DNA from: Cyanophora paradoxa CCMP329
Taxonomy: Eukaryota; Plantae; Glaucophyta
Length of the DNA: 64,000 nt
Reading direction: 5' to 3'
NCBI GenBank assembly: GCA_004431415.1
Contig: QPMI01000392.1
Location: 1-64,000, forward strand
Below are positions 1 to 64,000 of the stretch, piece after piece. Below the pieces are notes generated by a model. It saw only the letters and a program-made list of their open reading frames with translations. It searched no databases and was not told where the DNA came from. Position numbers and translations under genes: made by a program. Numbering within the stretch: position 1 is the first letter of the stretch; each line of letters starts with the position of its first letter.

Positions 1-148
1 GAAAAAAGGACTGCAGGCGAATTCCTCCTCGCGATAAGCAACGAAGAAGACCGAGAACTTCTTGGGCAGCTGAGTTGCCGTAGACATATCCGGTTGAGTG
101 TGAAGAGTGATCGATAGTTGAAGGGGTTCCTGAGCTTCAGAGACCCGT

Positions 149-1572
149 TTGCAAAACGATGTCGAATCCATCGCAGCTTCTGGAGAGCTTTGGTGTCGCC
201 CAGAGCGTCCCAATTTGGAGTTCTTTCCAACGATGATTCTTGAACGACTGCATAAAGTATTGGGAAACACGAAGCAGTCCTTGATCAGGAGCGTCGAGGA
301 CGCCCGCGAGACCGATGACATCAAAAAGAGCGTCCAAAACGTCCAAGCACAAATGGCTCCAAGCTGTCAATGGGACACCAGAATCGACAGGTTCGCACTG
401 CTCCGACGTCGGCGTAGAATGGTGCACGTGAGCGCCGATAGAGTGATGCATATGTTGTGCGAGCGTCTCTGATTTTGACATCAGGACTTCGAAATACGAC
501 GCAAGAAAAACGGCACTTAAAAAGGCCCTATTCCTTATAGGAAGGAATATTTCACTCACTTGGAATAGGGATCCCTGGGCGCTCTGCAGCATATCGCTCA
601 TCTTGAACACAAGGTCGATGAAGCAGCTGATGCGTCAACCAACTGCTTTTTGACCTTCTCAGAAGGATCTTTCGCAAGTCGGATTCAGGTTTGATTCGAT
701 GAGGATGCCCCAACTGAAATCTTTCCCGCATTTCTGTTTTCGGCCTCAGATGCATCTTTGCAATGGAAGCTTCAGGTTCGACAAACCGAGAACAAGAAGC
801 AAGGATACAAATCGTTGGAGACTCGAGCTCGGAATTGAAGTGTGTGCTCGAAGACAAGATCGCAAAGCCGAAGAAGGATAACTTGTGCGCCAAATTGCGC
901 CCACATGGCTCACGGAATACAATGTTGCGAGCGATAAATGTTCCAGGCACCGAAGTTCAGCAGTGCTTGCACCCTGCGAAACATTTTCTTCCAAAACGTT
1001 ATTGGCAACCATACATGTACAAAGACCGATCAATATAACACACCTAGCTGAAAATCAGCCCTGTGCAATTGAGGATGGAGTTGGATGAAATCATTCTGGA
1101 CTTCTTGTCTGAGGTCATGAAATGCATTCACAACAGCCGCCTTCAGAAGCACTTCGGCTGGGGCACGGATTTGACAGATCAAGGCTGCGACAAAAATAGA
1201 TCAGCAACGTTTTATCACAAAAACGAATACCGAAGAATCAAAATTCACCAGCATGCATATATCCAAACACGATTAAGCGTGCAATTTGAACAGCTCTGTT
1301 ACGAAACGTGTCCTGCTCTTTTTCGTGCAGAAGCACAGTTTCGAGATCTTTGGTCAATTCCGCGACTCTTGCCCACGCCGCGAATATCGTTGTCGATGCT
1401 GCTCGGACACAGAGTGAATGAAGTGGTGATGACTTGTTTTCGGGATTATCTAGGGCACTGTCAGGTGACATGTGTCTTGACAAAAGAACGAAAACATACG
1501 TTCGATCATACACCTTTCAATGGGGCCTCTGGCAACGCGGCCGGCGGGCTCGGCATGGAACAGAGTGCCTAA
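149..1572 (+). CDS. Fragmented or spliced coding region of unknown function (ORF pieces 149-472, 763-1038, 1063-1572); probably begins upstream of the window
   Basis: Successive + strand ORFs with globular-looking composition in a lower-GC stretch; no recognisable motif; exon structure not resolved. Confidence 0.25.
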
Positions 1573-2215
1573 AACGCATTCTCGATGCACTAGGAAGCGA
1601 TTTACATCGTTAGTTCCCCGCGGTCCCGGTACCCGGGGTTTCGGCCGACCCCCGGCCGGGGCTTTTCGGTCGGACCTGGCGCGCCTGAGCCCCGCCCCGC
1701 GGGCCGAGGAGGCACGAATTCGCATCTGCAGTGAAGCCCGGGCTAATAGAGCGCTTCGTCTCTGCCGGAGCTCTCGTCGGGGGGCCCGAGCCCCGGGGGC
1801 GGGGCCCTGCGCCCTGGCGCGGCGCGAGCGCAGAGGCGGCTGCCGGGGATCGTTCCAAGCGTTCTTCTGATGCATTCCGAGCTAATAGAACGCATCGTCT
1901 GCGGGCGTAAACGCCGGCGCCGGGCTCCCTGGCCTCGGGTCGGGACGGTTTCGAATACGCCCGGGGCCGCTTTCCGCTGTCGCTTGAGCTTGATGCAGTG
2001 CGTCCTGCACGCTCAGAGCGAGCTGCGCGGCGTGCTCGCGGCTGCGCCGGCGCCGGGCAGAATATAATTATAATCACGTGCCTGAATTGGACCGTCGGAC
2101 CTGCAGCCCAGCGGCTGCAGCTGGCGGTCGAGCAGATAAGCATGTCGTTCGCTTTTGATTAGTGCCCCCGGTGGCCCAGTGGCTTTCGACCCCCGCGGTC
2201 TACTCATATATAACA

Positions 2216-3300
2216 ATGCCCCGCATCAAGGTAGGAAAATGATCATGAAAGCCCGCTGAATTCATATCTGCGATTCTTAGTTCTTTCGAGTTCGTTGAAC
2301 ATTGTAATTATACTTTGCAGCAAACTGCCAAGCGTGGCACCGGAAACAAGGCCCCGCGAAAGGCATTCAAGAGCTCCGGCGCCAGCGGCCTCAAGACCAA
2401 AGCCGCGCGGAAAAAGGCTGTGGGCGAGGGCGGAGTGAGAAAGCCGTTCCGGTCGGCCTGCTCTCTTCCCTACGTTTTATTTTCAAGAGAAAGTCCCGGC
2501 ACGTGAGAATCGCGCGCTCGCGCAGCCATCGCCCTGGGACGGTGGCAAAGCGCGAAATTGTGAAGTACGTTCAATGTTTTTATTTCACTCTTGTTCAAAT
2601 CTATTTAAATCTAGATCTGAGACAAATAAATTCTGAATGAAACCCCGCTCCTGTTCAGGTACCAGAAGACCTACAATGCCCTCATTCCGCTGGCCCCGTT
2701 CGGCCGCCTGGTACGTGTGGGGGCCCTTCAAAACTTGAAATTATCCTCTGCCGCCCGAGCCCTGTGCCCTGCTGTGCGGCGCGTGCACGTGCGCAGGTGC
2801 GCGAGCTCACGGCCGCGATGATCAAGGAAGACGTGGAGGCCGGTCTTCGTGAACAATCTGTCAACTTTCGGTTCACAAAGGTGCGCGCCCGTGCCGCAGT
2901 GCCGGGCGCGGGGGGGGTGCGAATAGCTGGCTGATTAATATTTCATGTCTTGCAGGACACTATCCGGGCCATTCGCGAGGCCGCCGAGGCGCACATCATT
3001 CGCTGGTTCGAGGGTGGTGTCCTCGCGGCCAAGCACCGCAAGCGAGTCACGGTCGGGTGCGCACGCGTAAGGTCTTGCCCTATTTTGATTACAAATGCCG
3101 CAGTGCCTCTTCCGTCCCTTGATTATAACTATAAGCATGGCTTAAGCTCCCTCTGCCAGGCTGCTTCTTTAATTATAATGTCACGCTCGGATTGATGCTA
3201 ATCGCGACTGTCCTAATCCTTGAATTTGGACAGCCCTGCAGACACGGATCTTGCGCGACGCTTGAAGGGAGACACGGCGGCCGACACCGAGAGCGCCTGA
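2216..3300 (+). CDS. H3: Divergent histone H3 variant, 7 exons (2216-2230, 2321-2451, 2526-2564, 2659-2710, 2797-2880, 2956-3056, 3234-3300), 162 aa
   Basis: Six GT..AG introns splice in frame to MPRIKQTAKRGTGNKAPRK...TKAARKK...GGVRKPFRHRPGTVAKREIVKYQK...LIPLAPFGRLVRE...FRF...IREAAEAHIIRWFE...HRKRVTVGPADTDLARRLKGD, colinear with canonical H3 (KAPRK, KAARK, RPGTVA, YQK, PFxRLVRE, KRVT, LARR). Confidence 0.93.
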
Positions 3301-3729
3301 AGCTTAAAATCGCGATAGAGACTCTGAGACAAATAGCTAGAATGCCGCCACCACGAGTTCTGGTCATGATCACGGTCACTTATTTACCAAGTCAGTGATC
3401 ATGAGCCGCCCTAGGCCTCGTCACGGCATGGCAGAATCGGGTGCTAAAGCTTGCAATCGATATCGATACTATGATAACACGTGAGCACTGAGCGCAGAAA
3501 GTCACACGGATCATAAAAGCACACTACGTACTGCACAGATCAGAAATCTACAAGTCTAGAGCGCGGGGAACATCGCATCAAATAGTCAACTAGGGCCTAG
3601 CTATAGGCTTCACTCTAGATCTAGATCTTACTAAAGAGCCAGAAAGAGAGAGGGCCAGAGTATTTAGATGATTGAAACGAAAAGGTTGAACTCTAAACAG
3701 CGTATAACGTGTGCTATTTTCGTTGCCGG

Positions 3730-6059
3730 TCAGTCGCCTTTGGCGCTGGCCTCGCCGGCGCCTTCGGCGGCCCCTTCCTCGCCCGACGCCTCGCTCTGCT
3801 CGTCCCCGTCCCCGTCCCCGTCGCTCTCGCCGGCCTCCCGAAGCTCCAGCACCGAGCCGTCAAAGACAAAGCCCTTGGCGCGCTGCACCTCTTCCGCGAG
3901 CCGCTCCCGGATCTGGTCCGCCCCCTCTTTCGTGCAGCCCTTCAGGAGCGGGAGGCAGCTGACAAAGTCGACGACCGATATGCCGCTCCCGCAGACGCGC
4001 GCAAGGCCAGGGAACCTCGTGAGCGTCTCTCCCAGCGCGCGGAGGTCGTTGTAGATCTCGGACTGCGCGAGCCTCGAGTGAGCGACGTCGAAAGCTCGCC
4101 GGGCCGGGTACGCGTGCTCGCGGCTGCAGCTAGGGGGCCCGCCCCCGCACCCTCCTCCCGCAAGGGAATTCGAAGCGACCTCACCTTTTGGGCGCTGACC
4201 TCGAGGCGAAAGCCGGCCGCCTGGAGGATGGCGTCGTACTTGGCGCAGAGGTGCTCGGCGCGGTAGGCGCCCCAGAGGCGGCGGTTGCGGCCGTAGCGCT
4301 CCGTGTAGGCCTGGTGGACGGCGAGGACGGAGCAGGCGATGAGCATGATGCAGCGGATCCGCTCCCGCCCCGCCTCTTCGATGCGGTTCAGGAGGGCCGC
4401 GCGGGCCTCCGGGCTGGCGTCGATCTGGCGCCCGATGAGCCCCGGGTCGATCCCCGCCTCGAGCCCAAAGTCGTAGGCCTCCAGCGACTCTGGGTCGAGC
4501 CCGCCCTCGCCCTCGCCCCCGCCCCCGGCGGGGCCCTCGGCGAGCTCGTCGGCGTCGTCCGCGCCGCCCTCGGCCCGCTCCGCCTCGGCGAGGGCCTTGC
4601 GCCAGCGCTCCGCGAGCTCCTTGCCCCGCGGGTCCGGCGAGCCGGCGCGCGAGCCGTCCTCCTCGCTGCCCGAGCCGCCGCCGCCGCCCCGCCGCCCTCG
4701 GGCCCGGCCTCGATGGCGAGGGGGGCCGCCGCCGCCTTGCCCTTGCCCTTGCCCTTGCCGCCGCCGCCGCTGCTGCCGCCGCCGCCGCCGCCGCTCCCGG
4801 CCGAGCTGCCCCCCTCCGACTCGGAGCGCGCGTCCTCGTCCTTGGGGCGCGTGTACGCGTTGTAGAGGACGCGGATGAGCTTGTCCGACTCCCACTCCTT
4901 GCGGCGGTCGCGCCCGGCGCCCCACTTGCTCCGCGCCGCCCGCCGCGCCGGCTTCGAGGGGCCGGCGCCCGAGCCGGACCCGGGGCCGGCGCCCTGCGCC
5001 GAGGCCGACGCCGACGCCGCCTCGGGGTCGGGGAGCTCGCCGGCTTGGGCGGGCGCAGCGTCTTGCGCCGCTCCAGCGCCCGCTCCTCGGCGCCGTCCTC
5101 CCCTCTTCCTGCTCGGCCGCCGACTCGCCCCGCGCCGGGCCCTTGGTCGACGTCGCGGCGCGCTTGGCGCGCGATCGCGAGGGCCCGGCGGCCGGCCCCT
5201 CCTCCTCCTTCTCCTCCCCCTCCTCCTCGGCGGCCGGGCCCGGCCCGAGGCGGCGCCCTTTTCCTTGCGCTTCTTGCCGCCCTGGGCCTTGGCGCCCGCG
5301 GCCGGCTCCCCGGGGCCAGGGGGGCGGCCGCCGGCGCCGGCGGCTGGGCGGCGGGCGCGGATCCGTCGGACGGGGCGGCGGCTCCGGGGCCAGAGCCAGA
5401 GCCCGAGCTCGGCCCGCCCGGCGGGGGCCGCGGGGCCGGGGCGGGGCCGCCGCCGCCGGCGGCGGCGGGGCGCGGGCCTCGGCGGCGGCCGCCTGGAAGC
5501 GCTCGAGGGCGTACGTGAGCGCCGTGCGGAGGCAGAGGTCGCCGGAGATCCACGAGGCGGCAAAGGCGGCGTCGTCGATGTAGGCGAGAAAGGAAAAGAG
5601 GGCGTCGATGCGGGAGCTGCAGACGAGGCCCGAGGCGGCCGGGTGGGGGTCGCCGCAGCTGGGGCAGGTGAAGAGGGGCGGCGAGGCGCCGCCCTCGGCG
5701 CTGACGGAGAGGAGGGTGAGGGCGCAGCTGAGGCAGACGAACGAGCCGGTCGAGTTGAACTTGAGGTCGTCGAGGGCGGGGCGCGGGTGCGCGTCGAGGG
5801 CCTCGTTGACGGACGAGGCGCCGGTCTTGGCGAGGAGGCGGGCGGCGGCGCAGGAGAGGAGGATCGGGGGGAGGATGCGCTCCGACTTGCAGCGGGCGCA
5901 GGCGGGGCGGCAGGAGAGGAGCGGGTCCCGCCCCAGGCTGATGAACGCGGGGAGGCTGACCTTGGCCGGCCGCGAGTCGAGGGGCGGGCAGCCGGACGCG
6001 CCGCCCGCCGCGCCCCGCGGGCTCGTCACCTGGGCCCCCGACGCCGGCTGCGACGCCAT
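3730..6059 (-). CDS. Large protein: N-terminal RING-like Cys domain, acidic low-complexity linker, conserved C-terminal helical domain (paralogue of 28855-31696); frame breaks from introns or indels
   Basis: CARC...CLSC...CPSC spacing; TATATA at ~6141-6148 upstream; C-terminal segments LWGAYRAEHLCAKYDAILQAAGFRLE and YNDLRALGETLTRFPGLA align with the 28855-31696 product; real frame moves between ORFs 3942-6059, 4388-5563 and 3730-6177. Confidence 0.62.
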
Positions 6060-6344
6060 CGCCGGAGGCAGGGGGAAGGAGGAGGACCCCGGCAGAAGGG
6101 GCCTGCGGGTCTCGTCGGGAGGATCGGGGGCCGGCGACTCCTATATATGCCCCATCGGGGCCCGCCGGGATGGGCAAAAGCGGGCAGACGGGGCGGCGGG
6201 GGTGAGGGGAGGGTACGGTGGGAAGGACGCGTGCCGGGCGGGGCGGCGGCCGGCGGTGGGCGATGGCCCGCGGGCCCCAACGACGGCGCGCGGGCCCCGC
6301 GGTGGGCGCCGCGAAACGGCGCCCGCCGAGAGTCGTCCGGTTTT

Positions 6345-7310
6345 GACCCGCCCGGTCGATTCCGGCTACGGCGCCTGTACCCCTGGGGCGGCCCGCGAGC
6401 CCGCGGTGAGACGAGGCGAGCGGCGGGGGGCGGGGCGAGCGGGGGTACGGACGGACCGGGCCCGCCGCTTATGGCCCGCCTGGTCGATTCCGGCTACGGC
6501 GCCTGTACCCCTGGGCGGGCCGGCAAGCACGTCGGTGAGACGAGGCGAGCGGCCAGAGGGTGCAGGGGGAGCGGGGGTACGGACGAACCGGGCCCCGCCG
6601 CTTATCGCCCGCCTGGTCGATTCCGGCTACGGCGCCTGTACCCCTGGGCCGGCCCGCGAGCCCTCGGTGAGACGAGGCGAGCGGCCAGAGGGTGCAGGGT
6701 ACGGACGAACCGGGCCCCGCCGCTTATGGCCCGCCTGGTCGATTCCGGCTACGGCGCCTGTACCCCTGGGCGGGCCCGTGAGCTCTTCGGTGAGACGCGG
6801 CGAGCGGCCAGAGGGTGCGGGGGAAGCAGGGGTACGGACGGACCGAGCCCCGTCGCTTATGGCCCGCCTGGTCGATTCCGGCTACGGCGCCTGTACCCCT
6901 GGGCGGACCGCGAGCTCTCGATGAGACGAGGCGAGCGGCCAGAGGGTGCGGGGGAAGCGGGGGTACGGAGGAACCGAGCCCCGCCGCTTATCGCCCGCCT
7001 GGTCGATTCCGGCTACGGCGCCTGTACCCCTGGGCGGGCCCGCGAGCTCTCGATGAGACGAGGCGACCGGCCAGAGGGTGCGGGGAAGCGGGGGTACGGA
7101 CGAACCGAGCCCCGCCGCTTATCGCCCGCCTGGTCGATTCCGGCTACGGCACCTGTACCCCTGGGCGGGCCCGCGAGCCCTCGGTGAGACGAGGCGAGCG
7201 GCCAGAGAGTGCGGGGGAAGCGGGGGTACGGACGAACCGAGCCCCGCCGCTTATGGCCCGCCTGGTCGATTCCGGCTACGGCGCCTGTACCCCTGGGCGG
7301 GCCCGCGAGC
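6345..7310 (+). repeat. Hub 1, type-A tandem array (8 units, ~130 bp; core CCTGGTCGATTCCGGCTACGGCGCCTGTACCCC)
   Basis: Cores at ~6352, 6479, 6612, 6734, 6867, 6998, 7129, 7261. Confidence 0.95.
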
Positions 7311-7429
7311 ACGTCGGTGAGACGAGGCGGCGGGTGCGCGAACTCTCTGTGAGATGGGGGCGAGCGGTCGGAGGGTGCGGAAGCGCGCGAAGGGGTGGGT
7401 CGAGAGGAAAGGCAAACGACAGCGTTAGC

Positions 7430-8195
7430 AGGGGTACACGCACCGTAGCCGGAATCGACCAGGCCGCCCCTACTGCGGGCCAGCGCCGCGGGCCGGACGG
7501 GGCGCCGAGTGAGCGAGGGCGGGGCGCGGAGAGGGCGCGTTGTGGGGTACACACGCCGTAGCCGGAATCGACCAGGCCGCCCCTACTGCGAGCCTGCTGC
7601 TGCGGGTCGAACGGGGCGCAGGGTGAGCGAGGGCGGGGCCACGCGAGGGGTCGAGAAAGGGGGGCACACACGCCGTAGCCGGAATCGACCAGGCCGCCCC
7701 TACTGAGAGCCAGCTGCTGCGGGCCGGACGGGCCGCCGAGTGAGCGAGGGCGGGGGCGGAGAAGGCGCGTTGGGGGTACACACGCCGTTGCCGGAATCGA
7801 CCAGGCCGCCCCTACTGAGAGCCAGCTGCGCGGGCCGTACGGGCCGCCGAGTGTGCGGGGGCGGGGGGCGCTCGAAGGGGGCGAGAGGCCAAGGGGGGTA
7901 CACACGCCGTTGCCGGAATCGACCAGGCCGCCCCTACTGCGAGCCTGCTGCTTCGGGCCGTACGGGTCGTCGAGTGAGCGAGGGAGGGGCGCTCGAAGGG
8001 GGCGAGAGACCTAGGGGGTACACACAGCGTAGCCGGAATCGACCAGGCCGCCCCTACTGAGAGCCTGCTGCTGCGGGCCGTACGGGCCGCCGAGTGAGCG
8101 AGGGCGGGGGCGCTCGAGGGGAGGGGGGGGGGGGCGAGAGACCTAGGGGGGTACACACAGCGTAGCCGGAATCGACCAGGCCGCCCCTACTGCGG
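7430..8195 (-). repeat. Hub 1, type-B tandem array (7 units, ~120 bp; CAGTAGGGGCGGCCTGGTCGATTCCGGCTACGGCGTGTGTACCCC)
   Basis: Reverse-complement cores at ~7448, 7561, 7678, 7790, 7912, 8032, 8165; degenerate copy ~8296. Confidence 0.95.
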
Positions 8196-9328
8196 GCCAG
8201 CGCTGCGATCGCTCTGGGTGAGCGATGGCGGGCGCGGACAAGGCGAGGAGCGCGGGCCGGTGGGGGAGGGAAAAAGAGCGGGGTGGACCGGCCGTACCCG
8301 GAATCGGCCCGATCGCTCTTCCGCGCCCCCGCGTGGGGTACGAGGCTCGTACGCGCCCGCCCAGCAGCGCTAGCGCCCCTCGAGCGCCGAGCCTGCCGAG
8401 GCGATGAGCACCGCACCGAGCTCGAGAGCTCGACGGGAAGAAAGGGAACCGGTCGAGGGGGTGCGCGGGCGCACTCCCCACGAGGCCCCGGGCGCTCTTG
8501 GCTCGCCCAGCGGGCCGGCTGCCGAGGGCTTGGCGTGGGCGGGGAAGAGGATCCAGAGGGGGCGCTCGAAGCGGGCGAGGCGCCGGGCCGCGCTCACCCT
8601 CGCGATGGACGCCCCGCCGCCGCTTGCGCCGCCGCCGCCGCAGGGCATCGGCCGGCTCCCCGTGCCGACCGACGTCCCGGCGCCCGGCCTCGCCAGGCCG
8701 CTGCCGCGCGTCCCGCCACCCGAGCAGGCGGCCCCGAAGCGCACCAAGCGATCCGCTCTGGGCGACGGGGCGCCGCGGCCCGGCGCCGAGGCCTGGGCCG
8801 GTTGAGCGCCGGCCGGCTCCGGCGGGCGGGCCCGGCCGGGGCGCGCGGGCGCGCGTAGGTATGAGCCGCTTTGGATTCGAACTGTACGCAGGAAGAGCTC
8901 GCGGGCGCGCAGAAACTTAATCCGGCGTCGGCGCCCTGCGGGGCGAGGGACAGAGGCACGTCAGCCGCAGCGGACTCCGGGATCGAAAGTTGCATGCGGG
9001 CCGCGGCCGCCGAGCAGGCTAGGACGAAAGGGAGGCGCACGAGCCGCGCGGGTAGCTGGAACCGCCCGAGGCGTGGCTCTCTCGGGAGAGCAGAAGGGAG
9101 GCTCGCGGCTCGGGCGCGACAGAGCGCCGCACGAGCAGCTCGTGGTCCGCTGCTCTCTGTGCGTGGGATCGCTGTGGTTTTCTCTGTGTCTGTTTTTTTG
9201 CGACCAAGTGTACCCCGCAGATTCGCCGCAGCAGTGTTGCAAGCTGCAGCCAGCTGCCGCCGCAGCCCCCCGCGCGCGTTCTCGCAACGCTGGCCAGCAG
9301 AGCCTTCATGCGCATGCGCAGCTCTTTC

Positions 9329-9492
9329 GGGGGGCCAGTTTGCAACGTTCTGATGGTGCACCGGCGCACCATCGAATTTCAACAGCACGCCGCGTCGCGC
9401 GCGTGCCCTCTGGCGCAGTCCATAGCGCCTGTAGGGCTCGAAAATCGCGTCGCCGCCCGCCCAGCTCGTGCTCGGGTCGAGCGCAGTCGACG
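9329..9492 (+). other. Conserved palindromic element P, copy 1 (palindrome 9349-9376)
   Basis: GGGGGCCAGTTTGCAACGTTCTGATGGTGCACCGGCGCACCATCGAATTTCAACAGCACGCC; near-identical to the copies at 31815 and 44934 (reverse). Confidence 0.9.
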
Positions 9493-9964
9493 AGGCCACG
9501 GCCACTGCTAGCTATTGATCTCCAGCGGCCCTCTGACGCTTCTACGACCCGACAACCCCACGGATGCGTGTCCCGTCGCACAGGCTGGGCGTCACGGCGA
9601 CCCTCGGCGGCCGCGGCGCTCGTGCGGCTACGCAGATGCAGCCGGCGCCCAAGGCGCACTTGTGGAGGTTCTCCGAGATTTAAACGCGCGCGCCGCAGCG
9701 CGGCCGGCCCCGGCGCGCCGCCGGCGCGCATCCGGCCATCGATCGGGCACGCCGCGTGCGGTGCGCAGCGTGCGGACCCGCGCGCTTCTCCGCCACACCC
9801 TCGCGAAGCGCTACGCGGGGTGGAGTGCGGGCGCGCCGGTTCCAGCGAGCAAGACGATCACCGAGTCGGCCGGCACCGCGCTCGGTCCGCCCCTCGCGGC
9901 TGCAGCGAGCCCCGCCTCCTTTTCCTCGGCCCGCTGCCACGCTCCGCGCGCCGCGGCGGCCCCT

Positions 9965-10425
9965 CGTGCGCCCCCGCCTTCGCTCACTCGGCAGCCCGTA
10001 CGGCCCGCGGCAGCTGGCTCGCAGTAGGGGCGGCCTGGTCGATTCCGGCTACGGTGTGTGTACCCCCCTAGGCCTCTCGCCCCCTTCGAGCGCCCCCGCC
10101 CCCCGCTCACTCGGCGGCCCGTGCGGCCCGCAGCAGCTGGCTCGCAGTAGGGGCGGCCTGGTCGATTCCGGCTACGGTGTGTGTACCCCTTAGGCCTCTC
10201 GCCCCCCTTCGAGCGCCCCCGCCCTCGCCCACTCGGCGGCCCGTACGGACCTGCAGCGCTGGCCCGCAGTAGGGGCGGCCTGGTCGATTCCGGCTACGGT
10301 GTGTGTACCCCCCAACGCGCCCTCTCCGCGCCCCGCCCTCGCTCACTCGGCGGCCCGTACAGATCGCAGCGCTGGCCCGCAGTAGGGGCGGTCTGGTCGA
10401 TTCCGGCTACGGCGTGTGTACCCCC
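9965..10425 (+). repeat. Hub 2, type-B tandem array (4 units)
   Basis: Cores at ~10035, 10157, 10279, 10392. Confidence 0.95.
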
Positions 10426-10499
10426 CTGCTGACGCTGTCATTTGCCTTTCCTCTCCACCCACCCCTTCGCGCGCTTCCGCACCCTCCGGCCGCGTGCCA

Positions 10500-11090
10500 C
10501 CGTCTCACCGAGAGCTCCCGGTCCGCCCAGGGGTACAGGCGCCGTAGCCGGAATCGACCAGGCGGGCCATAAGCGGCGGGGCTCGGTTCGTCCGTACCCC
10601 CGCTCGTCCCGCCCCCCCGCCGCTCGCCTCGTCTTACGGACGGGGCGAGCGGGCCGTCCAGGGGTACAGGCGCCGTAGCCGGAATCGACCAGGCGGGCCA
10701 TAAGCGGCGGGGCTCGGTCCGTCCGTACCCCCTCTTCCCCCGCCCCCCGCCGCTCGTCCCCGTCTCATCGAGAGCTCGTGGGCCCGCCCAGGGGTACAGG
10801 CGCCGTAGCCGGAATCGACCAGGCGGGCCATAAGCGGCGGGCTCGGTCCGTCCGTACCCCCGCTCTCCCCGCGCCCCCGCCGCCCGCCTCGTCTCACCGA
10901 GAGCTCTCGGACCCGTCCAGGGGTACGGGCACCGTAGCCGGAATCGACCAGGCGGGCGATAAGCGGCGGGGCTCGGTTCGTCCGTACCCCCGCTCTCCCT
11001 GCCCCCCTGCCGATCGCCTCGTCTCACCGAGAGCTCTCGGGCCCGTCCAGGGGCACCGGCGCCGTTGCCGGAATCGACCAGGCGGGCTAT
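10500..11090 (-). repeat. Hub 2, type-A tandem array (5 units)
   Basis: Reverse cores at ~10547, 10678, 10807, 10936, 11067; the B/A junction 10426-10500 is the reverse complement of the hub 1 junction 7370-7430. Confidence 0.95.
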
Positions 11091-11336
11091 CTGGCAGCAG
11101 GGCCCGGCCCGCACCATCCCCCTCGAGCTCCCCCCCCCCCCCCCCCTTCCGCTATGGTCACACGCCCGGCCCGGTTGTGATTCTGATCGCGATCAACTCA
11201 AACCCGCGCCCTGAACGCCAACTGTACATCTACCTAGCTGCCTAGCTGCCTGTCTACCTGTCCAAGCACGTGCATGGGCCTTGGCATGGGCGGGCCCCCG
11301 ATAGAGGGCGAGCCCGTCCGACCCCGTCGGGCGGCC

Positions 11337-13076
11337 TCAGTCGGCCTCCTCGTCCTCGATTGCGCTCGCGTGGGAGACTCCGGGCTCGCCCCGCCGCCGC
11401 CGCTTGCTTCGCCACGCTCCGCCGCCGTCGCCGCCGCCGCCCCCCGTCCTGCCGGCGGGGCCCTCGGGTCGAGAGAGAGAGCGCGCGCGCACGAGGGAAA
11501 CGGGGGAAAGAGGGGCACGCACGTCGCGTCGCGGGGCGCCCTCGCAGCCGCCAGCTCGTCGCCGCTTCTGCGCCCCGCCCCCGGCCTTTCCGTCGGCGCG
11601 CGGCCGCGTCGTGGGCGCGCCGCGATCGCCCGCCGCACCGGAGGGCGACGAGTTGCGCGTCGGACATCTCGAGCCACCGCTGCGCCCCGGGCTGCCTGCC
11701 GCTGCTCGGGGGCGTCGGGGCTCAGCCGGGGGGCAAGGGCGAGAGCGGGGGACGGGCGCACGGGTCCGGGGCGGGCCAGCCGAGGCGGCGGGCGACGAGG
11801 ACGACGAGGGCGACGACGGCGTCGCGGTCCATCTCGAGGACCTCGTCCGCCGGCGCCTCGGCCGGTAGGTGCCGCAGCGCAAACTGCCGGATGTCCTCCG
11901 TCCCGCGCCGGAAAAAGCTCCTGGAGGAGTACGTCTGCGCCCTGCGCGCGACGGCGGGGTCGGTCGGACGGCGGCGGCGGCGGCGGTGGTGGGGGGAGCG
12001 CCCCCACGGCCCCCGCTGCGCACGCGTGCTCGGGATCGACGACGCCGCCCGCCTCGATCCGCCTCGCGGCCCTGCGGCGGCAGGGGGACGTCTCGGGGCG
12101 GCCCGGCGGGTCGTGAGGGGATGCGAGGCCGCGAGCTCACTCGGCCGCCGCGAGGAATCGCTCCGGCAGAGGATCGCTGCCGCGCGCGGGCGTCGGGGTC
12201 GGTCGGGGCGGGCGAACGAGGGGGAGGGGGGCGGCGGCGGCCGGGCGCACCAGTGGGAGACGTCGAGGCCGCGCTCGGCGCAGAGGCGCGCGGCGAGGGC
12301 GCGGAGGGGGAGGAGGTCCCGCAGCTCGGCCGCCTGCTCCCCGGCGCCCAGCGAGGCGAGGAGCTTGAGCAGCCTCCCCCGGTCCCGAAAAGCGTCCCGC
12401 CGGACGGGGCGCGGGGCCGGCGTCCCGGCCGCGGCCCCGTCGGGGGAGCGCGGCGGCGGCGAGGCCGGGGCGTCGGGAGGCCCGAAGAGGCGGCGCACGG
12501 CGGCCGGCTCGATCGGCTCGGCGGTGCGCACGAGCCGGCCGGTCCGGGGGCACCGCTGGGCGGGGGCCGCCTCGTCAAAGACGTGCGCCGGCGCCCCGTC
12601 TCCCCCGTCCCCGCCGCAGGCCGGGCACGGGGCGCCCGGGACGGCGAGCGCGAGCGCCGCGAGGCCCGCCACCAGCCGGCTCCCGCGCGGGCGCCCCGCG
12701 AGCTTGCGGCGCACCGCCGGCTCGCGCAGCAGGCGCGCAGCTGCGCGCGGAGCGCGGGCGTCGGCTGGGGGCGGTCGGCCGGGGTCGGGAGCGGGCGGGG
12801 CGCACCCAGGTCGATGTGCCGGCATAGGACGACGGCGCAGGCAGCGCGCTGCTCGCCGGAGAGCTCCGCCACGCCCTCCTGCGGCTCAATCGGCACGGGG
12901 GGCGACTCGGCGATGGGCCGGCGTGCGGGCCGCACCGGCAGGAGCGCGGGGCCCACGGCGGAGACCGCGCGGGCGTGCGCCGCGCGGACGGCGTCGGCGG
13001 TGGCCTCGCCGGCGTCCTCGAGCCCCAGCAGGATCACCGGGCTGCCGATGTCGAACCCCCAGGCGTCCGGCTCCAT
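11337..13076 (-). CDS. Multi-exon gene of unknown function with a CxxC motif (CPAC)
   Basis: ATG 13076 with TATATA ~13105; a GTGCGC..CAG intron at 12805-12765 joins ORF 11337-13139 in frame to ORF 11722-12825; further likely introns ~12250-12178, ~11761-11703, ~11522-11449; 3' end uncertain. Confidence 0.55.
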   Translation of the reverse strand: MEPDAWGFDIGSPVILLGLEDAGEATADAVRAAHARAVSAVGPALLPVRPARRPIAESPPVPIEPQEGVAELSGEQRAACAVVLCRHIDLGAPRPLPTPADRPQPTPALRAQLRACCASRRCAASSRGARAGAGWWRASRRSRSPSRAPRARPAAGTGETGRRRTSLTRRPPPSGAPGPAGSCAPPSRSSRPPCAASSGLPTPRPRRRRAPPTGPRPGRRPRAPSGGTLFGTGGGCSSSSPRWAPGSRRPSCGTSSPSAPSPRASAPSAASTSPTGAPGRRRPPPPRSPAPTDPDARARQRSSAGAIPRGGRVSSRPRIPSRPAGPPRDVPLPPQGREADRGGRRRRSRARVRSGGRGGAPPTTAAAAAVRPTPPSRAGRRRTPPGAFSGAGRRTSGSLRCGTYRPRRRRTRSSRWTATPSSPSSSSSPAASAGPPRTRAPVPRSRPCPPAEPRRPRAAAGSPGRSGGSRCPTRNSSPSGAAGDRGAPTTRPRADGKAGGGAQKRRRAGGCEGAPRRDVRAPLSPVSLVRARSLSRPEGPAGRTGGGGGDGGGAWRSKRRRRGEPGVSHASAIEDEEAD

Positions 13077-13915
13077 CCCGGCGGAGCTCCCATCAACCAA
13101 CGGCGTATATACGTACCCGGCGCGAGCGAAAAAACTCAATCAAAGCCACCAACCGTCATCAACTTGCCATGCAACTCGAGCTCGCAATTACGTATACGCA
13201 CCGGTACGCAGGTGCGCCCGTCCGGTCCGGCCGCATAAGAGCCCGCATTGCCAGCGCGGCTCAGACAGCTATCAGGCTAGTTTAGCCTAGCTAGCTTTCT
13301 ACAGTCTTTCACGTTTCCGCGACTCCGGCCGCGGGCCCTAGCTATAGGCCTCGGCAGCTGCAGCTTCTTCGGCACGGTCGGATCGTCGGACCGTACCGTG
13401 CCGCCCATGGCCAGCCGTGGCCGCGGGAGCGGGATCCGCCCACGGTTTATCTCTCTGGAGACCGGAATGGAGAGCATTTCGACCGAGTCTAGCGTGCGCG
13501 GCCGCCCCCCAGCCGCGTCCAGACACTCGCCCGCTGCCGACCGCGGCCTGCGTGGCCCGCGTGGGGCCCGGGGTCACGACCGCAACCCATGAGTCGAGAA
13601 TTCTACTAGCTATAGGCTAAAGCCGTCCGATCGTACGCGTGCCGGCCGCGGGCGCCCGGCCGCGGGCGTGCTGGCAACGTTGACGGGCCGGGGCCACCGT
13701 GGCACGCGCTGGCGTCTTCATGCTAATTATATAAGCAGCAGCGCTATATGCATACACCATACGCATAATACAGCTAGCACGACCGCGGGCTCGATCCTCT
13801 TGTCGGCGCGCCCATATACATGGCCATGACCAGCGACATCATCATGATCATGATCATTATAATTAGCGATATCGATATCGATGCCCGGGCCCGGGCAGAG
13901 CATGATCACTGAGTC

Positions 13916-15339
13916 ATGACCAGCGCACGAACCCGGGACGCCGCGCCCGCAGCCGACCTCGGGCTCGGGCTCAAACTCACGTACGACTCGCGCGCGCAGG
14001 CAAGCTTAAGGCCAATGTCCGCCGCGCGGGAGTACGAGCCGGCCGCGGGTGGCCTTGATCGTGATCGTGATCGTGATCATGGTCATGATCATGAGCTCGA
14101 GCCTGCCCCGGCAGGCGCCGCGGCCACGCGCACGGGAGTCGGCGCCGGCGTCGACGTCGGCCACGCGTACGGGAGCCCGAGCGATCGCGATCGCGAGCTG
14201 GATCTCTGCCGGGGCCCTCTGGGACCCCTGGCCATCTTTGTGGACGGTAACCCGTCTTCCCAAGAGGCTGCTCGCGAGGCCTTCTTGGAGAGGTCCGCGA
14301 GCCCGCCTCGTTTTATTCATATTTAAACTCTGCCTCGTGACCTTGCGCTATAGAACTTGACTGACCTTCTTCTTGCATGCCCGCGGCCAGGACGACGCTG
14401 CTGAAGCAGAACGAGATGCAGTGGCCCGCGGACCAGCCCGTACCCTCCAGCATCTGGCCCCTCGGCACGGACCCGGGCCTGGCCGCGGACCTGCTGCTCT
14501 GGAGGTGCCCCCGCGAGTCCGACGAGAACCTCCAGCGCGAGGTGGATACCATCTACGCGCTGTGCACCAAATCGCTCGGCGATCCGACGGTGCCAGAGGG
14601 GACCGTCGGAATCAACCTCGGCGTGCTCGCCGGCTTGGACATGGAGCTCGCTTTCGTCATCGAGAGCTCGCCCCTCGCCGCCGCCGCCTTTGCCGGCGAC
14701 GAGGCGCGTGTCGGCGAGCTCCTTGCCGAGCTCAAAGGCGGAGGCGGCCGCGGGGTCGAAGCCGGCGCCGACGGCCGCGCTGAGCTCGAACTCGAGACCG
14801 CAGACGGCGCCGGTGGCGGCGGGGACGCGGCGGCGTCGCCGCATTGCGCCACTAAGCCCAGCCTCGATCTCGCCCTCGCCGCCGCTGCCGCGGGGGGGCG
14901 GTCGGCCATCGTCGCCCGCCTCCTGGACATGGGGGCGGACCCCAACGCGGGGCTGGGTCGGGCCCTCCTCCTCGCAGTGTTTGGCGGATCCTACGCTCGC
15001 GGCCGCAGGTGGGATGCGAACGTTGGCAAGTCTCTGTACGGCCGCATCGGCGACTACCTGCAGACCGTGGAGGCGCTCGTACAGCGCGGTTCCTGTCCCC
15101 TCTACCGCGGGGGCCTCTCCGTCGCCCTTGTCACGGGATACAGAGCCCGCACAGACTTTAAACGGGATGACCGCTGGGGCATGAACTCCGACGTTATCGA
15201 TCTGAAAGATGTTGAGCACCTCGTCTCCACCCTCGTTGGCGCCGCGTCTCGCTGTGCATGCTCCAGCGAGCGCAAGCGTGCGCTCGGCCCCGATCCTGGT
15301 GCGCATGCGAGTCTTGCGCGCACCTTCACTTGCAACTAG
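13916..15339 (+). CDS. Ankyrin-repeat-containing protein, exons 13916-14292 and 14391-15339 (may continue downstream)
   Basis: Intron 14293-14390 (GT, CTGAC branch, pyrimidine tract, CAG) joins the two ORFs in frame; LALAAAAAGGRSAIVARLLDMGADPN is an ankyrin-type repeat. Confidence 0.65.
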
Positions 15340-15945
15340 TACTCTGGATCTAGATCTCTTAGAGCTTTCAATTAAATCGATCGCATACCGGGGTCACCAA
15401 CCCGATTAATACTGTTATTGCGTATGCCGCAGTGCACGCGCGTGCTGACGTGCGCGTGATCGTAGGGTCGAACTCCGAGTCCGCCAGCGCTGCGCACGTA
15501 TACGTACATGTGCATGCCGAGCGTGATCGTGTGCATGGGTGCGACGCGATTGGACGCGATTGGCTCTCCAATCCGCGCGAGATCTCTGTCGGTTCGCCTT
15601 TTTTCAGAGAGTGCTGTCGCTAATTATCCAAATTAAATCTAGATGTACGCATATATATAGCAAATTTCATTGCAGTGTTCGTACCAAAAACCTCCTTTGT
15701 ATTAACATTTCTGTCATCATGTTTAGATCCGACGCTCTCCAGAACCCAATTTTAATCTAAATCTAGAAACACTTTCGGCCCACCTTCGATTTCCTCGTAT
15801 GATATACGAACCATCCACACTCGAAATCTATAATTGCATTTGCAAATTTAAATGCAATTGCGATTCCTCACACGAATGTAATACATGATCCTCCTCTTTA
15901 AAATCGATGAATTCGAATTCGAATCCGAAGTGACTCGGAGCTGCA

Positions 15946-18506
15946 GTGCGCAAAGTTGACACAGTGGGAGGCTGGCCTATCTACGTGCATCATCCCGTGA
16001 AGCTTGCCGTTACATTCTGTCAGAAGGATATCTTGCCCTTGCTGAGCGACCGCGTTGACTTTCGGCCGCGGGAGGTCGATGACCAGCTCTCAATGCATGC
16101 GGACAATCGCACCGCCCTTCCAGGAAGTGCTCTTGATCAAATCGCAGGAGCTTTCCTCTTCGCGAGCCGCGACCAATATCCTCCGATTTTCTCACAGTGT
16201 TGTATTGGAAAATCCCAAAATGGCTCAGGCCTCGAGAGTCTCACCCATGTTGCTTCCGAGGACGATTTGGTCGTTCGCGCCAATTATCTCGAACTTGGCC
16301 CCCCTACAGCGAATGATTGGACTCTGAAAGTTTCCAAGTACCCTCACCAACGTCGTCCATGCCTTGCCTTGGTCCACCTGAGCTATTCTCTGGTGCCGGC
16401 ACTCGCTTCCACTTTCTTTCACACCTCGTTTAGACATCGATTTGACGCGCGTATCCATATGCGCAGTTCCGTCGAATGGAGTTTGCACCGCATCCGTCAG
16501 ATACAATTGCAAAGGAGGCTCCCGCGGGCCCGGCTCGTAGCCGTGGGGTTGGGTGGCGGGATCCCGAGCAGGTGCACGCGCGCGCGCATTTGCGTCGCAC
16601 TTGGTCGATATACACCTCACATATAAACCGTTTGCGCTTGGAGTCGCAGCTCCGCCGCGATCGCGAAAAAGAGCTGGTCAAGAAGTGGCAAAATAACATC
16701 TTTCCACTTCTTTTGGAGGCGTTGCGGCGCGGTTTCCCGCTGACTGCGGATCTTCTGAAGTGTTCTATTCTAACAAATCATCTCGAGCTGAACAATCCGC
16801 TCGCCTTCAACAAGATCCTCGCATGCATCTCAGAGGCTACGTCGGACGAGTTTCTCCACGATGCCCAGGAGCTGGACGCGTTTCTGGGATGGCTGGCGGC
16901 CGGTTGGTTAATGCACCGAACGTCTGCCACCGAAGAGCTCGGCTGGAGAATTCCGACGGGCATGCCAGCTTCCACGTTTGTATCTCTTCTCGAGACTATT
17001 TCCAGCAAGCTGCTGATTCGAACTGAGATCAACGGCCACAACATACTCGGATGCGTTGAACTCACCGCCCTGGGTCGAATACTCTCGTGGAACGCCAACG
17101 GTATCAACGGGCTGAAATCGAAGCTTCAAATGCGAGCTTCGGCGCCCGCCGCAATCCTAGGCCTAGGCCTGCAACCGGAGCTGGAACTAAGCAAAGCCGG
17201 AACATCGGGTGCGCTATATATACCGATCATGATTCGCGATCGAACACCGCGGATATCACGTGCACCACGTGCACGTCCAGAATTAGCATTAACAATTACA
17301 ATGGATCAGACCTCACAATTCCTGTTTGACTGTGCAACTTAAACAGATGCATGTGTCCATTGCGCGCCATACATATATATATATACATATATAGATATAG
17401 ACACCTCCTTTGATTATCAAAATCTGAAACCGCTTGCGAACGAACAGGCGACGCGCTTCTCGGGTTGCAACTCGTCCTCGTGCGTCTCATCAATGAAGCA
17501 TCTTCCGGAGACTTCGCTCTCCTCTTGTCGCTTCTCCGCCAACATTCAAAGGCGCGTTCAAAGTACCGACAACGTTCTCACCATATGCACGAGCACCCGC
17601 TGATTATAATTAGTAACATGAATAAGCACGGTTGCGGGATTGTTGCGATACTTCGTCATACTATTTATAATTTATACGCATCGCATGCGCAATCCTCGCG
17701 ATCGGCCTGTGGCCGGTCGCGGAGGGCGTTCGATATGCAAGTTCCGCGAACGTTATAATCAGTTTACGCACTGCTTCTGTCACAATATCGATCGCTAACT
17801 TGCAATCGCAACCGCGAATTGGCAGGAATTCATCGATGTCGAAGTACCCGCCATCAAACTGCGATACAGCGGCGACCGGCAACCTACCTACCGCTATAAA
17901 AAGCGCCTCTTGACTGTTGCTGCGGAGGATCTCGTCAATGCGGTGGAGGACTTCTACGACGAAAGGTTCGCGCATGGATTTGGGAGCATCAGCACTGGCG
18001 TTGCCAGACGCGTGGAATGCCTCGTTTCCATCGTCGCGTGTCTCGTCTCGGCGGGCGCCACGATCTGCGAGAACGACTCCGAGCTCTTATCTCGCGGCCT
18101 CGTCCGCGAAACTCTCCTTCAGATTCGTACTGCAGCCGGCGGAACTTCCATCGTCGATCCCATCGACATCCGGTCCATTCAACGTGCCGCCGCGCCGCTC
18201 TCCGCATCGAAATCGTTCAACTATGAATCGCAATCGAATCCTTCCGGGTACTGGCAGTCGAAACACTTCGCCTGCGAGATGATGGACGCTCACTCGCGAC
18301 GATCGGGCTGGCACTACGAAGGAGGCTTGAAATTGTTCGACGATCTACCGGCAGGTCGTCGTGCTCTGGAGACGATGATCCGAGAGCACAGCGCCACCAC
18401 CTTTGGCAAGTTCGTCGAAGATCTTCTCAAGCCTCACCTCGGTCCGTGTGGCGCCCATCGCTATCAAGTTAACGTTGGCGCTTATATTGAAATAGATATC
18501 GATTAA
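15946..18506 (+). CDS. Probable multi-exon coding region(s), unknown function
   Basis: Globular-looking ORF blocks 15946-16370, 16620-17130 and 17910-18506 separated by AT-richer intron-like stretches; exon joins not resolved. Confidence 0.35.
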
Positions 18507-18635
18507 TGTTAATGTGCATAGCGGTTACGTGATTGCTATAATTGTTCAGCTACTCAGTGCTAGCTCTATATATATATGTATACATATGCATTTCATGCAT
18601 ATGTGTATATATGGAGAATCTAAATTTAAAGCTCT

Positions 18636-21226
18636 ATGGTGGTGCCGTTTTATCTTCTGAAGCTTACAGCGTTTCGGGCCGCAGATGCAGCCCTCGTCCA
18701 GGCCCGTCTTCCGAGTCGGCCGCCGGTCCAGGTTTCGGAGAGGGACGGAGGCGATCACGACATCCAGCGGTCGCTGGAGCTCAGGCCTCTAAGTTCGATG
18801 GATCCTCCGACCCGCGCTGCGCTGACCTCGGCCCGCATGCGGGCCAAGCACCTCTCGACGGTCGACGACAAGACGGTGACAGCTTGCCCGCTCTGTGCCG
18901 ACCAGTTCGACGATATGCTCGGCAACCCCATCGCAAACTACGTGATCGTGCACGTGCATCACCCCAGCGAAAAAGGGTCACGTGCACAGGCTCACGTCTT
19001 GTGCTTGGAGCACTGTCGGGAGGCGGTCCAGATCGAGCTCAAGGTGCGCTCTTCTAACATTGCAAGGGGCATCTCCGAGCCCCCCGGGCCGATCGCGACC
19101 GCAAATGTAAACGTTGACTACGTAATCGTGTGCGCAGAAGGAAAAAAGCTCCGGCCCGCTCGGCTCGGAAATCAGAATCAAGTGCCATTGCACGTTAGAG
19201 GTGCCGTTGAGCGCCCTCTGGCTTCCAGATGGAGTGGCCATCGAGGACCTCGTCTCGCCCCCGCCAACCGCCGCGACCATTCACGTCGACGGCGGTCACG
19301 CTGCCTCATCTGTGCATGCACCCTCGAGCGATCGCGGGGGCGATCCAAAGTCGGTGCGCGCACCCGCGTGCATCAGATACCGCTGCGCGCCCCGCCGACG
19401 CCACGTCGTCCGCACGCACGCGCCTCCAGCTCTCGTCGGGCTCGAAAGCGCCGACTTGGTCGGCGTTCTTGGCGATCGACATCGACCCGGCTGCAAGCGT
19501 CGCCGAGGCCGCGGAGCGGATCGAGCGGCAGGCTCGGAAGGCTGTCAGGTCGCGCCTCGAGGCGTTCCTGAAAGAAAAGCTCGAGCACGCCCGCACGCGC
19601 ATCCAGGACTCCAGCTGCGAAGTCACCGAGCCCGACGTCATGATGGCGGTAGAGCTCGGAGTGCGCGGGGACATTGATCCCGCGCTCAGCATGGCGCTGG
19701 TGGCTTTCTACGGCTTCATGCAGGCTATAGCTACAAAGGGAGCCGACGCCGACGGCATCGCCGACGCAAGCGTGCGCCGGCACCAAAGCCAGCACCAGCG
19801 CCCTAGGCCGCTCGGTGGCCGAATCATCAATGTCTCACGCGTGCGTGCATGGATTACTTTTGCGTAGATCTCGAAACCTGTTGGAAGCACGCGGGCGGAT
19901 GTCGGTGGTGGGGGCGGCGGAAACAACGATCGCGAGGGCCCCGGTCCAGGTGCGTTGCGCAATCCGTCGAATTCAATGGGCGGACGGATTTCTGGGGTCG
20001 AATCGGATGAAACATGTCCACTTATCTGCGTTCACATTCGATATCATGGATGGATATCTAGCTCTCGTTGTCGCAATAAATTTGAAACGAGGCACGTGCA
20101 CCTGCTGATCCACATAATCCCCCCGTATTCGCAGGAACCAACGAAGATTTACGGGGCTGCGGAAGCGTAGGGGGCGACAAGCCGTTGTCGCAGACCTACC
20201 TGAATCGGCGGGGCTGCTTAACCATGTGGGCCTGTGCGCAAGCCCTGGCACCGCTGAAGGCCAAGCTCTCCATATCTGGCAGCAAGTGGGAGAGCGCCGA
20301 GGAGGACATGGACCGGTACTACTCTATCCGCTTCACGTATTCCGTCGCTGGGCGCTCCCACAACTTTGGCGACCTCGTCGGAGCGCCGTCGACCGATCTT
20401 GATCCCGTGGAGCCTTGGCCGGATGCCGGAGCCGCGGCCGTGGCCGGCTCTGTATCGTCCTCCACCGCGCCCGACGCGACATCTAGGGAGGGGGCTGCCG
20501 ACGCAGAAGGCACGGGATTGACAGCTCCGGTTTCAACATTGGCAGAGGCGCCGCCATTTATGCAACAGCCTCCATTTGTGACGCCATCAACGTCCTCGCC
20601 GGCCTCTGCAGCAACGACCGCAGCTGCTCGAATTGATGTGCGCCTTCAGCTTGGCGAACTCGGAGTTCTCGTCGGCGCGCCGCTGCCGATCGCGGGAAGC
20701 GACTCTCTGCAGCTGCACCCCCCGGATCCGGCCGACCCGCGAACGCAAGATGCGGCTGCTGCTGCCGTGCCCGGCGGAGCGCAGGACTCGGGTGCAAGTC
20801 CCATCGCCCCTGCAGCTGCGCGCACAATCGACGTGGCTCTGGATTTCCACGGATCGCGATCGGTCAGCCGTATGCAAGGTGAGCTCTCCGGAAAGAGAAC
20901 CCTTCGCATTCAAGCAATCATTGATAACTTCTGATCGTGACCCCAACAACGTTAACGCACCAGATCGAGACGGGCGAATCGGCGACATGCAACATGCCTG
21001 GCGATCTGTTTGCGAACGAGCGCGCACCATCGACCATTTTCGAGTGCAAATGGCGCTGAAAGGCCACGGACGCGACCCGCCCGGCAGCCCGGAAGGGTTG
21101 TGGTGGTTCGGCCTGACAAACGATGCGCTGGAGCTCTTGCTAAGCTACGAGGAGTTAATCGCTCCGGAGCTCGGGGCCGGGGACTCGGATTCTGGCTCTG
21201 GTGAGCTCTCGATCTTGGACGATTGA
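18636..21226 (+). CDS. Probable multi-exon gene with N-terminal RING-like Zn domain
   Basis: CPLC...HVLCLEHC in ORF 18636, followed by a GTGCGC donor at ~19043; downstream helical blocks 19440-19790, 20140-20860, 20930-21226. Confidence 0.4.
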
Positions 21227-21359
21227 GCGTTCGCGCGAATCTCGGAAACTACCTAGCTACGTATAGTAATAGTCCCTTTCATCTTCATCGCCGCGCATCC
21301 AAAAACTGACTCGACAAAACGCAATATTAATCGCGCTTGGGTCCGCAGCGGTCTCGGAT

Positions 21360-22473
21360 TTCAGCTCAAATGATGATTCTGACGCCGAGCTTGAGGACGC
21401 CAATTCCCAGCAAAGCCGGAGCAGTGGTGCCGAAGTTGAAGATGTCGAATTCTCTGCCGCCGTCGAGAACCGCATACGGTTTCTGCTGCGGAAGGGGGTC
21501 GACACGCTGCACGCGGGAGCGAGCAGCTTTGGGCTCGCGAAGATCGCCGTGGAGATCTCCGAGGACGACTGCTTCCTGGCAAACGAGCTCGTGTGCCGCG
21601 GTCTTCTCGACCCGGCGGTTGGAGCCGCCATGCAGATCGCTGCGACCCGGCTGGCCATGGGGTCCCGCCTCGAGCTCTCGACGGACGTCAATCTAGCGGA
21701 CTCGGACACGGGATGCCTAGGCATGCTCTGCTTTCGCTTCCCGCCCCTGTGCTCGCGTTTGAGAGCGCACAGGTGAGCGGCCGCGGCCTACGTTGGATCC
21801 GGAGGTGCTGCTCGTCCAGCCCATGCAGATTTCGGAGACGGACGTGCCTTTCGGTGCAGGCTCCCGGTACCGGTACGCATCAAAAACCGCACTTCAGCTT
21901 TCCATCCAGACACCTTGTCTCAAAGTGCATGCACGTGCATGTTGCGTGTGCAGGTATCCGTATGGCGATGGATGCCCTGCACAGAACATTGCTGCGCGAA
22001 CGGCAGAGCTCGTAGAGGGATACGGCGTCTCAGTCAACATGCTAGGATGCTGCGAGGACATCGGCTGCCCGTGCCGCAAGGCCGGAACCGCCTGGGACTT
22101 GGCGGACGTTGCGCTTGTTGGAATCGGTGCGATCACGTTCACTTCAGAAACGCTAAAACGTTAGAGGCGCACCTCTCAATGAAAAATCGTTATTGCACAT
22201 CTCTCTCGGCAGCTCAAATGCGCCAGTGACCGTTCCCAGTATCGATCGTTTTACTGATGCGCGCACGCAGGTACGTGTGTCGTGAAGATGCAGTTTGGCG
22301 ACGAGGAGCGGGACCGAGCCATGGTGCACCATCTGCGACACAACAAAACGGCTCGTGCCGAGGTGGCGGCGATTGCGCGCGATGCCCTCGCCCGCATTGG
22401 AGTTGACACCAACCGCTGCACCATCACGGTGACGCGAGCATTTTGTGGATGTGCCGGTGCTGAGTGCGTCTAG
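21360..22473 (+). CDS. Probable multi-exon gene, unknown function
   Basis: Acidic N-terminal block, then ORF pieces 21549-21776, 21793-22164 and 22282-22473 bounded by plausible GT/AG sites. Confidence 0.3.
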
Positions 22474-22585
22474 ATCTCGGGACGCTGCGAGGCCGTGCCT
22501 TGCAATTGGCCTGGATCTATAGTTGGCTAGATCTAAAGCCCTTCTATATTCACGAAATACTCGTAACTGCGTTTACGTACTACAG

Positions 22586-23684
22586 GGCGAAACTCGACTT
22601 TCTGGGGTCGGAACGCGACGATCTGGAGCGCCAGTACATCGAAATCACGGCTCGCCTGGAGCAGCTGCGAAAGCATCAGATGGAGCTGATCGAGGCTCGC
22701 GATTCGGCCGCGCGCTCATCGCAACCGCAGCCACAGCCGCGCCTCGATCGCCAGCTGCAGAGCTCCCTGTTGGCCACTGCAGCCGAGATCAGGCAGCTAT
22801 TCGAGCGTCTGCAACAGCTCGAGGCCAAACTTCGAGACGCAGAGTCGAGGCTGCGGGAGGCTGAGACTAGGCTCGAACTTGCGGCAGCGACTGTGACCGA
22901 GCCATCTCGCGCCCCAGAGCCCGTGCCCGCGCCGGACGCAGCTGCTACGACCGCTGCGGGCCCGAGCGCCAGCCGTGGCGATGCCGTCGGCTTTGGCGGC
23001 TCACCAAGCGCGAGCGCACGCACAGCCGTGGAGCACAGCTCGACCATGACCGTCTCCGTTGCAGGAGTTGAAGGTACGGCCGTTGTGCTCCCCGTAAAGA
23101 AGCGCCGGCTCCAAGCCGGCGTTCTTGTCGTGACGTCGACGGAACGGGACGAGGGGCCGAGCTCGAGATCGCTCCGTGATCGCGTCGAACCGTACGTGTA
23201 CACGTCCCGTGCACCTAGCGCGCGCCCGCCTGTGTGTATGCAAGCCCATCGCGTTATATACTGCTGATTATGTCAAAACAAGCTCGTGCTCGGCAGGAAT
23301 TTTCCAACGTAGAGCTAACGCATGCACGGCCGCAGTGCTGGTTCTGGATCCGGTGGCCAAGGGCCCGGGCCAGCTTCCGGATCCGGTGGCCAAGGGCCCG
23401 GGCCAGCTTCCGGATCCGGATCCCGGGGTGATGCGTCGGAGGCGAAGCACACCCACGAGGCACCGCCATTCGAGGTTGAGCTTGGCGGACGCGAACGACC
23501 CATGCCAGCGGTCGCTAGTGGCGCCCACGGAGATTCCGGGACCCGAGGAGCGTCGGCATCGACGTCGATGGCGGAGGCAGAAGTATCGGCGAGCGCAATC
23601 CATGAACATATGCACGCCCCGCAACAGGACATCCAGAGCGACCCGTCGCTTGTGATTGAAAAGAGTGCGCGCATTAATGATTGA
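22586..23684 (+). CDS. Coiled-coil protein exon(s) with low-complexity tail
   Basis: Heptad-like LERQYIEITARLEQLRKHQMELIE...LFERLQQLEAKLRDAESRLREAETRLE in ORF 22464-23267; acceptor TACAG at 22585. Confidence 0.4.
23346..23417 (+). repeat. 33-bp direct tandem duplication (encodes SGSGGQGPGPA x2)
   Basis: GGATCCGGTGGCCAAGGGCCCGGGCCAGCTTCC twice in tandem. Confidence 0.9.
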
Positions 23685-23734
23685 TTCGGGCGGTTCCAAG
23701 GGAATGGCAAATCTGATAGTCCGGCCAACATAAT

Positions 23735-26700
23735 TTGCTGAACGCGTGCAATCTCTTTGGTTTTTCCGCGGCAGAGTGCGCCTGCTGCCAGGCAACATTC
23801 CAAGTCAGCATCTACGAGATGGACAGGCATCGCTTCCGCCGTCCCATTGAGCCGGCGGCGTACATGCTGCAAGACGGACCTGGGTCCGACTTTGACGAAG
23901 ATTTCGACCTTTTCCTGTGCAATCAATGCCTCGAACTTGACCGCTTGATTTCTGCCAGGACCGGTTCGCGCCCAGACAAAAGAGATTTAGACTTACATAG
24001 CTTGATCATGTATACATACACACATTCATATATTCAAATAAGCACATGCACCATGCGTGCACGTGCGCGCCACGATAGAAATGAACGCATCCATCTTATA
24101 TATGCTTGCTGATTTGCCACGCACCTTCAACGTCAGGTCGACATCGTTTGCAAGTATGCTACGGTAACGCACAGACAACAGGACGCTCGGACCACTGCCA
24201 CGTGGTGGACACGGAGGCCGAGAACGACGCATGCGCAGTGATCGACTTGCACCCCAAATCGTATGACAGCAGGCCGCACACAGAGCCTGGGGCGTGCGAC
24301 TGTGACAACAGCCTGTGTCAGACACGGCCCCGGTGCAAAAACGCCGAACCGAACAACGCGAGTCTCGAATGCTTCCAATTGTGCGGGAAGCATCTTATTC
24401 TCATTTTCCAGGTGCACAGCAGAGCCCCACACATGCATGTACCTCTTGCGATTAATGCCAAATGCTAACACGGGAGCTCTAGATCTAGCTCTCGCTCTAG
24501 ATTCCGAACTGCGCTACTGCATTCGATCTGCATCCTCTCATCTGCAGTTTTTCCCGCAGGCTCAGCAGCTGAAGCAGCTCCGAAACCTCAACGAAAAGAT
24601 GGCGAGGGGCGAGGAGTACAGATTTAGACCCGAGTGTCCGTCGCACTGTTTCGAGCAAGGCCCTGACGCAGACGCCTTGCTCGAGTTGGCCGTCGCACAC
24701 GCTCTCACACTACGGCCGCCGTCCGACAGCGAGAGTTTCGCGAACGTCCGCTACGCGGATCAAGGTTTCACTCTGTTGACGAACAGGGCAATCACTGAGT
24801 GGGAAATGGAGGAAGTTCGACGGGCGGCGGAGGACGAGCTGGGCGGACTTCTCGCACGACAGGGCCTCCGAAGCAACCGGCCCTCCGCGGACATGCACAC
24901 CGTCCACGAGTGGTCGCTGCCGACGGGGCTGCGGTCGATGGATCCAGAATCCCAGGCACGCGTGCCACCATCTGATGTTTTCGGCATCGAAATGCACCCC
25001 GAGGGGATAAATGCTCTATTGAAAGATACCGATTGATTCTCGATACAATTTCAGCTTTCCTGTGTTCTGCGACCGCTCGGTCCAGTACTACTGCTGACCC
25101 CTCGCCCGCAGCAATGTTGCAATGAAGATGGGTGCTATAAATCGCTTCTCGAACATCCGATCACTGGACGTTTTGAAGGCTTTCCAGGCATCGTGCAGTG
25201 GTGCGCTGCGTCTACAAACTTCCCGTTGTGCGCAAGCGCAGTGAACGCTCTATTCTAACTCTACGCTGCCCGTGCACTCCACGCACAGCCGCGCTGTGGT
25301 CGCCGGTGCCAATCTGGGACCGTTCAACGAGCTCGAGCCCGAAATCGATCCGAGCAACGCTGGGGAAGGATCGGACGGAGACCTGGAAGGCATCGGGTAC
25401 GTATACAACCAGCGGCCTGCAGGAGCGGTTGTGATCTGCGGTTGCGGCTTCCACGTCAAATGCGCCATCGATACCAGCGAAGGATTCGTTTGCAGCACCA
25501 CGAACAAATACCATTTTGTGTGCCCGCGATGCCGTGGACGTGGTCGTGTGCCCAAGCCCGTCGACGCCTTTGATTGCAAGGGCGCGAGGCTCCATGACTT
25601 GCAGGTAGATAGATTTCAGCAGCGTACGTGCGTTCTGGCGTACTGTGAGGACCGCTGCGTCAAGGCCCAGCTGGAGGGCAGACTCAAGCGGCTGTTCGAT
25701 TCGGCCCCAAATGGGCGGCTCTCCGCTCCTGCGCTCGAGGAGGTCAAGCGGATCTTGGAGGAGGCGAAAACGACGCGCGTTTTCATCTGGTGCGCGTGCT
25801 CGCGCCTTACATTGCATCCGTGTCCGAGATAGAGAGCGGATCGCGTTTATGCTTCTCATACATACACAAAAATAGATTAATTTTTTAAAACCACCACACG
25901 CGTGAACTTAAGCTTCGCACTCGCTATCGCAAGCGTGTGTGTCGATATCGCGGTCGAGTTTGAATTTAACGTGACAAAATGTGCGCTCAGCAACTCCAAG
26001 TCCGCAATCAAGTGCGACATGGCGCTCTGCTACGGATGTGCGCAGAACTACGCGGAGCCGCTGAGTCTTCGGACCCGTGAAAGCAAAATCCCGTCGAGGG
26101 ATGGCGCCCTGTGCATCACCTGTCCCGATTTGTACAGTGTCCATGGCTCCAACCGCAGCGAGTTCATGTACGAATCGGCACTTGTCAAGCAGGAGCTCGA
26201 TGTTCGCCAGGCGCTCACGGCCGACGGCGGGCCACGTGCACGGCGGCCGTGCGCATCTAGGCCTAGGGCGGGAGCTGCACCCGGAAGCGCGGCCCGCCAG
26301 ACAGCCCACGCTCGAGCTCGACGAGGCGCCAATCCCGGCGGGCGCCGGCGCCGCCAGCGGGAGGAATTGGAGGAGACGGAGGACGCCAATCGCGACGACC
26401 GCATTAGATTGCGGGCAATGGCGCACCGAGAGGTACGCTTGCGCTAGCAATTCGTGCAATGCATCCCGCGCCGCACTTGAACTTGCGTATGCGCACGCAG
26501 AAGGCGCAGCAGGAGGCCACGGCCGATGCCGACGAAGCGCTAGCGGGCCCGAGCCCAATGGACGTGGACAGCGATCGTGAATCGCGGCCCGCGACCCCTG
26601 GACTCTACACGCGCGCTGGAGACACTCTCGTGGCGCTCCTGCCGATTTCAAGCGGCCCGTCGAGCTCGCACGTCCATCGCAGCGGAGCCATCACCTCGAA

Positions 26701-28164
26701 CTCTGGACCCGGGTCAGCGGCAGAGCCGATCGTGCTCTCGCCTTCGAGCTCTCACAACTTGGACGAGCCGGCACCTGCAGCTGCGCCGCGGCCCGCCACC
26801 CGAATTGGGCGTCCACGTGACCCGCCGGCCTCGAGCTCTGTGGAGACGGTTCCGGCCGCGGAGCTCGGGGCATCGAGCTCGAGCCGGCCCAGACCGTTGG
26901 CTTCCAGCGCTCGGCGCACGCGCACAGAGCGGCAGTTCGACATACATACTGCGGCGCCACCCGATGCGGATTCCTCGGAGCTGGCGCCCCTGCAGGACCT
27001 CATCTTATCCCGTGCATTCGAAGTGGCTCGAAGAATGCAGATGCAGCTGTACACGCCGCAGATCGGTGCAACGCAAGTTCGACGCCTGGCAAGGATGGCC
27101 ATGGACATGAACGTGCACTCGTACGTGATCGACCCGCCGGTAGAAGACATTCGGACGCCCGCTTTCAGCGAGTGCGACGCTCCCGAGAGATCGGAGCAGG
27201 GTCCGGAGCATGCGCAGCGGACGAGCACGTTCCTGCCATACGAGCCGCCAACTCCCGGTCCGGTGCGTACTCGTGATCAGCGGGCCTGCCCGGCGCCCTA
27301 GGAGCTCAGAGCCGGGTCAACGCCGTTTGCGTTGAGCGAATTTCGCTTGCAGATGGAGGCCGATGCCACGGATCCGGACCAGTCCATTGCGCGAGAGCAC
27401 GTTTTGCGTGCAGAGTGGTGGGCAAGGGGAGACCCGGTGTGCGGAGAGCTGCAGGGCGCGCATGCACTTCCGGAGGGCGCCCGCGAGCTACCCGCGCCGC
27501 CGCAACTGCCTACGGACCCTGATCCTCTCCCCCTGGTCCTGGTGCGCATCGCTGCGCGCGGCGCAGCCTGCGGCGCGTCGGCGGTGCTCGGCCACGGCCG
27601 CAAACGACCGCGGGCGCCTGACGGTTGGTCCCGCTGGGCATCTCGCAGAGCGGCGGTGCGGGCGCTGCGGCCGTGGGCGCCGCTGCACCCCCGGCCCCGA
27701 CCCCGACCTCGACCGGAGCGGCCCCCCCTGCTGCAGCTGCGGGCGTGGCGTCGGCCGCGCCCGGCGGCGGATCCGCCGCCGAACCCGACCTCCCGTTCAT
27801 AAGCGTCAAGGCGGCCTTGAGGGCGGTGAAAGCCGGCTGGGCCTTTTACGGCGGAAGGCGCGTCGTGTTCCCTGGCCAGCGGAACCCCCTTCGAGGGAGC
27901 GACCCGCGCTGGCGGTGGGGGGAGGGCGTGTGCTACATCATCGACCTCGCCTGCTTCGAACCCTCGATCTCGGAGAATGAATTTACGTTTTCGGAGAAGT
28001 ACAGGTTCGCAGGCACTCCGGGCGAGCCGCTTTGGACGCGGCATTTACGTCTATTAATATTTACGCTTCTGTTGCAGGAAAACGGCGATTCAGGGCCTCG
28101 ACCTCTGGCTGCCGAGAGGGCATCGGGAGAGGGCGATGTGGGAGAAGCGCATCAGGCACTCTAG
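23735..28164 (+). CDS. Cluster of Cys-rich (RING/PHD-like) coding exons; number of genes unresolved
   Basis: CACC...CNQC (23735), CDCDNSLC..C (24106), CGCGFHVKC...CPRC (25272), CDMALCYGC...CITC (25902), separated by intron-like sequence. Confidence 0.35.
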
Positions 28165-28854
28165 GGCCGTCTGGGAAGCTGGGGACTTTCAGGAGGTAGC
28201 CGGGCAGGAGGAGGCGACAATCGCAAAGACTTTTTCGCGCTCTCTCTGGGTGCCGCACGAGATTATCGACAACATGCCATGATGATGCATGCGCAGCTTT
28301 GATTTGATCACAAAGTAATGTTCGATAATTGATGCAGCTTTGGTTCGAGCAACTGTCGAATAACATGATATCCTTGCACATCTTTTATGAAAGCTGGCTA
28401 TCGGGAGGAAGGAAGGGAGAAAGAAAACGGGCAGTTTAATGTAAGCGGGACAATTAGTGTAATTATAACAGAAAAGGCAAACGGAAACGAAAGAGCGCCG
28501 GGGCGTGGGTCGTCAAGTCGTTCGCCCGCGGGCGACTGGAGCGAGATGAGCTAAGGGGGCGGTTGCTGGACGGGCCGAGGAGGAGGAGGAGGAGGGAGAG
28601 AGGCGCGGGCGCGGGCGGGGCGGGGGGGGGGGGGGGGGGGGGGGGAGTTGAAGTTGGAGAAAGGGCCAGGGGTGGGGGGGGGGGAGGGAGGCGAGCGTAG
28701 AGGGTCGGGAGGGAGGGGGCAAATCTCGCCACCCGGCCTCCTTGCCCGGTACCCCCGCCCTCGTCTCGCTCCCTGCTGCGTACGAGCCGTAAGGCGAGGG
28801 GTGGCGGCGAGGGGGTAGGGGGCGGACCTTCGGCGGGGCTCACGGGGGGCGGAC

Positions 28855-31696
28855 TCAGTCGTCCGAGTCGCCGCCCATGAGGAGGGCGGAGAGATCGGCT
28901 TGCTGCTCGTCCTCGTCCGGAGGGGCGAGGGGCTCGCAGGCCTGCTCGGCGTCGAAGAGGCCGTCGATCAGGGCCCACCCGTTGGCGTCGGCGACCACCT
29001 GCAGCTTCGCCTTGTAGTCCTGGAGCTGCTTCTTCTCAAGCGTGGCGATGGCGTGGAGGGCGTGGAGGAAGGAGACGCCGGGGGCGTTGCGGGCGTGGGC
29101 GAGGTGCGGGTAGCGCTCGACCAGGTGGCCCACCTCGAGCAGGGATCGAAAGGCCCGCCGCTGCTTCGACTCGCTGTCCAGCACGAGGCCCGCAAGCCAG
29201 AGGATCGTGGCGAGACGGGGGTACAGGTAGGCCTCGCGGAACTTTCCCCAACTTTGTTTGGGGACGCCTTTTTCCTGGGGGTGCGGTCAGAGATACGGAG
29301 CAAAGCGCAGCAGGGGGAGGGAGCTAAGGGAGGGGGAGGGAGGTAAGGGAGGGGGAGGGGAAGGGGGACGGGGGGAGGGAAGGCGCGGGGGCGGGGGGGA
29401 GGTGCAGATGGGGAAGGGTGGGAAGGGGGGAAGAGCGGGGAGGGGGGGGAGGGAGGGGAGGGGGGAGGAGGGGGAGGAGGGGAGAGGCGGGGGAGGGGGA
29501 GGCAAGGTGCAGAGGGGGGGGGGGGGGGGGGGAGAAGGGGGGCGAGAAATGTGGAGGGCCGGGGGTTAGAGGGCGCGAGGGGGACCTAAAGGGTGGCGGG
29601 TGGTCCCTGGCCCCCCCTCGTGCAGAACCGCGCTCGCACCGGCTTAAGCTTCTGCAGCGTGCGGTAGCCGCAGAGGACGGCGCTTGCAGCGATGAGGAGG
29701 AGCCGCGCGGCGTCGCCCTGCGCCTTCTCCAGCTTGGCCCGCATCTCCTCCCGCAGGGGAAAGCTGTCGAGGACGAGGCGGCCGGCGCGGGTGACCGCAG
29801 AGGCCGCCGGGCCGGCGCTGCCGGATGCATGGGGCACCGGCGCGCCCCCGCCGCCCTCGAGCACCTCCAGGCAGGCGGCGACGCTCGGCACCGGCGGCTG
29901 CGCTGGGACGAGAGCGGCGTCGCTGCTGCCGCCACCGGACGCGGGCACCGGCGGCAGGTCAAGCTGGTCGGGCTCTGGCTCGGAGGAGCCGGGACCCCGC
30001 GCCGCCTCCTTGCCCCGCGGGGGCCGCCGGCGCGGGGGCGCGCTCGGGGCAGGCGCCCCCTCGAGCTGAGCCGCCGGCTGCCCCGGGGCCGGCTCCTTTC
30101 GGAGGGCCCTGGCCATCATCTTGAGGCTGCCGTGCGCGAAGAGCCGCTCCGCGCGCCTCGTCAGGCCCTTGGGCTTGCTGCCGACGGCGGCGGCCGCGGG
30201 GCTGGAGCTGGAGCTGGGGCCCGGGGCCGGCTGCTGCTTCGACGAGGCCGCCGCGGACGCTGCGCTGGCGCCGCCCGCGCCGTCGCGCCGCGGCCGGCGC
30301 GTGCGCGCCTTCTTCGCCGCAGGCTGAGACTGCAGCTTCTGCTTCTTCGCCGGGGGAGGCTGCTCCTTCTCCTTGGCCTGCTTGGACGCGGCCACCCGCG
30401 CGCTCCTGCGCGCTCCCGACTTGTCCCCGCCCTCCTCCCCGTCCTCCTCCTCGTCCTCCCCGCCCTCCTCTTCGCCCTCCTCGTCGTCGCCCGCCTGCAT
30501 CCGAGAGCGAGTTGGTGCCAAAGAGAGAGGGGCAAAGAAGGCAGCGGGGGGGCGGGGGAGGGGGAGAAGGGGGCTGAGGGGGGTAGGGGGTACGAAGGCT
30601 GGGGGAAGGGGGGGGGGTACGGGGCGCGCGGGGCTCACCTTGCCACTCGGGTCGGCGGGTTCCTCGTCCTCGTCCTCGTCCTCCTCCTTGTCCTCCCCCT
30701 CCCCCGCCCTTTCCTCCTCTCCATCGCTTCCCTGTCGCGCCGCCGCATCAGCACCGTGCCGCGACCGCGGCGCCCGAGCGGGATCGGGCCCACCCGGTCA
30801 GCCCGCATGCGCCGCTCCCCAGGCCGGCTGCCGCCGCGGCCGCCGCCGCTGGAGGCCCCCGAGGCGGCCGGCGCAGCTGGCGGCGCCGCACGCCGTGCCT
30901 CGAGTTCGAGCTCCTTCAGGAGCTCGTCCTTTGACTTGGTCTCGGCCAGCTGGAAGGCATCGAAGCTGGTGGCGGCCGGGCGCCAGACCGCGTTGAAGAA
31001 GCAGAGAAAGGCGCCGAGCGCGCGGCAGGCCTGAAAGTCCTCCTTGCCGCGCCCGAAGGCGTGAAAGCTCTTGCACAGATCGCACTCGATGCTGAAATAG
31101 CCGTCTGCGCGCGCGCGCGCGCGTCAGCGCTGGGGGCCGGGGTGGGCGAAATCCGGGGAGCAGGGCGGCGCACCCTTGGGGTTGAAGCCTTTCGGGCCCT
31201 TCAAGCAGTCGCCGCACGCGAATCCGCCTTCGGCGAGTTTCTCGGCGGCCAGCTTGCGAACTTTCTGCCAGAGCTCGCCCGCTTTGCGCGTCTTGCCGCC
31301 CCGCGGCTGGAGGAGCAGCTCCGATATGGTGCACGTGAGCTCCTGCCGCGACGGCTCGTCGGCGTCGGGCTCCTGCTCCGCGCTGAGATCGCGGTCGACC
31401 AACGGCACGACCTGAACGTATTCCTGGGCCGCGTCGGCGGCGCATTCGGCGACTATGCAGTCGGCGATGGCTTCAACGATGCAGCGGGGCACGAAGGCGG
31501 AGAGTGTCCAGGGCGCCACTTCCCCGCAGATCATGCAGCCGACCTTGACGTCGCCGGCAACGAGGGCGGCGCGCCAGGCCGCGGCGAGGTCCTTCACGTA
31601 CGGCCCGAGGCTTTCCGTGCTCCCGAGGAGTTCTGCTGCCTCGACCTGATCCGAAATCGATTTGCCGCGCATCTGCGCTATTCCTTGACCGGTCAT
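28855..31696 (-). CDS. Large RING-like protein, 4 exons (31696-31174, 31104-30639, 30494-29640, 29274-28855); paralogue of 3730-6059
   Basis: GT..AG introns 31173-31105, 30638-30495 and 29639-29275 give in-frame joins at the splice sites; CMIC...CGDC...CDLC; C-terminal SWGKFREAYLYPRLATILWLAGLVLD and AFRSLLEVGHLVERYPHLA; start codon uncertain. Confidence 0.7.
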
Positions 31697-31814
31697 GACT
31701 CGTCGGTCTGGTGCCACAGCGGTGCGGCTGGGGCCCCTGAGCACGCGCACCGTGTGCCGCCGCAGCTCCCCGCGCGCGAGCTCGCACGCGGGCCCGCACC
31801 CTGCTATTTTTTTC

Positions 31815-31978
31815 GGGGGCCAGTTTGCAACGTTTCGATGGTGCACCGGCGCACCATCGAATTTCAACAGCACGCCGCGCCGCGCGAGTGCCCTCCGGCG
31901 CCTTCTGTAGCCCCCGGAGAGCTCGGAAATCGCTTCGGCGCCCGCCCAGCTCGTGCTGGCCCCGAGCGCAGCTGACGA
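31815..31978 (+). other. Conserved palindromic element P, copy 2 (palindrome 31834-31861)
   Basis: TTCGATGGTGC-ACCGGC-GCACCATCGAA with perfect 11-bp arms; preceded by a T-run and GGGGGCC. Confidence 0.9.
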
Positions 31979-32529
31979 TCCCATGCCCATCGATATCGCC
32001 AGCCCGGAGCCCTCGGAGCGCAGCGCCCGCCCCGAGCCGCGCGAGCGGCTCGAAAGAGGCCGTCAGCTTGCAGGTGGGAGGCGCGCTCGCCGGCGGAGTC
32101 GCCGCCGCTCGTCCGCGGGCCCGGCTCGCGCGCGGTCGTGCACGAGCTCCCATCGCCGACGCTTCAAAGGGCAGTTTCCGCGGACGTGTGCTTGGCCGCG
32201 TGCGGATCGGACGGTCCGGGGCAGACGCGCGCGTGCGCCGCTCGGTACCGGTGCTCGCTCGATCGGCAGACGCGCACGCCGATCGCTTCGCGGGCAGCGG
32301 GGCCTGGCCTCGGCGGCCTGCATCGTGCGACGAAGAGGCGGGCGCGGCACGGTGCGATCCAGGCCCTCCCCGCCCGGCGGCGCGCGCCGCGACGGTGGGC
32401 CCGCCGCCGCCTCGCCCTTTGGCTCGCTCTCCGCGCGCCTCGCGCACGATACAGGCGTCGAGGCCGGTTCCTTCTACGGCCGCTCCCCCCCTCGCCTTCC
32501 CCCCCCTCTCCTCCCCGTTCCTCTCTAAC

Positions 32530-32980
32530 GCCCGCCCTCGCCCGCCCGGCAGCCCGTACGGCTCGCGGCGCCGGCTCGCAGCAGGGGCAGCCCGGTCGAT
32601 TCCTTCAACAGCACGTGTGGGCCCCCATCCTTGTTTCCCCCCTCGCGCACCCCGCCCTCGCTCGCCCGGCCCCCCGTACGGCTCTCAGCGCTGGCTCGTA
32701 GTAGGGGCGGCCTGGTCGATTCCGGCAACGGCACGTGTACCCCCTCTCTCGCCCCCCTCGCGCCCCCCCGCCCTCGCTCACCCAGGCCCCCCGTACGGCT
32801 CGCAGCGCCGGCTCGCAGTAGGGGGCGGCCTGGTCGATTCCGGCAACGGTACGTGTACCCCCTCGCTCGTCCCCCTCGCGTCCCCCCGCCCTCGCTCACC
32901 CGGGCCCCCCGTACGGCTCGCAGCGCCGGCTCGCAGTAGGGGCGGCCCGGTCGATTCCGGCAACGGCACGTGTACCCCCG
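32530..32980 (+). repeat. Hub 3, type-B tandem array (4 units, CAACGG variant)
   Basis: Cores at ~32592 (degenerate), 32711, 32829, 32947. Confidence 0.9.
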
Positions 32981-33061
32981 CTATCTCGCCTTTCTCACTT
33001 GTCGCTCATTGTCGCCGCGTCCCATCCTCTTGATCTTGTGGATTGACCAAGCGTAGCTTTC

Positions 33062-33835
33062 GGCCAGGCGGGCTATCAGGGGCGGGGCCCGGTCCGTCCG
33101 TACCCCCGCTCTCCCCCTCCCCCCACCTGCGCCCCGCGCCCCGCGTCTCGTCTCACAGAGCGCCCGCAGGACTCGGCCCCGCGGCCGTCGAGGGGGTACA
33201 GGCGCCGTAGCCGGAATCGACCCGGCGGGCTATCAGGGGCGGGGCCCGGTCCGTCCGTACCCCCCGCTCCCCCCTCCCCGGACCTGCGCCGCGCGCCCCG
33301 CGTCTCGTCTCACAGAGCGCCCGCAGGACTCGGCCCCGCCGCGAGGGTACAGGCCGTGCCGATCGACCGGGGCTATCAGGCGGGCCGGTCGTCCGTACCC
33401 GCTCCCCCACCATGCCCGCGCCCGCGTCGTCCACAGAGCGCCGCAGATCGCCGCGGCTCGAGGGTACAGGCCTAGCGATCGACCGGCGGCTATCAGGGGC
33501 GGGGCCCGGTCCGTCCGTACCCCCGCTCTCCCCCTCCCCCACCTGCGCCGCGCGCCCCGCGTCTCGTCTCACAGAGCGCCCGCAGGACTCGGCCCCGCGG
33601 CCGTCGAGGGGGTACAGGCGCCGTAGCCGGAATCGACCCGGCGGGCTATCAGGGGCGGGGCCCGGTCCGTCCGTACCCCCCGCTCCCCCCCTCCCCGGAC
33701 CTGCGCCGCGCGCCCCGCGTCTCGTCTCACAGAGCGCCCGCAGGACTCGGCCCCGCGGCCGTCGAGGGGGTACAGGCGCCGTAGCCGGAATCGACCAGGC
33801 GGGCTATCAAGGGCGGGGCCCGGTCCGTCCGTCCC
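33062..33835 (-). repeat. Hub 3, type-A tandem array (~5 units plus a partial unit, ~160-bp variant)
   Basis: Reverse cores at ~33210, 33355 and 33475 (both degraded), 33626, 33785. Confidence 0.9.
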
Positions 33836-34435
33836 CTTTTCCGAGAGCTCGCCGAGAGCCCGGGCTGCGGCAGGCCTTTGCGTTTGCACGCACGGTGCCG
33901 AGCGGGTCCCCTTCTTCCCAGCCCCGGCCGCCGGCAAAGCAAGACGGCGGACGAGGGGCCGGGCGCCGGCAGGCCCGTGGCGGCAGCGGGGGCCGCCGCA
34001 GCCGCTCCGCAGCGGACGCGGCCGGCGACGGGCGCGGACGAAATCGCTCTCGCCGATGAAATATGTATCAGTGATCTATTAATTGCGCAAAGAAATCAGA
34101 CTTGAATTCGGGATTCGAATTGCGCCGTGTCAATGCAAAGCCTTGCGGGGGGAAGAGGAAGAGGCGGGGGCGCTGGGGCATCCCGGACAGGGTACCAAGG
34201 GTAGATGATCACGATGGGCGCGCGGGCGCAACGGGTAGACGATACCGGAGGGCGGCGCGCGCGCTCGAATAAAATAACGCTCGGGATTCTCGGCGCCCGG
34301 GATTCCCGTCTGCCGCGTCGACAAAAGGGAGAGAGGCGGCCGAGCTCGGCACATTTGCGTGGTCGAAACACGTCGACAACGACGGCAGCCACAGCACCTA
34401 CAGCCGCAACCCGTAAACCCTTTTTGCAGAGAGCC

Positions 34436-36157
34436 ATGTCGACCGAGTCCGCCAACTTTGCCGCCGTCGACGCGTCGTCGGCCGCCGCGCGCGCCCTCTT
34501 CGGAGTCCGCCGGGCAGAGGCGTGGATCAAGGTCGGCTCGAGCCGCGCCATCGGGACGATCTGCGCGGCCGGCGCCGTCGCCGATGGCTCGGGCGGGGCG
34601 GCGCGCTTTGCCGTCCTCGTGCCGATGGTGCAGTCGCACTTTGCGTCCGTCATCAAGGGGACGAGCCTCTCGGCTGGCGCCCAGGAGGAGTGGACGCGTC
34701 TGCGGGTGGAGGTGGTCGAGAAGATTGGGGCCCAGCTCGTCCCCGGCGGCGGCTACGAGGCCGTGGGGGACATGTACCTGAGCCCCTCCGGATCGACGGC
34801 GCGCGATGTCGACGGGTCGATGCTTCTTGTCGTCGATTACATTCCTCGGCCGGGCCCCAAAATCATCGTCCGCATCCATCACCTGGAGATGCCGGGGCAC
34901 GTCAGCCGCGGCTGGCTCGTTGAGGGTCGGGTGCTGCCTGCCGCGCCGGCGCCGGCCTCTGCAGGGGTGGCGCCGGCGCCGCCTGCACTTGCGCGCACCC
35001 CGCCGCCGGCCGCCCCCCAGCTCGCGATCGGCGGCGAGGTAACCGTCTTCGGGCTTTTCGCCTTTGGGGCCGGCGATCGCGTCTGCGGTCGCTCCGTCTC
35101 GTTGTTCGGCGCGGGATCGCGCTCGGGCTCTCCGCTCTCGATCTGGGCCGTGGTGGCGTTGGACGTCGGGATGGAGGCGCTCCGCGGGGGGGACTCGCTC
35201 GACGGCGAGGCGACGGATCGGAAGAGCGAGAAGGTCGTCGGCTGGATCGAAACGAGCCTTGCCGCCGAGCTGACGGCGTGGAACGGGGGGCGCCCGCTTC
35301 ACGTGAGCATCCACGTCTACAACATCTGCTCGGGGGTGGATGCAGATATGGGACACATTCGCTTCGCCGCGGTGGCCATTCCCTGCGGGGAGGGGGAGAC
35401 GCCCGTCGGCGAGTTTGTTGAGGGCGGGCCCACGCTGCCCAAGGAGGCCTTTTTCGGCCCTCACCCCGCGCACGCGAGCTGCATCAGGGCCCTGCGTCAG
35501 CGCGTGGCCGAACGGAACGCGCCCCTGGCAGGAGTGAGGCGGCGGGCGGCCGCGGGCGCCGTCGACGGCAAGAAGCTTAAGGAGGCGGCGGTGCGGCGGG
35601 CGGTGCCAGAGGACCTTCCGGAGGGGGAGGACGCGCTCCTTGCCCGCCTGCATCTGGCCATGGGCGACGCGGCCGCCCGCGCCCTACCACGGGCCGCCCT
35701 GGCGAGGCGGGTCGCATGCCGCTCCACGGACCCCCGCATCCCCGAGGCGGCCGCCGCGGTCGGCGTCCGCTTCACCGCCCAGCACATCCTCCAGGCGGCC
35801 GGGCGCGGCGTCGACGTCGGGGGCGAGTACCTGGAGGCGATGTGCGCGGCGGCGGCCCCGGAGGAGCTGCGGGCGCTCGGGACGCGGCGGGACCTCGCCG
35901 AGGGGCTGCGGGCCGCCCTGGGCCGCCGCGGGGTCGCCCTCGCCGGCCCGAGCAACCGCGCCGCTCCCGTCGAGCCCGTCGTCGTGCGGGCGCCGACGGC
36001 GGCCGAGATGGCCGAGGCGGCGCAGCGCAGCCGGCAGAAGAAGCTGGAGGAGAAGGAGCTCCACCGCGCCCGCAACGAGGCCAAGCGCGCCGAGCGCGAG
36101 GAGGCGTCGACCTCGGGCCGCAGGAGCGGCCGCGCGACCCGCGGCCGCGCTCAGTAG
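34436..36157 (+). CDS. Hypothetical protein, 573 aa, intronless, basic C-terminus
   Basis: Long ORF with strong GC3 bias; GGGATTCCC at ~34299 and ACAAAAAGGG at 34321 upstream of ATG 34436. Confidence 0.75.
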   Translation: MSTESANFAAVDASSAAARALFGVRRAEAWIKVGSSRAIGTICAAGAVADGSGGAARFAVLVPMVQSHFASVIKGTSLSAGAQEEWTRLRVEVVEKIGAQLVPGGGYEAVGDMYLSPSGSTARDVDGSMLLVVDYIPRPGPKIIVRIHHLEMPGHVSRGWLVEGRVLPAAPAPASAGVAPAPPALARTPPPAAPQLAIGGEVTVFGLFAFGAGDRVCGRSVSLFGAGSRSGSPLSIWAVVALDVGMEALRGGDSLDGEATDRKSEKVVGWIETSLAAELTAWNGGRPLHVSIHVYNICSGVDADMGHIRFAAVAIPCGEGETPVGEFVEGGPTLPKEAFFGPHPAHASCIRALRQRVAERNAPLAGVRRRAAAGAVDGKKLKEAAVRRAVPEDLPEGEDALLARLHLAMGDAAARALPRAALARRVACRSTDPRIPEAAAAVGVRFTAQHILQAAGRGVDVGGEYLEAMCAAAAPEELRALGTRRDLAEGLRAALGRRGVALAGPSNRAAPVEPVVVRAPTAAEMAEAAQRSRQKKLEEKELHRARNEAKRAEREEASTSGRRSGRATRGRAQ

Positions 36158-36506
36158 TCGGGTCGTGGTCATGTTCACGATCAGTGCGAAATACATAAAT
36201 GTACCCTTAATTGGTTGTGCGAATCGGTGTTTCTCGCGACTCGTCTAGCGCGGGGCTCGACTGGGGCTGGCGGGGGGTACCCCGGTAGCCTCTCCATCCG
36301 CGCCGGCGCCCGAGAGAGCCGGGTGGGCTCCCGGGCGGGGAGCCGCGAGGCGGCAGGGTGCGAATCCGGCCGTCGCCGCGCGGGAAGAGCCCGGAGCCGG
36401 CCGCGGGGTAGACCCGGGCGGCGCCTCGCGCGCCGGTGCGGCGCGGGCGCCTGCGCGCCACCGCTCTCGGGAAATTTCAAATCGCACCCCGAATCAATAT
36501 ATTGGG

Positions 36507-36507
<1 letters not shown>

Positions 36508-36553
<46 letters not shown>
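36508..36553. repeat. Poly-C tract (~46 nt) between convergent genes
   Basis: Direct observation; similar G tracts at ~28622, ~29514, ~63783. Confidence 0.85.
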
Positions 36554-36554
<1 letters not shown>

Positions 36555-36804
36555 CGCGCGCCCACGCCCGCCCGGCCCTATCCAATGGCTATAGTATTAA
36601 TATTTGTTCGATTCGTGTGCAGCATACATCCTCACTCGCGATCGTGATTTCCAAACAGAAGAATCCAAATTTGAAGGACCGGAGAGAGGAATGCACGACT
36701 CGGTGATACGGAGAAAGGCACATCGGCCAGCGCAGCGGGTGGTACGGTACCGGTGGGTCTAGACTAGATCTAGATCTGCAGGTGCCCTAATCGCCGCGTC
36801 AGGC

Positions 36805-37724
36805 CTAGGCACCGGGAGCGGGGCCGGGGCCGTAGCCCGCGGCCGTGCGCGAGGCCCGCCGCTGAAACTCGCGGACCACGGGGAGCGCCGTGTACAGCGG
36901 GGTGGGGGCGAGGCCCCAGGCGGCGGCCGCGTGCCGCGGGCTGAGTCGCGGGGCCCCCGGCCCGCGGCTGAGGAGCACCGCCGCAGCGGCGACGGTGGCG
37001 GCGCGGATCTGCGGGATCCCGAGCTCGGGGGCCCTGCTCTCCCTGTGCCACCGCTCGGCCAGCGCGAGGGCGTCGGCCGTCTGGGCGCGGGTGCAGCCGA
37101 GGCGGGCCGCCAGCCCGGGCACGTAGAGGGCGGGCCCCACGCCCCCGTCCGTCCCGGGGGCGGGCGCCCCGGGGACCCTGCGGCGCAGCTCCCTGTAGCA
37201 CCGGACGAGGGCGCGGCGCCGCGTGCCCTCGGGGCAGGCCGACTCGAACTCGCAGATCCGGCGCGGGATATGCAGCGAGGTGCACGCCGAGTAGAGGGCC
37301 GCGAGGACCAGGAGCGAGTAGGGCCGCCCGTTGAAGAGTTCGGGCCGGAGCTTGAGCTGCCGCAGCGCCTCGGTCGCGGCGGCGGGGGGCAGGTTCAGCC
37401 GCTCGCAGGCGGAGCGGAGCTCCTCCAGCAGCCGCGGCCGTGCCTCGAGGGCGAGGCTCGTCGGCGAGGGTGGGCGCTTTGGTTTCGGGCGCTGGGCGCC
37501 GGCGGGGGCGGCGACGGCAAAGGCACCGGCGCCCGGGACGGGGGCGGGCCCGGCGCCCCGCGCGCCCGCACCGCCGGCCGGCGGCGCCCCTGGCTCGGGC
37601 TCGCGCTCGGGAGCGGCGGGGGTACAGCCCCGTTGCGCCTCGGGCGCGAGCCCGCCGTCCTCTCCGTCGATATCGTCGAGATCGATGTCCAGGTCGAGGT
37701 CGTCGAGCTCGAGGCTCGAATCGA

Positions 37725-37757
<33 letters not shown>

Positions 37758-37797
37758 TGGGGCCGGCAAAAGCCGGGGCGGGTGAGGCAGGGGCCAT
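36805..37797 (-). CDS. TFIIB-like protein: two cyclin-fold repeats, acidic N-terminus, no Zn ribbon in this ORF
   Basis: ELRSACERLNLP...GRPYSLLVLAALYSAC...IPRRICE...LVRCYREL and second repeat ATVAAAAVLLS match the TFIIB core (compare INLP..KGR..IASACLYIACR..VPRTFKE..IGRCFK..SVAAAAIYMAS); TATAAAGAG at ~37852-37860. Confidence 0.85.
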
Positions 37798-38098
37798 ACT
37801 CCCGGGCTCCTGGTTGGTCCTCGACTGTCAGACCGCCGGCGGGGGCGGCCCCTCTTTATAGCCGGAAAGGGGGCGCGATTCCCGTCGACCGCAAGCCCGG
37901 GGGCTACGGGCCCGAGTTTGATCCTTTTCGTCTCGAATTCCAAATGAAATGAAATCGATTCGCAACTGTCACAATCGCAAATTACCGGAGCTACATCTAG
38001 ATCCGTAGTTACGCATTCTACGTAATTACAACATACGATCTCATCGCGCGGGCGGCTCGGCGGCTCGCGCACGCCTTTGGCCCGCGGCGGCCCCCTGG

Positions 38099-38320
38099 CT
38101 ATAGGCCTCGAGCTCTGCATTCAAAGGGGCTCCCCGAATTCGCGTAGCACATCGTGAGTTCGTACGACGGGCACGACACCAGGGGGGGAAGGGTCGACAC
38201 CACTTCGCCGCAGTCCATGCACGTCGCGGAGCTCTCTTCCGTCTCGCAGACGTTGGCGTGCTCGCATCTCTTGGTCGTCGGGCGACGGGGCGTGCGCGGG
38301 GCGCGATCGAACTTCTCCAT
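38099..38320 (-). CDS. TFIIB-type zinc ribbon (73 aa), stand-alone gene or 5' exon of the TFIIB gene
   Basis: CEH...TCMDCGEVV = C-x-H...CxxCGxV; TATATAA at ~38420-38427 and GGGAATCC/GGAAATTCCC upstream. Confidence 0.7.
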   Translation of the reverse strand: MEKFDRAPRTPRRPTTKRCEHANVCETEESSATCMDCGEVVSTLPPLVSCPSYELTMCYANSGSPFECRARGL

Positions 38321-38420
38321 GTCGTCGGGCGCGATCGCGAGTGCGGGAGAGGGGGGCCGGCCGCGGGGGGAGGACGTGAGCGTCGGCGGTCGAGTGCCAA
38401 ACGAGGCGCGCCGCCATCCT

Positions 38421-39365
38421 TTATATAGGAAATTCCCCGGCCCCGGCCGCCCCGCGCGGGGGTACGGCCGAGGGAATCCGGGCCGCCGAGAGCTCGCCAC
38501 GTGTCGAGGCCGCGCCCGACCTAGATTCCTCTGCGGACCGCTCCTCGTCCCCTCGGTTTTCTCGGTGGCCCCTTCGGTATTCTCGGTGCTCTTCATCTCC
38601 GGGACCCGTGGACGTGCGAGCTCGCTTCGATTTTCCATCGCGGGGACGGGCGGCGGGTCCGGGCCCGCTCCCCACGTCGCCGTCGAGCCCGAGGCCGCCA
38701 CAGCAGCTCGGCCCGCCGTCGGCGCCCTCATCGGCGTCCATTTCTGGCGCCCCCCGAGGCCCCTCGGAGGACCCCTCTTGATCTCGATCTCGATCCGCCG
38801 CGCGCGGCTCCGGCGCCGGCGCCGCCCGCCGCCGGCGGCCCGGCCGGCGCTCCCTGGCCCAGCGAGCGTCCAGGATGCGCAGGAGCTCCTTGAAAGCGTC
38901 CTTGCGCGATGCCACGCCCCCCCCGCGCCTGGCGGTCGCGTCGGAGAGCGCCTTGCTGTCGAAGTAGGCGAGCACGTCCAGCATCTCAAAGTAGGCGTCC
39001 AGGTCGGAGGCGGCCGTCCCGGGCCACTCGCCCCGCGCGGCGGCGTCGATCCGCCGCACGGAGCGCGGTGAAAAGGGGACGTCGACGACGAGCGGGCGCT
39101 CGGGGGTGCCGGCGGCGCCGTCGGAGCACTCGGAGAGGGTCTGCAGGAGCGCGCTCGTCCTCGCGAGGCCGCAGCAGACTTGGACGACCTCGCCCTCTAG
39201 ATCTCCCCCGCCCTCGCCCCCGCCCTCGGCCCCGCCCCCTCTGGCGCTCGGCCTGCAGCGCAGGGCGATGCCGGAAGGCGCGCCGTCGGCACGGCAGGCA
39301 ATGAGAGCCTCGGGCGCCGGTGCGCGCGGCGCCGTCGGCGTCCGACGGTCGTCGGCCGTTGCCAT
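38421..39365 (-). CDS. Skp1/BTB(POZ)-like protein; 3' end uncertain
   Basis: ARTSALLQTLSE...VVDVPFS...YFEMLDVLAYFD resembles the Skp1/ElonginC pattern (A..S..I..M.E / VPLP / LFELILAANYLD); ATG 39365 with TATATA ~39452. Confidence 0.55.
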   Translation of the reverse strand: MATADDRRTPTAPRAPAPEALIACRADGAPSGIALRCRPSARGGGAEGGGEGGGDLEGEVVQVCCGLARTSALLQTLSECSDGAAGTPERPLVVDVPFSPRSVRRIDAAARGEWPGTAASDLDAYFEMLDVLAYFDSKALSDATARRGGGVASRKDAFKELLRILDARWARERRPGRRRRAAPAPEPRAADRDRDQEGSSEGPRGAPEMDADEGADGGPSCCGGLGLDGDVGSGPGPAARPRDGKSKRARTSTGPGDEEHREYRRGHRENRGDEERSAEESRSGAASTRGELSAARIPSAVPPRGAAGAGEFPI

Positions 39366-39449
39366 CTCAAACGCTACCTCTACCCCAGCGGGGTGCACGC
39401 GCGAGCGCGCGAAATTCGTGCTCGATTCCTGGCTCCAACGGCGGTAGGG

Positions 39450-39655
39450 GGTATATACAAAGTCGAAATACCCGTTGGGCCACCTCTGACCGGCCGCGGG
39501 CAGGCGCGGGATTTGAATTCGAACCGGACTAGTACTCTTGCTGCCGCAGTGCCGGCTACCCCCGGCCCCCCGGCCTCCCCCCCCGCGCGTTGGGATTCCC
39601 GGTGCGTCCGACAACGGGAATCCCACGAGCGCGGTCGGCTCCGTCTCTATAAATT
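39450..39655. promoter_or_regulatory. Bidirectional promoter with two GGGAWTCCC boxes (39592-39600, 39616-39624) between divergent TATA boxes
   Basis: TATAAATT at ~39648 (+ gene 39713) and TATATA at ~39452 (- gene 39365). Confidence 0.7.
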
Positions 39656-39712
39656 GGATCGGACCCCGAGCACTTGGACAGTTGATGCGGGTACGGACCG
39701 CGGCCGGCGACG

Positions 39713-40603
39713 ATGAATTTGGAGGATTTGCAACGCGGATACGCCCACGCGATGGCTCGTCTCTCGCATGATCCGGAGGGCCGTCGGTCAGCGGTCGGGC
39801 ACGTGGCCTGGGTCGGCGTGCGCCCCGACACAATCTGCGATCTGCTCAGGTTTTTCTTGCGGGACGCTAGCCCGAATCGCGCTTATTTTAAGCTTCTCCG
39901 ACGTTGCCCCGGCCGCGAGAAAATGGAGGCCTGGCTCCACCAGCTCTCGACCCGGGACTCGAGCGGACGGGATGTCGACCCGGAACGCGACGCGCTGCTC
40001 TCAGAGGTGACCAAGTTCCTTCACGCGAACTGGAAGCACGTCATCTGCCACCCCATCTCCGGCGAGCCCGTCGTCCCGATCGAATTCAAGGGGATCCCCT
40101 TTGGAAGCCGCGCGCGCACCGAGCTGGCACCGCCCACCGCGGTCTCAAGGACCCTGCTCAGCCTCGGGGACAACGATCTCTTGGGGCTCCTCGGAATCGC
40201 CGCCGAGACGACGGAGGTGGACGCTACGGACCTGAGATGGCGCCTCGACGAGCTCCTCCGCACGGTCAACGCATGGAGGCGCTTCCTCCTCTTCAACCCG
40301 ACGTACATTCCGCCCGCTGGCTCTTGCAACTACGAGGATTGCCTCGACCTATGGGACAAGATCTGCAAGATTGTAGATCCGTACACGTACACTCCGTCTG
40401 TGTCATGGACGGCGAAACGAATGGTGCGGCGCCGGCCCGGGGCCCCCGAGGTCTTTGCGAAGAGAAGCCAGTGGGAGGCATACAAGACACGCATACGCCG
40501 GACGATCGAGTGCTACAGTTTTGCCGATCTCTGGTACGAGGGCGCCGGCGTCGCCCTCGCCGCCGGCGCCGGTGCCAAGCGCCAGCGCCCTTGCACGCGG
40601 TAG
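39713..40603 (+). CDS. Hypothetical protein, 296 aa, C-terminal NLS-like KRQR
   Basis: Clean ATG-to-stop ORF of globular composition, preceded by GGGAWTCCC x2 and TATA. Confidence 0.8.
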   Translation: MNLEDLQRGYAHAMARLSHDPEGRRSAVGHVAWVGVRPDTICDLLRFFLRDASPNRAYFKLLRRCPGREKMEAWLHQLSTRDSSGRDVDPERDALLSEVTKFLHANWKHVICHPISGEPVVPIEFKGIPFGSRARTELAPPTAVSRTLLSLGDNDLLGLLGIAAETTEVDATDLRWRLDELLRTVNAWRRFLLFNPTYIPPAGSCNYEDCLDLWDKICKIVDPYTYTPSVSWTAKRMVRRRPGAPEVFAKRSQWEAYKTRIRRTIECYSFADLWYEGAGVALAAGAGAKRQRPCTR

Positions 40604-40969
40604 AGCTAGCTGCATCGACAGATCTACAGCTACAGCTAGCTGTAGACATGTGCGTATATATACGTGAAGTATGGACACGGAATTTGGAATCTGGTTACAA
40701 TATCACGTTATACTCTTGCCGATGCGAAATGTACTCTCGCGTGCACTACCGTATACGTATATAGGCCGCGCCCTGCAGCTGTGCCCAACCCGACCAATGC
40801 AACGCACCCAGCTGCGGGGCAAACTCGCATTCGGATTCGCGAGTGCGGGCCGCCCGGGCGTCGCAGATCTAGATATTCGATATCGACAGCGTAGACGCGC
40901 CTGATTGCTATTATTTCTATCATTCGAAATAGATACATGTAGCGGTAGCTAACGGTACCTGGCATCCGT

Positions 40970-41260
40970 TTAAGACCCTCCCTCGCCCTCGAGCCCACCG
41001 TCGCCGTCGACGACGTTGCCGGCGATGATTCGGTCCTCTTCTTCCATGAATCTGACTCCAAGCTCGACGAGGTGCTCCCACGTCACCGACGCCTCGACTG
41101 CGACCAGATCTTCGAGCGTCTCGTAGTCGACGCCTGCGAGAAAGACCGTCTCTACGTCTTCAGCCCGCGTCGCCGTCGCGCCGGCGCCGTGCATCTCGCT
41201 CAGCTGCGGGCCGGCCGCGGGGCCCGCGAGGGCGATGGGCGTACGCATGCGCGGCGGCAT
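40970..41260 (-). CDS. Small acidic protein (96 aa) with one TWExxVxLxxRFxExxxRI motif; family of 58617-58979
   Basis: SVTWEHLVELGVRFMEEEDRI; CATAAAAGGG ~41326-41335 and GGGATTCCC 41350-41358 upstream. Confidence 0.7.
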   Translation of the reverse strand: MPPRMRTPIALAGPAAGPQLSEMHGAGATATRAEDVETVFLAGVDYETLEDLVAVEASVTWEHLVELGVRFMEEEDRIIAGNVVDGDGGLEGEGGS

Positions 41261-41738
41261 TGCCTCCCTGATTGACGCCTCTTTTCTGCGGAAATGGAGT
41301 CTGACCGGATGGTGCGATGGACCATCCCTTTTATGGGTCTGCCGACGCCGGGATTCCCATGGCCGACCCCCGCGTCGACGCCTGGATTCCCAACGTTGAC
41401 CCCTGCGCCCCCGCGCCAGGTACGTAGACGGTCCTAGTAGGCCTCTGCGCGGGCAACGATCAGAGTTTGATTTCGCACGCATGTTCCCGGGTTTGAGGTT
41501 CTACGGTTTTGTTTGTAATTACAAGCTTCAGATCGAATCATCAACGGTGCATGCACATAGATGTGACACGCGCTATAGCTAGCGCCTGCAATTATCGTTG
41601 CCGGGGCCAAACAGAAACGTTGTACTGTAATTATGATTATAACATGTACCTGCATACCTAGGCATATGCCTCCCTGGACAGAGATCTAGAGATCTAGATA
41701 TGCATGCATATCTAGCTATAGGATCTAGATCCGCGTAA

Positions 41739-41978
41739 TTAGAGCGGCTTGGCGGTGGCGACGAGGATGATCTCGCCCGTCGAGGGCGAGACGGTCAGCT
41801 CGCACTCGACGCGCAGGTTGAGCGCCCGCAGGCCACGGGTGATGAATGGGTCGGAGAGGATATCCTGGCAAAGTCGCTCCATCGACGCGGCCGCCCCCGG
41901 GGGGGCGACGGCGTACATCTTGTCGCCTGTCGTGGTGATCAGGGTGTGGAAGGGGAGGCCGGCGTTCCGGTTGTCCAT
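41739..41978 (-). CDS. Small hypothetical protein (79 aa)
   Basis: Compact ORF with two perfect GGGAATCCC boxes (42048-42056, 42061-42069) ~70-90 bp upstream. Confidence 0.6.
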   Translation of the reverse strand: MDNRNAGLPFHTLITTTGDKMYAVAPPGAAASMERLCQDILSDPFITRGLRALNLRVECELTVSPSTGEIILVATAKPL

Positions 41979-42469
41979 GCTGCGGGTGGCAGGAGCTAGA
42001 GTGAGAAGTCGCCCACCGCCCAGCGCAGTTTTGTGCGCCCATCAATCGGGAATCCCAGGCGGGAATCCCAACAGGTACCGGTGCGGCGCCGTCAACGTTA
42101 ACGTGCTACGGTACCCACGACCTTGAGCTCGATCGCGATATCGATCCGGATCTCGAGCGTGTGGGCACGTGCACCGGCCTCGTGCGCACGTGATGATGCA
42201 TATGATCACCGCGTGTCGAACTCCCACTGATATAATAATATATCCACGTGCTGGCGCGTGCGCCGGCCACTGCGGGGGCTGCGACGTGAATTGAGCGCAA
42301 GCGCTCCTCGTCGCGATCTTATTCGAGTTCCGAATGCGCTTTTTGAACCCGAAACCCTCCGGCGGCCAACGGCGGCCAACCCCCTGTCGATCGGATTTTC
42401 TGGATCTTTGATTGCGTTCAATGTCATGAGTCACAAAATGAATTTAATTTCTGTACATCGACTTGAACA

Positions 42470-42901
42470 CTAGTACTGCCACCACGAGGCTGCATAGCAC
42501 TCGGGCATAGCCACGATAGCTGCAGGCGTGCCACAAAGCGGGCGGGGCGGATCCGAATCGATGTCCCACTCGCGATCGCACGTCCGTGCGCTCCATGAGG
42601 TCTGGAGCTCGCCTTTGCCGGCGCACCCCTCGCCCGCTTCGAATTTCGCCCTCCAAACGGCGTCCACGTCGACGTCGACGTCCGAGCCACGTGCACGCAG
42701 GTCGTCGGGTTTGAATTTGTCGTCTAGATCTCCGAGCAGCGTACACGTGTAGCCATCGGGCCCGAAATTGCCCTGGATGAAGGCCAGCGCGTGCGCCTCG
42801 CCCTCGCGCTCCTCCAGCTCGTTTACCATTTGAAGTTCATCCTCGTATGCGTAGCCCTCGTCCGTGGGCACGAGCGGGGTGAAGCAACGTGCGGTCGACA
42901 T
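42470..42901 (-). CDS. Acidic hypothetical protein (~143 aa)
   Basis: ORF from MSTARC; GGGATTCCC 43007-43015 and GGGAATCCC 43051-43059 upstream. Confidence 0.55.
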   Translation of the reverse strand: MSTARCFTPLVPTDEGYAYEDELQMVNELEEREGEAHALAFIQGNFGPDGYTCTLLGDLDDKFKPDDLRARGSDVDVDVDAVWRAKFEAGEGCAGKGELQTSWSARTCDREWDIDSDPPRPLCGTPAAIVAMPECYAASWWQY

Positions 42902-43275
42902 CCAATTGCAAGATCGATCTCCTCGCGATTTTTCGCGAAACGCAAATGACGCTGCACCTCGGGCCCGCTCCCGTTTTGTGGGCATGGCCATGGGCTGGCG
43001 CGGCGCGGGATTCCCGGCCGCGGCCCGGCCCCCTCTCAAAAACGACCGACGGGAATCCCGGACGCTAATCGGGATCGCGGCTCGGGCTCCCAGGAGGTGC
43101 CGATGGCCGCGGCATTCATATGCATACTCGCTACCTCCGATAGCCTCGTCGTTGCATTGCGTAACAAATCGACACAAGCATTCGAATTCATCACCCGCTT
43201 ACAGCTTTGGAAAATACACTATTCATGCTACGTGGGACGATCCGTCCGGCCGCCGGCCATGGCTATACATAGAAA

Positions 43276-43701
43276 TTATAGAAGCAAGCATGAGGCTTCC
43301 GGCCTCGCTCGTGGGACCGCTTGTTGCGACCCTGCGCGAGCCGTTGCGGTCAGCGATGCTTGTTTCATTTCTGGAGAAACGGGAGGGGGGGACCGGGCGC
43401 GCACCGGGCATCCGCACAAGCTGCAGCACACGCGGCGCTTCTTCACGATCTCCTTTTTGAAAAGTCGTTGGCGGCCGGGGGCGGCGGCGGCGGGACGCCC
43501 GGCCGTGGGCCCGGGCTTGAGCGTGGCCGCGGCCGGCGCCGGCGCCGGCAGGGGAGGCGGGGGCGGCAGGGGCGCGTTTCGCAGAAAGAGCTCCAGGGCG
43601 TCGAGGGCGACGGCGATGGCGGGCGGGCGCGGGGCGGGGCGCCGGGCGCCGGCGCAAGGGGGTGCGGGGGTACGGAGAGCCTTGACGGGCAGCATGTGCA
43701 T
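43276..43701 (-). CDS. Pro/Ala-rich hypothetical protein with KKRR and CSLC motifs
   Basis: GATAAAAGGG at 43741-43750 and GGAATCCC 43767-43774 upstream of the ATG. Confidence 0.45.
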   Translation of the reverse strand: MHMLPVKALRTPAPPCAGARRPAPRPPAIAVALDALELFLRNAPLPPPPPLPAPAPAAATLKPGPTAGRPAAAAPGRQRLFKKEIVKKRRVCCSLCGCPVRARSPPPVSPEMKQASLTATARAGSQQAVPRARPEASCLLL

Positions 43702-44769
43702 CTCGGACGGTGGGGAGTGCCGAAAACGGGGCGGGGCGCTCCCTTTTATCGGCCCCTCCCTGTCCAGGAATCCCGACCGGCCTGGAGAAAAAACGATTCC
43801 AGGATTCCGGAGAAAACAAACTGAACGAGGGCCGGGGGGGCCGGGGCGCGCGCGTGGCACGCGTGGCTCCGAGGCCCCGGACCGATCGCAAACCGCACGC
43901 AGACTTTCAAAGTACGGCGCCCCTGGCCCCGCGGGCCGCCGCCGACCCGGCGCGCTGTGGGCGGCCGCGGCGGCGGCGGGGTGCACGTGGGCCTGCTGCC
44001 GGATCGATATCGGGATTATTATTCGGGAGGATTCGATCCGGAGCCAATGGCAAGGCCAAGGCCGGCGGGCGCGTACCGTTCCGAGTCTCGTAGGCTTAAG
44101 TGGCCGCCGGCTTGGCAGGGTGCGGGCCGCCGCGCGCGCGGGGCGTTTACTGCAAGTACTAGTCGAAGACTCGAGATGCGCGCGCGGATCGGATCTAGAT
44201 CTAGAGCGCACGCGAGGCATATACGTACGCGTACCGGCGCCTGCATACGTACATGTGCGGAGAGCGGGGGGGCGGTACCTGCCGCAGTGCGTGTGCGACG
44301 GCATGCGCAGCGCATGCATATGCGCATGCCCCGCGGCCGGCACATGTACGTATACACGTACATGTACGTATACATGTCGCAGTACGTGGAGATCTCTAGA
44401 TCTAGAGCTAGCGCCAGGCTGTAGGCCGGTCGGGATGCATATGCTTAAAAGCTTGCGAGCTGCAGCTTTCGCTAGCTATAAGCTTAAGAATGGGATGGAT
44501 CAGGACCCCGAGCGGCGGCGCACGAGGTGGGCGCTCCTCCCGAGTCCCGGCCATCGTCGATCGGCATGCACATGGTACCGGTTCGGCCATGGCCACGTGC
44601 ACCTAGGCTGCGCGCGCGCGCGCGGGTCAACAGGTGAGGCTGCCGGTACGCAAGGCATCCAAAAGCGCACGTCACAAGACCCGTGAGCTTGGGATTCGTC
44701 GGCAGAGCCAGGTCGAAACGCCTTGCGATGCGCAACACGGTCGACGTCGACGACGACGTCGTGCGCGTA

Positions 44770-44934
44770 TGCACGCGCACTACGGCGCACGCGAGCGGGG
44801 CGCGCGGGCACCGACGCGAATCTAGGGCTCTACAAGGGCTAGAGAAGGCTCCGGAGGGCCTTTGCGCGGCGTGGCGTGCTGTTGAAATTCGATGGTGCGC
44901 CGGTGCACCATCGAAACGTTGCAAACTGGCCCCC
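44770..44934 (-). other. Conserved palindromic element P, copy 3 (palindrome 44888-44915), inverted relative to copies 1 and 2
   Basis: Reverse complement of the ~60-bp P core, identical to copy 2 over the core. Confidence 0.9.
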
Positions 44935-45879
44935 AAAAAACGCTGTATGCGGGGCGCCCGCGGCCGCCGGTTGCGAGCCGACGGCCTCGTGAGCGCTGGA
45001 GCTCCCGAGTCGCTAGAGGAGCCTGTCCTTCCGACCCGGCGACCTTGGCATGTAGCTCTCGTCCGCGGCCGAGCGGCACCACCGTGGCACGGCCAGCGCG
45101 ACGCCTCTGCGCCGTCCATGTAGCTCCAGGACCAGCTGCGCGTTCCGAGGACCGGCCGGGCGGTTCAGGAGACGCCCCGGCGCGGAGCGCGCCTCGAACA
45201 GGTGCGATGCGCGCGGCTCGCGCCCGCGAGGGCCGGCCGGCGGGATGCCGGCGCCGGTCGTCTAAGCCGAGCGCACCGGGAGCCGGCGCCCCACGCCGGC
45301 CGGCGCCCCGCTCCGCCTAGCTATGGACCGCCGCCGCGCCGCGGCCGCGCCGCGCGCACCGCCACACGCATCCGCCGACCAGCCGGGCCGCCCGCGCAAG
45401 CAGAGGGCTCGTTCCGCGCCAGCGCGGGCGGGGCGCTCATCCTCCGGGGCGCAGGGCGGCGGGGCGGCGCCGGGAGCGCAGCGCGCTGGCATGTGCGGGG
45501 GCGAGCAGCTGCAGCGAGCGCGCCCGCGCCCGCGCTGGCGCGGTCCGGGCGCCTCGCTCTCCTGCCGCGCCGCCGGGGCCGCCGCGCCTCGAGCCCGGCT
45601 CGCCAGCCTCGCCCCCCGCAGGGCGCGTCGAGCGAGGCTCGGCCGGCGCGCCTCTTTTCGGCGGCCGCCGTCTCCCGGCGTCGTCGCACGCCCCGGGCGC
45701 GGGCCGCCCCGCGTTGCGCAGCCGCGAGGCGCATCTCGGCTGCAGCGCAGGCCTAGGCGTCGCGGCCGGTCCCTGGTGCGGCTTGCGTACCCCCCGCCCC
45801 TCCTTTTCCCCCCGCCCCCGCCCGGGCCCTGCCGCCGACATCCCCCTCGCTTGTTCGGCGGCGCGTACCCTCTCAATCT

Positions 45880-47305
45880 CGCAGCGCCGGCTCGCAGAAG
45901 GGGCGGCCTGGTCGATTCCGGCTACGGCGTGTGCATCCCCCCCCCAAGCCTCCCGCCCCTCTCCCGCCCCCCCGCCCTCGCTCACCCTGCCCCCCGTGCG
46001 GCCGGCAGCAGCAGGCTCGCGGTAGGGGCGGGCTGGTCGATTCCGGCTACGGCGTGTGTACCCCCCTAAGCCGCCCCCCGCCCCTCCCTTGCCCCCCGCC
46101 CTCGCTCACCCTGCCCCCCCGTGCGGCCGGCAGCAGCTGGCTCGCAGTAGGGGCGGCCTGGTCGATTCCGGCTACGGCGTGTGTACCCCCACTGAGCCTC
46201 CCGTCCCTCCCTCGCCCCCCCGCCCTCGCTCACCCTGCCCCCCGTGCGGCCGGCAGCAGCAGGCTCGCGGTAGGGGCGGCCTGGTCGATTCCGGCTACGG
46301 CGTGTGTACCCCCCTAAGCCGCCCCCCGCCCCTCCCTTGCCCCCCCGCCCTCGCTCACCCTGCCCCCCGTGCGGCCGGCAGCAGCAGGCTCGCGGTAGGG
46401 GCGGGCTGGTCGATTCCGGCTACGGCGTGTGTACCCCCCTAAGCCGCCCCCCGCCCCTCCCTTGCCCCCCGCCCTCGCTCACCCTGCCCCCCGTGCGGCC
46501 GGCAGCAGCTGGCTCGCAGTAGGGGCGGCCTGGTCGATTCCGGCTACGGCGTGTGTACCCCCACTGAGCCTCCCGTCCCTCCCTCGCCCCCCCGCCCTCG
46601 CTCACCCTGCCCCCCGTGCGGCCCGCGGCAGCTGGCTCGCGGTAGGGGCGGGCTGGTCGATTCCGGCTACGGCGTGTGTACCCCCCACTGAGCCTCCCGC
46701 CCCTCCCTTGCCCCCCCGCCCTCGCTCACCCTGCCCCCCGTGCGGCCCGCGGCAGCTGGCTCGCGGTAGGGGCGGGCTGGTCGATTCCGGCTACGGCGTG
46801 TGTACCCCCCACTGAGCCTCCCGCCCCTCCCTTGCCCCCCCGCCCTCGCTCACCCTGCCCCCCGTGCGGCCCGCGGCAGCTGGCTCGCAGTAGGGGCGGG
46901 CTGGTCGATTCCGGCTACGGCGTGTGTACCCCCCACTGAGCCTCCCGCCCCTCCCTTGCCCCCCCGCCCTCGCTCACCCTGTCCCCCGTGCGGCCGGCAG
47001 CAGCTGGCTCGCAGTAGGGGCGGGCTGGTCGATTCCGGCTACGGCGTGTGTACCCCCCATTGAGCCTCCCGTCCCTCCCTTGCCCCCCCGCCCTCGCTCA
47101 CCCTGCCCCCCGTGCGGCCGGCAGCAGCTGGCTCGCAGTAGGGGCGGGCTGGTCGATTCCGGCTACGGCGTGTGTACCCCCCATTGAGCCTCCCGTCCCT
47201 CCCTTGCCCCCCCGCCCTCGCTCACCCTGCCCCCCGTGCGGCCGGCAGCAGCTGGCTCGCAGTAGGGGCGGGCTGGTCGATTCCGGCTACGGCGTGTGTA
47301 CCCCT
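45880..47305 (+). repeat. Hub 4, type-B tandem array (12 units, ~124 bp)
   Basis: Cores every ~124 bp from ~45907 to ~47272. Confidence 0.95.
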
Positions 47306-47369
47306 TAGGCCTCTCGCCCCCCCCTCGTGCACCCCCGCCCTCGCACGCCCTCGCTGCCTCTTCTCTTGA

Positions 47370-49495
47370 GGGTCTCACCGAAGAGCCCCCGGGCCCGCCC
47401 AGGGGTACAGGCGCCGTAGCCGGAATCGACCAGGCGGGCTATCAGGGGGCGAGGCTCGGTCCGCCCGTACCCCCCACTCTGCCCGCTCCCCGCGACCGCC
47501 GCTCGCCCCGTCTCACCGAAGAGCCCCCGGGCCCGCCCAGGGGTACAGACGCCGTAGCCGGAATCGACCAGGCGGGCTATCAGGGGCGAGGCTCGGTCCG
47601 TCCGTACCCCCCACTCTGCCCGCTCCCGCCGCTCGTTCCGTCTCGCCGAAGAGCTCACGGGCCCGCCCAGGGGTACAGGCGCCGTAGCCGGAATCGACCA
47701 GGCGGGCTATCAGGGGCGAGGCTCGGTCCGTCCGTACCCCCCACTCCGCCCGCTCCCGCCGCTCGCCCCGTCTCAACCGAAGAGCTCACGGGCTTGCCCA
47801 GGGGTACAGGCGCCGTAGCCGGAATCGACCAGGCGGGCCATCAGGGGGCGAGGCTCGGTCCGGCCGCACCCCCCCACTCTGCCCGCCCCCCGCCGCTCGC
47901 CCCGTCTCACCGAAGAACCCCCGGGCCCGCCCAGGGGTACAGGCGCCGTAGCCGGAATCGACCAGGCGGGCTATCAGGGGGCGAGGCTCGGTCCGCCCGT
48001 ACCCCCCACTCTGCCCGCTCCCCGCGACCGCCGCTCGCCCCGTCTCACCGAAGAGCCCCCGGGCCCGCCCAGGGGTACAGGCGCCGTAGCCGGAATCGAC
48101 CAGGCGGGCCATCAGGGGCGAGGCTCGGTCCGTCTGTACCCCCCACTCTGCCCACTCCCGCCGCTCGTTCCGTCTCGCCGAAGAGCTCACGGGCCCGCCC
48201 AGGGGTACAGGCGCCGTAGCCGGAATCGACCAGGCGGGCTATCAGGGGCGAGGCTCGGTCCGTCCGTACCCCCCACTCTGCCCGCTCCCCGCGGCCGCCG
48301 CTCGCCCCGTCTCGCCGACGAGCCCACGGGCTTGCCCAGGGGTACAGGCGCCGTAGCCGGAATCGACCAGGCGGGCTATCAGGGGGCGAGGCTCGGTCCG
48401 TCCGTACCCCCCACTCTGCCCGCTCCCCGCGACCGCCGCTCGCCCCGTCTCACCGAAGAGCCCTCGGGCCCGCCCAGGGGTACAGGCGCCGTAGCCGGAA
48501 TCGACCAGGCGGGCCATCAGGGGCGAGGCTCGGTCCGTCCGTACCCCCCACTCTGCCCGCTCCCGCCGCTCGTTCCGTCTCGCCGAAGAGCTCACGGGCC
48601 CGCCCAGGGGTACAGGCGCCGTAGCCGGAATCGACCAGGCGGGCCATAAGCGGCGGGCCCGGTTCGTCCGTACCCCCGCTCTCCCAGCACCCTCTGGCCG
48701 CTCGCCGCGTCTCACCGAGGGCTCGCGGGCCCGCCCAGGGGTACAGGCGCCGTAGCCGGAATCGACCAGGCGGGCTATCAGGGGCGAGGCTCGGTCCGTC
48801 CGTACCCCCCACTCTGCCCGCTCCCCGCGGCCGCCGCTCGCCCCGTCTCACCGAAGAGCCCCCGGGCCTGCCCAGGGGTACAGGCGCCGTAGCCGGAATC
48901 AACCAGGCGGGCTATCAGGGGGCGAGGCTCGGTCCGGCCGTACCCCCCACTCTGCCCGCTCCCCGCCGCTCGCCCCGTCTCACCAAAGAGCTCACGGGCC
49001 CGCCCAGGGGTACAGGCACCGTAGCCGGAATCGACCAGGCGGGCTATCAGGGGGCGAGGCTCGGTCCGCCCGTACCCCCCACTCTGCCCGCTCCCCGCCG
49101 CTCGCCCCGTCTCACCGAAGAGCCCCCGGGCCTGCCCAGGGGTACAGGCGCCGTAGCCGGAATCGACCAGGCGGGCCATAAGCGGCGGGCCCGGTCCGTC
49201 CGTACCCCCCACTCTGCCCGCTCCCCGCGTCCGCAAACTGCCGGATGTCCTCCGCCCCGTCTCACCGAAGAACCCCCGGGCCTGCCCAGGGGTACAGGCG
49301 CCGTAGCCGGAATCGACCAGGCGGGCCATAAGCGGCGGGCCCGGTCCGTCCGTACCCCCCACTCTGCCCGCTCCCCGCGTCCGCAGCTCGCCCTGTCTCA
49401 CCGAAGAGCCCCCGGGCCCCGCCCAGGGTTACAGGCGCCGTAGCCGGAATCGACCAGGCGGGCTTCGAGGGGCGAGGCCCGGCCCCCTTCCGTAC
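47370..49495 (-). repeat. Hub 4, type-A tandem array (16 units, ~130-138 bp)
   Basis: Reverse cores from ~47419 to ~49443. Confidence 0.95.
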
Positions 49496-49735
49496 CCCCC
49501 GCCGCCCCCGCTCCCCAAGCATATCCTTCCTCTCTCTTTCCACCCCTTTCGTCCCCCTGCCCCCCTCCCCCCCCTCTTTCCCTCCCCCCCCCCTCCCCCT
49601 ATCTCCATCCCCCCCCCCCCCCCCCTCGTCTCGATCCGGCCCTCGGCCGCGAGGGCGCGCGGCCCGGTTCAATTTCTTGTAACACGCATCCCACAAGCTC
49701 GCTTGCCTACCCCCCCGCGCTCTCCGGGCCGGGGC

Positions 49736-50841
49736 CTACTGCTTCCCGCCGACCCCCATCGCGGCAAAGAGGGCGAGGGGCACGCCGAGGCCGCGGTGCT
49801 GCCCGCCGCGCGGCCCGATGCGCTCGGGGCGCATCGCGAGGGCGGGCGCCTTGTTCTCGTCGACCCAGCGGACGCAGAGGTCGCGCCCCGAGGCCCGCCC
49901 CGCCCGCTGCACCGCGACGCCGTTGGGCCCCGGGAGGCGCTCGCCCGCGCCAAAGATCCGCTCGGGGAAAAAGACCAGGTGCGCCGGCGAGCGCGGGTGC
50001 GGCACGCAGCGCTCCGGGTCCGAGCGGGACTCGTGCAGGCGGCGGAGGAACCAGGCGACGGCCTCGGCCGAGACGCGCGGGTCGCCCGTCGCCGGCGGCG
50101 CCCCGCCGGCGGCCCGCCTCCCGTCGGCCGCGTCGCGCAGCGCCCTGGCCTCTTGCGCCTCGCGCGCCTCGGAGGCGAGGCGGGCGGCAAGGGCGTCCAG
50201 GCGGGCGTCGGCGGCGAACCCGCCGCGCACGACGGCGGCGAGCTCGGCCGGCCCGAGCCCCGCGACGGCCCCGGCGAGCCCCTCGACGGCCTCGGCCCCC
50301 TCGGCCGGGGCGGAGCCCCCGCGGCGGCCGCGGCGGCCAGCAGGCGGCGCGCCCGCTCCCCCAGGTACGCCTCCGGGTGGAGCCGCAGGATCCCCGTCCG
50401 CTCCGGGCGGTCCCCCCACGCGAGGCGGCAGGAGAGGGCGACGAGGGCGCACAGGTTGGCGAGGTCGGCCGCCTCGCGGGCCTGGGCGCGGCCCCAGCGG
50501 TGCCCGCCCTCGGGCGAGTACCCCTCGCCGTACGCCGCCCAGAGGGGCGCGGGGTCGGCCCCGCCGGCGGCCGCCGCCGCCTCCGAGTCGTCCCAGCAGG
50601 CGTCGCTGGGCGCGAGCTCCACCTTGGACGCCCAGCGGGCCCCGCAGGCGATGCGCGCCTCGGCGTAGACGCGCTCGTCGCGGCTGCGCATCGTGGTCCG
50701 CCCCCGCCGGGCCCCGCCCTCGCCCGCACCGCCGGCGTCTTGAAGGCGCGCACGCGGGCCCCAGGGCGGCGGCGGCGTGGGCCACGAGCCCCGCGGCGAG
50801 GCGGGCGGCGAGGCGCCCGAGGTCCCCGCGCTCCGCCCCGC

Positions 50842-50873
<32 letters not shown>

Positions 50874-53800
50874 CGGTCGGCCGGCCGCGCCGCCGGCTCC
50901 AGCGCGAGCAGCTCGGCCGCCTCGACGAGCGGCGCCCGCCGGTGCGCGGCAAAGAGGCGCCCCTCGCGCGCCGCCTCGCCAACCCGCCGCGCCGCCGCCG
51001 CGTCGGGGTCCGGGAGGGGCGAGAGGATGGCCGACGGGGTCACGGGCGGCTCGCAGCCGGCGGCGAGGAGGAGGAGGGCGGCGCTGCGGCGCGAGTGGGC
51101 CTCGTCGGGGGCGTCGGGGAGGATGTTGCGCCCGCCATCCTGGCCCCGCACGTGCGCCACCGTCTCCATGTGCGCCAGAAAGGCGGCCCCGTAGCCGCGC
51201 AGCGCCGCGTGGTGCGCGTCCCGGGCCCGCAGGGCGAGGCGGAGCTCGGCGGGCCCGACCTCCTCCTCCCGCAGGCGGTAGTCGGCGGCGACGCGGCCCA
51301 GGCGGTACCCGCGCCGCTCCGCGTCGGCGACGCCGCCGGCGGCGTCGTCCACGTCGCCCCCGAGGCCGTGCATCGCCTCTTGCACGCGCCCCTCGCGCCC
51401 CGGCGCGAGGGGCGGCGCCGCGGCGTGCGGGAGGACGATCTCGATCTCGAGGGCCCGCTCCGCGGCCCACTTGGCCTCGGCCTGCAGCGCCTCGTCCCAC
51501 GCGGGCTGCGCGCCGCCCGGGAGGAAGACGCCGCGGGCGCCGGCGGCGAGCATGCGCATGTGGACGGCCACCAGCGGGTCGGCCCGCGAGGCCCGCAGCA
51601 CCGCCAGCTTGTGCGCCTGCACGCGCAGCGCCGCCCGCATCTCGTGCGAGGCGAGGGCGCCGGCGAGCCCGCGGCGGCCCCAGGTCTCCTCCAGGGCCCG
51701 CTCCCGCGCCGCCAGGATCGCCTCCGGGTCCGTCTCCCCGGGGTCGCCGCCCTCGCCCCCGCGCCCCTCTTCCTCGGCCGCCTTTTCGTCCTCCTCCTGA
51801 CCGCCGCCGCCGTCGCCGACGCAGAGGATGACGCGGTCGCTGCGGATGCAGCGGACGCGGCCGGCGAGCTGCCAGAGCTGCACGACGCTCCCCGTGCGGC
51901 CCGACTCGGCGATGACGAGGACGTCGTACGGGTGCTCGGGGTCCGTGTAGTCGGCCCCCTGGTGGATGGCGTAGTTGTACGCAAAGAGCCGCACCTCGCG
52001 GCAGACGTGCCCCTTGTCCAGCGCCCGCGCCCGCTCCTCGGCGCGGGCGTCGGCGTAGACGTAGAGGTCGCGCTCGCCGCCGCCGCGCAGGCCCGGGTGG
52101 CCGCGGACGGCGCCCATCGTGCGGAAGAGGGTGCGGCGGTCCGAGCTGGCGACGGCGACGCGGCGGCCGCCGAGGAGGAGCGCCGCCACGATGTCCCCCG
52201 CCATCCCCAGGGGGTACGCGAGCGCCTCGCGGCGCGCGGCGGGGCCCCGCGGGGCGGGGCGCAGGGTGTAGGAGACGACGCGGGCGGCGCCGGGCGCGGC
52301 CGGCTCCGGGTGGCGCAGGGCGAGGTAGTAGTCGACGTCGTGCTGGCAGAGGTCGGCGTCGGAGACGAGGACGATGGAGGCCTCGCGCAGGAGGCGCCCC
52401 AGGCGCGCCAGGGCCTGGTTCTGGCGCGCCTCCGGCGCCAGCGTCTCCGAGAGGACGGCCGTCACGATCGCCTTGGCCCCCTCGTCGAGGATCACGACGG
52501 GAAAGACCCCGTCGAAGCGCCGGACCGACTCGACGGTGCTGAGGAGCGCGGCGGCGTCGGGCGCCCCGTCCCGCACGTCGCGGTACGAGACCCACCGCGC
52601 CACCGTCGCCCACTCGGGGTCCCGCTGAATCTCGGGCGCGTGCAGCCGCCCCGCGACGAGGTAGAGGATGGAGCGCTGCCCCTCGGCGAAGCGGACGCCG
52701 AAGCGGGCCGGGTCGGCCACGATCGCGCGGGAGATCGAGACGCAGGCGCGCGTCTTGCCGTCCCCCATGCCCCCCCGCAGGAAGAGGGTGCGCGCCTGCC
52801 CCTCGGGGCCCTCGAGCTCGCGGGCGATGCGCGCCCCGTCGACGTAGCGCCGGTTCGGCCCCTCGCCCCCGGCGTCGTCGTCGATCCCCAGCCACGCCGC
52901 CTCCAGGTCGGGCCGCCCCGCCGGCGGCGCCAGCGGCCTCCCGAGGCTCGGGAGCGGGACGCGGGCCCAGAGGGCCGCCTGCTCGGGCGCCACCTCCAGG
53001 GGGGTCGGCCCGTCCGGGGAGCCGGCGGGGGCCGCCAGCCGCTCCTCGAGGTGCGCGGCCAGCCCCGCCACGAACTTCTGGCGCGCCGCCGACATGGTCG
53101 GCTGGGCCGCCCGCGGCCCCGTCGCCCCCAGCAGGCCCGTCGACGCGGGGAGGAGGCCGGCGGCGACGGCGGCGCCGACGGTGGCGCGGTGCACGGCCCG
53201 CTGCACGGCCGAGATCGACGAGGTCCAGGCGCGCCCCAGGCGGACCTCGGGCGCCGCCTTGGGGCCCGGGCCCGGGCCCGAGCCGGCGGCTCCGGCGGCG
53301 GCCGCCGCCTCCGCCGCCTTCGCCTCCTCGCAGGCGTCGCAGGCGTGCGCGCGGGCCGTCCCCTCGAGGGCGTCGACGCGCACGAGGCCGCGGCGGTCGC
53401 CGCAGAGGGCGCAGGGGGCCTTGACGCGGTACTCGACGGTGTCGGTGCCCAGGTCGGCGCGGGCCGGGTACGGCGCCGCCGCCGGGTCCGGGAGCGCGAG
53501 GGGCGGGAGCTCGCGGGCGGCGCGGGCGGCGGAGATCGCGGCGTTGGCCGCCTCGGAGAGGAGCGGGAGCCAGCGGCCGAGGGCCTCGGCGGCCTCGGGC
53601 GGCGGCGGGGCGGGGAGCCCCTCGGCAAAGGCGAGGGCGCCCCGCAGCGGCCGCTCGGCGCACGCGAGGCTGAAGCAGTGGGCGGAGCCCGCCAGCACGC
53701 CCCACGCCCCAAACGGGGCGACGGCGAGGCGCGTGTTCTGGCTGCTGTGGACGCGCCCGTGGAGGCAGGGCCCGCCGGCGGGGCGCGAGACGTAGGCCTC

Positions 53801-55219
53801 GACCTCACCGCCCTGTCGCTCCCACTCCCGGCCGCTCTCGGCGGGGTAGACGGCGCGGGCGAGGCGGAGGCGGTCCGGCGGCACCTCGGGCCCGCTCGGA
53901 TCGACCGCGGCCGCCGCGGCGGCGGCCGGGTCGGTCGCGCCCGGCGCGCCGCGGCGGGGGCGCTTGGGCCCGCGGCCGCGCGGCCGACCGCCCTCTTCGC
54001 GATCGCCGGCGCCCTCTGCCCTCCGCTTGGGGGCGGCCCGGCGGGCGAGGTCGGCGCCGGCGGGGCGCGGGAGGGCCGGGAGGTCGAGGAAGACGGCCTC
54101 GGCGAGGGCGGAGCGGAGCCAGGCGTAGAAGTCGCGGTTCCAGGCGACGATGGCGGGGTCGGCCCGCGCCGTGCAGAGGTCGACGGCGTCGCCGCGGGCG
54201 GGATCGACGAGGGCGGCCCGGTCGGCGATCGCCACCGGGTAGCGCAGCGTCCAGCCGTGGTAGTGCGTGTCCTCCCGCATCCCGCAGTTCGGGTTCCACG
54301 TGCTCACGTCCACGGCCCCCGCCTCGAGCAGGGCGCCGGCGAGCGCGGGCCCGAGCTTGCGCTCCATCCAGGGCTTCACGACGGCCGCGAGGGCGTCGGC
54401 GCCGCGCCACGAGGACCGCCTCTTGTCGACCATGCCGGGCACGGCGCGCGTGCCGGCCGACCGCGAGGCCCGCTTCCAGTCGCCCGGGAAGCGGGCGCGG
54501 GCGCGGGCGAGCCTGAGCTCCCACTGGCGCAGGTCCTCGGCGTCGTAGAGGCGGGCGGCCTCGGAGCGGGCGATCAGCTCGCGCTCCATCACGACGACGT
54601 GGAACCCCTTGAGGCCGCTGAAGACGACGAGGGCGCGCAGGCCGGACGCCTCGCAGGCGGCGGCGAGGTCGTGGGCGAGGCGGGCGACGCGGGCCACGTC
54701 GGGGAGGCGGCGGCAGTACTCGCCCAGCGTGCGGGCCTCGGCCAGGACGCCGCAGAGGTACTCTTTCTTGCACTCGGCCCGCTGCGCGTCGCCCACCGCC
54801 CCCTCGCAGACCTCGGCCGGCACCTCGACGTGCACGTCGAGGTCAAAGGCGCCCAGAAAGGCGAGCTTGGCGGCGCGGCCGTCGCGCAGCCGGACGGCCG
54901 GCTGGAGGCAGACTTGGGCGACGTTGCGGGGGCGGGACGCCGACGGGGCGCCCTGCACGCCGGCGAGGGCGTCGAGGGGGACCCGCCGCCACGAGGTGCG
55001 GTAGATGGCGTCCCGGTGCGCCCCGGGGCGCCCGATCTTGACAAAGAGGGCGGCGCTGGCAGGGTCGACGTCCGAGGCGGGCGGCACCGAGGGCTGCGCG
55101 CGGGGGGGGGCGACGCCCGCCGGCGCCGCCGCCCCGTCCCTGGCGCGCTTCGGCGCGGGGACGGGCCCCGCGGCGCCCCTCGGCCCGGCGATGCAGAGCG
55201 GCCCCTCGGCAAGTTCCAT
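49736..55219 (-). CDS. AEP primase(-polymerase) / Zn finger / UL9-like SF2 origin-binding helicase fusion, ~1827 aa
   Basis: AEP motifs FDLDV and VFSGLKGFHV; UL52/PrimPol-type Zn finger CLHGRVHSSQN...HCFSLAC; second CALC..CDAC; helicase motifs LRGGMGDGKT, STVESVRR, VILDE, VSDAD, VASSD, QLAGRVR parallel herpes UL9 (RAPMGSGKT, QVESLHR, VLDE, MDAT, FSST, QSLGRVR). Confidence 0.9.
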
Positions 55220-55287
55220 TCCGTTCTCGCTTTTTCCCTGGCGCAGGCGAGGAATGGCGATCAACGCCCCTGCTCCCCGCGGGGCGG

Positions 55288-55497
55288 GCCCCTTTTCTTG
55301 GCGGAAACGAACGGGAATCCCGCGCCGCGGCCGGCCGTACCCCCGACCTCCGCGGCCGGTGCCGCTCCCCGCGCGATCCGAGCCGGCGGGGCGCGGCTCC
55401 CCGCCCGCCGCGTACCCCGGCGAGGTGCCCCGAGCCCCTCCCCTCCCCGCCCCCGTCCCCGCCCCGCACGCCCGCCGCGTCCGACCATAAAAGGGCG
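55288..55497. promoter_or_regulatory. Divergent promoter shared by the primase-helicase and RING genes
   Basis: GGGAATCCC 55313-55321; AAGAAAAGGG on the minus strand ~55290; CATAAAAGGG at ~55486-55495 on the plus strand. Confidence 0.6.
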
Positions 55498-55592
55498 CCC
55501 CTGGGCGGGGGGTAGACGAGGAAGAGCGAGGGGTGCGCGACCGCAGTACCCCGTCCGCTCGAACTCGGTCGACGCAGGGTTCTCCCTACCCC

Positions 55593-56267
55593 ATGAGCGC
55601 CCGCGGGCACCGGGCCACCCCGTACCCCAGGCGCTTCGGCGGGGAGCGGGACCCGCTCCGCGCGCGGAGCGGGCACGGTCTGCACGAGTACGACGCGGCG
55701 CGCGGCTCCATCCGCGTGCCTCTGCCCGTGGCGCGCGGCAAGTCCTGGGTCGAGACCGAGGTCGTCGAGGCGCCGGCGGGGGGCGACCCGCGCACGGACC
55801 CCGCCGCCCTCGCCCGCTTCGTCTCCCTCGGCCACCTCGCCGCCCTCACCTGCTGGTGCATGCGGAACGCGTCGAGCGCCGAGCTGCCGGCCGGCGCGGC
55901 CGGCGCCGACGAGAGGGACCCGTGCGCGGTCTGCCTGGAGCCGCACGCGCGGCCCGTCCGCCTCGCCTGCAACCACGTCTTCTGCCTCCACTGCCTCGCC
56001 TCGCTGCCCCCCGCCGACTTTCGCTGCCCCCTCTGCCGCGCCGCCCCCGGCGCCGGCATCACCTTTCTCGCCGGCGAGCACGCGGCGCGGTGGCGGGCGG
56101 ACCCGCAGGGCTACGGGCGGCGCCTCGACGAGGGGGCGGCGGCGCTCCCCGCCTGGGCGCCGCAGGCGTTTCGCGATCGCTACCGCTCGGCCGCGTGGCT
56201 CGTCCCCCCCGAGCTGCACTCGGGCCCTCGCCCCCGGCCCGCCCCCGCGGCCGCTCACGATCAGTGA
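55593..56267 (+). CDS. C3HC4 RING-finger protein (putative E3 ubiquitin ligase), 224 aa
   Basis: CAVCLE...LACNHVFCLHCL...CPLCR. Confidence 0.9.
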   Translation: MSARGHRATPYPRRFGGERDPLRARSGHGLHEYDAARGSIRVPLPVARGKSWVETEVVEAPAGGDPRTDPAALARFVSLGHLAALTCWCMRNASSAELPAGAAGADERDPCAVCLEPHARPVRLACNHVFCLHCLASLPPADFRCPLCRAAPGAGITFLAGEHAARWRADPQGYGRRLDEGAAALPAWAPQAFRDRYRSAAWLVPPELHSGPRPRPAPAAAHDQ

Positions 56268-56319
56268 TCCTCCCATCTTCCCCCTTGCAATATTAATTGA
56301 TTGGAACGTGCATGTGCTC

Positions 56320-56670
56320 TCGGTGAGACGAGGCGAGGGCGCGGCAGGGGGCGGGGGGGGCGGGGGTACGGCCGAACCGAGCCCCGCCGCTTATGGCCCG
56401 CCTGGTCGATTCCGGCTACGGCGCCTGTACCCCTGCGCGGACCCGCGAGCTCGCGGTGAGACGAGGCGAGGGCGCGGCGGGGGGCGGGGGGGGCGGGGGT
56501 ACGGCCGAACCGAGCCCCGCCGCTTATGGCCCGCCTGGTCGATTCCGGCTACGGCGCCTGTACCCCTGGGCGGGCCCGTGAGCTCTTCGGTGAGACGAGG
56601 TGAGCGGCGGGGGGCGGGGCGAGCGGGGGGTACGGACGGACCGGGCCCACCGCTTATGGCCCGCCTGGGC
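56320..56670 (+). repeat. Hub 5, type-A array (2 full units plus 1 degenerate)
   Basis: Cores at 56401 and 56534, broken core ~56664. Confidence 0.9.
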
Positions 56671-56754
56671 AATTCCACCGATGTCCTGCGGGTCCTCGCT
56701 GAGAGGATGCGGGGGGCCAGGGGTAGTCGAAGAGGGATGGAAAAGGGCAGCGTT

Positions 56755-56960
56755 AGCAGGGGTACACACGCCGTAGCCGGAATCGACCAGGCCGCCCCTA
56801 CTGCGCGCCAGCTGCAGCGAGCCGAACGGGCCGCAGGGCGAGCGAGGGCGAGCGCGAGGGGCGTACGAGAATCGGAGAGGGCGCGATTGAGGGGTACACA
56901 CGCCGTAGCCGGAATCGACCAGGCCGCCCCTACTGCGAGCCAGATGCAGCGAGCCGTACG
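56755..56960 (-). repeat. Hub 5, type-B array (2 units)
   Basis: Reverse cores at ~56776 and 56908; junction CAGCGTTAGCAGGGGTACAC shared with hub 1. Confidence 0.9.
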
Positions 56961-57372
56961 GGGTGCTCGCCGCGGGTGCGCGAGGCCGGGGGTGCGCGAG
57001 GGGGTCCCCCGAACGGGCCCGCTCGGGCGTGGCATCTGCCAGATCTAGAGCAGCGGGCGGCCGCCGGCCAACTCGCCACAGGCTCGGCGAGGCGTGACGC
57101 GACCTTGCGCTCGAGCTCTTTTCCCTGCGAGGGCTGGGCTTCACGTGAACGGGCCGGGAAGGATTGAGGGGGGTAGGGCGCAGCGGGCTCCGTCGGGAAT
57201 CCCAACCGCGGCCGGGAATCCCCCACGCTCCCGGGTCACCAAGGGAATCGTGGGTCTATAAAAGGGTTCGCGGCCGCTCCGGTCGGCATCGAGCGTCATT
57301 CGCACTCGCGGCCTCGCACGCGCACCCGAAAGCTTACACCAGCCCAGACCTAGACCGCCCCAGCGATCGATC

Positions 57373-57984
57373 ATGAACGCCGCCAAAGTGGAGAGCCTGG
57401 TCATTCGCGCGACGGACCTGTTCGAGGACGACGAGCCAAAGCTCGTCGCCGCCGGCGCCAAACGGCCCCTCGACGCGCACGAGCGGATTTTCAGCTCTAA
57501 GCCTCTGGAGGAATGCAGCCCCAAGGAGCACCGGGAGATCCTCCGGGTCTGCGCCGACGGAGCCCGCGAAGTCGTGAACCTCGACTGCCGCGCCAGGATC
57601 GACGCGAAGCGCGCCAGAGCCGTAGACGCCATCGACCGAGCCTTCAAGTGCGCCCGTATCGAGCGATACGCCGGCACCACATCCGACAACTTCTGTAAGA
57701 AGATCAGCAATTACCAGGGGGCATGGACGGATGCGAAGAGCTTCCCCCGCCTCGAGCGGGAGATGTGGGATGGCTACGTGAACGAAGGCAGCCGGTACCG
57801 CGGGCCCCGGGCGAACAGCGGCGGGTACGCCAAGGCGGAGCTCGCGTTCCGGCTCTACCGGGAGGCGGTGCTCTGCCAGGAGCTGGAGTGGCGCAAGCCG
57901 ATCTACGAAGAGCTCGTTGCCGAGCTCGACGCGGCCCTCGCGGCCGCCCCCGCCCCCGCCCCCGCTAGCGCTCGTGACCAGTGA
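57373..57984 (+). CDS. Hypothetical protein, 203 aa (duplicate copy 1)
   Basis: GGGAATCCC x2 (57195, 57214) and TATAAAAGGG (57257) upstream; duplicated intact. Confidence 0.85.
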   Translation: MNAAKVESLVIRATDLFEDDEPKLVAAGAKRPLDAHERIFSSKPLEECSPKEHREILRVCADGAREVVNLDCRARIDAKRARAVDAIDRAFKCARIERYAGTTSDNFCKKISNYQGAWTDAKSFPRLEREMWDGYVNEGSRYRGPRANSGGYAKAELAFRLYREAVLCQELEWRKPIYEELVAELDAALAAAPAPAPASARDQ

Positions 57985-58616
57985 TCCTTTCCCTCTCCCT
58001 TCTTCCCCTTGGCCGTACCTGTACGCGTGGGGCCTCGCCTTTTCTCTCCAGACCCGCATGTATACGTATATGTGTGTTGCGTGAAACAAACGTTGTAACT
58101 AATTTATAAACCGACCCGTACCAGTGTGAACCATTGAACGCTATATATAGCTACGTATACCCACACTGTGTGTGAGACTCAGAGAGTGATCATGGGAGGA
58201 AATCTAGAGACGATGCGAATTCGAAGAGCAAGAACGTTAACGGGTACGCGAGCTTAGGCCGTACCCGAAATCCGGAATCGGTCACACCGCCTACAACGTA
58301 TATTTTACGTATATGTACGTATACTGCCGCAGTGCAGCCGCACGCCCCGCGCGCGATACCTCTGCCTTCTGTTATGCGTACTACGCTAGCTTTCGCTAGA
58401 ATACGTTTACTAGTACGTATACGTTTACGTATGGAAGTACTGGTGCAAGCATGGGCATTGATATTCGCATGCATCCTTATGCATCGTGGCCATGGCGTGA
58501 AGCTTATATCGCCTTTGACGCAGAACCGTACATGTAATTATATCCAACCAAATGCAAGCTAATTACAAGCGTTACTGCCAAGCGCATGCATACGTATATG
58601 CGACCTCCCAATCGCC

Positions 58617-58979
58617 CTAGGCCTCGCACTCGGCGCGGATGCGATTGTCGTCCTCGATGAACCGCTCCCCGAGCCTCACGATCTCCTCCCACGTCACCGA
58701 CGCCGCCGCAGCTCGAATCTCCTCGGGCGAGAGGCTCCCGAGCCAAACGATGTCCGCGTTGTCGTATACGTACGCGCCGTTGTCGACGGGTGTGTCCTCA
58801 GCCTCGGACGTCGACTCGGCGCGGATGCGGTCGTCGTCCTCGATAAACCGATCAGCGAGCCTCACGATCTCTTCCCACGTGCACGTCATCGTCGCCGCCG
58901 CGCACGTTTCCTCGCCCATTGCAACCGACGTGACAGTATCGGCGCCGTTGGCTTCAATGTACGCGTACGCGTTGGACAT
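58617..58979 (-). CDS. Small acidic protein (120 aa) with two TWEEIVRLxxRFIEDDxRIRAE repeats
   Basis: Internal repeat; homologue at 40970-41260; TATAAAAGAG ~59045-59054 and GGGATTCCC 59096-59104 upstream. Confidence 0.8.
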   Translation of the reverse strand: MSNAYAYIEANGADTVTSVAMGEETCAAATMTCTWEEIVRLADRFIEDDDRIRAESTSEAEDTPVDNGAYVYDNADIVWLGSLSPEEIRAAAASVTWEEIVRLGERFIEDDNRIRAECEA

Positions 58980-59484
58980 GTTTCCCAAACCGCTTTGTTT
59001 TGCGAAAGGGAACTGACGATGTGGTCTACGAGGCCAGGGCGGATCTCTTTTATAGCCCTTCTCTCTTCTGCACTGCGGCATCTCATGTGCATGCCGGGAT
59101 TCCCGATCTCTGACCGAAAAAGATTTCTGAGACGGATTCCGTGCGTGCGCGCCCCCGTCGGTAAGGGTACACGTACACGTGTACATGTGCGCATGCACAG
59201 CCTGAGCAGGAGTGAAACAGCGCCGTACGCTGGCGATCATTCGACATTCAACGAATTGTGCACACGTGCAGACGTGTACGGCAACGCTGCAGCAGCGGGC
59301 TCCGTCGGGAATCCCAACCGCGGCCGGGAATCCCCCACGCTCCCGGGTCCCCAAGGGAATCGCGGGTCTATAAAAGGGTTCGCGGCCGCTCCGGTCGGCA
59401 TCGAGCGTCATTCGCACTCGCGGCCTCGCACGCGCACCCGAAAGCTCACGCCAGCCCAGACCTAGACCGCCCCAGCGATCGATC

Positions 59485-60114
59485 ATGAACGCCGCCAAAG
59501 TGGAGAGCCTGGTCATTCGCGCGACGGACCTGTTCGAGGACGACGAGCCAAAGCTCGTCGCCGCCGGCGCCAAACGGCCCCTCGACGCGCACGAGCGGAT
59601 TTTCAGCTCTAAGCCTCTGGAGGAATGCAGCCCCAAGGAGCACCGGGAGATCCTCCGGGTCTGCGCCGACGGAGCCCGCGAAGTCGTGAACCTCGACTGC
59701 CGCGCCAGGATCGACGCGAAGCGCGCCAGAGCCGTAGACGCCATCGACCGAGCCTTCAAGTGCGCCCGTATCGAGCGATACGCCGGCACCACATCCGACA
59801 ACTTCTGTAAGAAGATCAGCAATTACCAGGGGGCATGGACGGATGCGAAGAGCTTCCCCCGCCTCGAGCGGGAGATGTGGGATGGCTACGTGAACGAATT
59901 CCGCAAGAAAGGCCAAGGCAGCCGGTACCGCGGGCCCCGGGCGAACAGCGGCGGGTACGCCAAGGCGGAGCTCGCGTTCCGGCTCTACCGGGAGGCGGTG
60001 CTCTGCCAGGAGCTGGAGTGGCGCAAGCCGATCTACGAAGAGCTCGTTGCCGAGCTCGACGCGGCCCTCGCGGCCGCCCCCGCCCCCGCCCCCGCTAGCG
60101 CTCGTGACCAGTGA
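59485..60114 (+). CDS. Hypothetical protein, 209 aa (duplicate copy 2, with extra FRKKGQ)
   Basis: Same promoter architecture; in-frame 18-nt extra segment 59899-59916. Confidence 0.85.
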   Translation: MNAAKVESLVIRATDLFEDDEPKLVAAGAKRPLDAHERIFSSKPLEECSPKEHREILRVCADGAREVVNLDCRARIDAKRARAVDAIDRAFKCARIERYAGTTSDNFCKKISNYQGAWTDAKSFPRLEREMWDGYVNEFRKKGQGSRYRGPRANSGGYAKAELAFRLYREAVLCQELEWRKPIYEELVAELDAALAAAPAPAPASARDQ

Positions 60115-60919
60115 TCCTTTCCCTCTCCCTTCTTCCCCTTGGCCGTACCTGTACGCGTGGGGCCTCGCCTTTTCTCTCCAGACCCGCATGTATACGTATA
60201 TGTGTGTTGCGTGAAATAAACGTTGTAACTAATTTATAAACCGACCCGTACCAGTGTGAACCATTGAACGCTATATATAGCTACGTATGCCCACACTGTG
60301 TGTGAGACTCAGAGAGTGATCATGGGAGGAAATCTAGAGGCGATGCGAATTCGAAGAGCAAGAACGTTAACTTAGTAACGTTAACACGGGTACGCGAGCT
60401 TAGGCCGTACCCGGATCCGGAGTCGGTCACACCGCGGCCGCCTACAACGTATATAGCCAGTAAACGTCGTAACAGGCGGGGACGCGCCCGCAATCTCCCC
60501 AAAGAGGCTCCCGACCAGGCTAGCCTATATATAGCTAGTAGCGTGCAGGCGCCCGCACACCGCGGCCGTATGCGTGGCGGATCGTGATCGATCGAAAGGC
60601 AATGTTTCAACTCATGATCATGATCAGTACGTATAGTGATTATTCGACAGATCATAGAGCCGCAAACATGTACACGTGCATACATACGTATACGTACGCA
60701 TGCGCATGCGAAATATCCATTTCCGATCGATGTCATGATCTCCCACGAGCGCTAGCGCGAGTTTTCGTACCGTAGCTATAGATATAGATATATATATATA
60801 GTGTGTGTGCGTATGCACGCTTAAGCTTGCGCATGCGCATGCGCATATGTATACCAACGTGTATATAAACGTATACCGCACAACGCGTACCCCTCGCGAT
60901 CACAATCAACCTTAGCTTC

Positions 60920-61954
60920 CTAATCAACGACAATGTACTCGATCTCGGCCTCTGCGGACGCGCCCGGCGCGGCGGAGCGCTCGGCGTCGGGCTCCTGCTG
61001 TCGCTTGCGCTTGCGACGCTCGGCCTTTTTCTCGAGATCGCGCACACGCCTCTCCGGATCGGGGATTTCGGCCTTCTCAACCAGCCAGCCACGGACGTCG
61101 GCGGGGTCGAAGCGCTCCCCCAGCGTCTCCGGGTCGTAGCCGGCCACGGGGAGGGCCCCGCGCGGGCGGTGATGCAGACAGCGACCGGGGACGAGGCGGT
61201 AGCGCTTGACGATCTCCGCCATGGAGAGGAGGCCCGGGCGGGCGGGGAGGCCGCGGCGGCGCTCCCGCTCCCTGACGATGGCGGCATAGTTCGTAAAGCC
61301 GGCCGCGTCGACGGCGAGGTGCGGGATGGTGGTTCCGTAGAGGCCGTACTTGACGCTGGCCTCGCGGGACTCGCCAGAGATGGCGCTGATCACGTGACCA
61401 ATGGCCACGCCGTTCGCGGTGCTCGTGTAGGGAGCGGCGCAGTCGGCGCAGACGGGCCACTTTGTGATCGGGTCGATAAACGGCGTGTCGGCCGCGGGGC
61501 TCCAGTCGCGGTGGCCGTAGAAGCACGCCTTGCAGCGCAAGGCGGCAAACGCAAAGTACGCGGCGTGGGGCCCTCCGCGCGGGGCCCTCTCCATGTTGGT
61601 GACGCCCAGCTCGAATTCCGTCGTGCACAGCTGCGCCCACGCCTGGTCGTGCTCCTTGACGATGGTGCGGAAGCGGCGGCAGAGGGATCCCAGGTACATG
61701 TTGGCGCCCTTGGCGCCCAGCATGGTGGCGATCTTTTCGCGGATGATCTCGTCGGGGAGGTCTAGAAACGACACCGACGTCGACTTTGGCGCGGCAGGCA
61801 CGATCGTGAGATCGATCTCGCGATTAATGTCGGCCTCGGCCTCGGCCGCGGGCGCCGGCGCCGGCAACGCGCCCGGGCGGCCTCCATGCGCCACCGCCGC
61901 CACGAATTCGGGCTCGAGCTCAAGTGCACGGGTCGGCATCGGCGTCAGGGTCAT
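60920..61954 (-). CDS. F-box protein with CxxC..CxxC region and NLS-like RRKRKR
   Basis: FLDLPDEIIREKIATML...LGSLCRRFRTIV...W; GACAAAAGGG ~62045 and GGGAATCCC 62077-62085 upstream. Confidence 0.85.
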   Translation of the reverse strand: MTLTPMPTRALELEPEFVAAVAHGGRPGALPAPAPAAEAEADINREIDLTIVPAAPKSTSVSFLDLPDEIIREKIATMLGAKGANMYLGSLCRRFRTIVKEHDQAWAQLCTTEFELGVTNMERAPRGGPHAAYFAFAALRCKACFYGHRDWSPAADTPFIDPITKWPVCADCAAPYTSTANGVAIGHVISAISGESREASVKYGLYGTTIPHLAVDAAGFTNYAAIVRERERRRGLPARPGLLSMAEIVKRYRLVPGRCLHHRPRGALPVAGYDPETLGERFDPADVRGWLVEKAEIPDPERRVRDLEKKAERRKRKRQQEPDAERSAAPGASAEAEIEYIVVD

Positions 61955-62522
61955 CTAGATCTTTGGATGGATCGGGTGCGGTACCGGTGTCGCCGTCGTT
62001 TCTTTGGGTCGGCGCGCCCGAGTGACGAAATGGCGCCGCGCGATCCCTTTTGTCGGCCGCCGGGTTTTTCGTGAACGGGAATCCCGACCGAGGGGCCGGG
62101 GTGCGCATGCCGGAAGGAGCATACCCCTCAGGGCCTGTGCACTTGCACGTGACGCCGCGCCCCTTCAGGTCCGCGCCCTTTAATTTCCACCCTTGGCCGC
62201 GCCGCGAGAGGTCTCGAATTCATGTTTCGCGCGCAACGTGCGCGAGCCGCTGAGCGATTTTAAATTTCCTACGTATACGCACACATATACATCGCATGTA
62301 ACGCATGTAACTTAAAGCTCAGTTTTATGTCCTTGGAACGTTAACTGATTTGATTACAAACATTATCGCTTCGCACATGGACTGACGGTCACTTTGCTGT
62401 TCCAAGCAAATCTCGTTCGATTCATGATATCGATCGGTATAGCTATCGATTATCATTTCTAGGTTTTTAGCTATTCGTATTCCACACCTGCACTGTGACA
62501 ACTGCCGCTAACCTCTTTTCGG

Positions 62523-63494
62523 TCAAGGAGCGGTAACGAATTCTCCCAGATCGACGTCGTATATGTAGTTCATATAGCTGATCATGACGCCACCCCCGGC
62601 CGCCCCCGCGGCAGGCGCAGCCGGCGCGGTGGCATGCATATGCGCAGCCGGCGCGGTGTGCTGCTCGAACTGTCCGCGGCGGCGCTTGCGGTACTCCGCC
62701 GCCCTCTCGAGATTTCGTGCACGCCCCTCTGGATCGGGGATGCCGGCGCCGGCCTCATCGACCAGCCAGGCACGGATGTCGGCGGGGTCGAAGCGCTCCT
62801 CCAGCGTCTCCGGGTCGTAGCCGGCCGCGGCGAGGGCCCCGCGCGGACGGTGCTTCGTATTGCGGCGGGGGACGAGGTGGTAGCGCTTGACGATCTCCGC
62901 CATGGAGAGGAGGCCCGGGCGGGCGGGGAGGCCGCGGCGGCGCTCCCGCTCCCTGACGAGGGCGGCGTAGTTCGTTCGACCGGCCGCGTCGACGACTAGG
63001 TGCGGGATGGTGTTTCCGTAGAGCCCGTAATTGTCGTGGCTGTTCTTCGATTCATAAGAAATGGTGTAGATGCTGCTGATCGGGGTACGATCGCAGCGGG
63101 CGTCGGTGGAGCAGAGGCGCATGTTCAGGAGCGGGTCCATCACCATCGGCTCCTCGCTGGGCTTCCAGAAGCCGCGCTCAAAGCACAAGCGGCAGCGCGT
63201 CGCGAAAAAGCCGGCGTAGACGTTGTAGGCCGTCCCCGGCGGAGCGTCTTCGGGAACCACGATCCCGAGCTGCGTCTTGCACAGGGCCGCCCACTCGCCG
63301 TCGTCGTTTTTGACCAAGTCGCGAAAGCGGCGGTTCGTGGACCCCAGGGTGCGCTTGGCATCCCAGGGCCCGAGCCGCTTCGTTACCATGCGAAGGATCT
63401 CGTCGGGGAGGTCGGCGATCGACCTGGGCGCCGCCGGCTCGGAAAGGGGCGCCGCCGCCGCCGCCGCCGCCGCGTGCGTCGTCTCCGTGGCCAT
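62523..63494 (-). CDS. F-box protein, tandem paralogue of 60920-61954 (323 aa)
   Basis: IADLPDEILRMVTKRL...LGSTNRRFRDLV...W; shared C-terminal domain; GATAAAAGGG ~63588-63597 and GGGAWTCCC 63625, 63644 upstream. Confidence 0.85.
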   Translation of the reverse strand: MATETTHAAAAAAAAPLSEPAAPRSIADLPDEILRMVTKRLGPWDAKRTLGSTNRRFRDLVKNDDGEWAALCKTQLGIVVPEDAPPGTAYNVYAGFFATRCRLCFERGFWKPSEEPMVMDPLLNMRLCSTDARCDRTPISSIYTISYESKNSHDNYGLYGNTIPHLVVDAAGRTNYAALVRERERRRGLPARPGLLSMAEIVKRYHLVPRRNTKHRPRGALAAAGYDPETLEERFDPADIRAWLVDEAGAGIPDPEGRARNLERAAEYRKRRRGQFEQHTAPAAHMHATAPAAPAAGAAGGGVMISYMNYIYDVDLGEFVTAP

Positions 63495-63782
63495 CGGTAT
63501 CTCTAGCGGTACGAGAATTGGTGGGGGGTGGGCGGCCTTTTCTCGGGCGATAGTGCACGCTCGTGTTGTGAGATGGCACCGCGCAACCCCTTTTATCGAC
63601 CCCGCGGTCTCGACGGCTCGACCCGGGATTCCCGGCGCCGCCCGGGAATCCCTTGGCATTCTTCCCCCCTCCCCCCCTTCCACCCCCTCCACCCCGCGCC
63701 TGCATCTACCCCGTAACGTCTCGGGGGATCCTGAAGGCGCTTTGTTCGTCGTTGGAGAAAGAGGGAGAGGGGGTAGGGGGAT

Positions 63783-63815
<33 letters not shown>

Positions 63816-64000
63816 CGGGGGGGGGAGGGGGGGGGGTCCCGATTAGGCGTCTGCAGGGGCGGCACCGGTACCCTCGGCCTCGTGTGCAGGAGCCTCGGGG
63901 GCGGTGCCGGGCTCCGGGGCCGGCGCCGGCGCGGCCGTCTTCGCCCCCGGAGGAGGGGAAGAAGAGAACGAGTCGACGACGACGGCGGCGGCGGCGGCCT

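What the first reader, a model, noticed from the sequence alone, without database searches (positions are those of the whole stretch)
6345..56960. Five bipartite head-to-head repeat hubs: candidate origin/enhancer system paired with an encoded UL9-type initiator
Seen: two repeat families, A (~130 bp) and B (~120 bp), share a 20-nt core CTGGTCGATTCCGGCTACGG and a TGTACCCC tail but have different flanks. They never occur alone. At 6345-8195, 9965-11090, 32530-33835, 45880-49495 and 56320-56960 an A array and a B array converge across a short junction, with variable copy number (A/B 8/7, 5/4, ~5/4, 16/12, 2/2). The A side abuts a gene; in four of five hubs the B side faces the P palindrome. Cores are nearly invariant while inter-core sequence drifts. 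Known: herpes UL9 binds inverted boxes at oriS/oriL, and baculovirus homologous regions are dispersed repeat clusters acting as origins and enhancers. Inference: the hubs are iterated, oriented binding platforms for the primase-UL9 fusion encoded beside the largest hub. I do not know this fixed two-family convergent grammar from any described element.
Basis: partly seen in the sequence, partly recalled or inferred. Interest (0 to 1): 0.9.

Follow-up and report, generated by a model that had tools for sequence, protein, structure and literature searches.

The report
Spliced micro-exon hairpin RNA arrays
The five repeat hubs in a virus-like island of an algal genome read as non-coding genes built from tiny repeated exons, one RNA contig fits exon-to-exon splicing, and the spliced RNA is predicted to fold into many copies of one 21-base-pair helix that would likely feed the host's small-RNA machinery rather than act as DNA replication origins.

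Summary
The neighbouring gene is a true primase plus UL9-type helicase. It belongs to a family of 11 gene models labelled Cyanophora paradoxa.

The origin reading is poorly supported. Junctions are about 70% GC with no AT-rich spacer, and only UL9's helicase half matches.

On one strand, each hub reads as (B exon, 40 nt)n then (A exon, 55 nt)m, separated by host-sized spacers of 67-119 nt. Of 54 spacers, 44 start GYnnG and end AG. One contig from run X20 matches, in length, ends and mismatches, what head-to-tail spliced hub-4 A exons would give. None of 32 genomic copies fits. Spliced B and A exons are predicted to pair into long rods of repeated 19-21 bp helices. Spliced antisense RNA also covers the helicase gene.

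Best reading: an intron-rich hairpin RNA family, likely a small-RNA precursor. Not shown: B-to-A splicing, small RNAs, or a target.

The parts
6328..8200 (-). Hub 1: 7 B units (8200-7444) then 8 A units (7292 to about 6328); predicted spliced hairpin RNA on the minus strand; last A unit has no donor in register
10014..11105 (+). Hub 2: 4 B units (10014-10411), 119-nt junction intron, 5 A units (10531 to about 11105); last A unit has no donor in register
32571..33822 (+). Hub 3: 4 B units and 3 intact A units plus degenerate ones; A acceptors lost in register (GAGG); 0 of 12 B x A core pairs perfect; likely decaying
45887..49483 (+). Hub 4: 12 B units (45887-47291), 111-nt junction intron, 16 A units (47403-49483); its commonest 55-nt A exon reproduces RNA contig 21 of run X20
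56378..56943 (-). Hub 5: 2 B units (56943-56772), a partial A unit, 2 A units (56565-56378); converges on the 3' end of the RING gene
9335..9395 (+). P element copy 1 (about 60 nt nearly invariant, with an 11-bp hairpin), between hubs 1 and 2; candidate promoter element (inferred)
31820..31880 (+). P element copy 2, about 0.73 kb upstream of hub 3
44870..44930 (-). P element copy 3, about 1.0 kb upstream of hub 4, opposite orientation
49736..55219 (-). AEP primase plus UL9-type SF2 helicase gene. A DNA contig has one extra base after 50758, so the apparent frameshift in the window may be an assembly error or a sister-copy difference
52087..56258 (+). Spliced RNA antisense to the primase-helicase gene, running into the RING gene; GT..AG introns at 52583-52645 (run X20) and 55425-55515 (run X16)
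55593..56267 (+). RING-finger gene; syntenic with the helicase gene on two sister contigs

Best explanation
Each hub is likely a non-coding gene whose transcript is spliced from tandem 40-nt B exons and 55-nt A exons into an RNA predicted to fold into a rod of repeated 19-21 bp helices, which would be cut by host Dicer into many copies of one small RNA. Shown: the exon/intron-like layout on one strand; one RNA contig that fits A-to-A splicing; complementarity of the B and A cores; spliced antisense RNA over the helicase gene. Inferred: B exons are spliced into the same RNA as A exons; transcription runs from the P or B side to the A side; Dicer processes the rod; copy number sets the dose. The core stays fixed across 61 units while introns drift, so the small RNA most likely acts in trans on a fixed target outside this window, such as a host mRNA or a related element. 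Self-silencing of the hubs is the second guess. Hub 4 may read through as the antisense RNA that would hold the replicase gene down.
For: Splice signals: 44 of 54 spacers start GYnnG and end AG, 37 of 54 also have a CTNAY branch-like site, and lengths are 67-119 nt. The host mean intron is 86 bp (PMC6704402, passages). A units: AG 29 of 32, GT 31 of 32. B units: GC or GT donor 27 of 29, +5G and +6T 29 of 29. An intron-like stretch exists in A only on the antisense reading (shuffles 4.7%) and in B only on the sense reading (shuffles 1.0%), which is the same strand (one unit each, criteria set after seeing the data). Polarity: the last A unit lacks a donor in 3 of 5 hubs and the first B unit lacks AG in register in 4 of 5. 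RNA: X20 record 21 is 85 nt, aligns at 56377-56433 over its bases 29-85 with 4 mismatches. Tandem-spliced copies of the commonest 55-nt hub-4 exon give exactly these values, and 0 of 32 genomic 85-mers do. X20 is RNA-derived: it skips a 63-nt GT..AG intron that DNA run X1 reads through. Spliced hubs 1, 2 and 5 fold at z -13 to -15 with B paired to A. The host has Dicer, two Argonaute loci, four RdRPs and mainly 21-nt exonic small RNAs (PMC3700990, parts 1-3 of 4).
Against: Direct splicing evidence is one contig in one run, read from coordinates and not from letters. An intron-less tandem copy elsewhere in the genome could give the same contig. The two B records (22, 23) end at the predicted exon end but do not discriminate: 1 of 35 simulated sets reproduces record 23 under either a 40-nt or a 42-nt exon, and none reproduces record 22. 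No B-to-A junction was seen. Only 19 of 29 B units have AG in register and 22 of 29 donors are GC. The strong folding z follows automatically from an inverted repeat. Pairing outside the core is no better than shuffled (fraction 0.26-0.64). There are no compensatory changes between A and B cores, and hub 3 has 0 of 12 perfect pairs. No small RNA and no target were found: the best non-hub matches have 5 mismatches in 21.
Confidence: 0.5

Rival explanations
1. The hubs are DNA binding platforms (origins or enhancers) for the primase-UL9 protein or another element-encoded factor, and the splicing is incidental read-through.
For: The largest hub abuts a real AEP-UL9 gene. Cores are inverted across a junction and nearly invariant. 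GTACGG and GTACCC flank the core in the same orientation in both families. Baculovirus hr elements are dispersed repeat origins and enhancers (recalled).
Against: No AT-rich spacer. UL9's DNA-binding domain was not matched. Conservation follows exon limits and splice sites, not only the core. The RNA contig fits exon joining.
Confidence: 0.17
2. The hubs are spliced non-coding RNAs that act as long structured RNA (a decoy for Dicer, Argonaute or dsRNA sensors, or a promoter-proximal leader for antisense read-through), with no sequence-specific small RNA.
For: The same splicing and folding evidence. No target was found in the window. Spliced antisense RNA lies just downstream of hub 4.
Against: A decoy would not need one invariant 21-nt sequence in 61 units. 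No contig bridges hub 4 to the antisense RNA; the nearest starts at 49718.
Confidence: 0.18
3. The hubs are neutral minisatellites, made by tandem duplication of an exon-intron block and spread by recent copying inside a decaying mobile element; transcription and splicing have no function.
For: Copy number varies widely, hub 3 is decaying, and there is no covariation. The host splices even antisense read-through. The gene block is duplicated on sister contigs.
Against: Exons are 0.92-0.93 identical between hubs while intron middles are 0.70. The B-then-A order and terminal-exon polarity recur across the five hubs.
Confidence: 0.12
4. B arrays encode a 14-residue repeat peptide through 42-nt exons.
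For: A second donor two bases downstream exists in many B copies and would give an open 42-nt unit. The simulation cannot separate 40 from 42 nt.
Against: Hub 3 lacks that donor, a 41-nt variant exists (a one-base insertion also appears in three runs), and joined A exons close the reading frames.
Confidence: 0.03

Closest known systems
Drosophila hpRNAs (hp-CG4068 tandem cluster, hp-tHMG, hp-Nmy/Tmy), PMC10317233 (passages)
   Same: Spliced non-coding fold-back transcripts, tandem copies with fast-changing copy number, engaged in conflicts with selfish elements.
   Different: There each repeat is its own hairpin, or the arms are long gene fragments. Here one arm is n copies of a 40-nt exon and the other m copies of a 55-nt exon, each separated by an intron, sharing one 21-nt helix. 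Dicer dependence and targets are not shown here.
Herpes simplex oriS/oriL with UL9 (PMC12543377, passages)
   Same: Inverted boxes near a UL9-type helicase gene.
   Different: No AT-rich spacer, no box similarity, the DNA-binding domain was not detected, and there are 4-28 cores per hub, not three boxes.
AEP-UL9 primase-helicases of mimivirus R8, ASFV pF1055L, some mriyaviruses and SmDNAV/'Ariadnavirales' (10.1101/2024.02.29.582850 and 10.64898/2026.08.29.747986, passages)
   Same: Same domain order, AEP then UL9-like SF2. A weak TFIIB-like gene is nearby (Pfam E 0.18), and ariadnaviruses also keep TFIIB.
   Different: No capsid, packaging ATPase, VLTF, DNA polymerase or integrase was detected in the window. 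Of the 13 hits, 9 are from the same alga.
Giant endogenous viral elements reported in C. paradoxa (PMC12344493, passages and one section)
   Same: Same host; a cluster of mostly intron-poor, virus-like genes.
   Different: Whether this locus is among those reported could not be established (contig names absent from the one supplement held). No repeat hubs or hairpin RNAs appear in the parts read.
EBV BamHI W repeats and the primate C19MC miRNA cluster (recalled, not looked up)
   Same: Tandem exon-intron units on one long transcript, in one case viral.
   Different: W exons encode protein and C19MC miRNAs lie in the introns. Here the exons are conserved, non-coding, and pair between two oppositely oriented arrays.

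Membership tests
hpRNA / small-RNA precursor | Transcribed, spliced non-coding RNA | tested here: inconclusive
   One RNA contig fits A-to-A splicing exactly; B records do not discriminate; B-to-A junction not seen
hpRNA / small-RNA precursor | Intramolecular duplex of about 20 bp or more in the mature RNA | tested here: met
   Predicted rods with 19-21 bp helices; holds only if B and A share a transcript
hpRNA / small-RNA precursor | Dicer-dependent 20-24 nt RNAs from the duplex | not testable with these tools
   No small-RNA reads available; core 11-mers absent from 4 supplements of PMC3700990, which may not list sequences
hpRNA / small-RNA precursor | Complementary target | tested here: inconclusive
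   None with 4 or fewer mismatches outside hubs in the window; host genome not held
Herpes oriS/oriL-type origin | AT-rich spacer between inverted boxes | tested here: not met
   Junctions 70-73% GC in 5 of 5 hubs
Herpes oriS/oriL-type origin | Initiator with UL9 C-terminal DNA-binding domain (RVKNL) | tested here: inconclusive
   Profile matches only the helicase part; motif absent; the C-terminal region was not folded
Herpes oriS/oriL-type origin | Binding and origin activity | not testable with these tools
   Needs EMSA and nascent-strand mapping
AEP-UL9 primase-helicase (R8/pF1055L type) | N-terminal AEP fold | tested here: met
   Top 17 structural rows are AEP-type, best Z 8.5; top 10 Foldseek rows AEP though E above 0.1; Atlas 0.90 to AEP_C962R/UL52 clusters, a lead
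AEP-UL9 primase-helicase (R8/pF1055L type) | UL9-like SF2 helicase downstream | tested here: met
   E 1.5e-15 to HSV OBP (the profile included P0014, which itself hits PF02399 at 4.5e-23); Atlas 0.96
Nucleocytoviricota / mriyavirus / mirusvirus endogenous element | Capsid, packaging ATPase and other core genes | tested here: inconclusive
   None among 67 and 131 frames in Pfam or 19 proteins in PHROGs; only 64 kb seen and divergent genes can be missed
Known Rfam RNA family | Match at gathering score | tested here: not met
   0 matches in 64 kb
Baculovirus homologous region (features recalled) | Each unit an imperfect palindrome in AT-rich dispersed repeats | tested here: not met
   Hubs are 73-75% GC, and the inversion lies between the two arrays, not within a unit

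The most novel reading that the evidence does not exclude
A family of virus-like, primase-UL9-replicated elements in a glaucophyte carries its own small-RNA amplifiers. These are genes whose two hairpin arms are each an expandable array of micro-exons, so the host spliceosome assembles a rod with up to 12 copies of one Dicer-sized helix. The element tunes the dose by repeat number and uses read-through from the largest array to silence its own replicase.
Probability: 0.33. Interest if true: 0.87.

Novelty: new variant of a known kind. Interest (0 to 1): 0.7.

Why it matters
If true, this is a way to build a small-RNA precursor that I did not find described: splicing of two oppositely oriented micro-exon arrays, with dose set by copy number. 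It would sit in a virus-like element of an early-branching archaeplastid whose abundant exonic 21-nt RNAs have no known targets (PMC3700990). It names one 21-nt sequence and five loci that can be checked directly in existing small-RNA and stranded RNA data. It also points to an undescribed lineage-restricted family of primase-UL9 elements, and to antisense control of its replicase as a possible latency mechanism.

Tried and rejected
No whole genome is held, so genome-wide hub distribution and the ordinary-minisatellite test were not possible.

The core and the P element gave 0 exact matches in viral contigs, and the core 0 in metagenome contigs. The primase alignment found no relative in viral (49 pattern matches, 0 confirmed) or metagenome contigs (337, 0 confirmed). 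Co-occurrence of hubs with homologues elsewhere is therefore untested.

No listed holder is on record as RNA; the RNA label of X16, X18 and X20 is the tool's guess, backed here by skipped GT..AG introns. Summed contig depths were not used as copy number or expression.

A single-sequence fold of the helicase was poor (pLDDT 39.7) and was not searched. A single-sequence PDB search found nothing. The viral fold library gave no E below 0.001.

A 16-of-21 match of the core to the duplicated 57373/59485 genes was rejected as chance: about 2 such sites are expected by my rough binomial estimate, not a call. Extended B-A pairing beyond the core was rejected. CpG depletion does not separate hubs from flanks (0.89-1.08 against 0.91-1.29). 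A suspected paralogy of the 3942 and 29586 ORFs was not supported. P0012 and P0013 (E above 1e-4) were treated as unreliable and left out of the alignment, as were P0002-P0004.

Literature searches for a description of these hubs or elements (listings only unless cited) found none. The supplement of PMC6704402 could not be read and bioRxiv supplements are closed; these may bear on whether the locus is already annotated. The splice junction letters inside a hub remain unseen.
Full report
Observation. The shared core occurs 62 times with up to 2 mismatches, against none in shuffles. All copies fall in five hubs with A and B cores in opposite orientation. Unit counts A/B are 8/7, 5/4, 3/4, 16/12 and 2/2, with extra degenerate A units in hubs 3 and 5. 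Tandem Repeats Finder gives periods of about 130 and 120. The P element occurs three times, 0.66-1.15 kb from the B side of hubs 1-4.

Host and context. No whole genome is held. The large protein's closest database entries carry Cyanophora paradoxa labels; P0001 is likely the gene model of this locus. Eleven related gene models on ten contigs of that species were found, from 99% down to about 33% identity. The RING gene recurs beside the helicase on two sister contigs, and an F-box gene on one. The window's clear genes are mostly intron-poor: primase-helicase, RING, two F-box-like genes, a weak TFIIB-like gene and orphans. Host genes average 9.2 introns of 86 bp (PMC6704402, passages). No capsid, polymerase or integrase was detected. 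I call it a multicopy virus-like island without assigning a virus family. Giant-virus insertions have been reported in this alga (PMC12344493, passages and section 9), but I could not link this locus to them.

The protein. A model of the N-terminal 511 residues (mean pLDDT 52) matches AEP primases in the top 17 rows (best Z 8.5), and weakly in Foldseek. A nine-sequence profile hits HSV origin-binding protein at E 1.5e-15, over the helicase part only. The same architecture is known from mimivirus R8, ASFV pF1055L, some mriyaviruses and SmDNAV (passages). In HSV, sequence-specific binding lies in the C-terminal domain with its RVKNL motif, and the boxes flank an AT-rich spacer (PMC12543377, passages). 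Here that domain is unmatched, the motif is absent and the junctions are 70-73% GC.

What the hubs look like on one strand. Read so that B cores are sense and A cores antisense, each hub is a run of 40-nt B blocks then 54-57-nt A blocks, with spacers of 67-119 nt. Of 54 spacers, 44 begin GYnnG and end AG, and 37 also carry a CTNAY site upstream of the AG. A units have AG in 29 of 32 and GT in 31 of 32. B units have GC (22) or GT (5) in 27 of 29, +5G and +6T in 29 of 29, but AG in register in only 19 of 29. In a shuffle test on one unit of each family, the intron-like stretch exists only on this strand (4.7% and 1.0% of shuffles; criteria chosen after inspection). Conservation follows the exons and splice flanks: 0.92-0.93 between hubs against 0.70 in intron middles. 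The last A unit lacks a donor in 3 of 5 hubs and the first B unit lacks AG in 4 of 5, as terminal exons would. The GTACCCC tail also occurs just inside a predicted intron of the gene near 30637, so it may be an intronic motif.

RNA evidence. Contigs of four coded runs were laid on 49650-60400. Three runs are labelled RNA only by guess. X20 and X16 skip GT..AG segments at 52583-52645 and 55425-55515; DNA run X1 reads through the first in one contig. These introns lie on the plus strand, so there is a spliced RNA antisense to the primase-helicase gene; one X16 contig runs from 52087 to 56258, into the RING gene. On hub 5, X20 record 21 is 85 nt, aligns at 56377-56433 over bases 29-85, with 4 mismatches. 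A de Bruijn simulation (31-letter words) of head-to-tail copies of the commonest 55-nt hub-4 exon gives the same length, ends and mismatch count. None of 32 genomic 85-mers in that register does; 31 align further into the intron. Records 22 and 23 end at the predicted B exon end, and 0 of 29 genomic 69-mers reproduce record 23, but the simulation does not discriminate 40 from 42 nt and does not reproduce record 22. So A-to-A splicing rests on one contig, inferred from coordinates. B splicing is suggestive only, and no B-to-A junction has been seen.

Predicted product. Spliced hubs 1, 2 and 5 fold as rods with B exons paired to A exons (z -13 to -15). That score is expected of any inverted repeat. 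Only the core helix is robust: pairing beyond it is no better than shuffled. Perfect 21-bp B x A pairs number 35 of 56, 12 of 20, 0 of 12, 60 of 192 and 4 of 4 in hubs 1-5; most hub-4 exceptions differ only at position 2. There are no compensatory changes. Joined A exons close the reading frames, and Rfam has no match. The host encodes Dicer, Argonaute and four RdRP homologues and makes mostly 21-nt exonic small RNAs with no targets found (PMC3700990, parts 1-3 of 4). No target lies in the window.

Mechanism and odds. Best reading (0.5): intron-rich hairpin genes giving many copies of one small RNA, likely acting in trans, with possible read-through from hub 4 as antisense control of the replicase. 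I put splicing of A arrays at about 0.85 and a shared B-A transcript at about 0.65 (judgement). Rivals: structured decoy or leader RNA (0.18), DNA origin or enhancer (0.17), neutral satellite (0.12), repeat peptide (0.03). An RNA role and a DNA role are not exclusive.

Comparison and novelty. It works like the Drosophila hpRNAs, which are spliced, tandem and variable in copy number (PMC10317233, passages). Membership is unproven without small-RNA data. The architecture, with two arms made of oppositely oriented micro-exon arrays, was not found in my searches. An earlier AI note describes a tandem intron-plus-hairpin-exon block in another genome without splicing evidence; it is a lead, not support. 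Verdict: new variant of a known kind, interest 0.7.

Noticed in passing
window 34299, 39592, 39616, 41350, 42048, 42061, 43007, 43051, 55313, 57195, 57214, 59096, 59307, 59326, 62077, 63625, 63644: A palindromic GGGA(A/T)TCCC motif occurs at 17 non-hub sites, all in the right half of the window and mostly just upstream of ORFs (about 1.6 expected per 8-mer). Candidate element-specific promoter motif.
   Followed up: partly
   Followed up: partly
window 9335-9395, 31820-31880, 44870-44930: The P element keeps about 60 nt nearly invariant, including an 11-bp hairpin, while its flanks diverge; two copies lie inside unrelated ORFs. It is a better single-site origin or promoter candidate than the hubs.
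   Followed up: partly
window 57180-58303 and 59292-60454: Tandem duplication (95.7%) of an orphan gene of about 205 aa; both copies are covered by RNA-run contigs.
   Followed up: no
window 60920-61954 and 62523-63692: Two related F-box-like genes in tandem (Pfam F-box E 7e-05 for the second).
   Followed up: no
window 36805-37797: Intronless TFIIB-like gene (Pfam E 0.18, below cut-off).
   Followed up: partly
low-GC intergenic stretches, e.g. window 13100-14000, 44300-44600, 58000-58600: Strong excess of short palindromes such as TACGTA, TAGCTA, AGATCT and TGATCA.
   Followed up: no
window 50758: A DNA-run contig has one more base here than the window, at the point where the primase-helicase frame shifts.
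   Followed up: no
window 8292 and 58272: Core-like sequences with nearby GTACGG and GTACCC outside the arrays; possibly relics of the ancestral unit.
   Followed up: no
proteins P0003 and P0007 (tig00000540), P0005, P0006, P0008-P0011: Several distant subfamilies (33-39% identity) of the same primase-helicase exist in this one species, two of them on one contig.
   Followed up: partly
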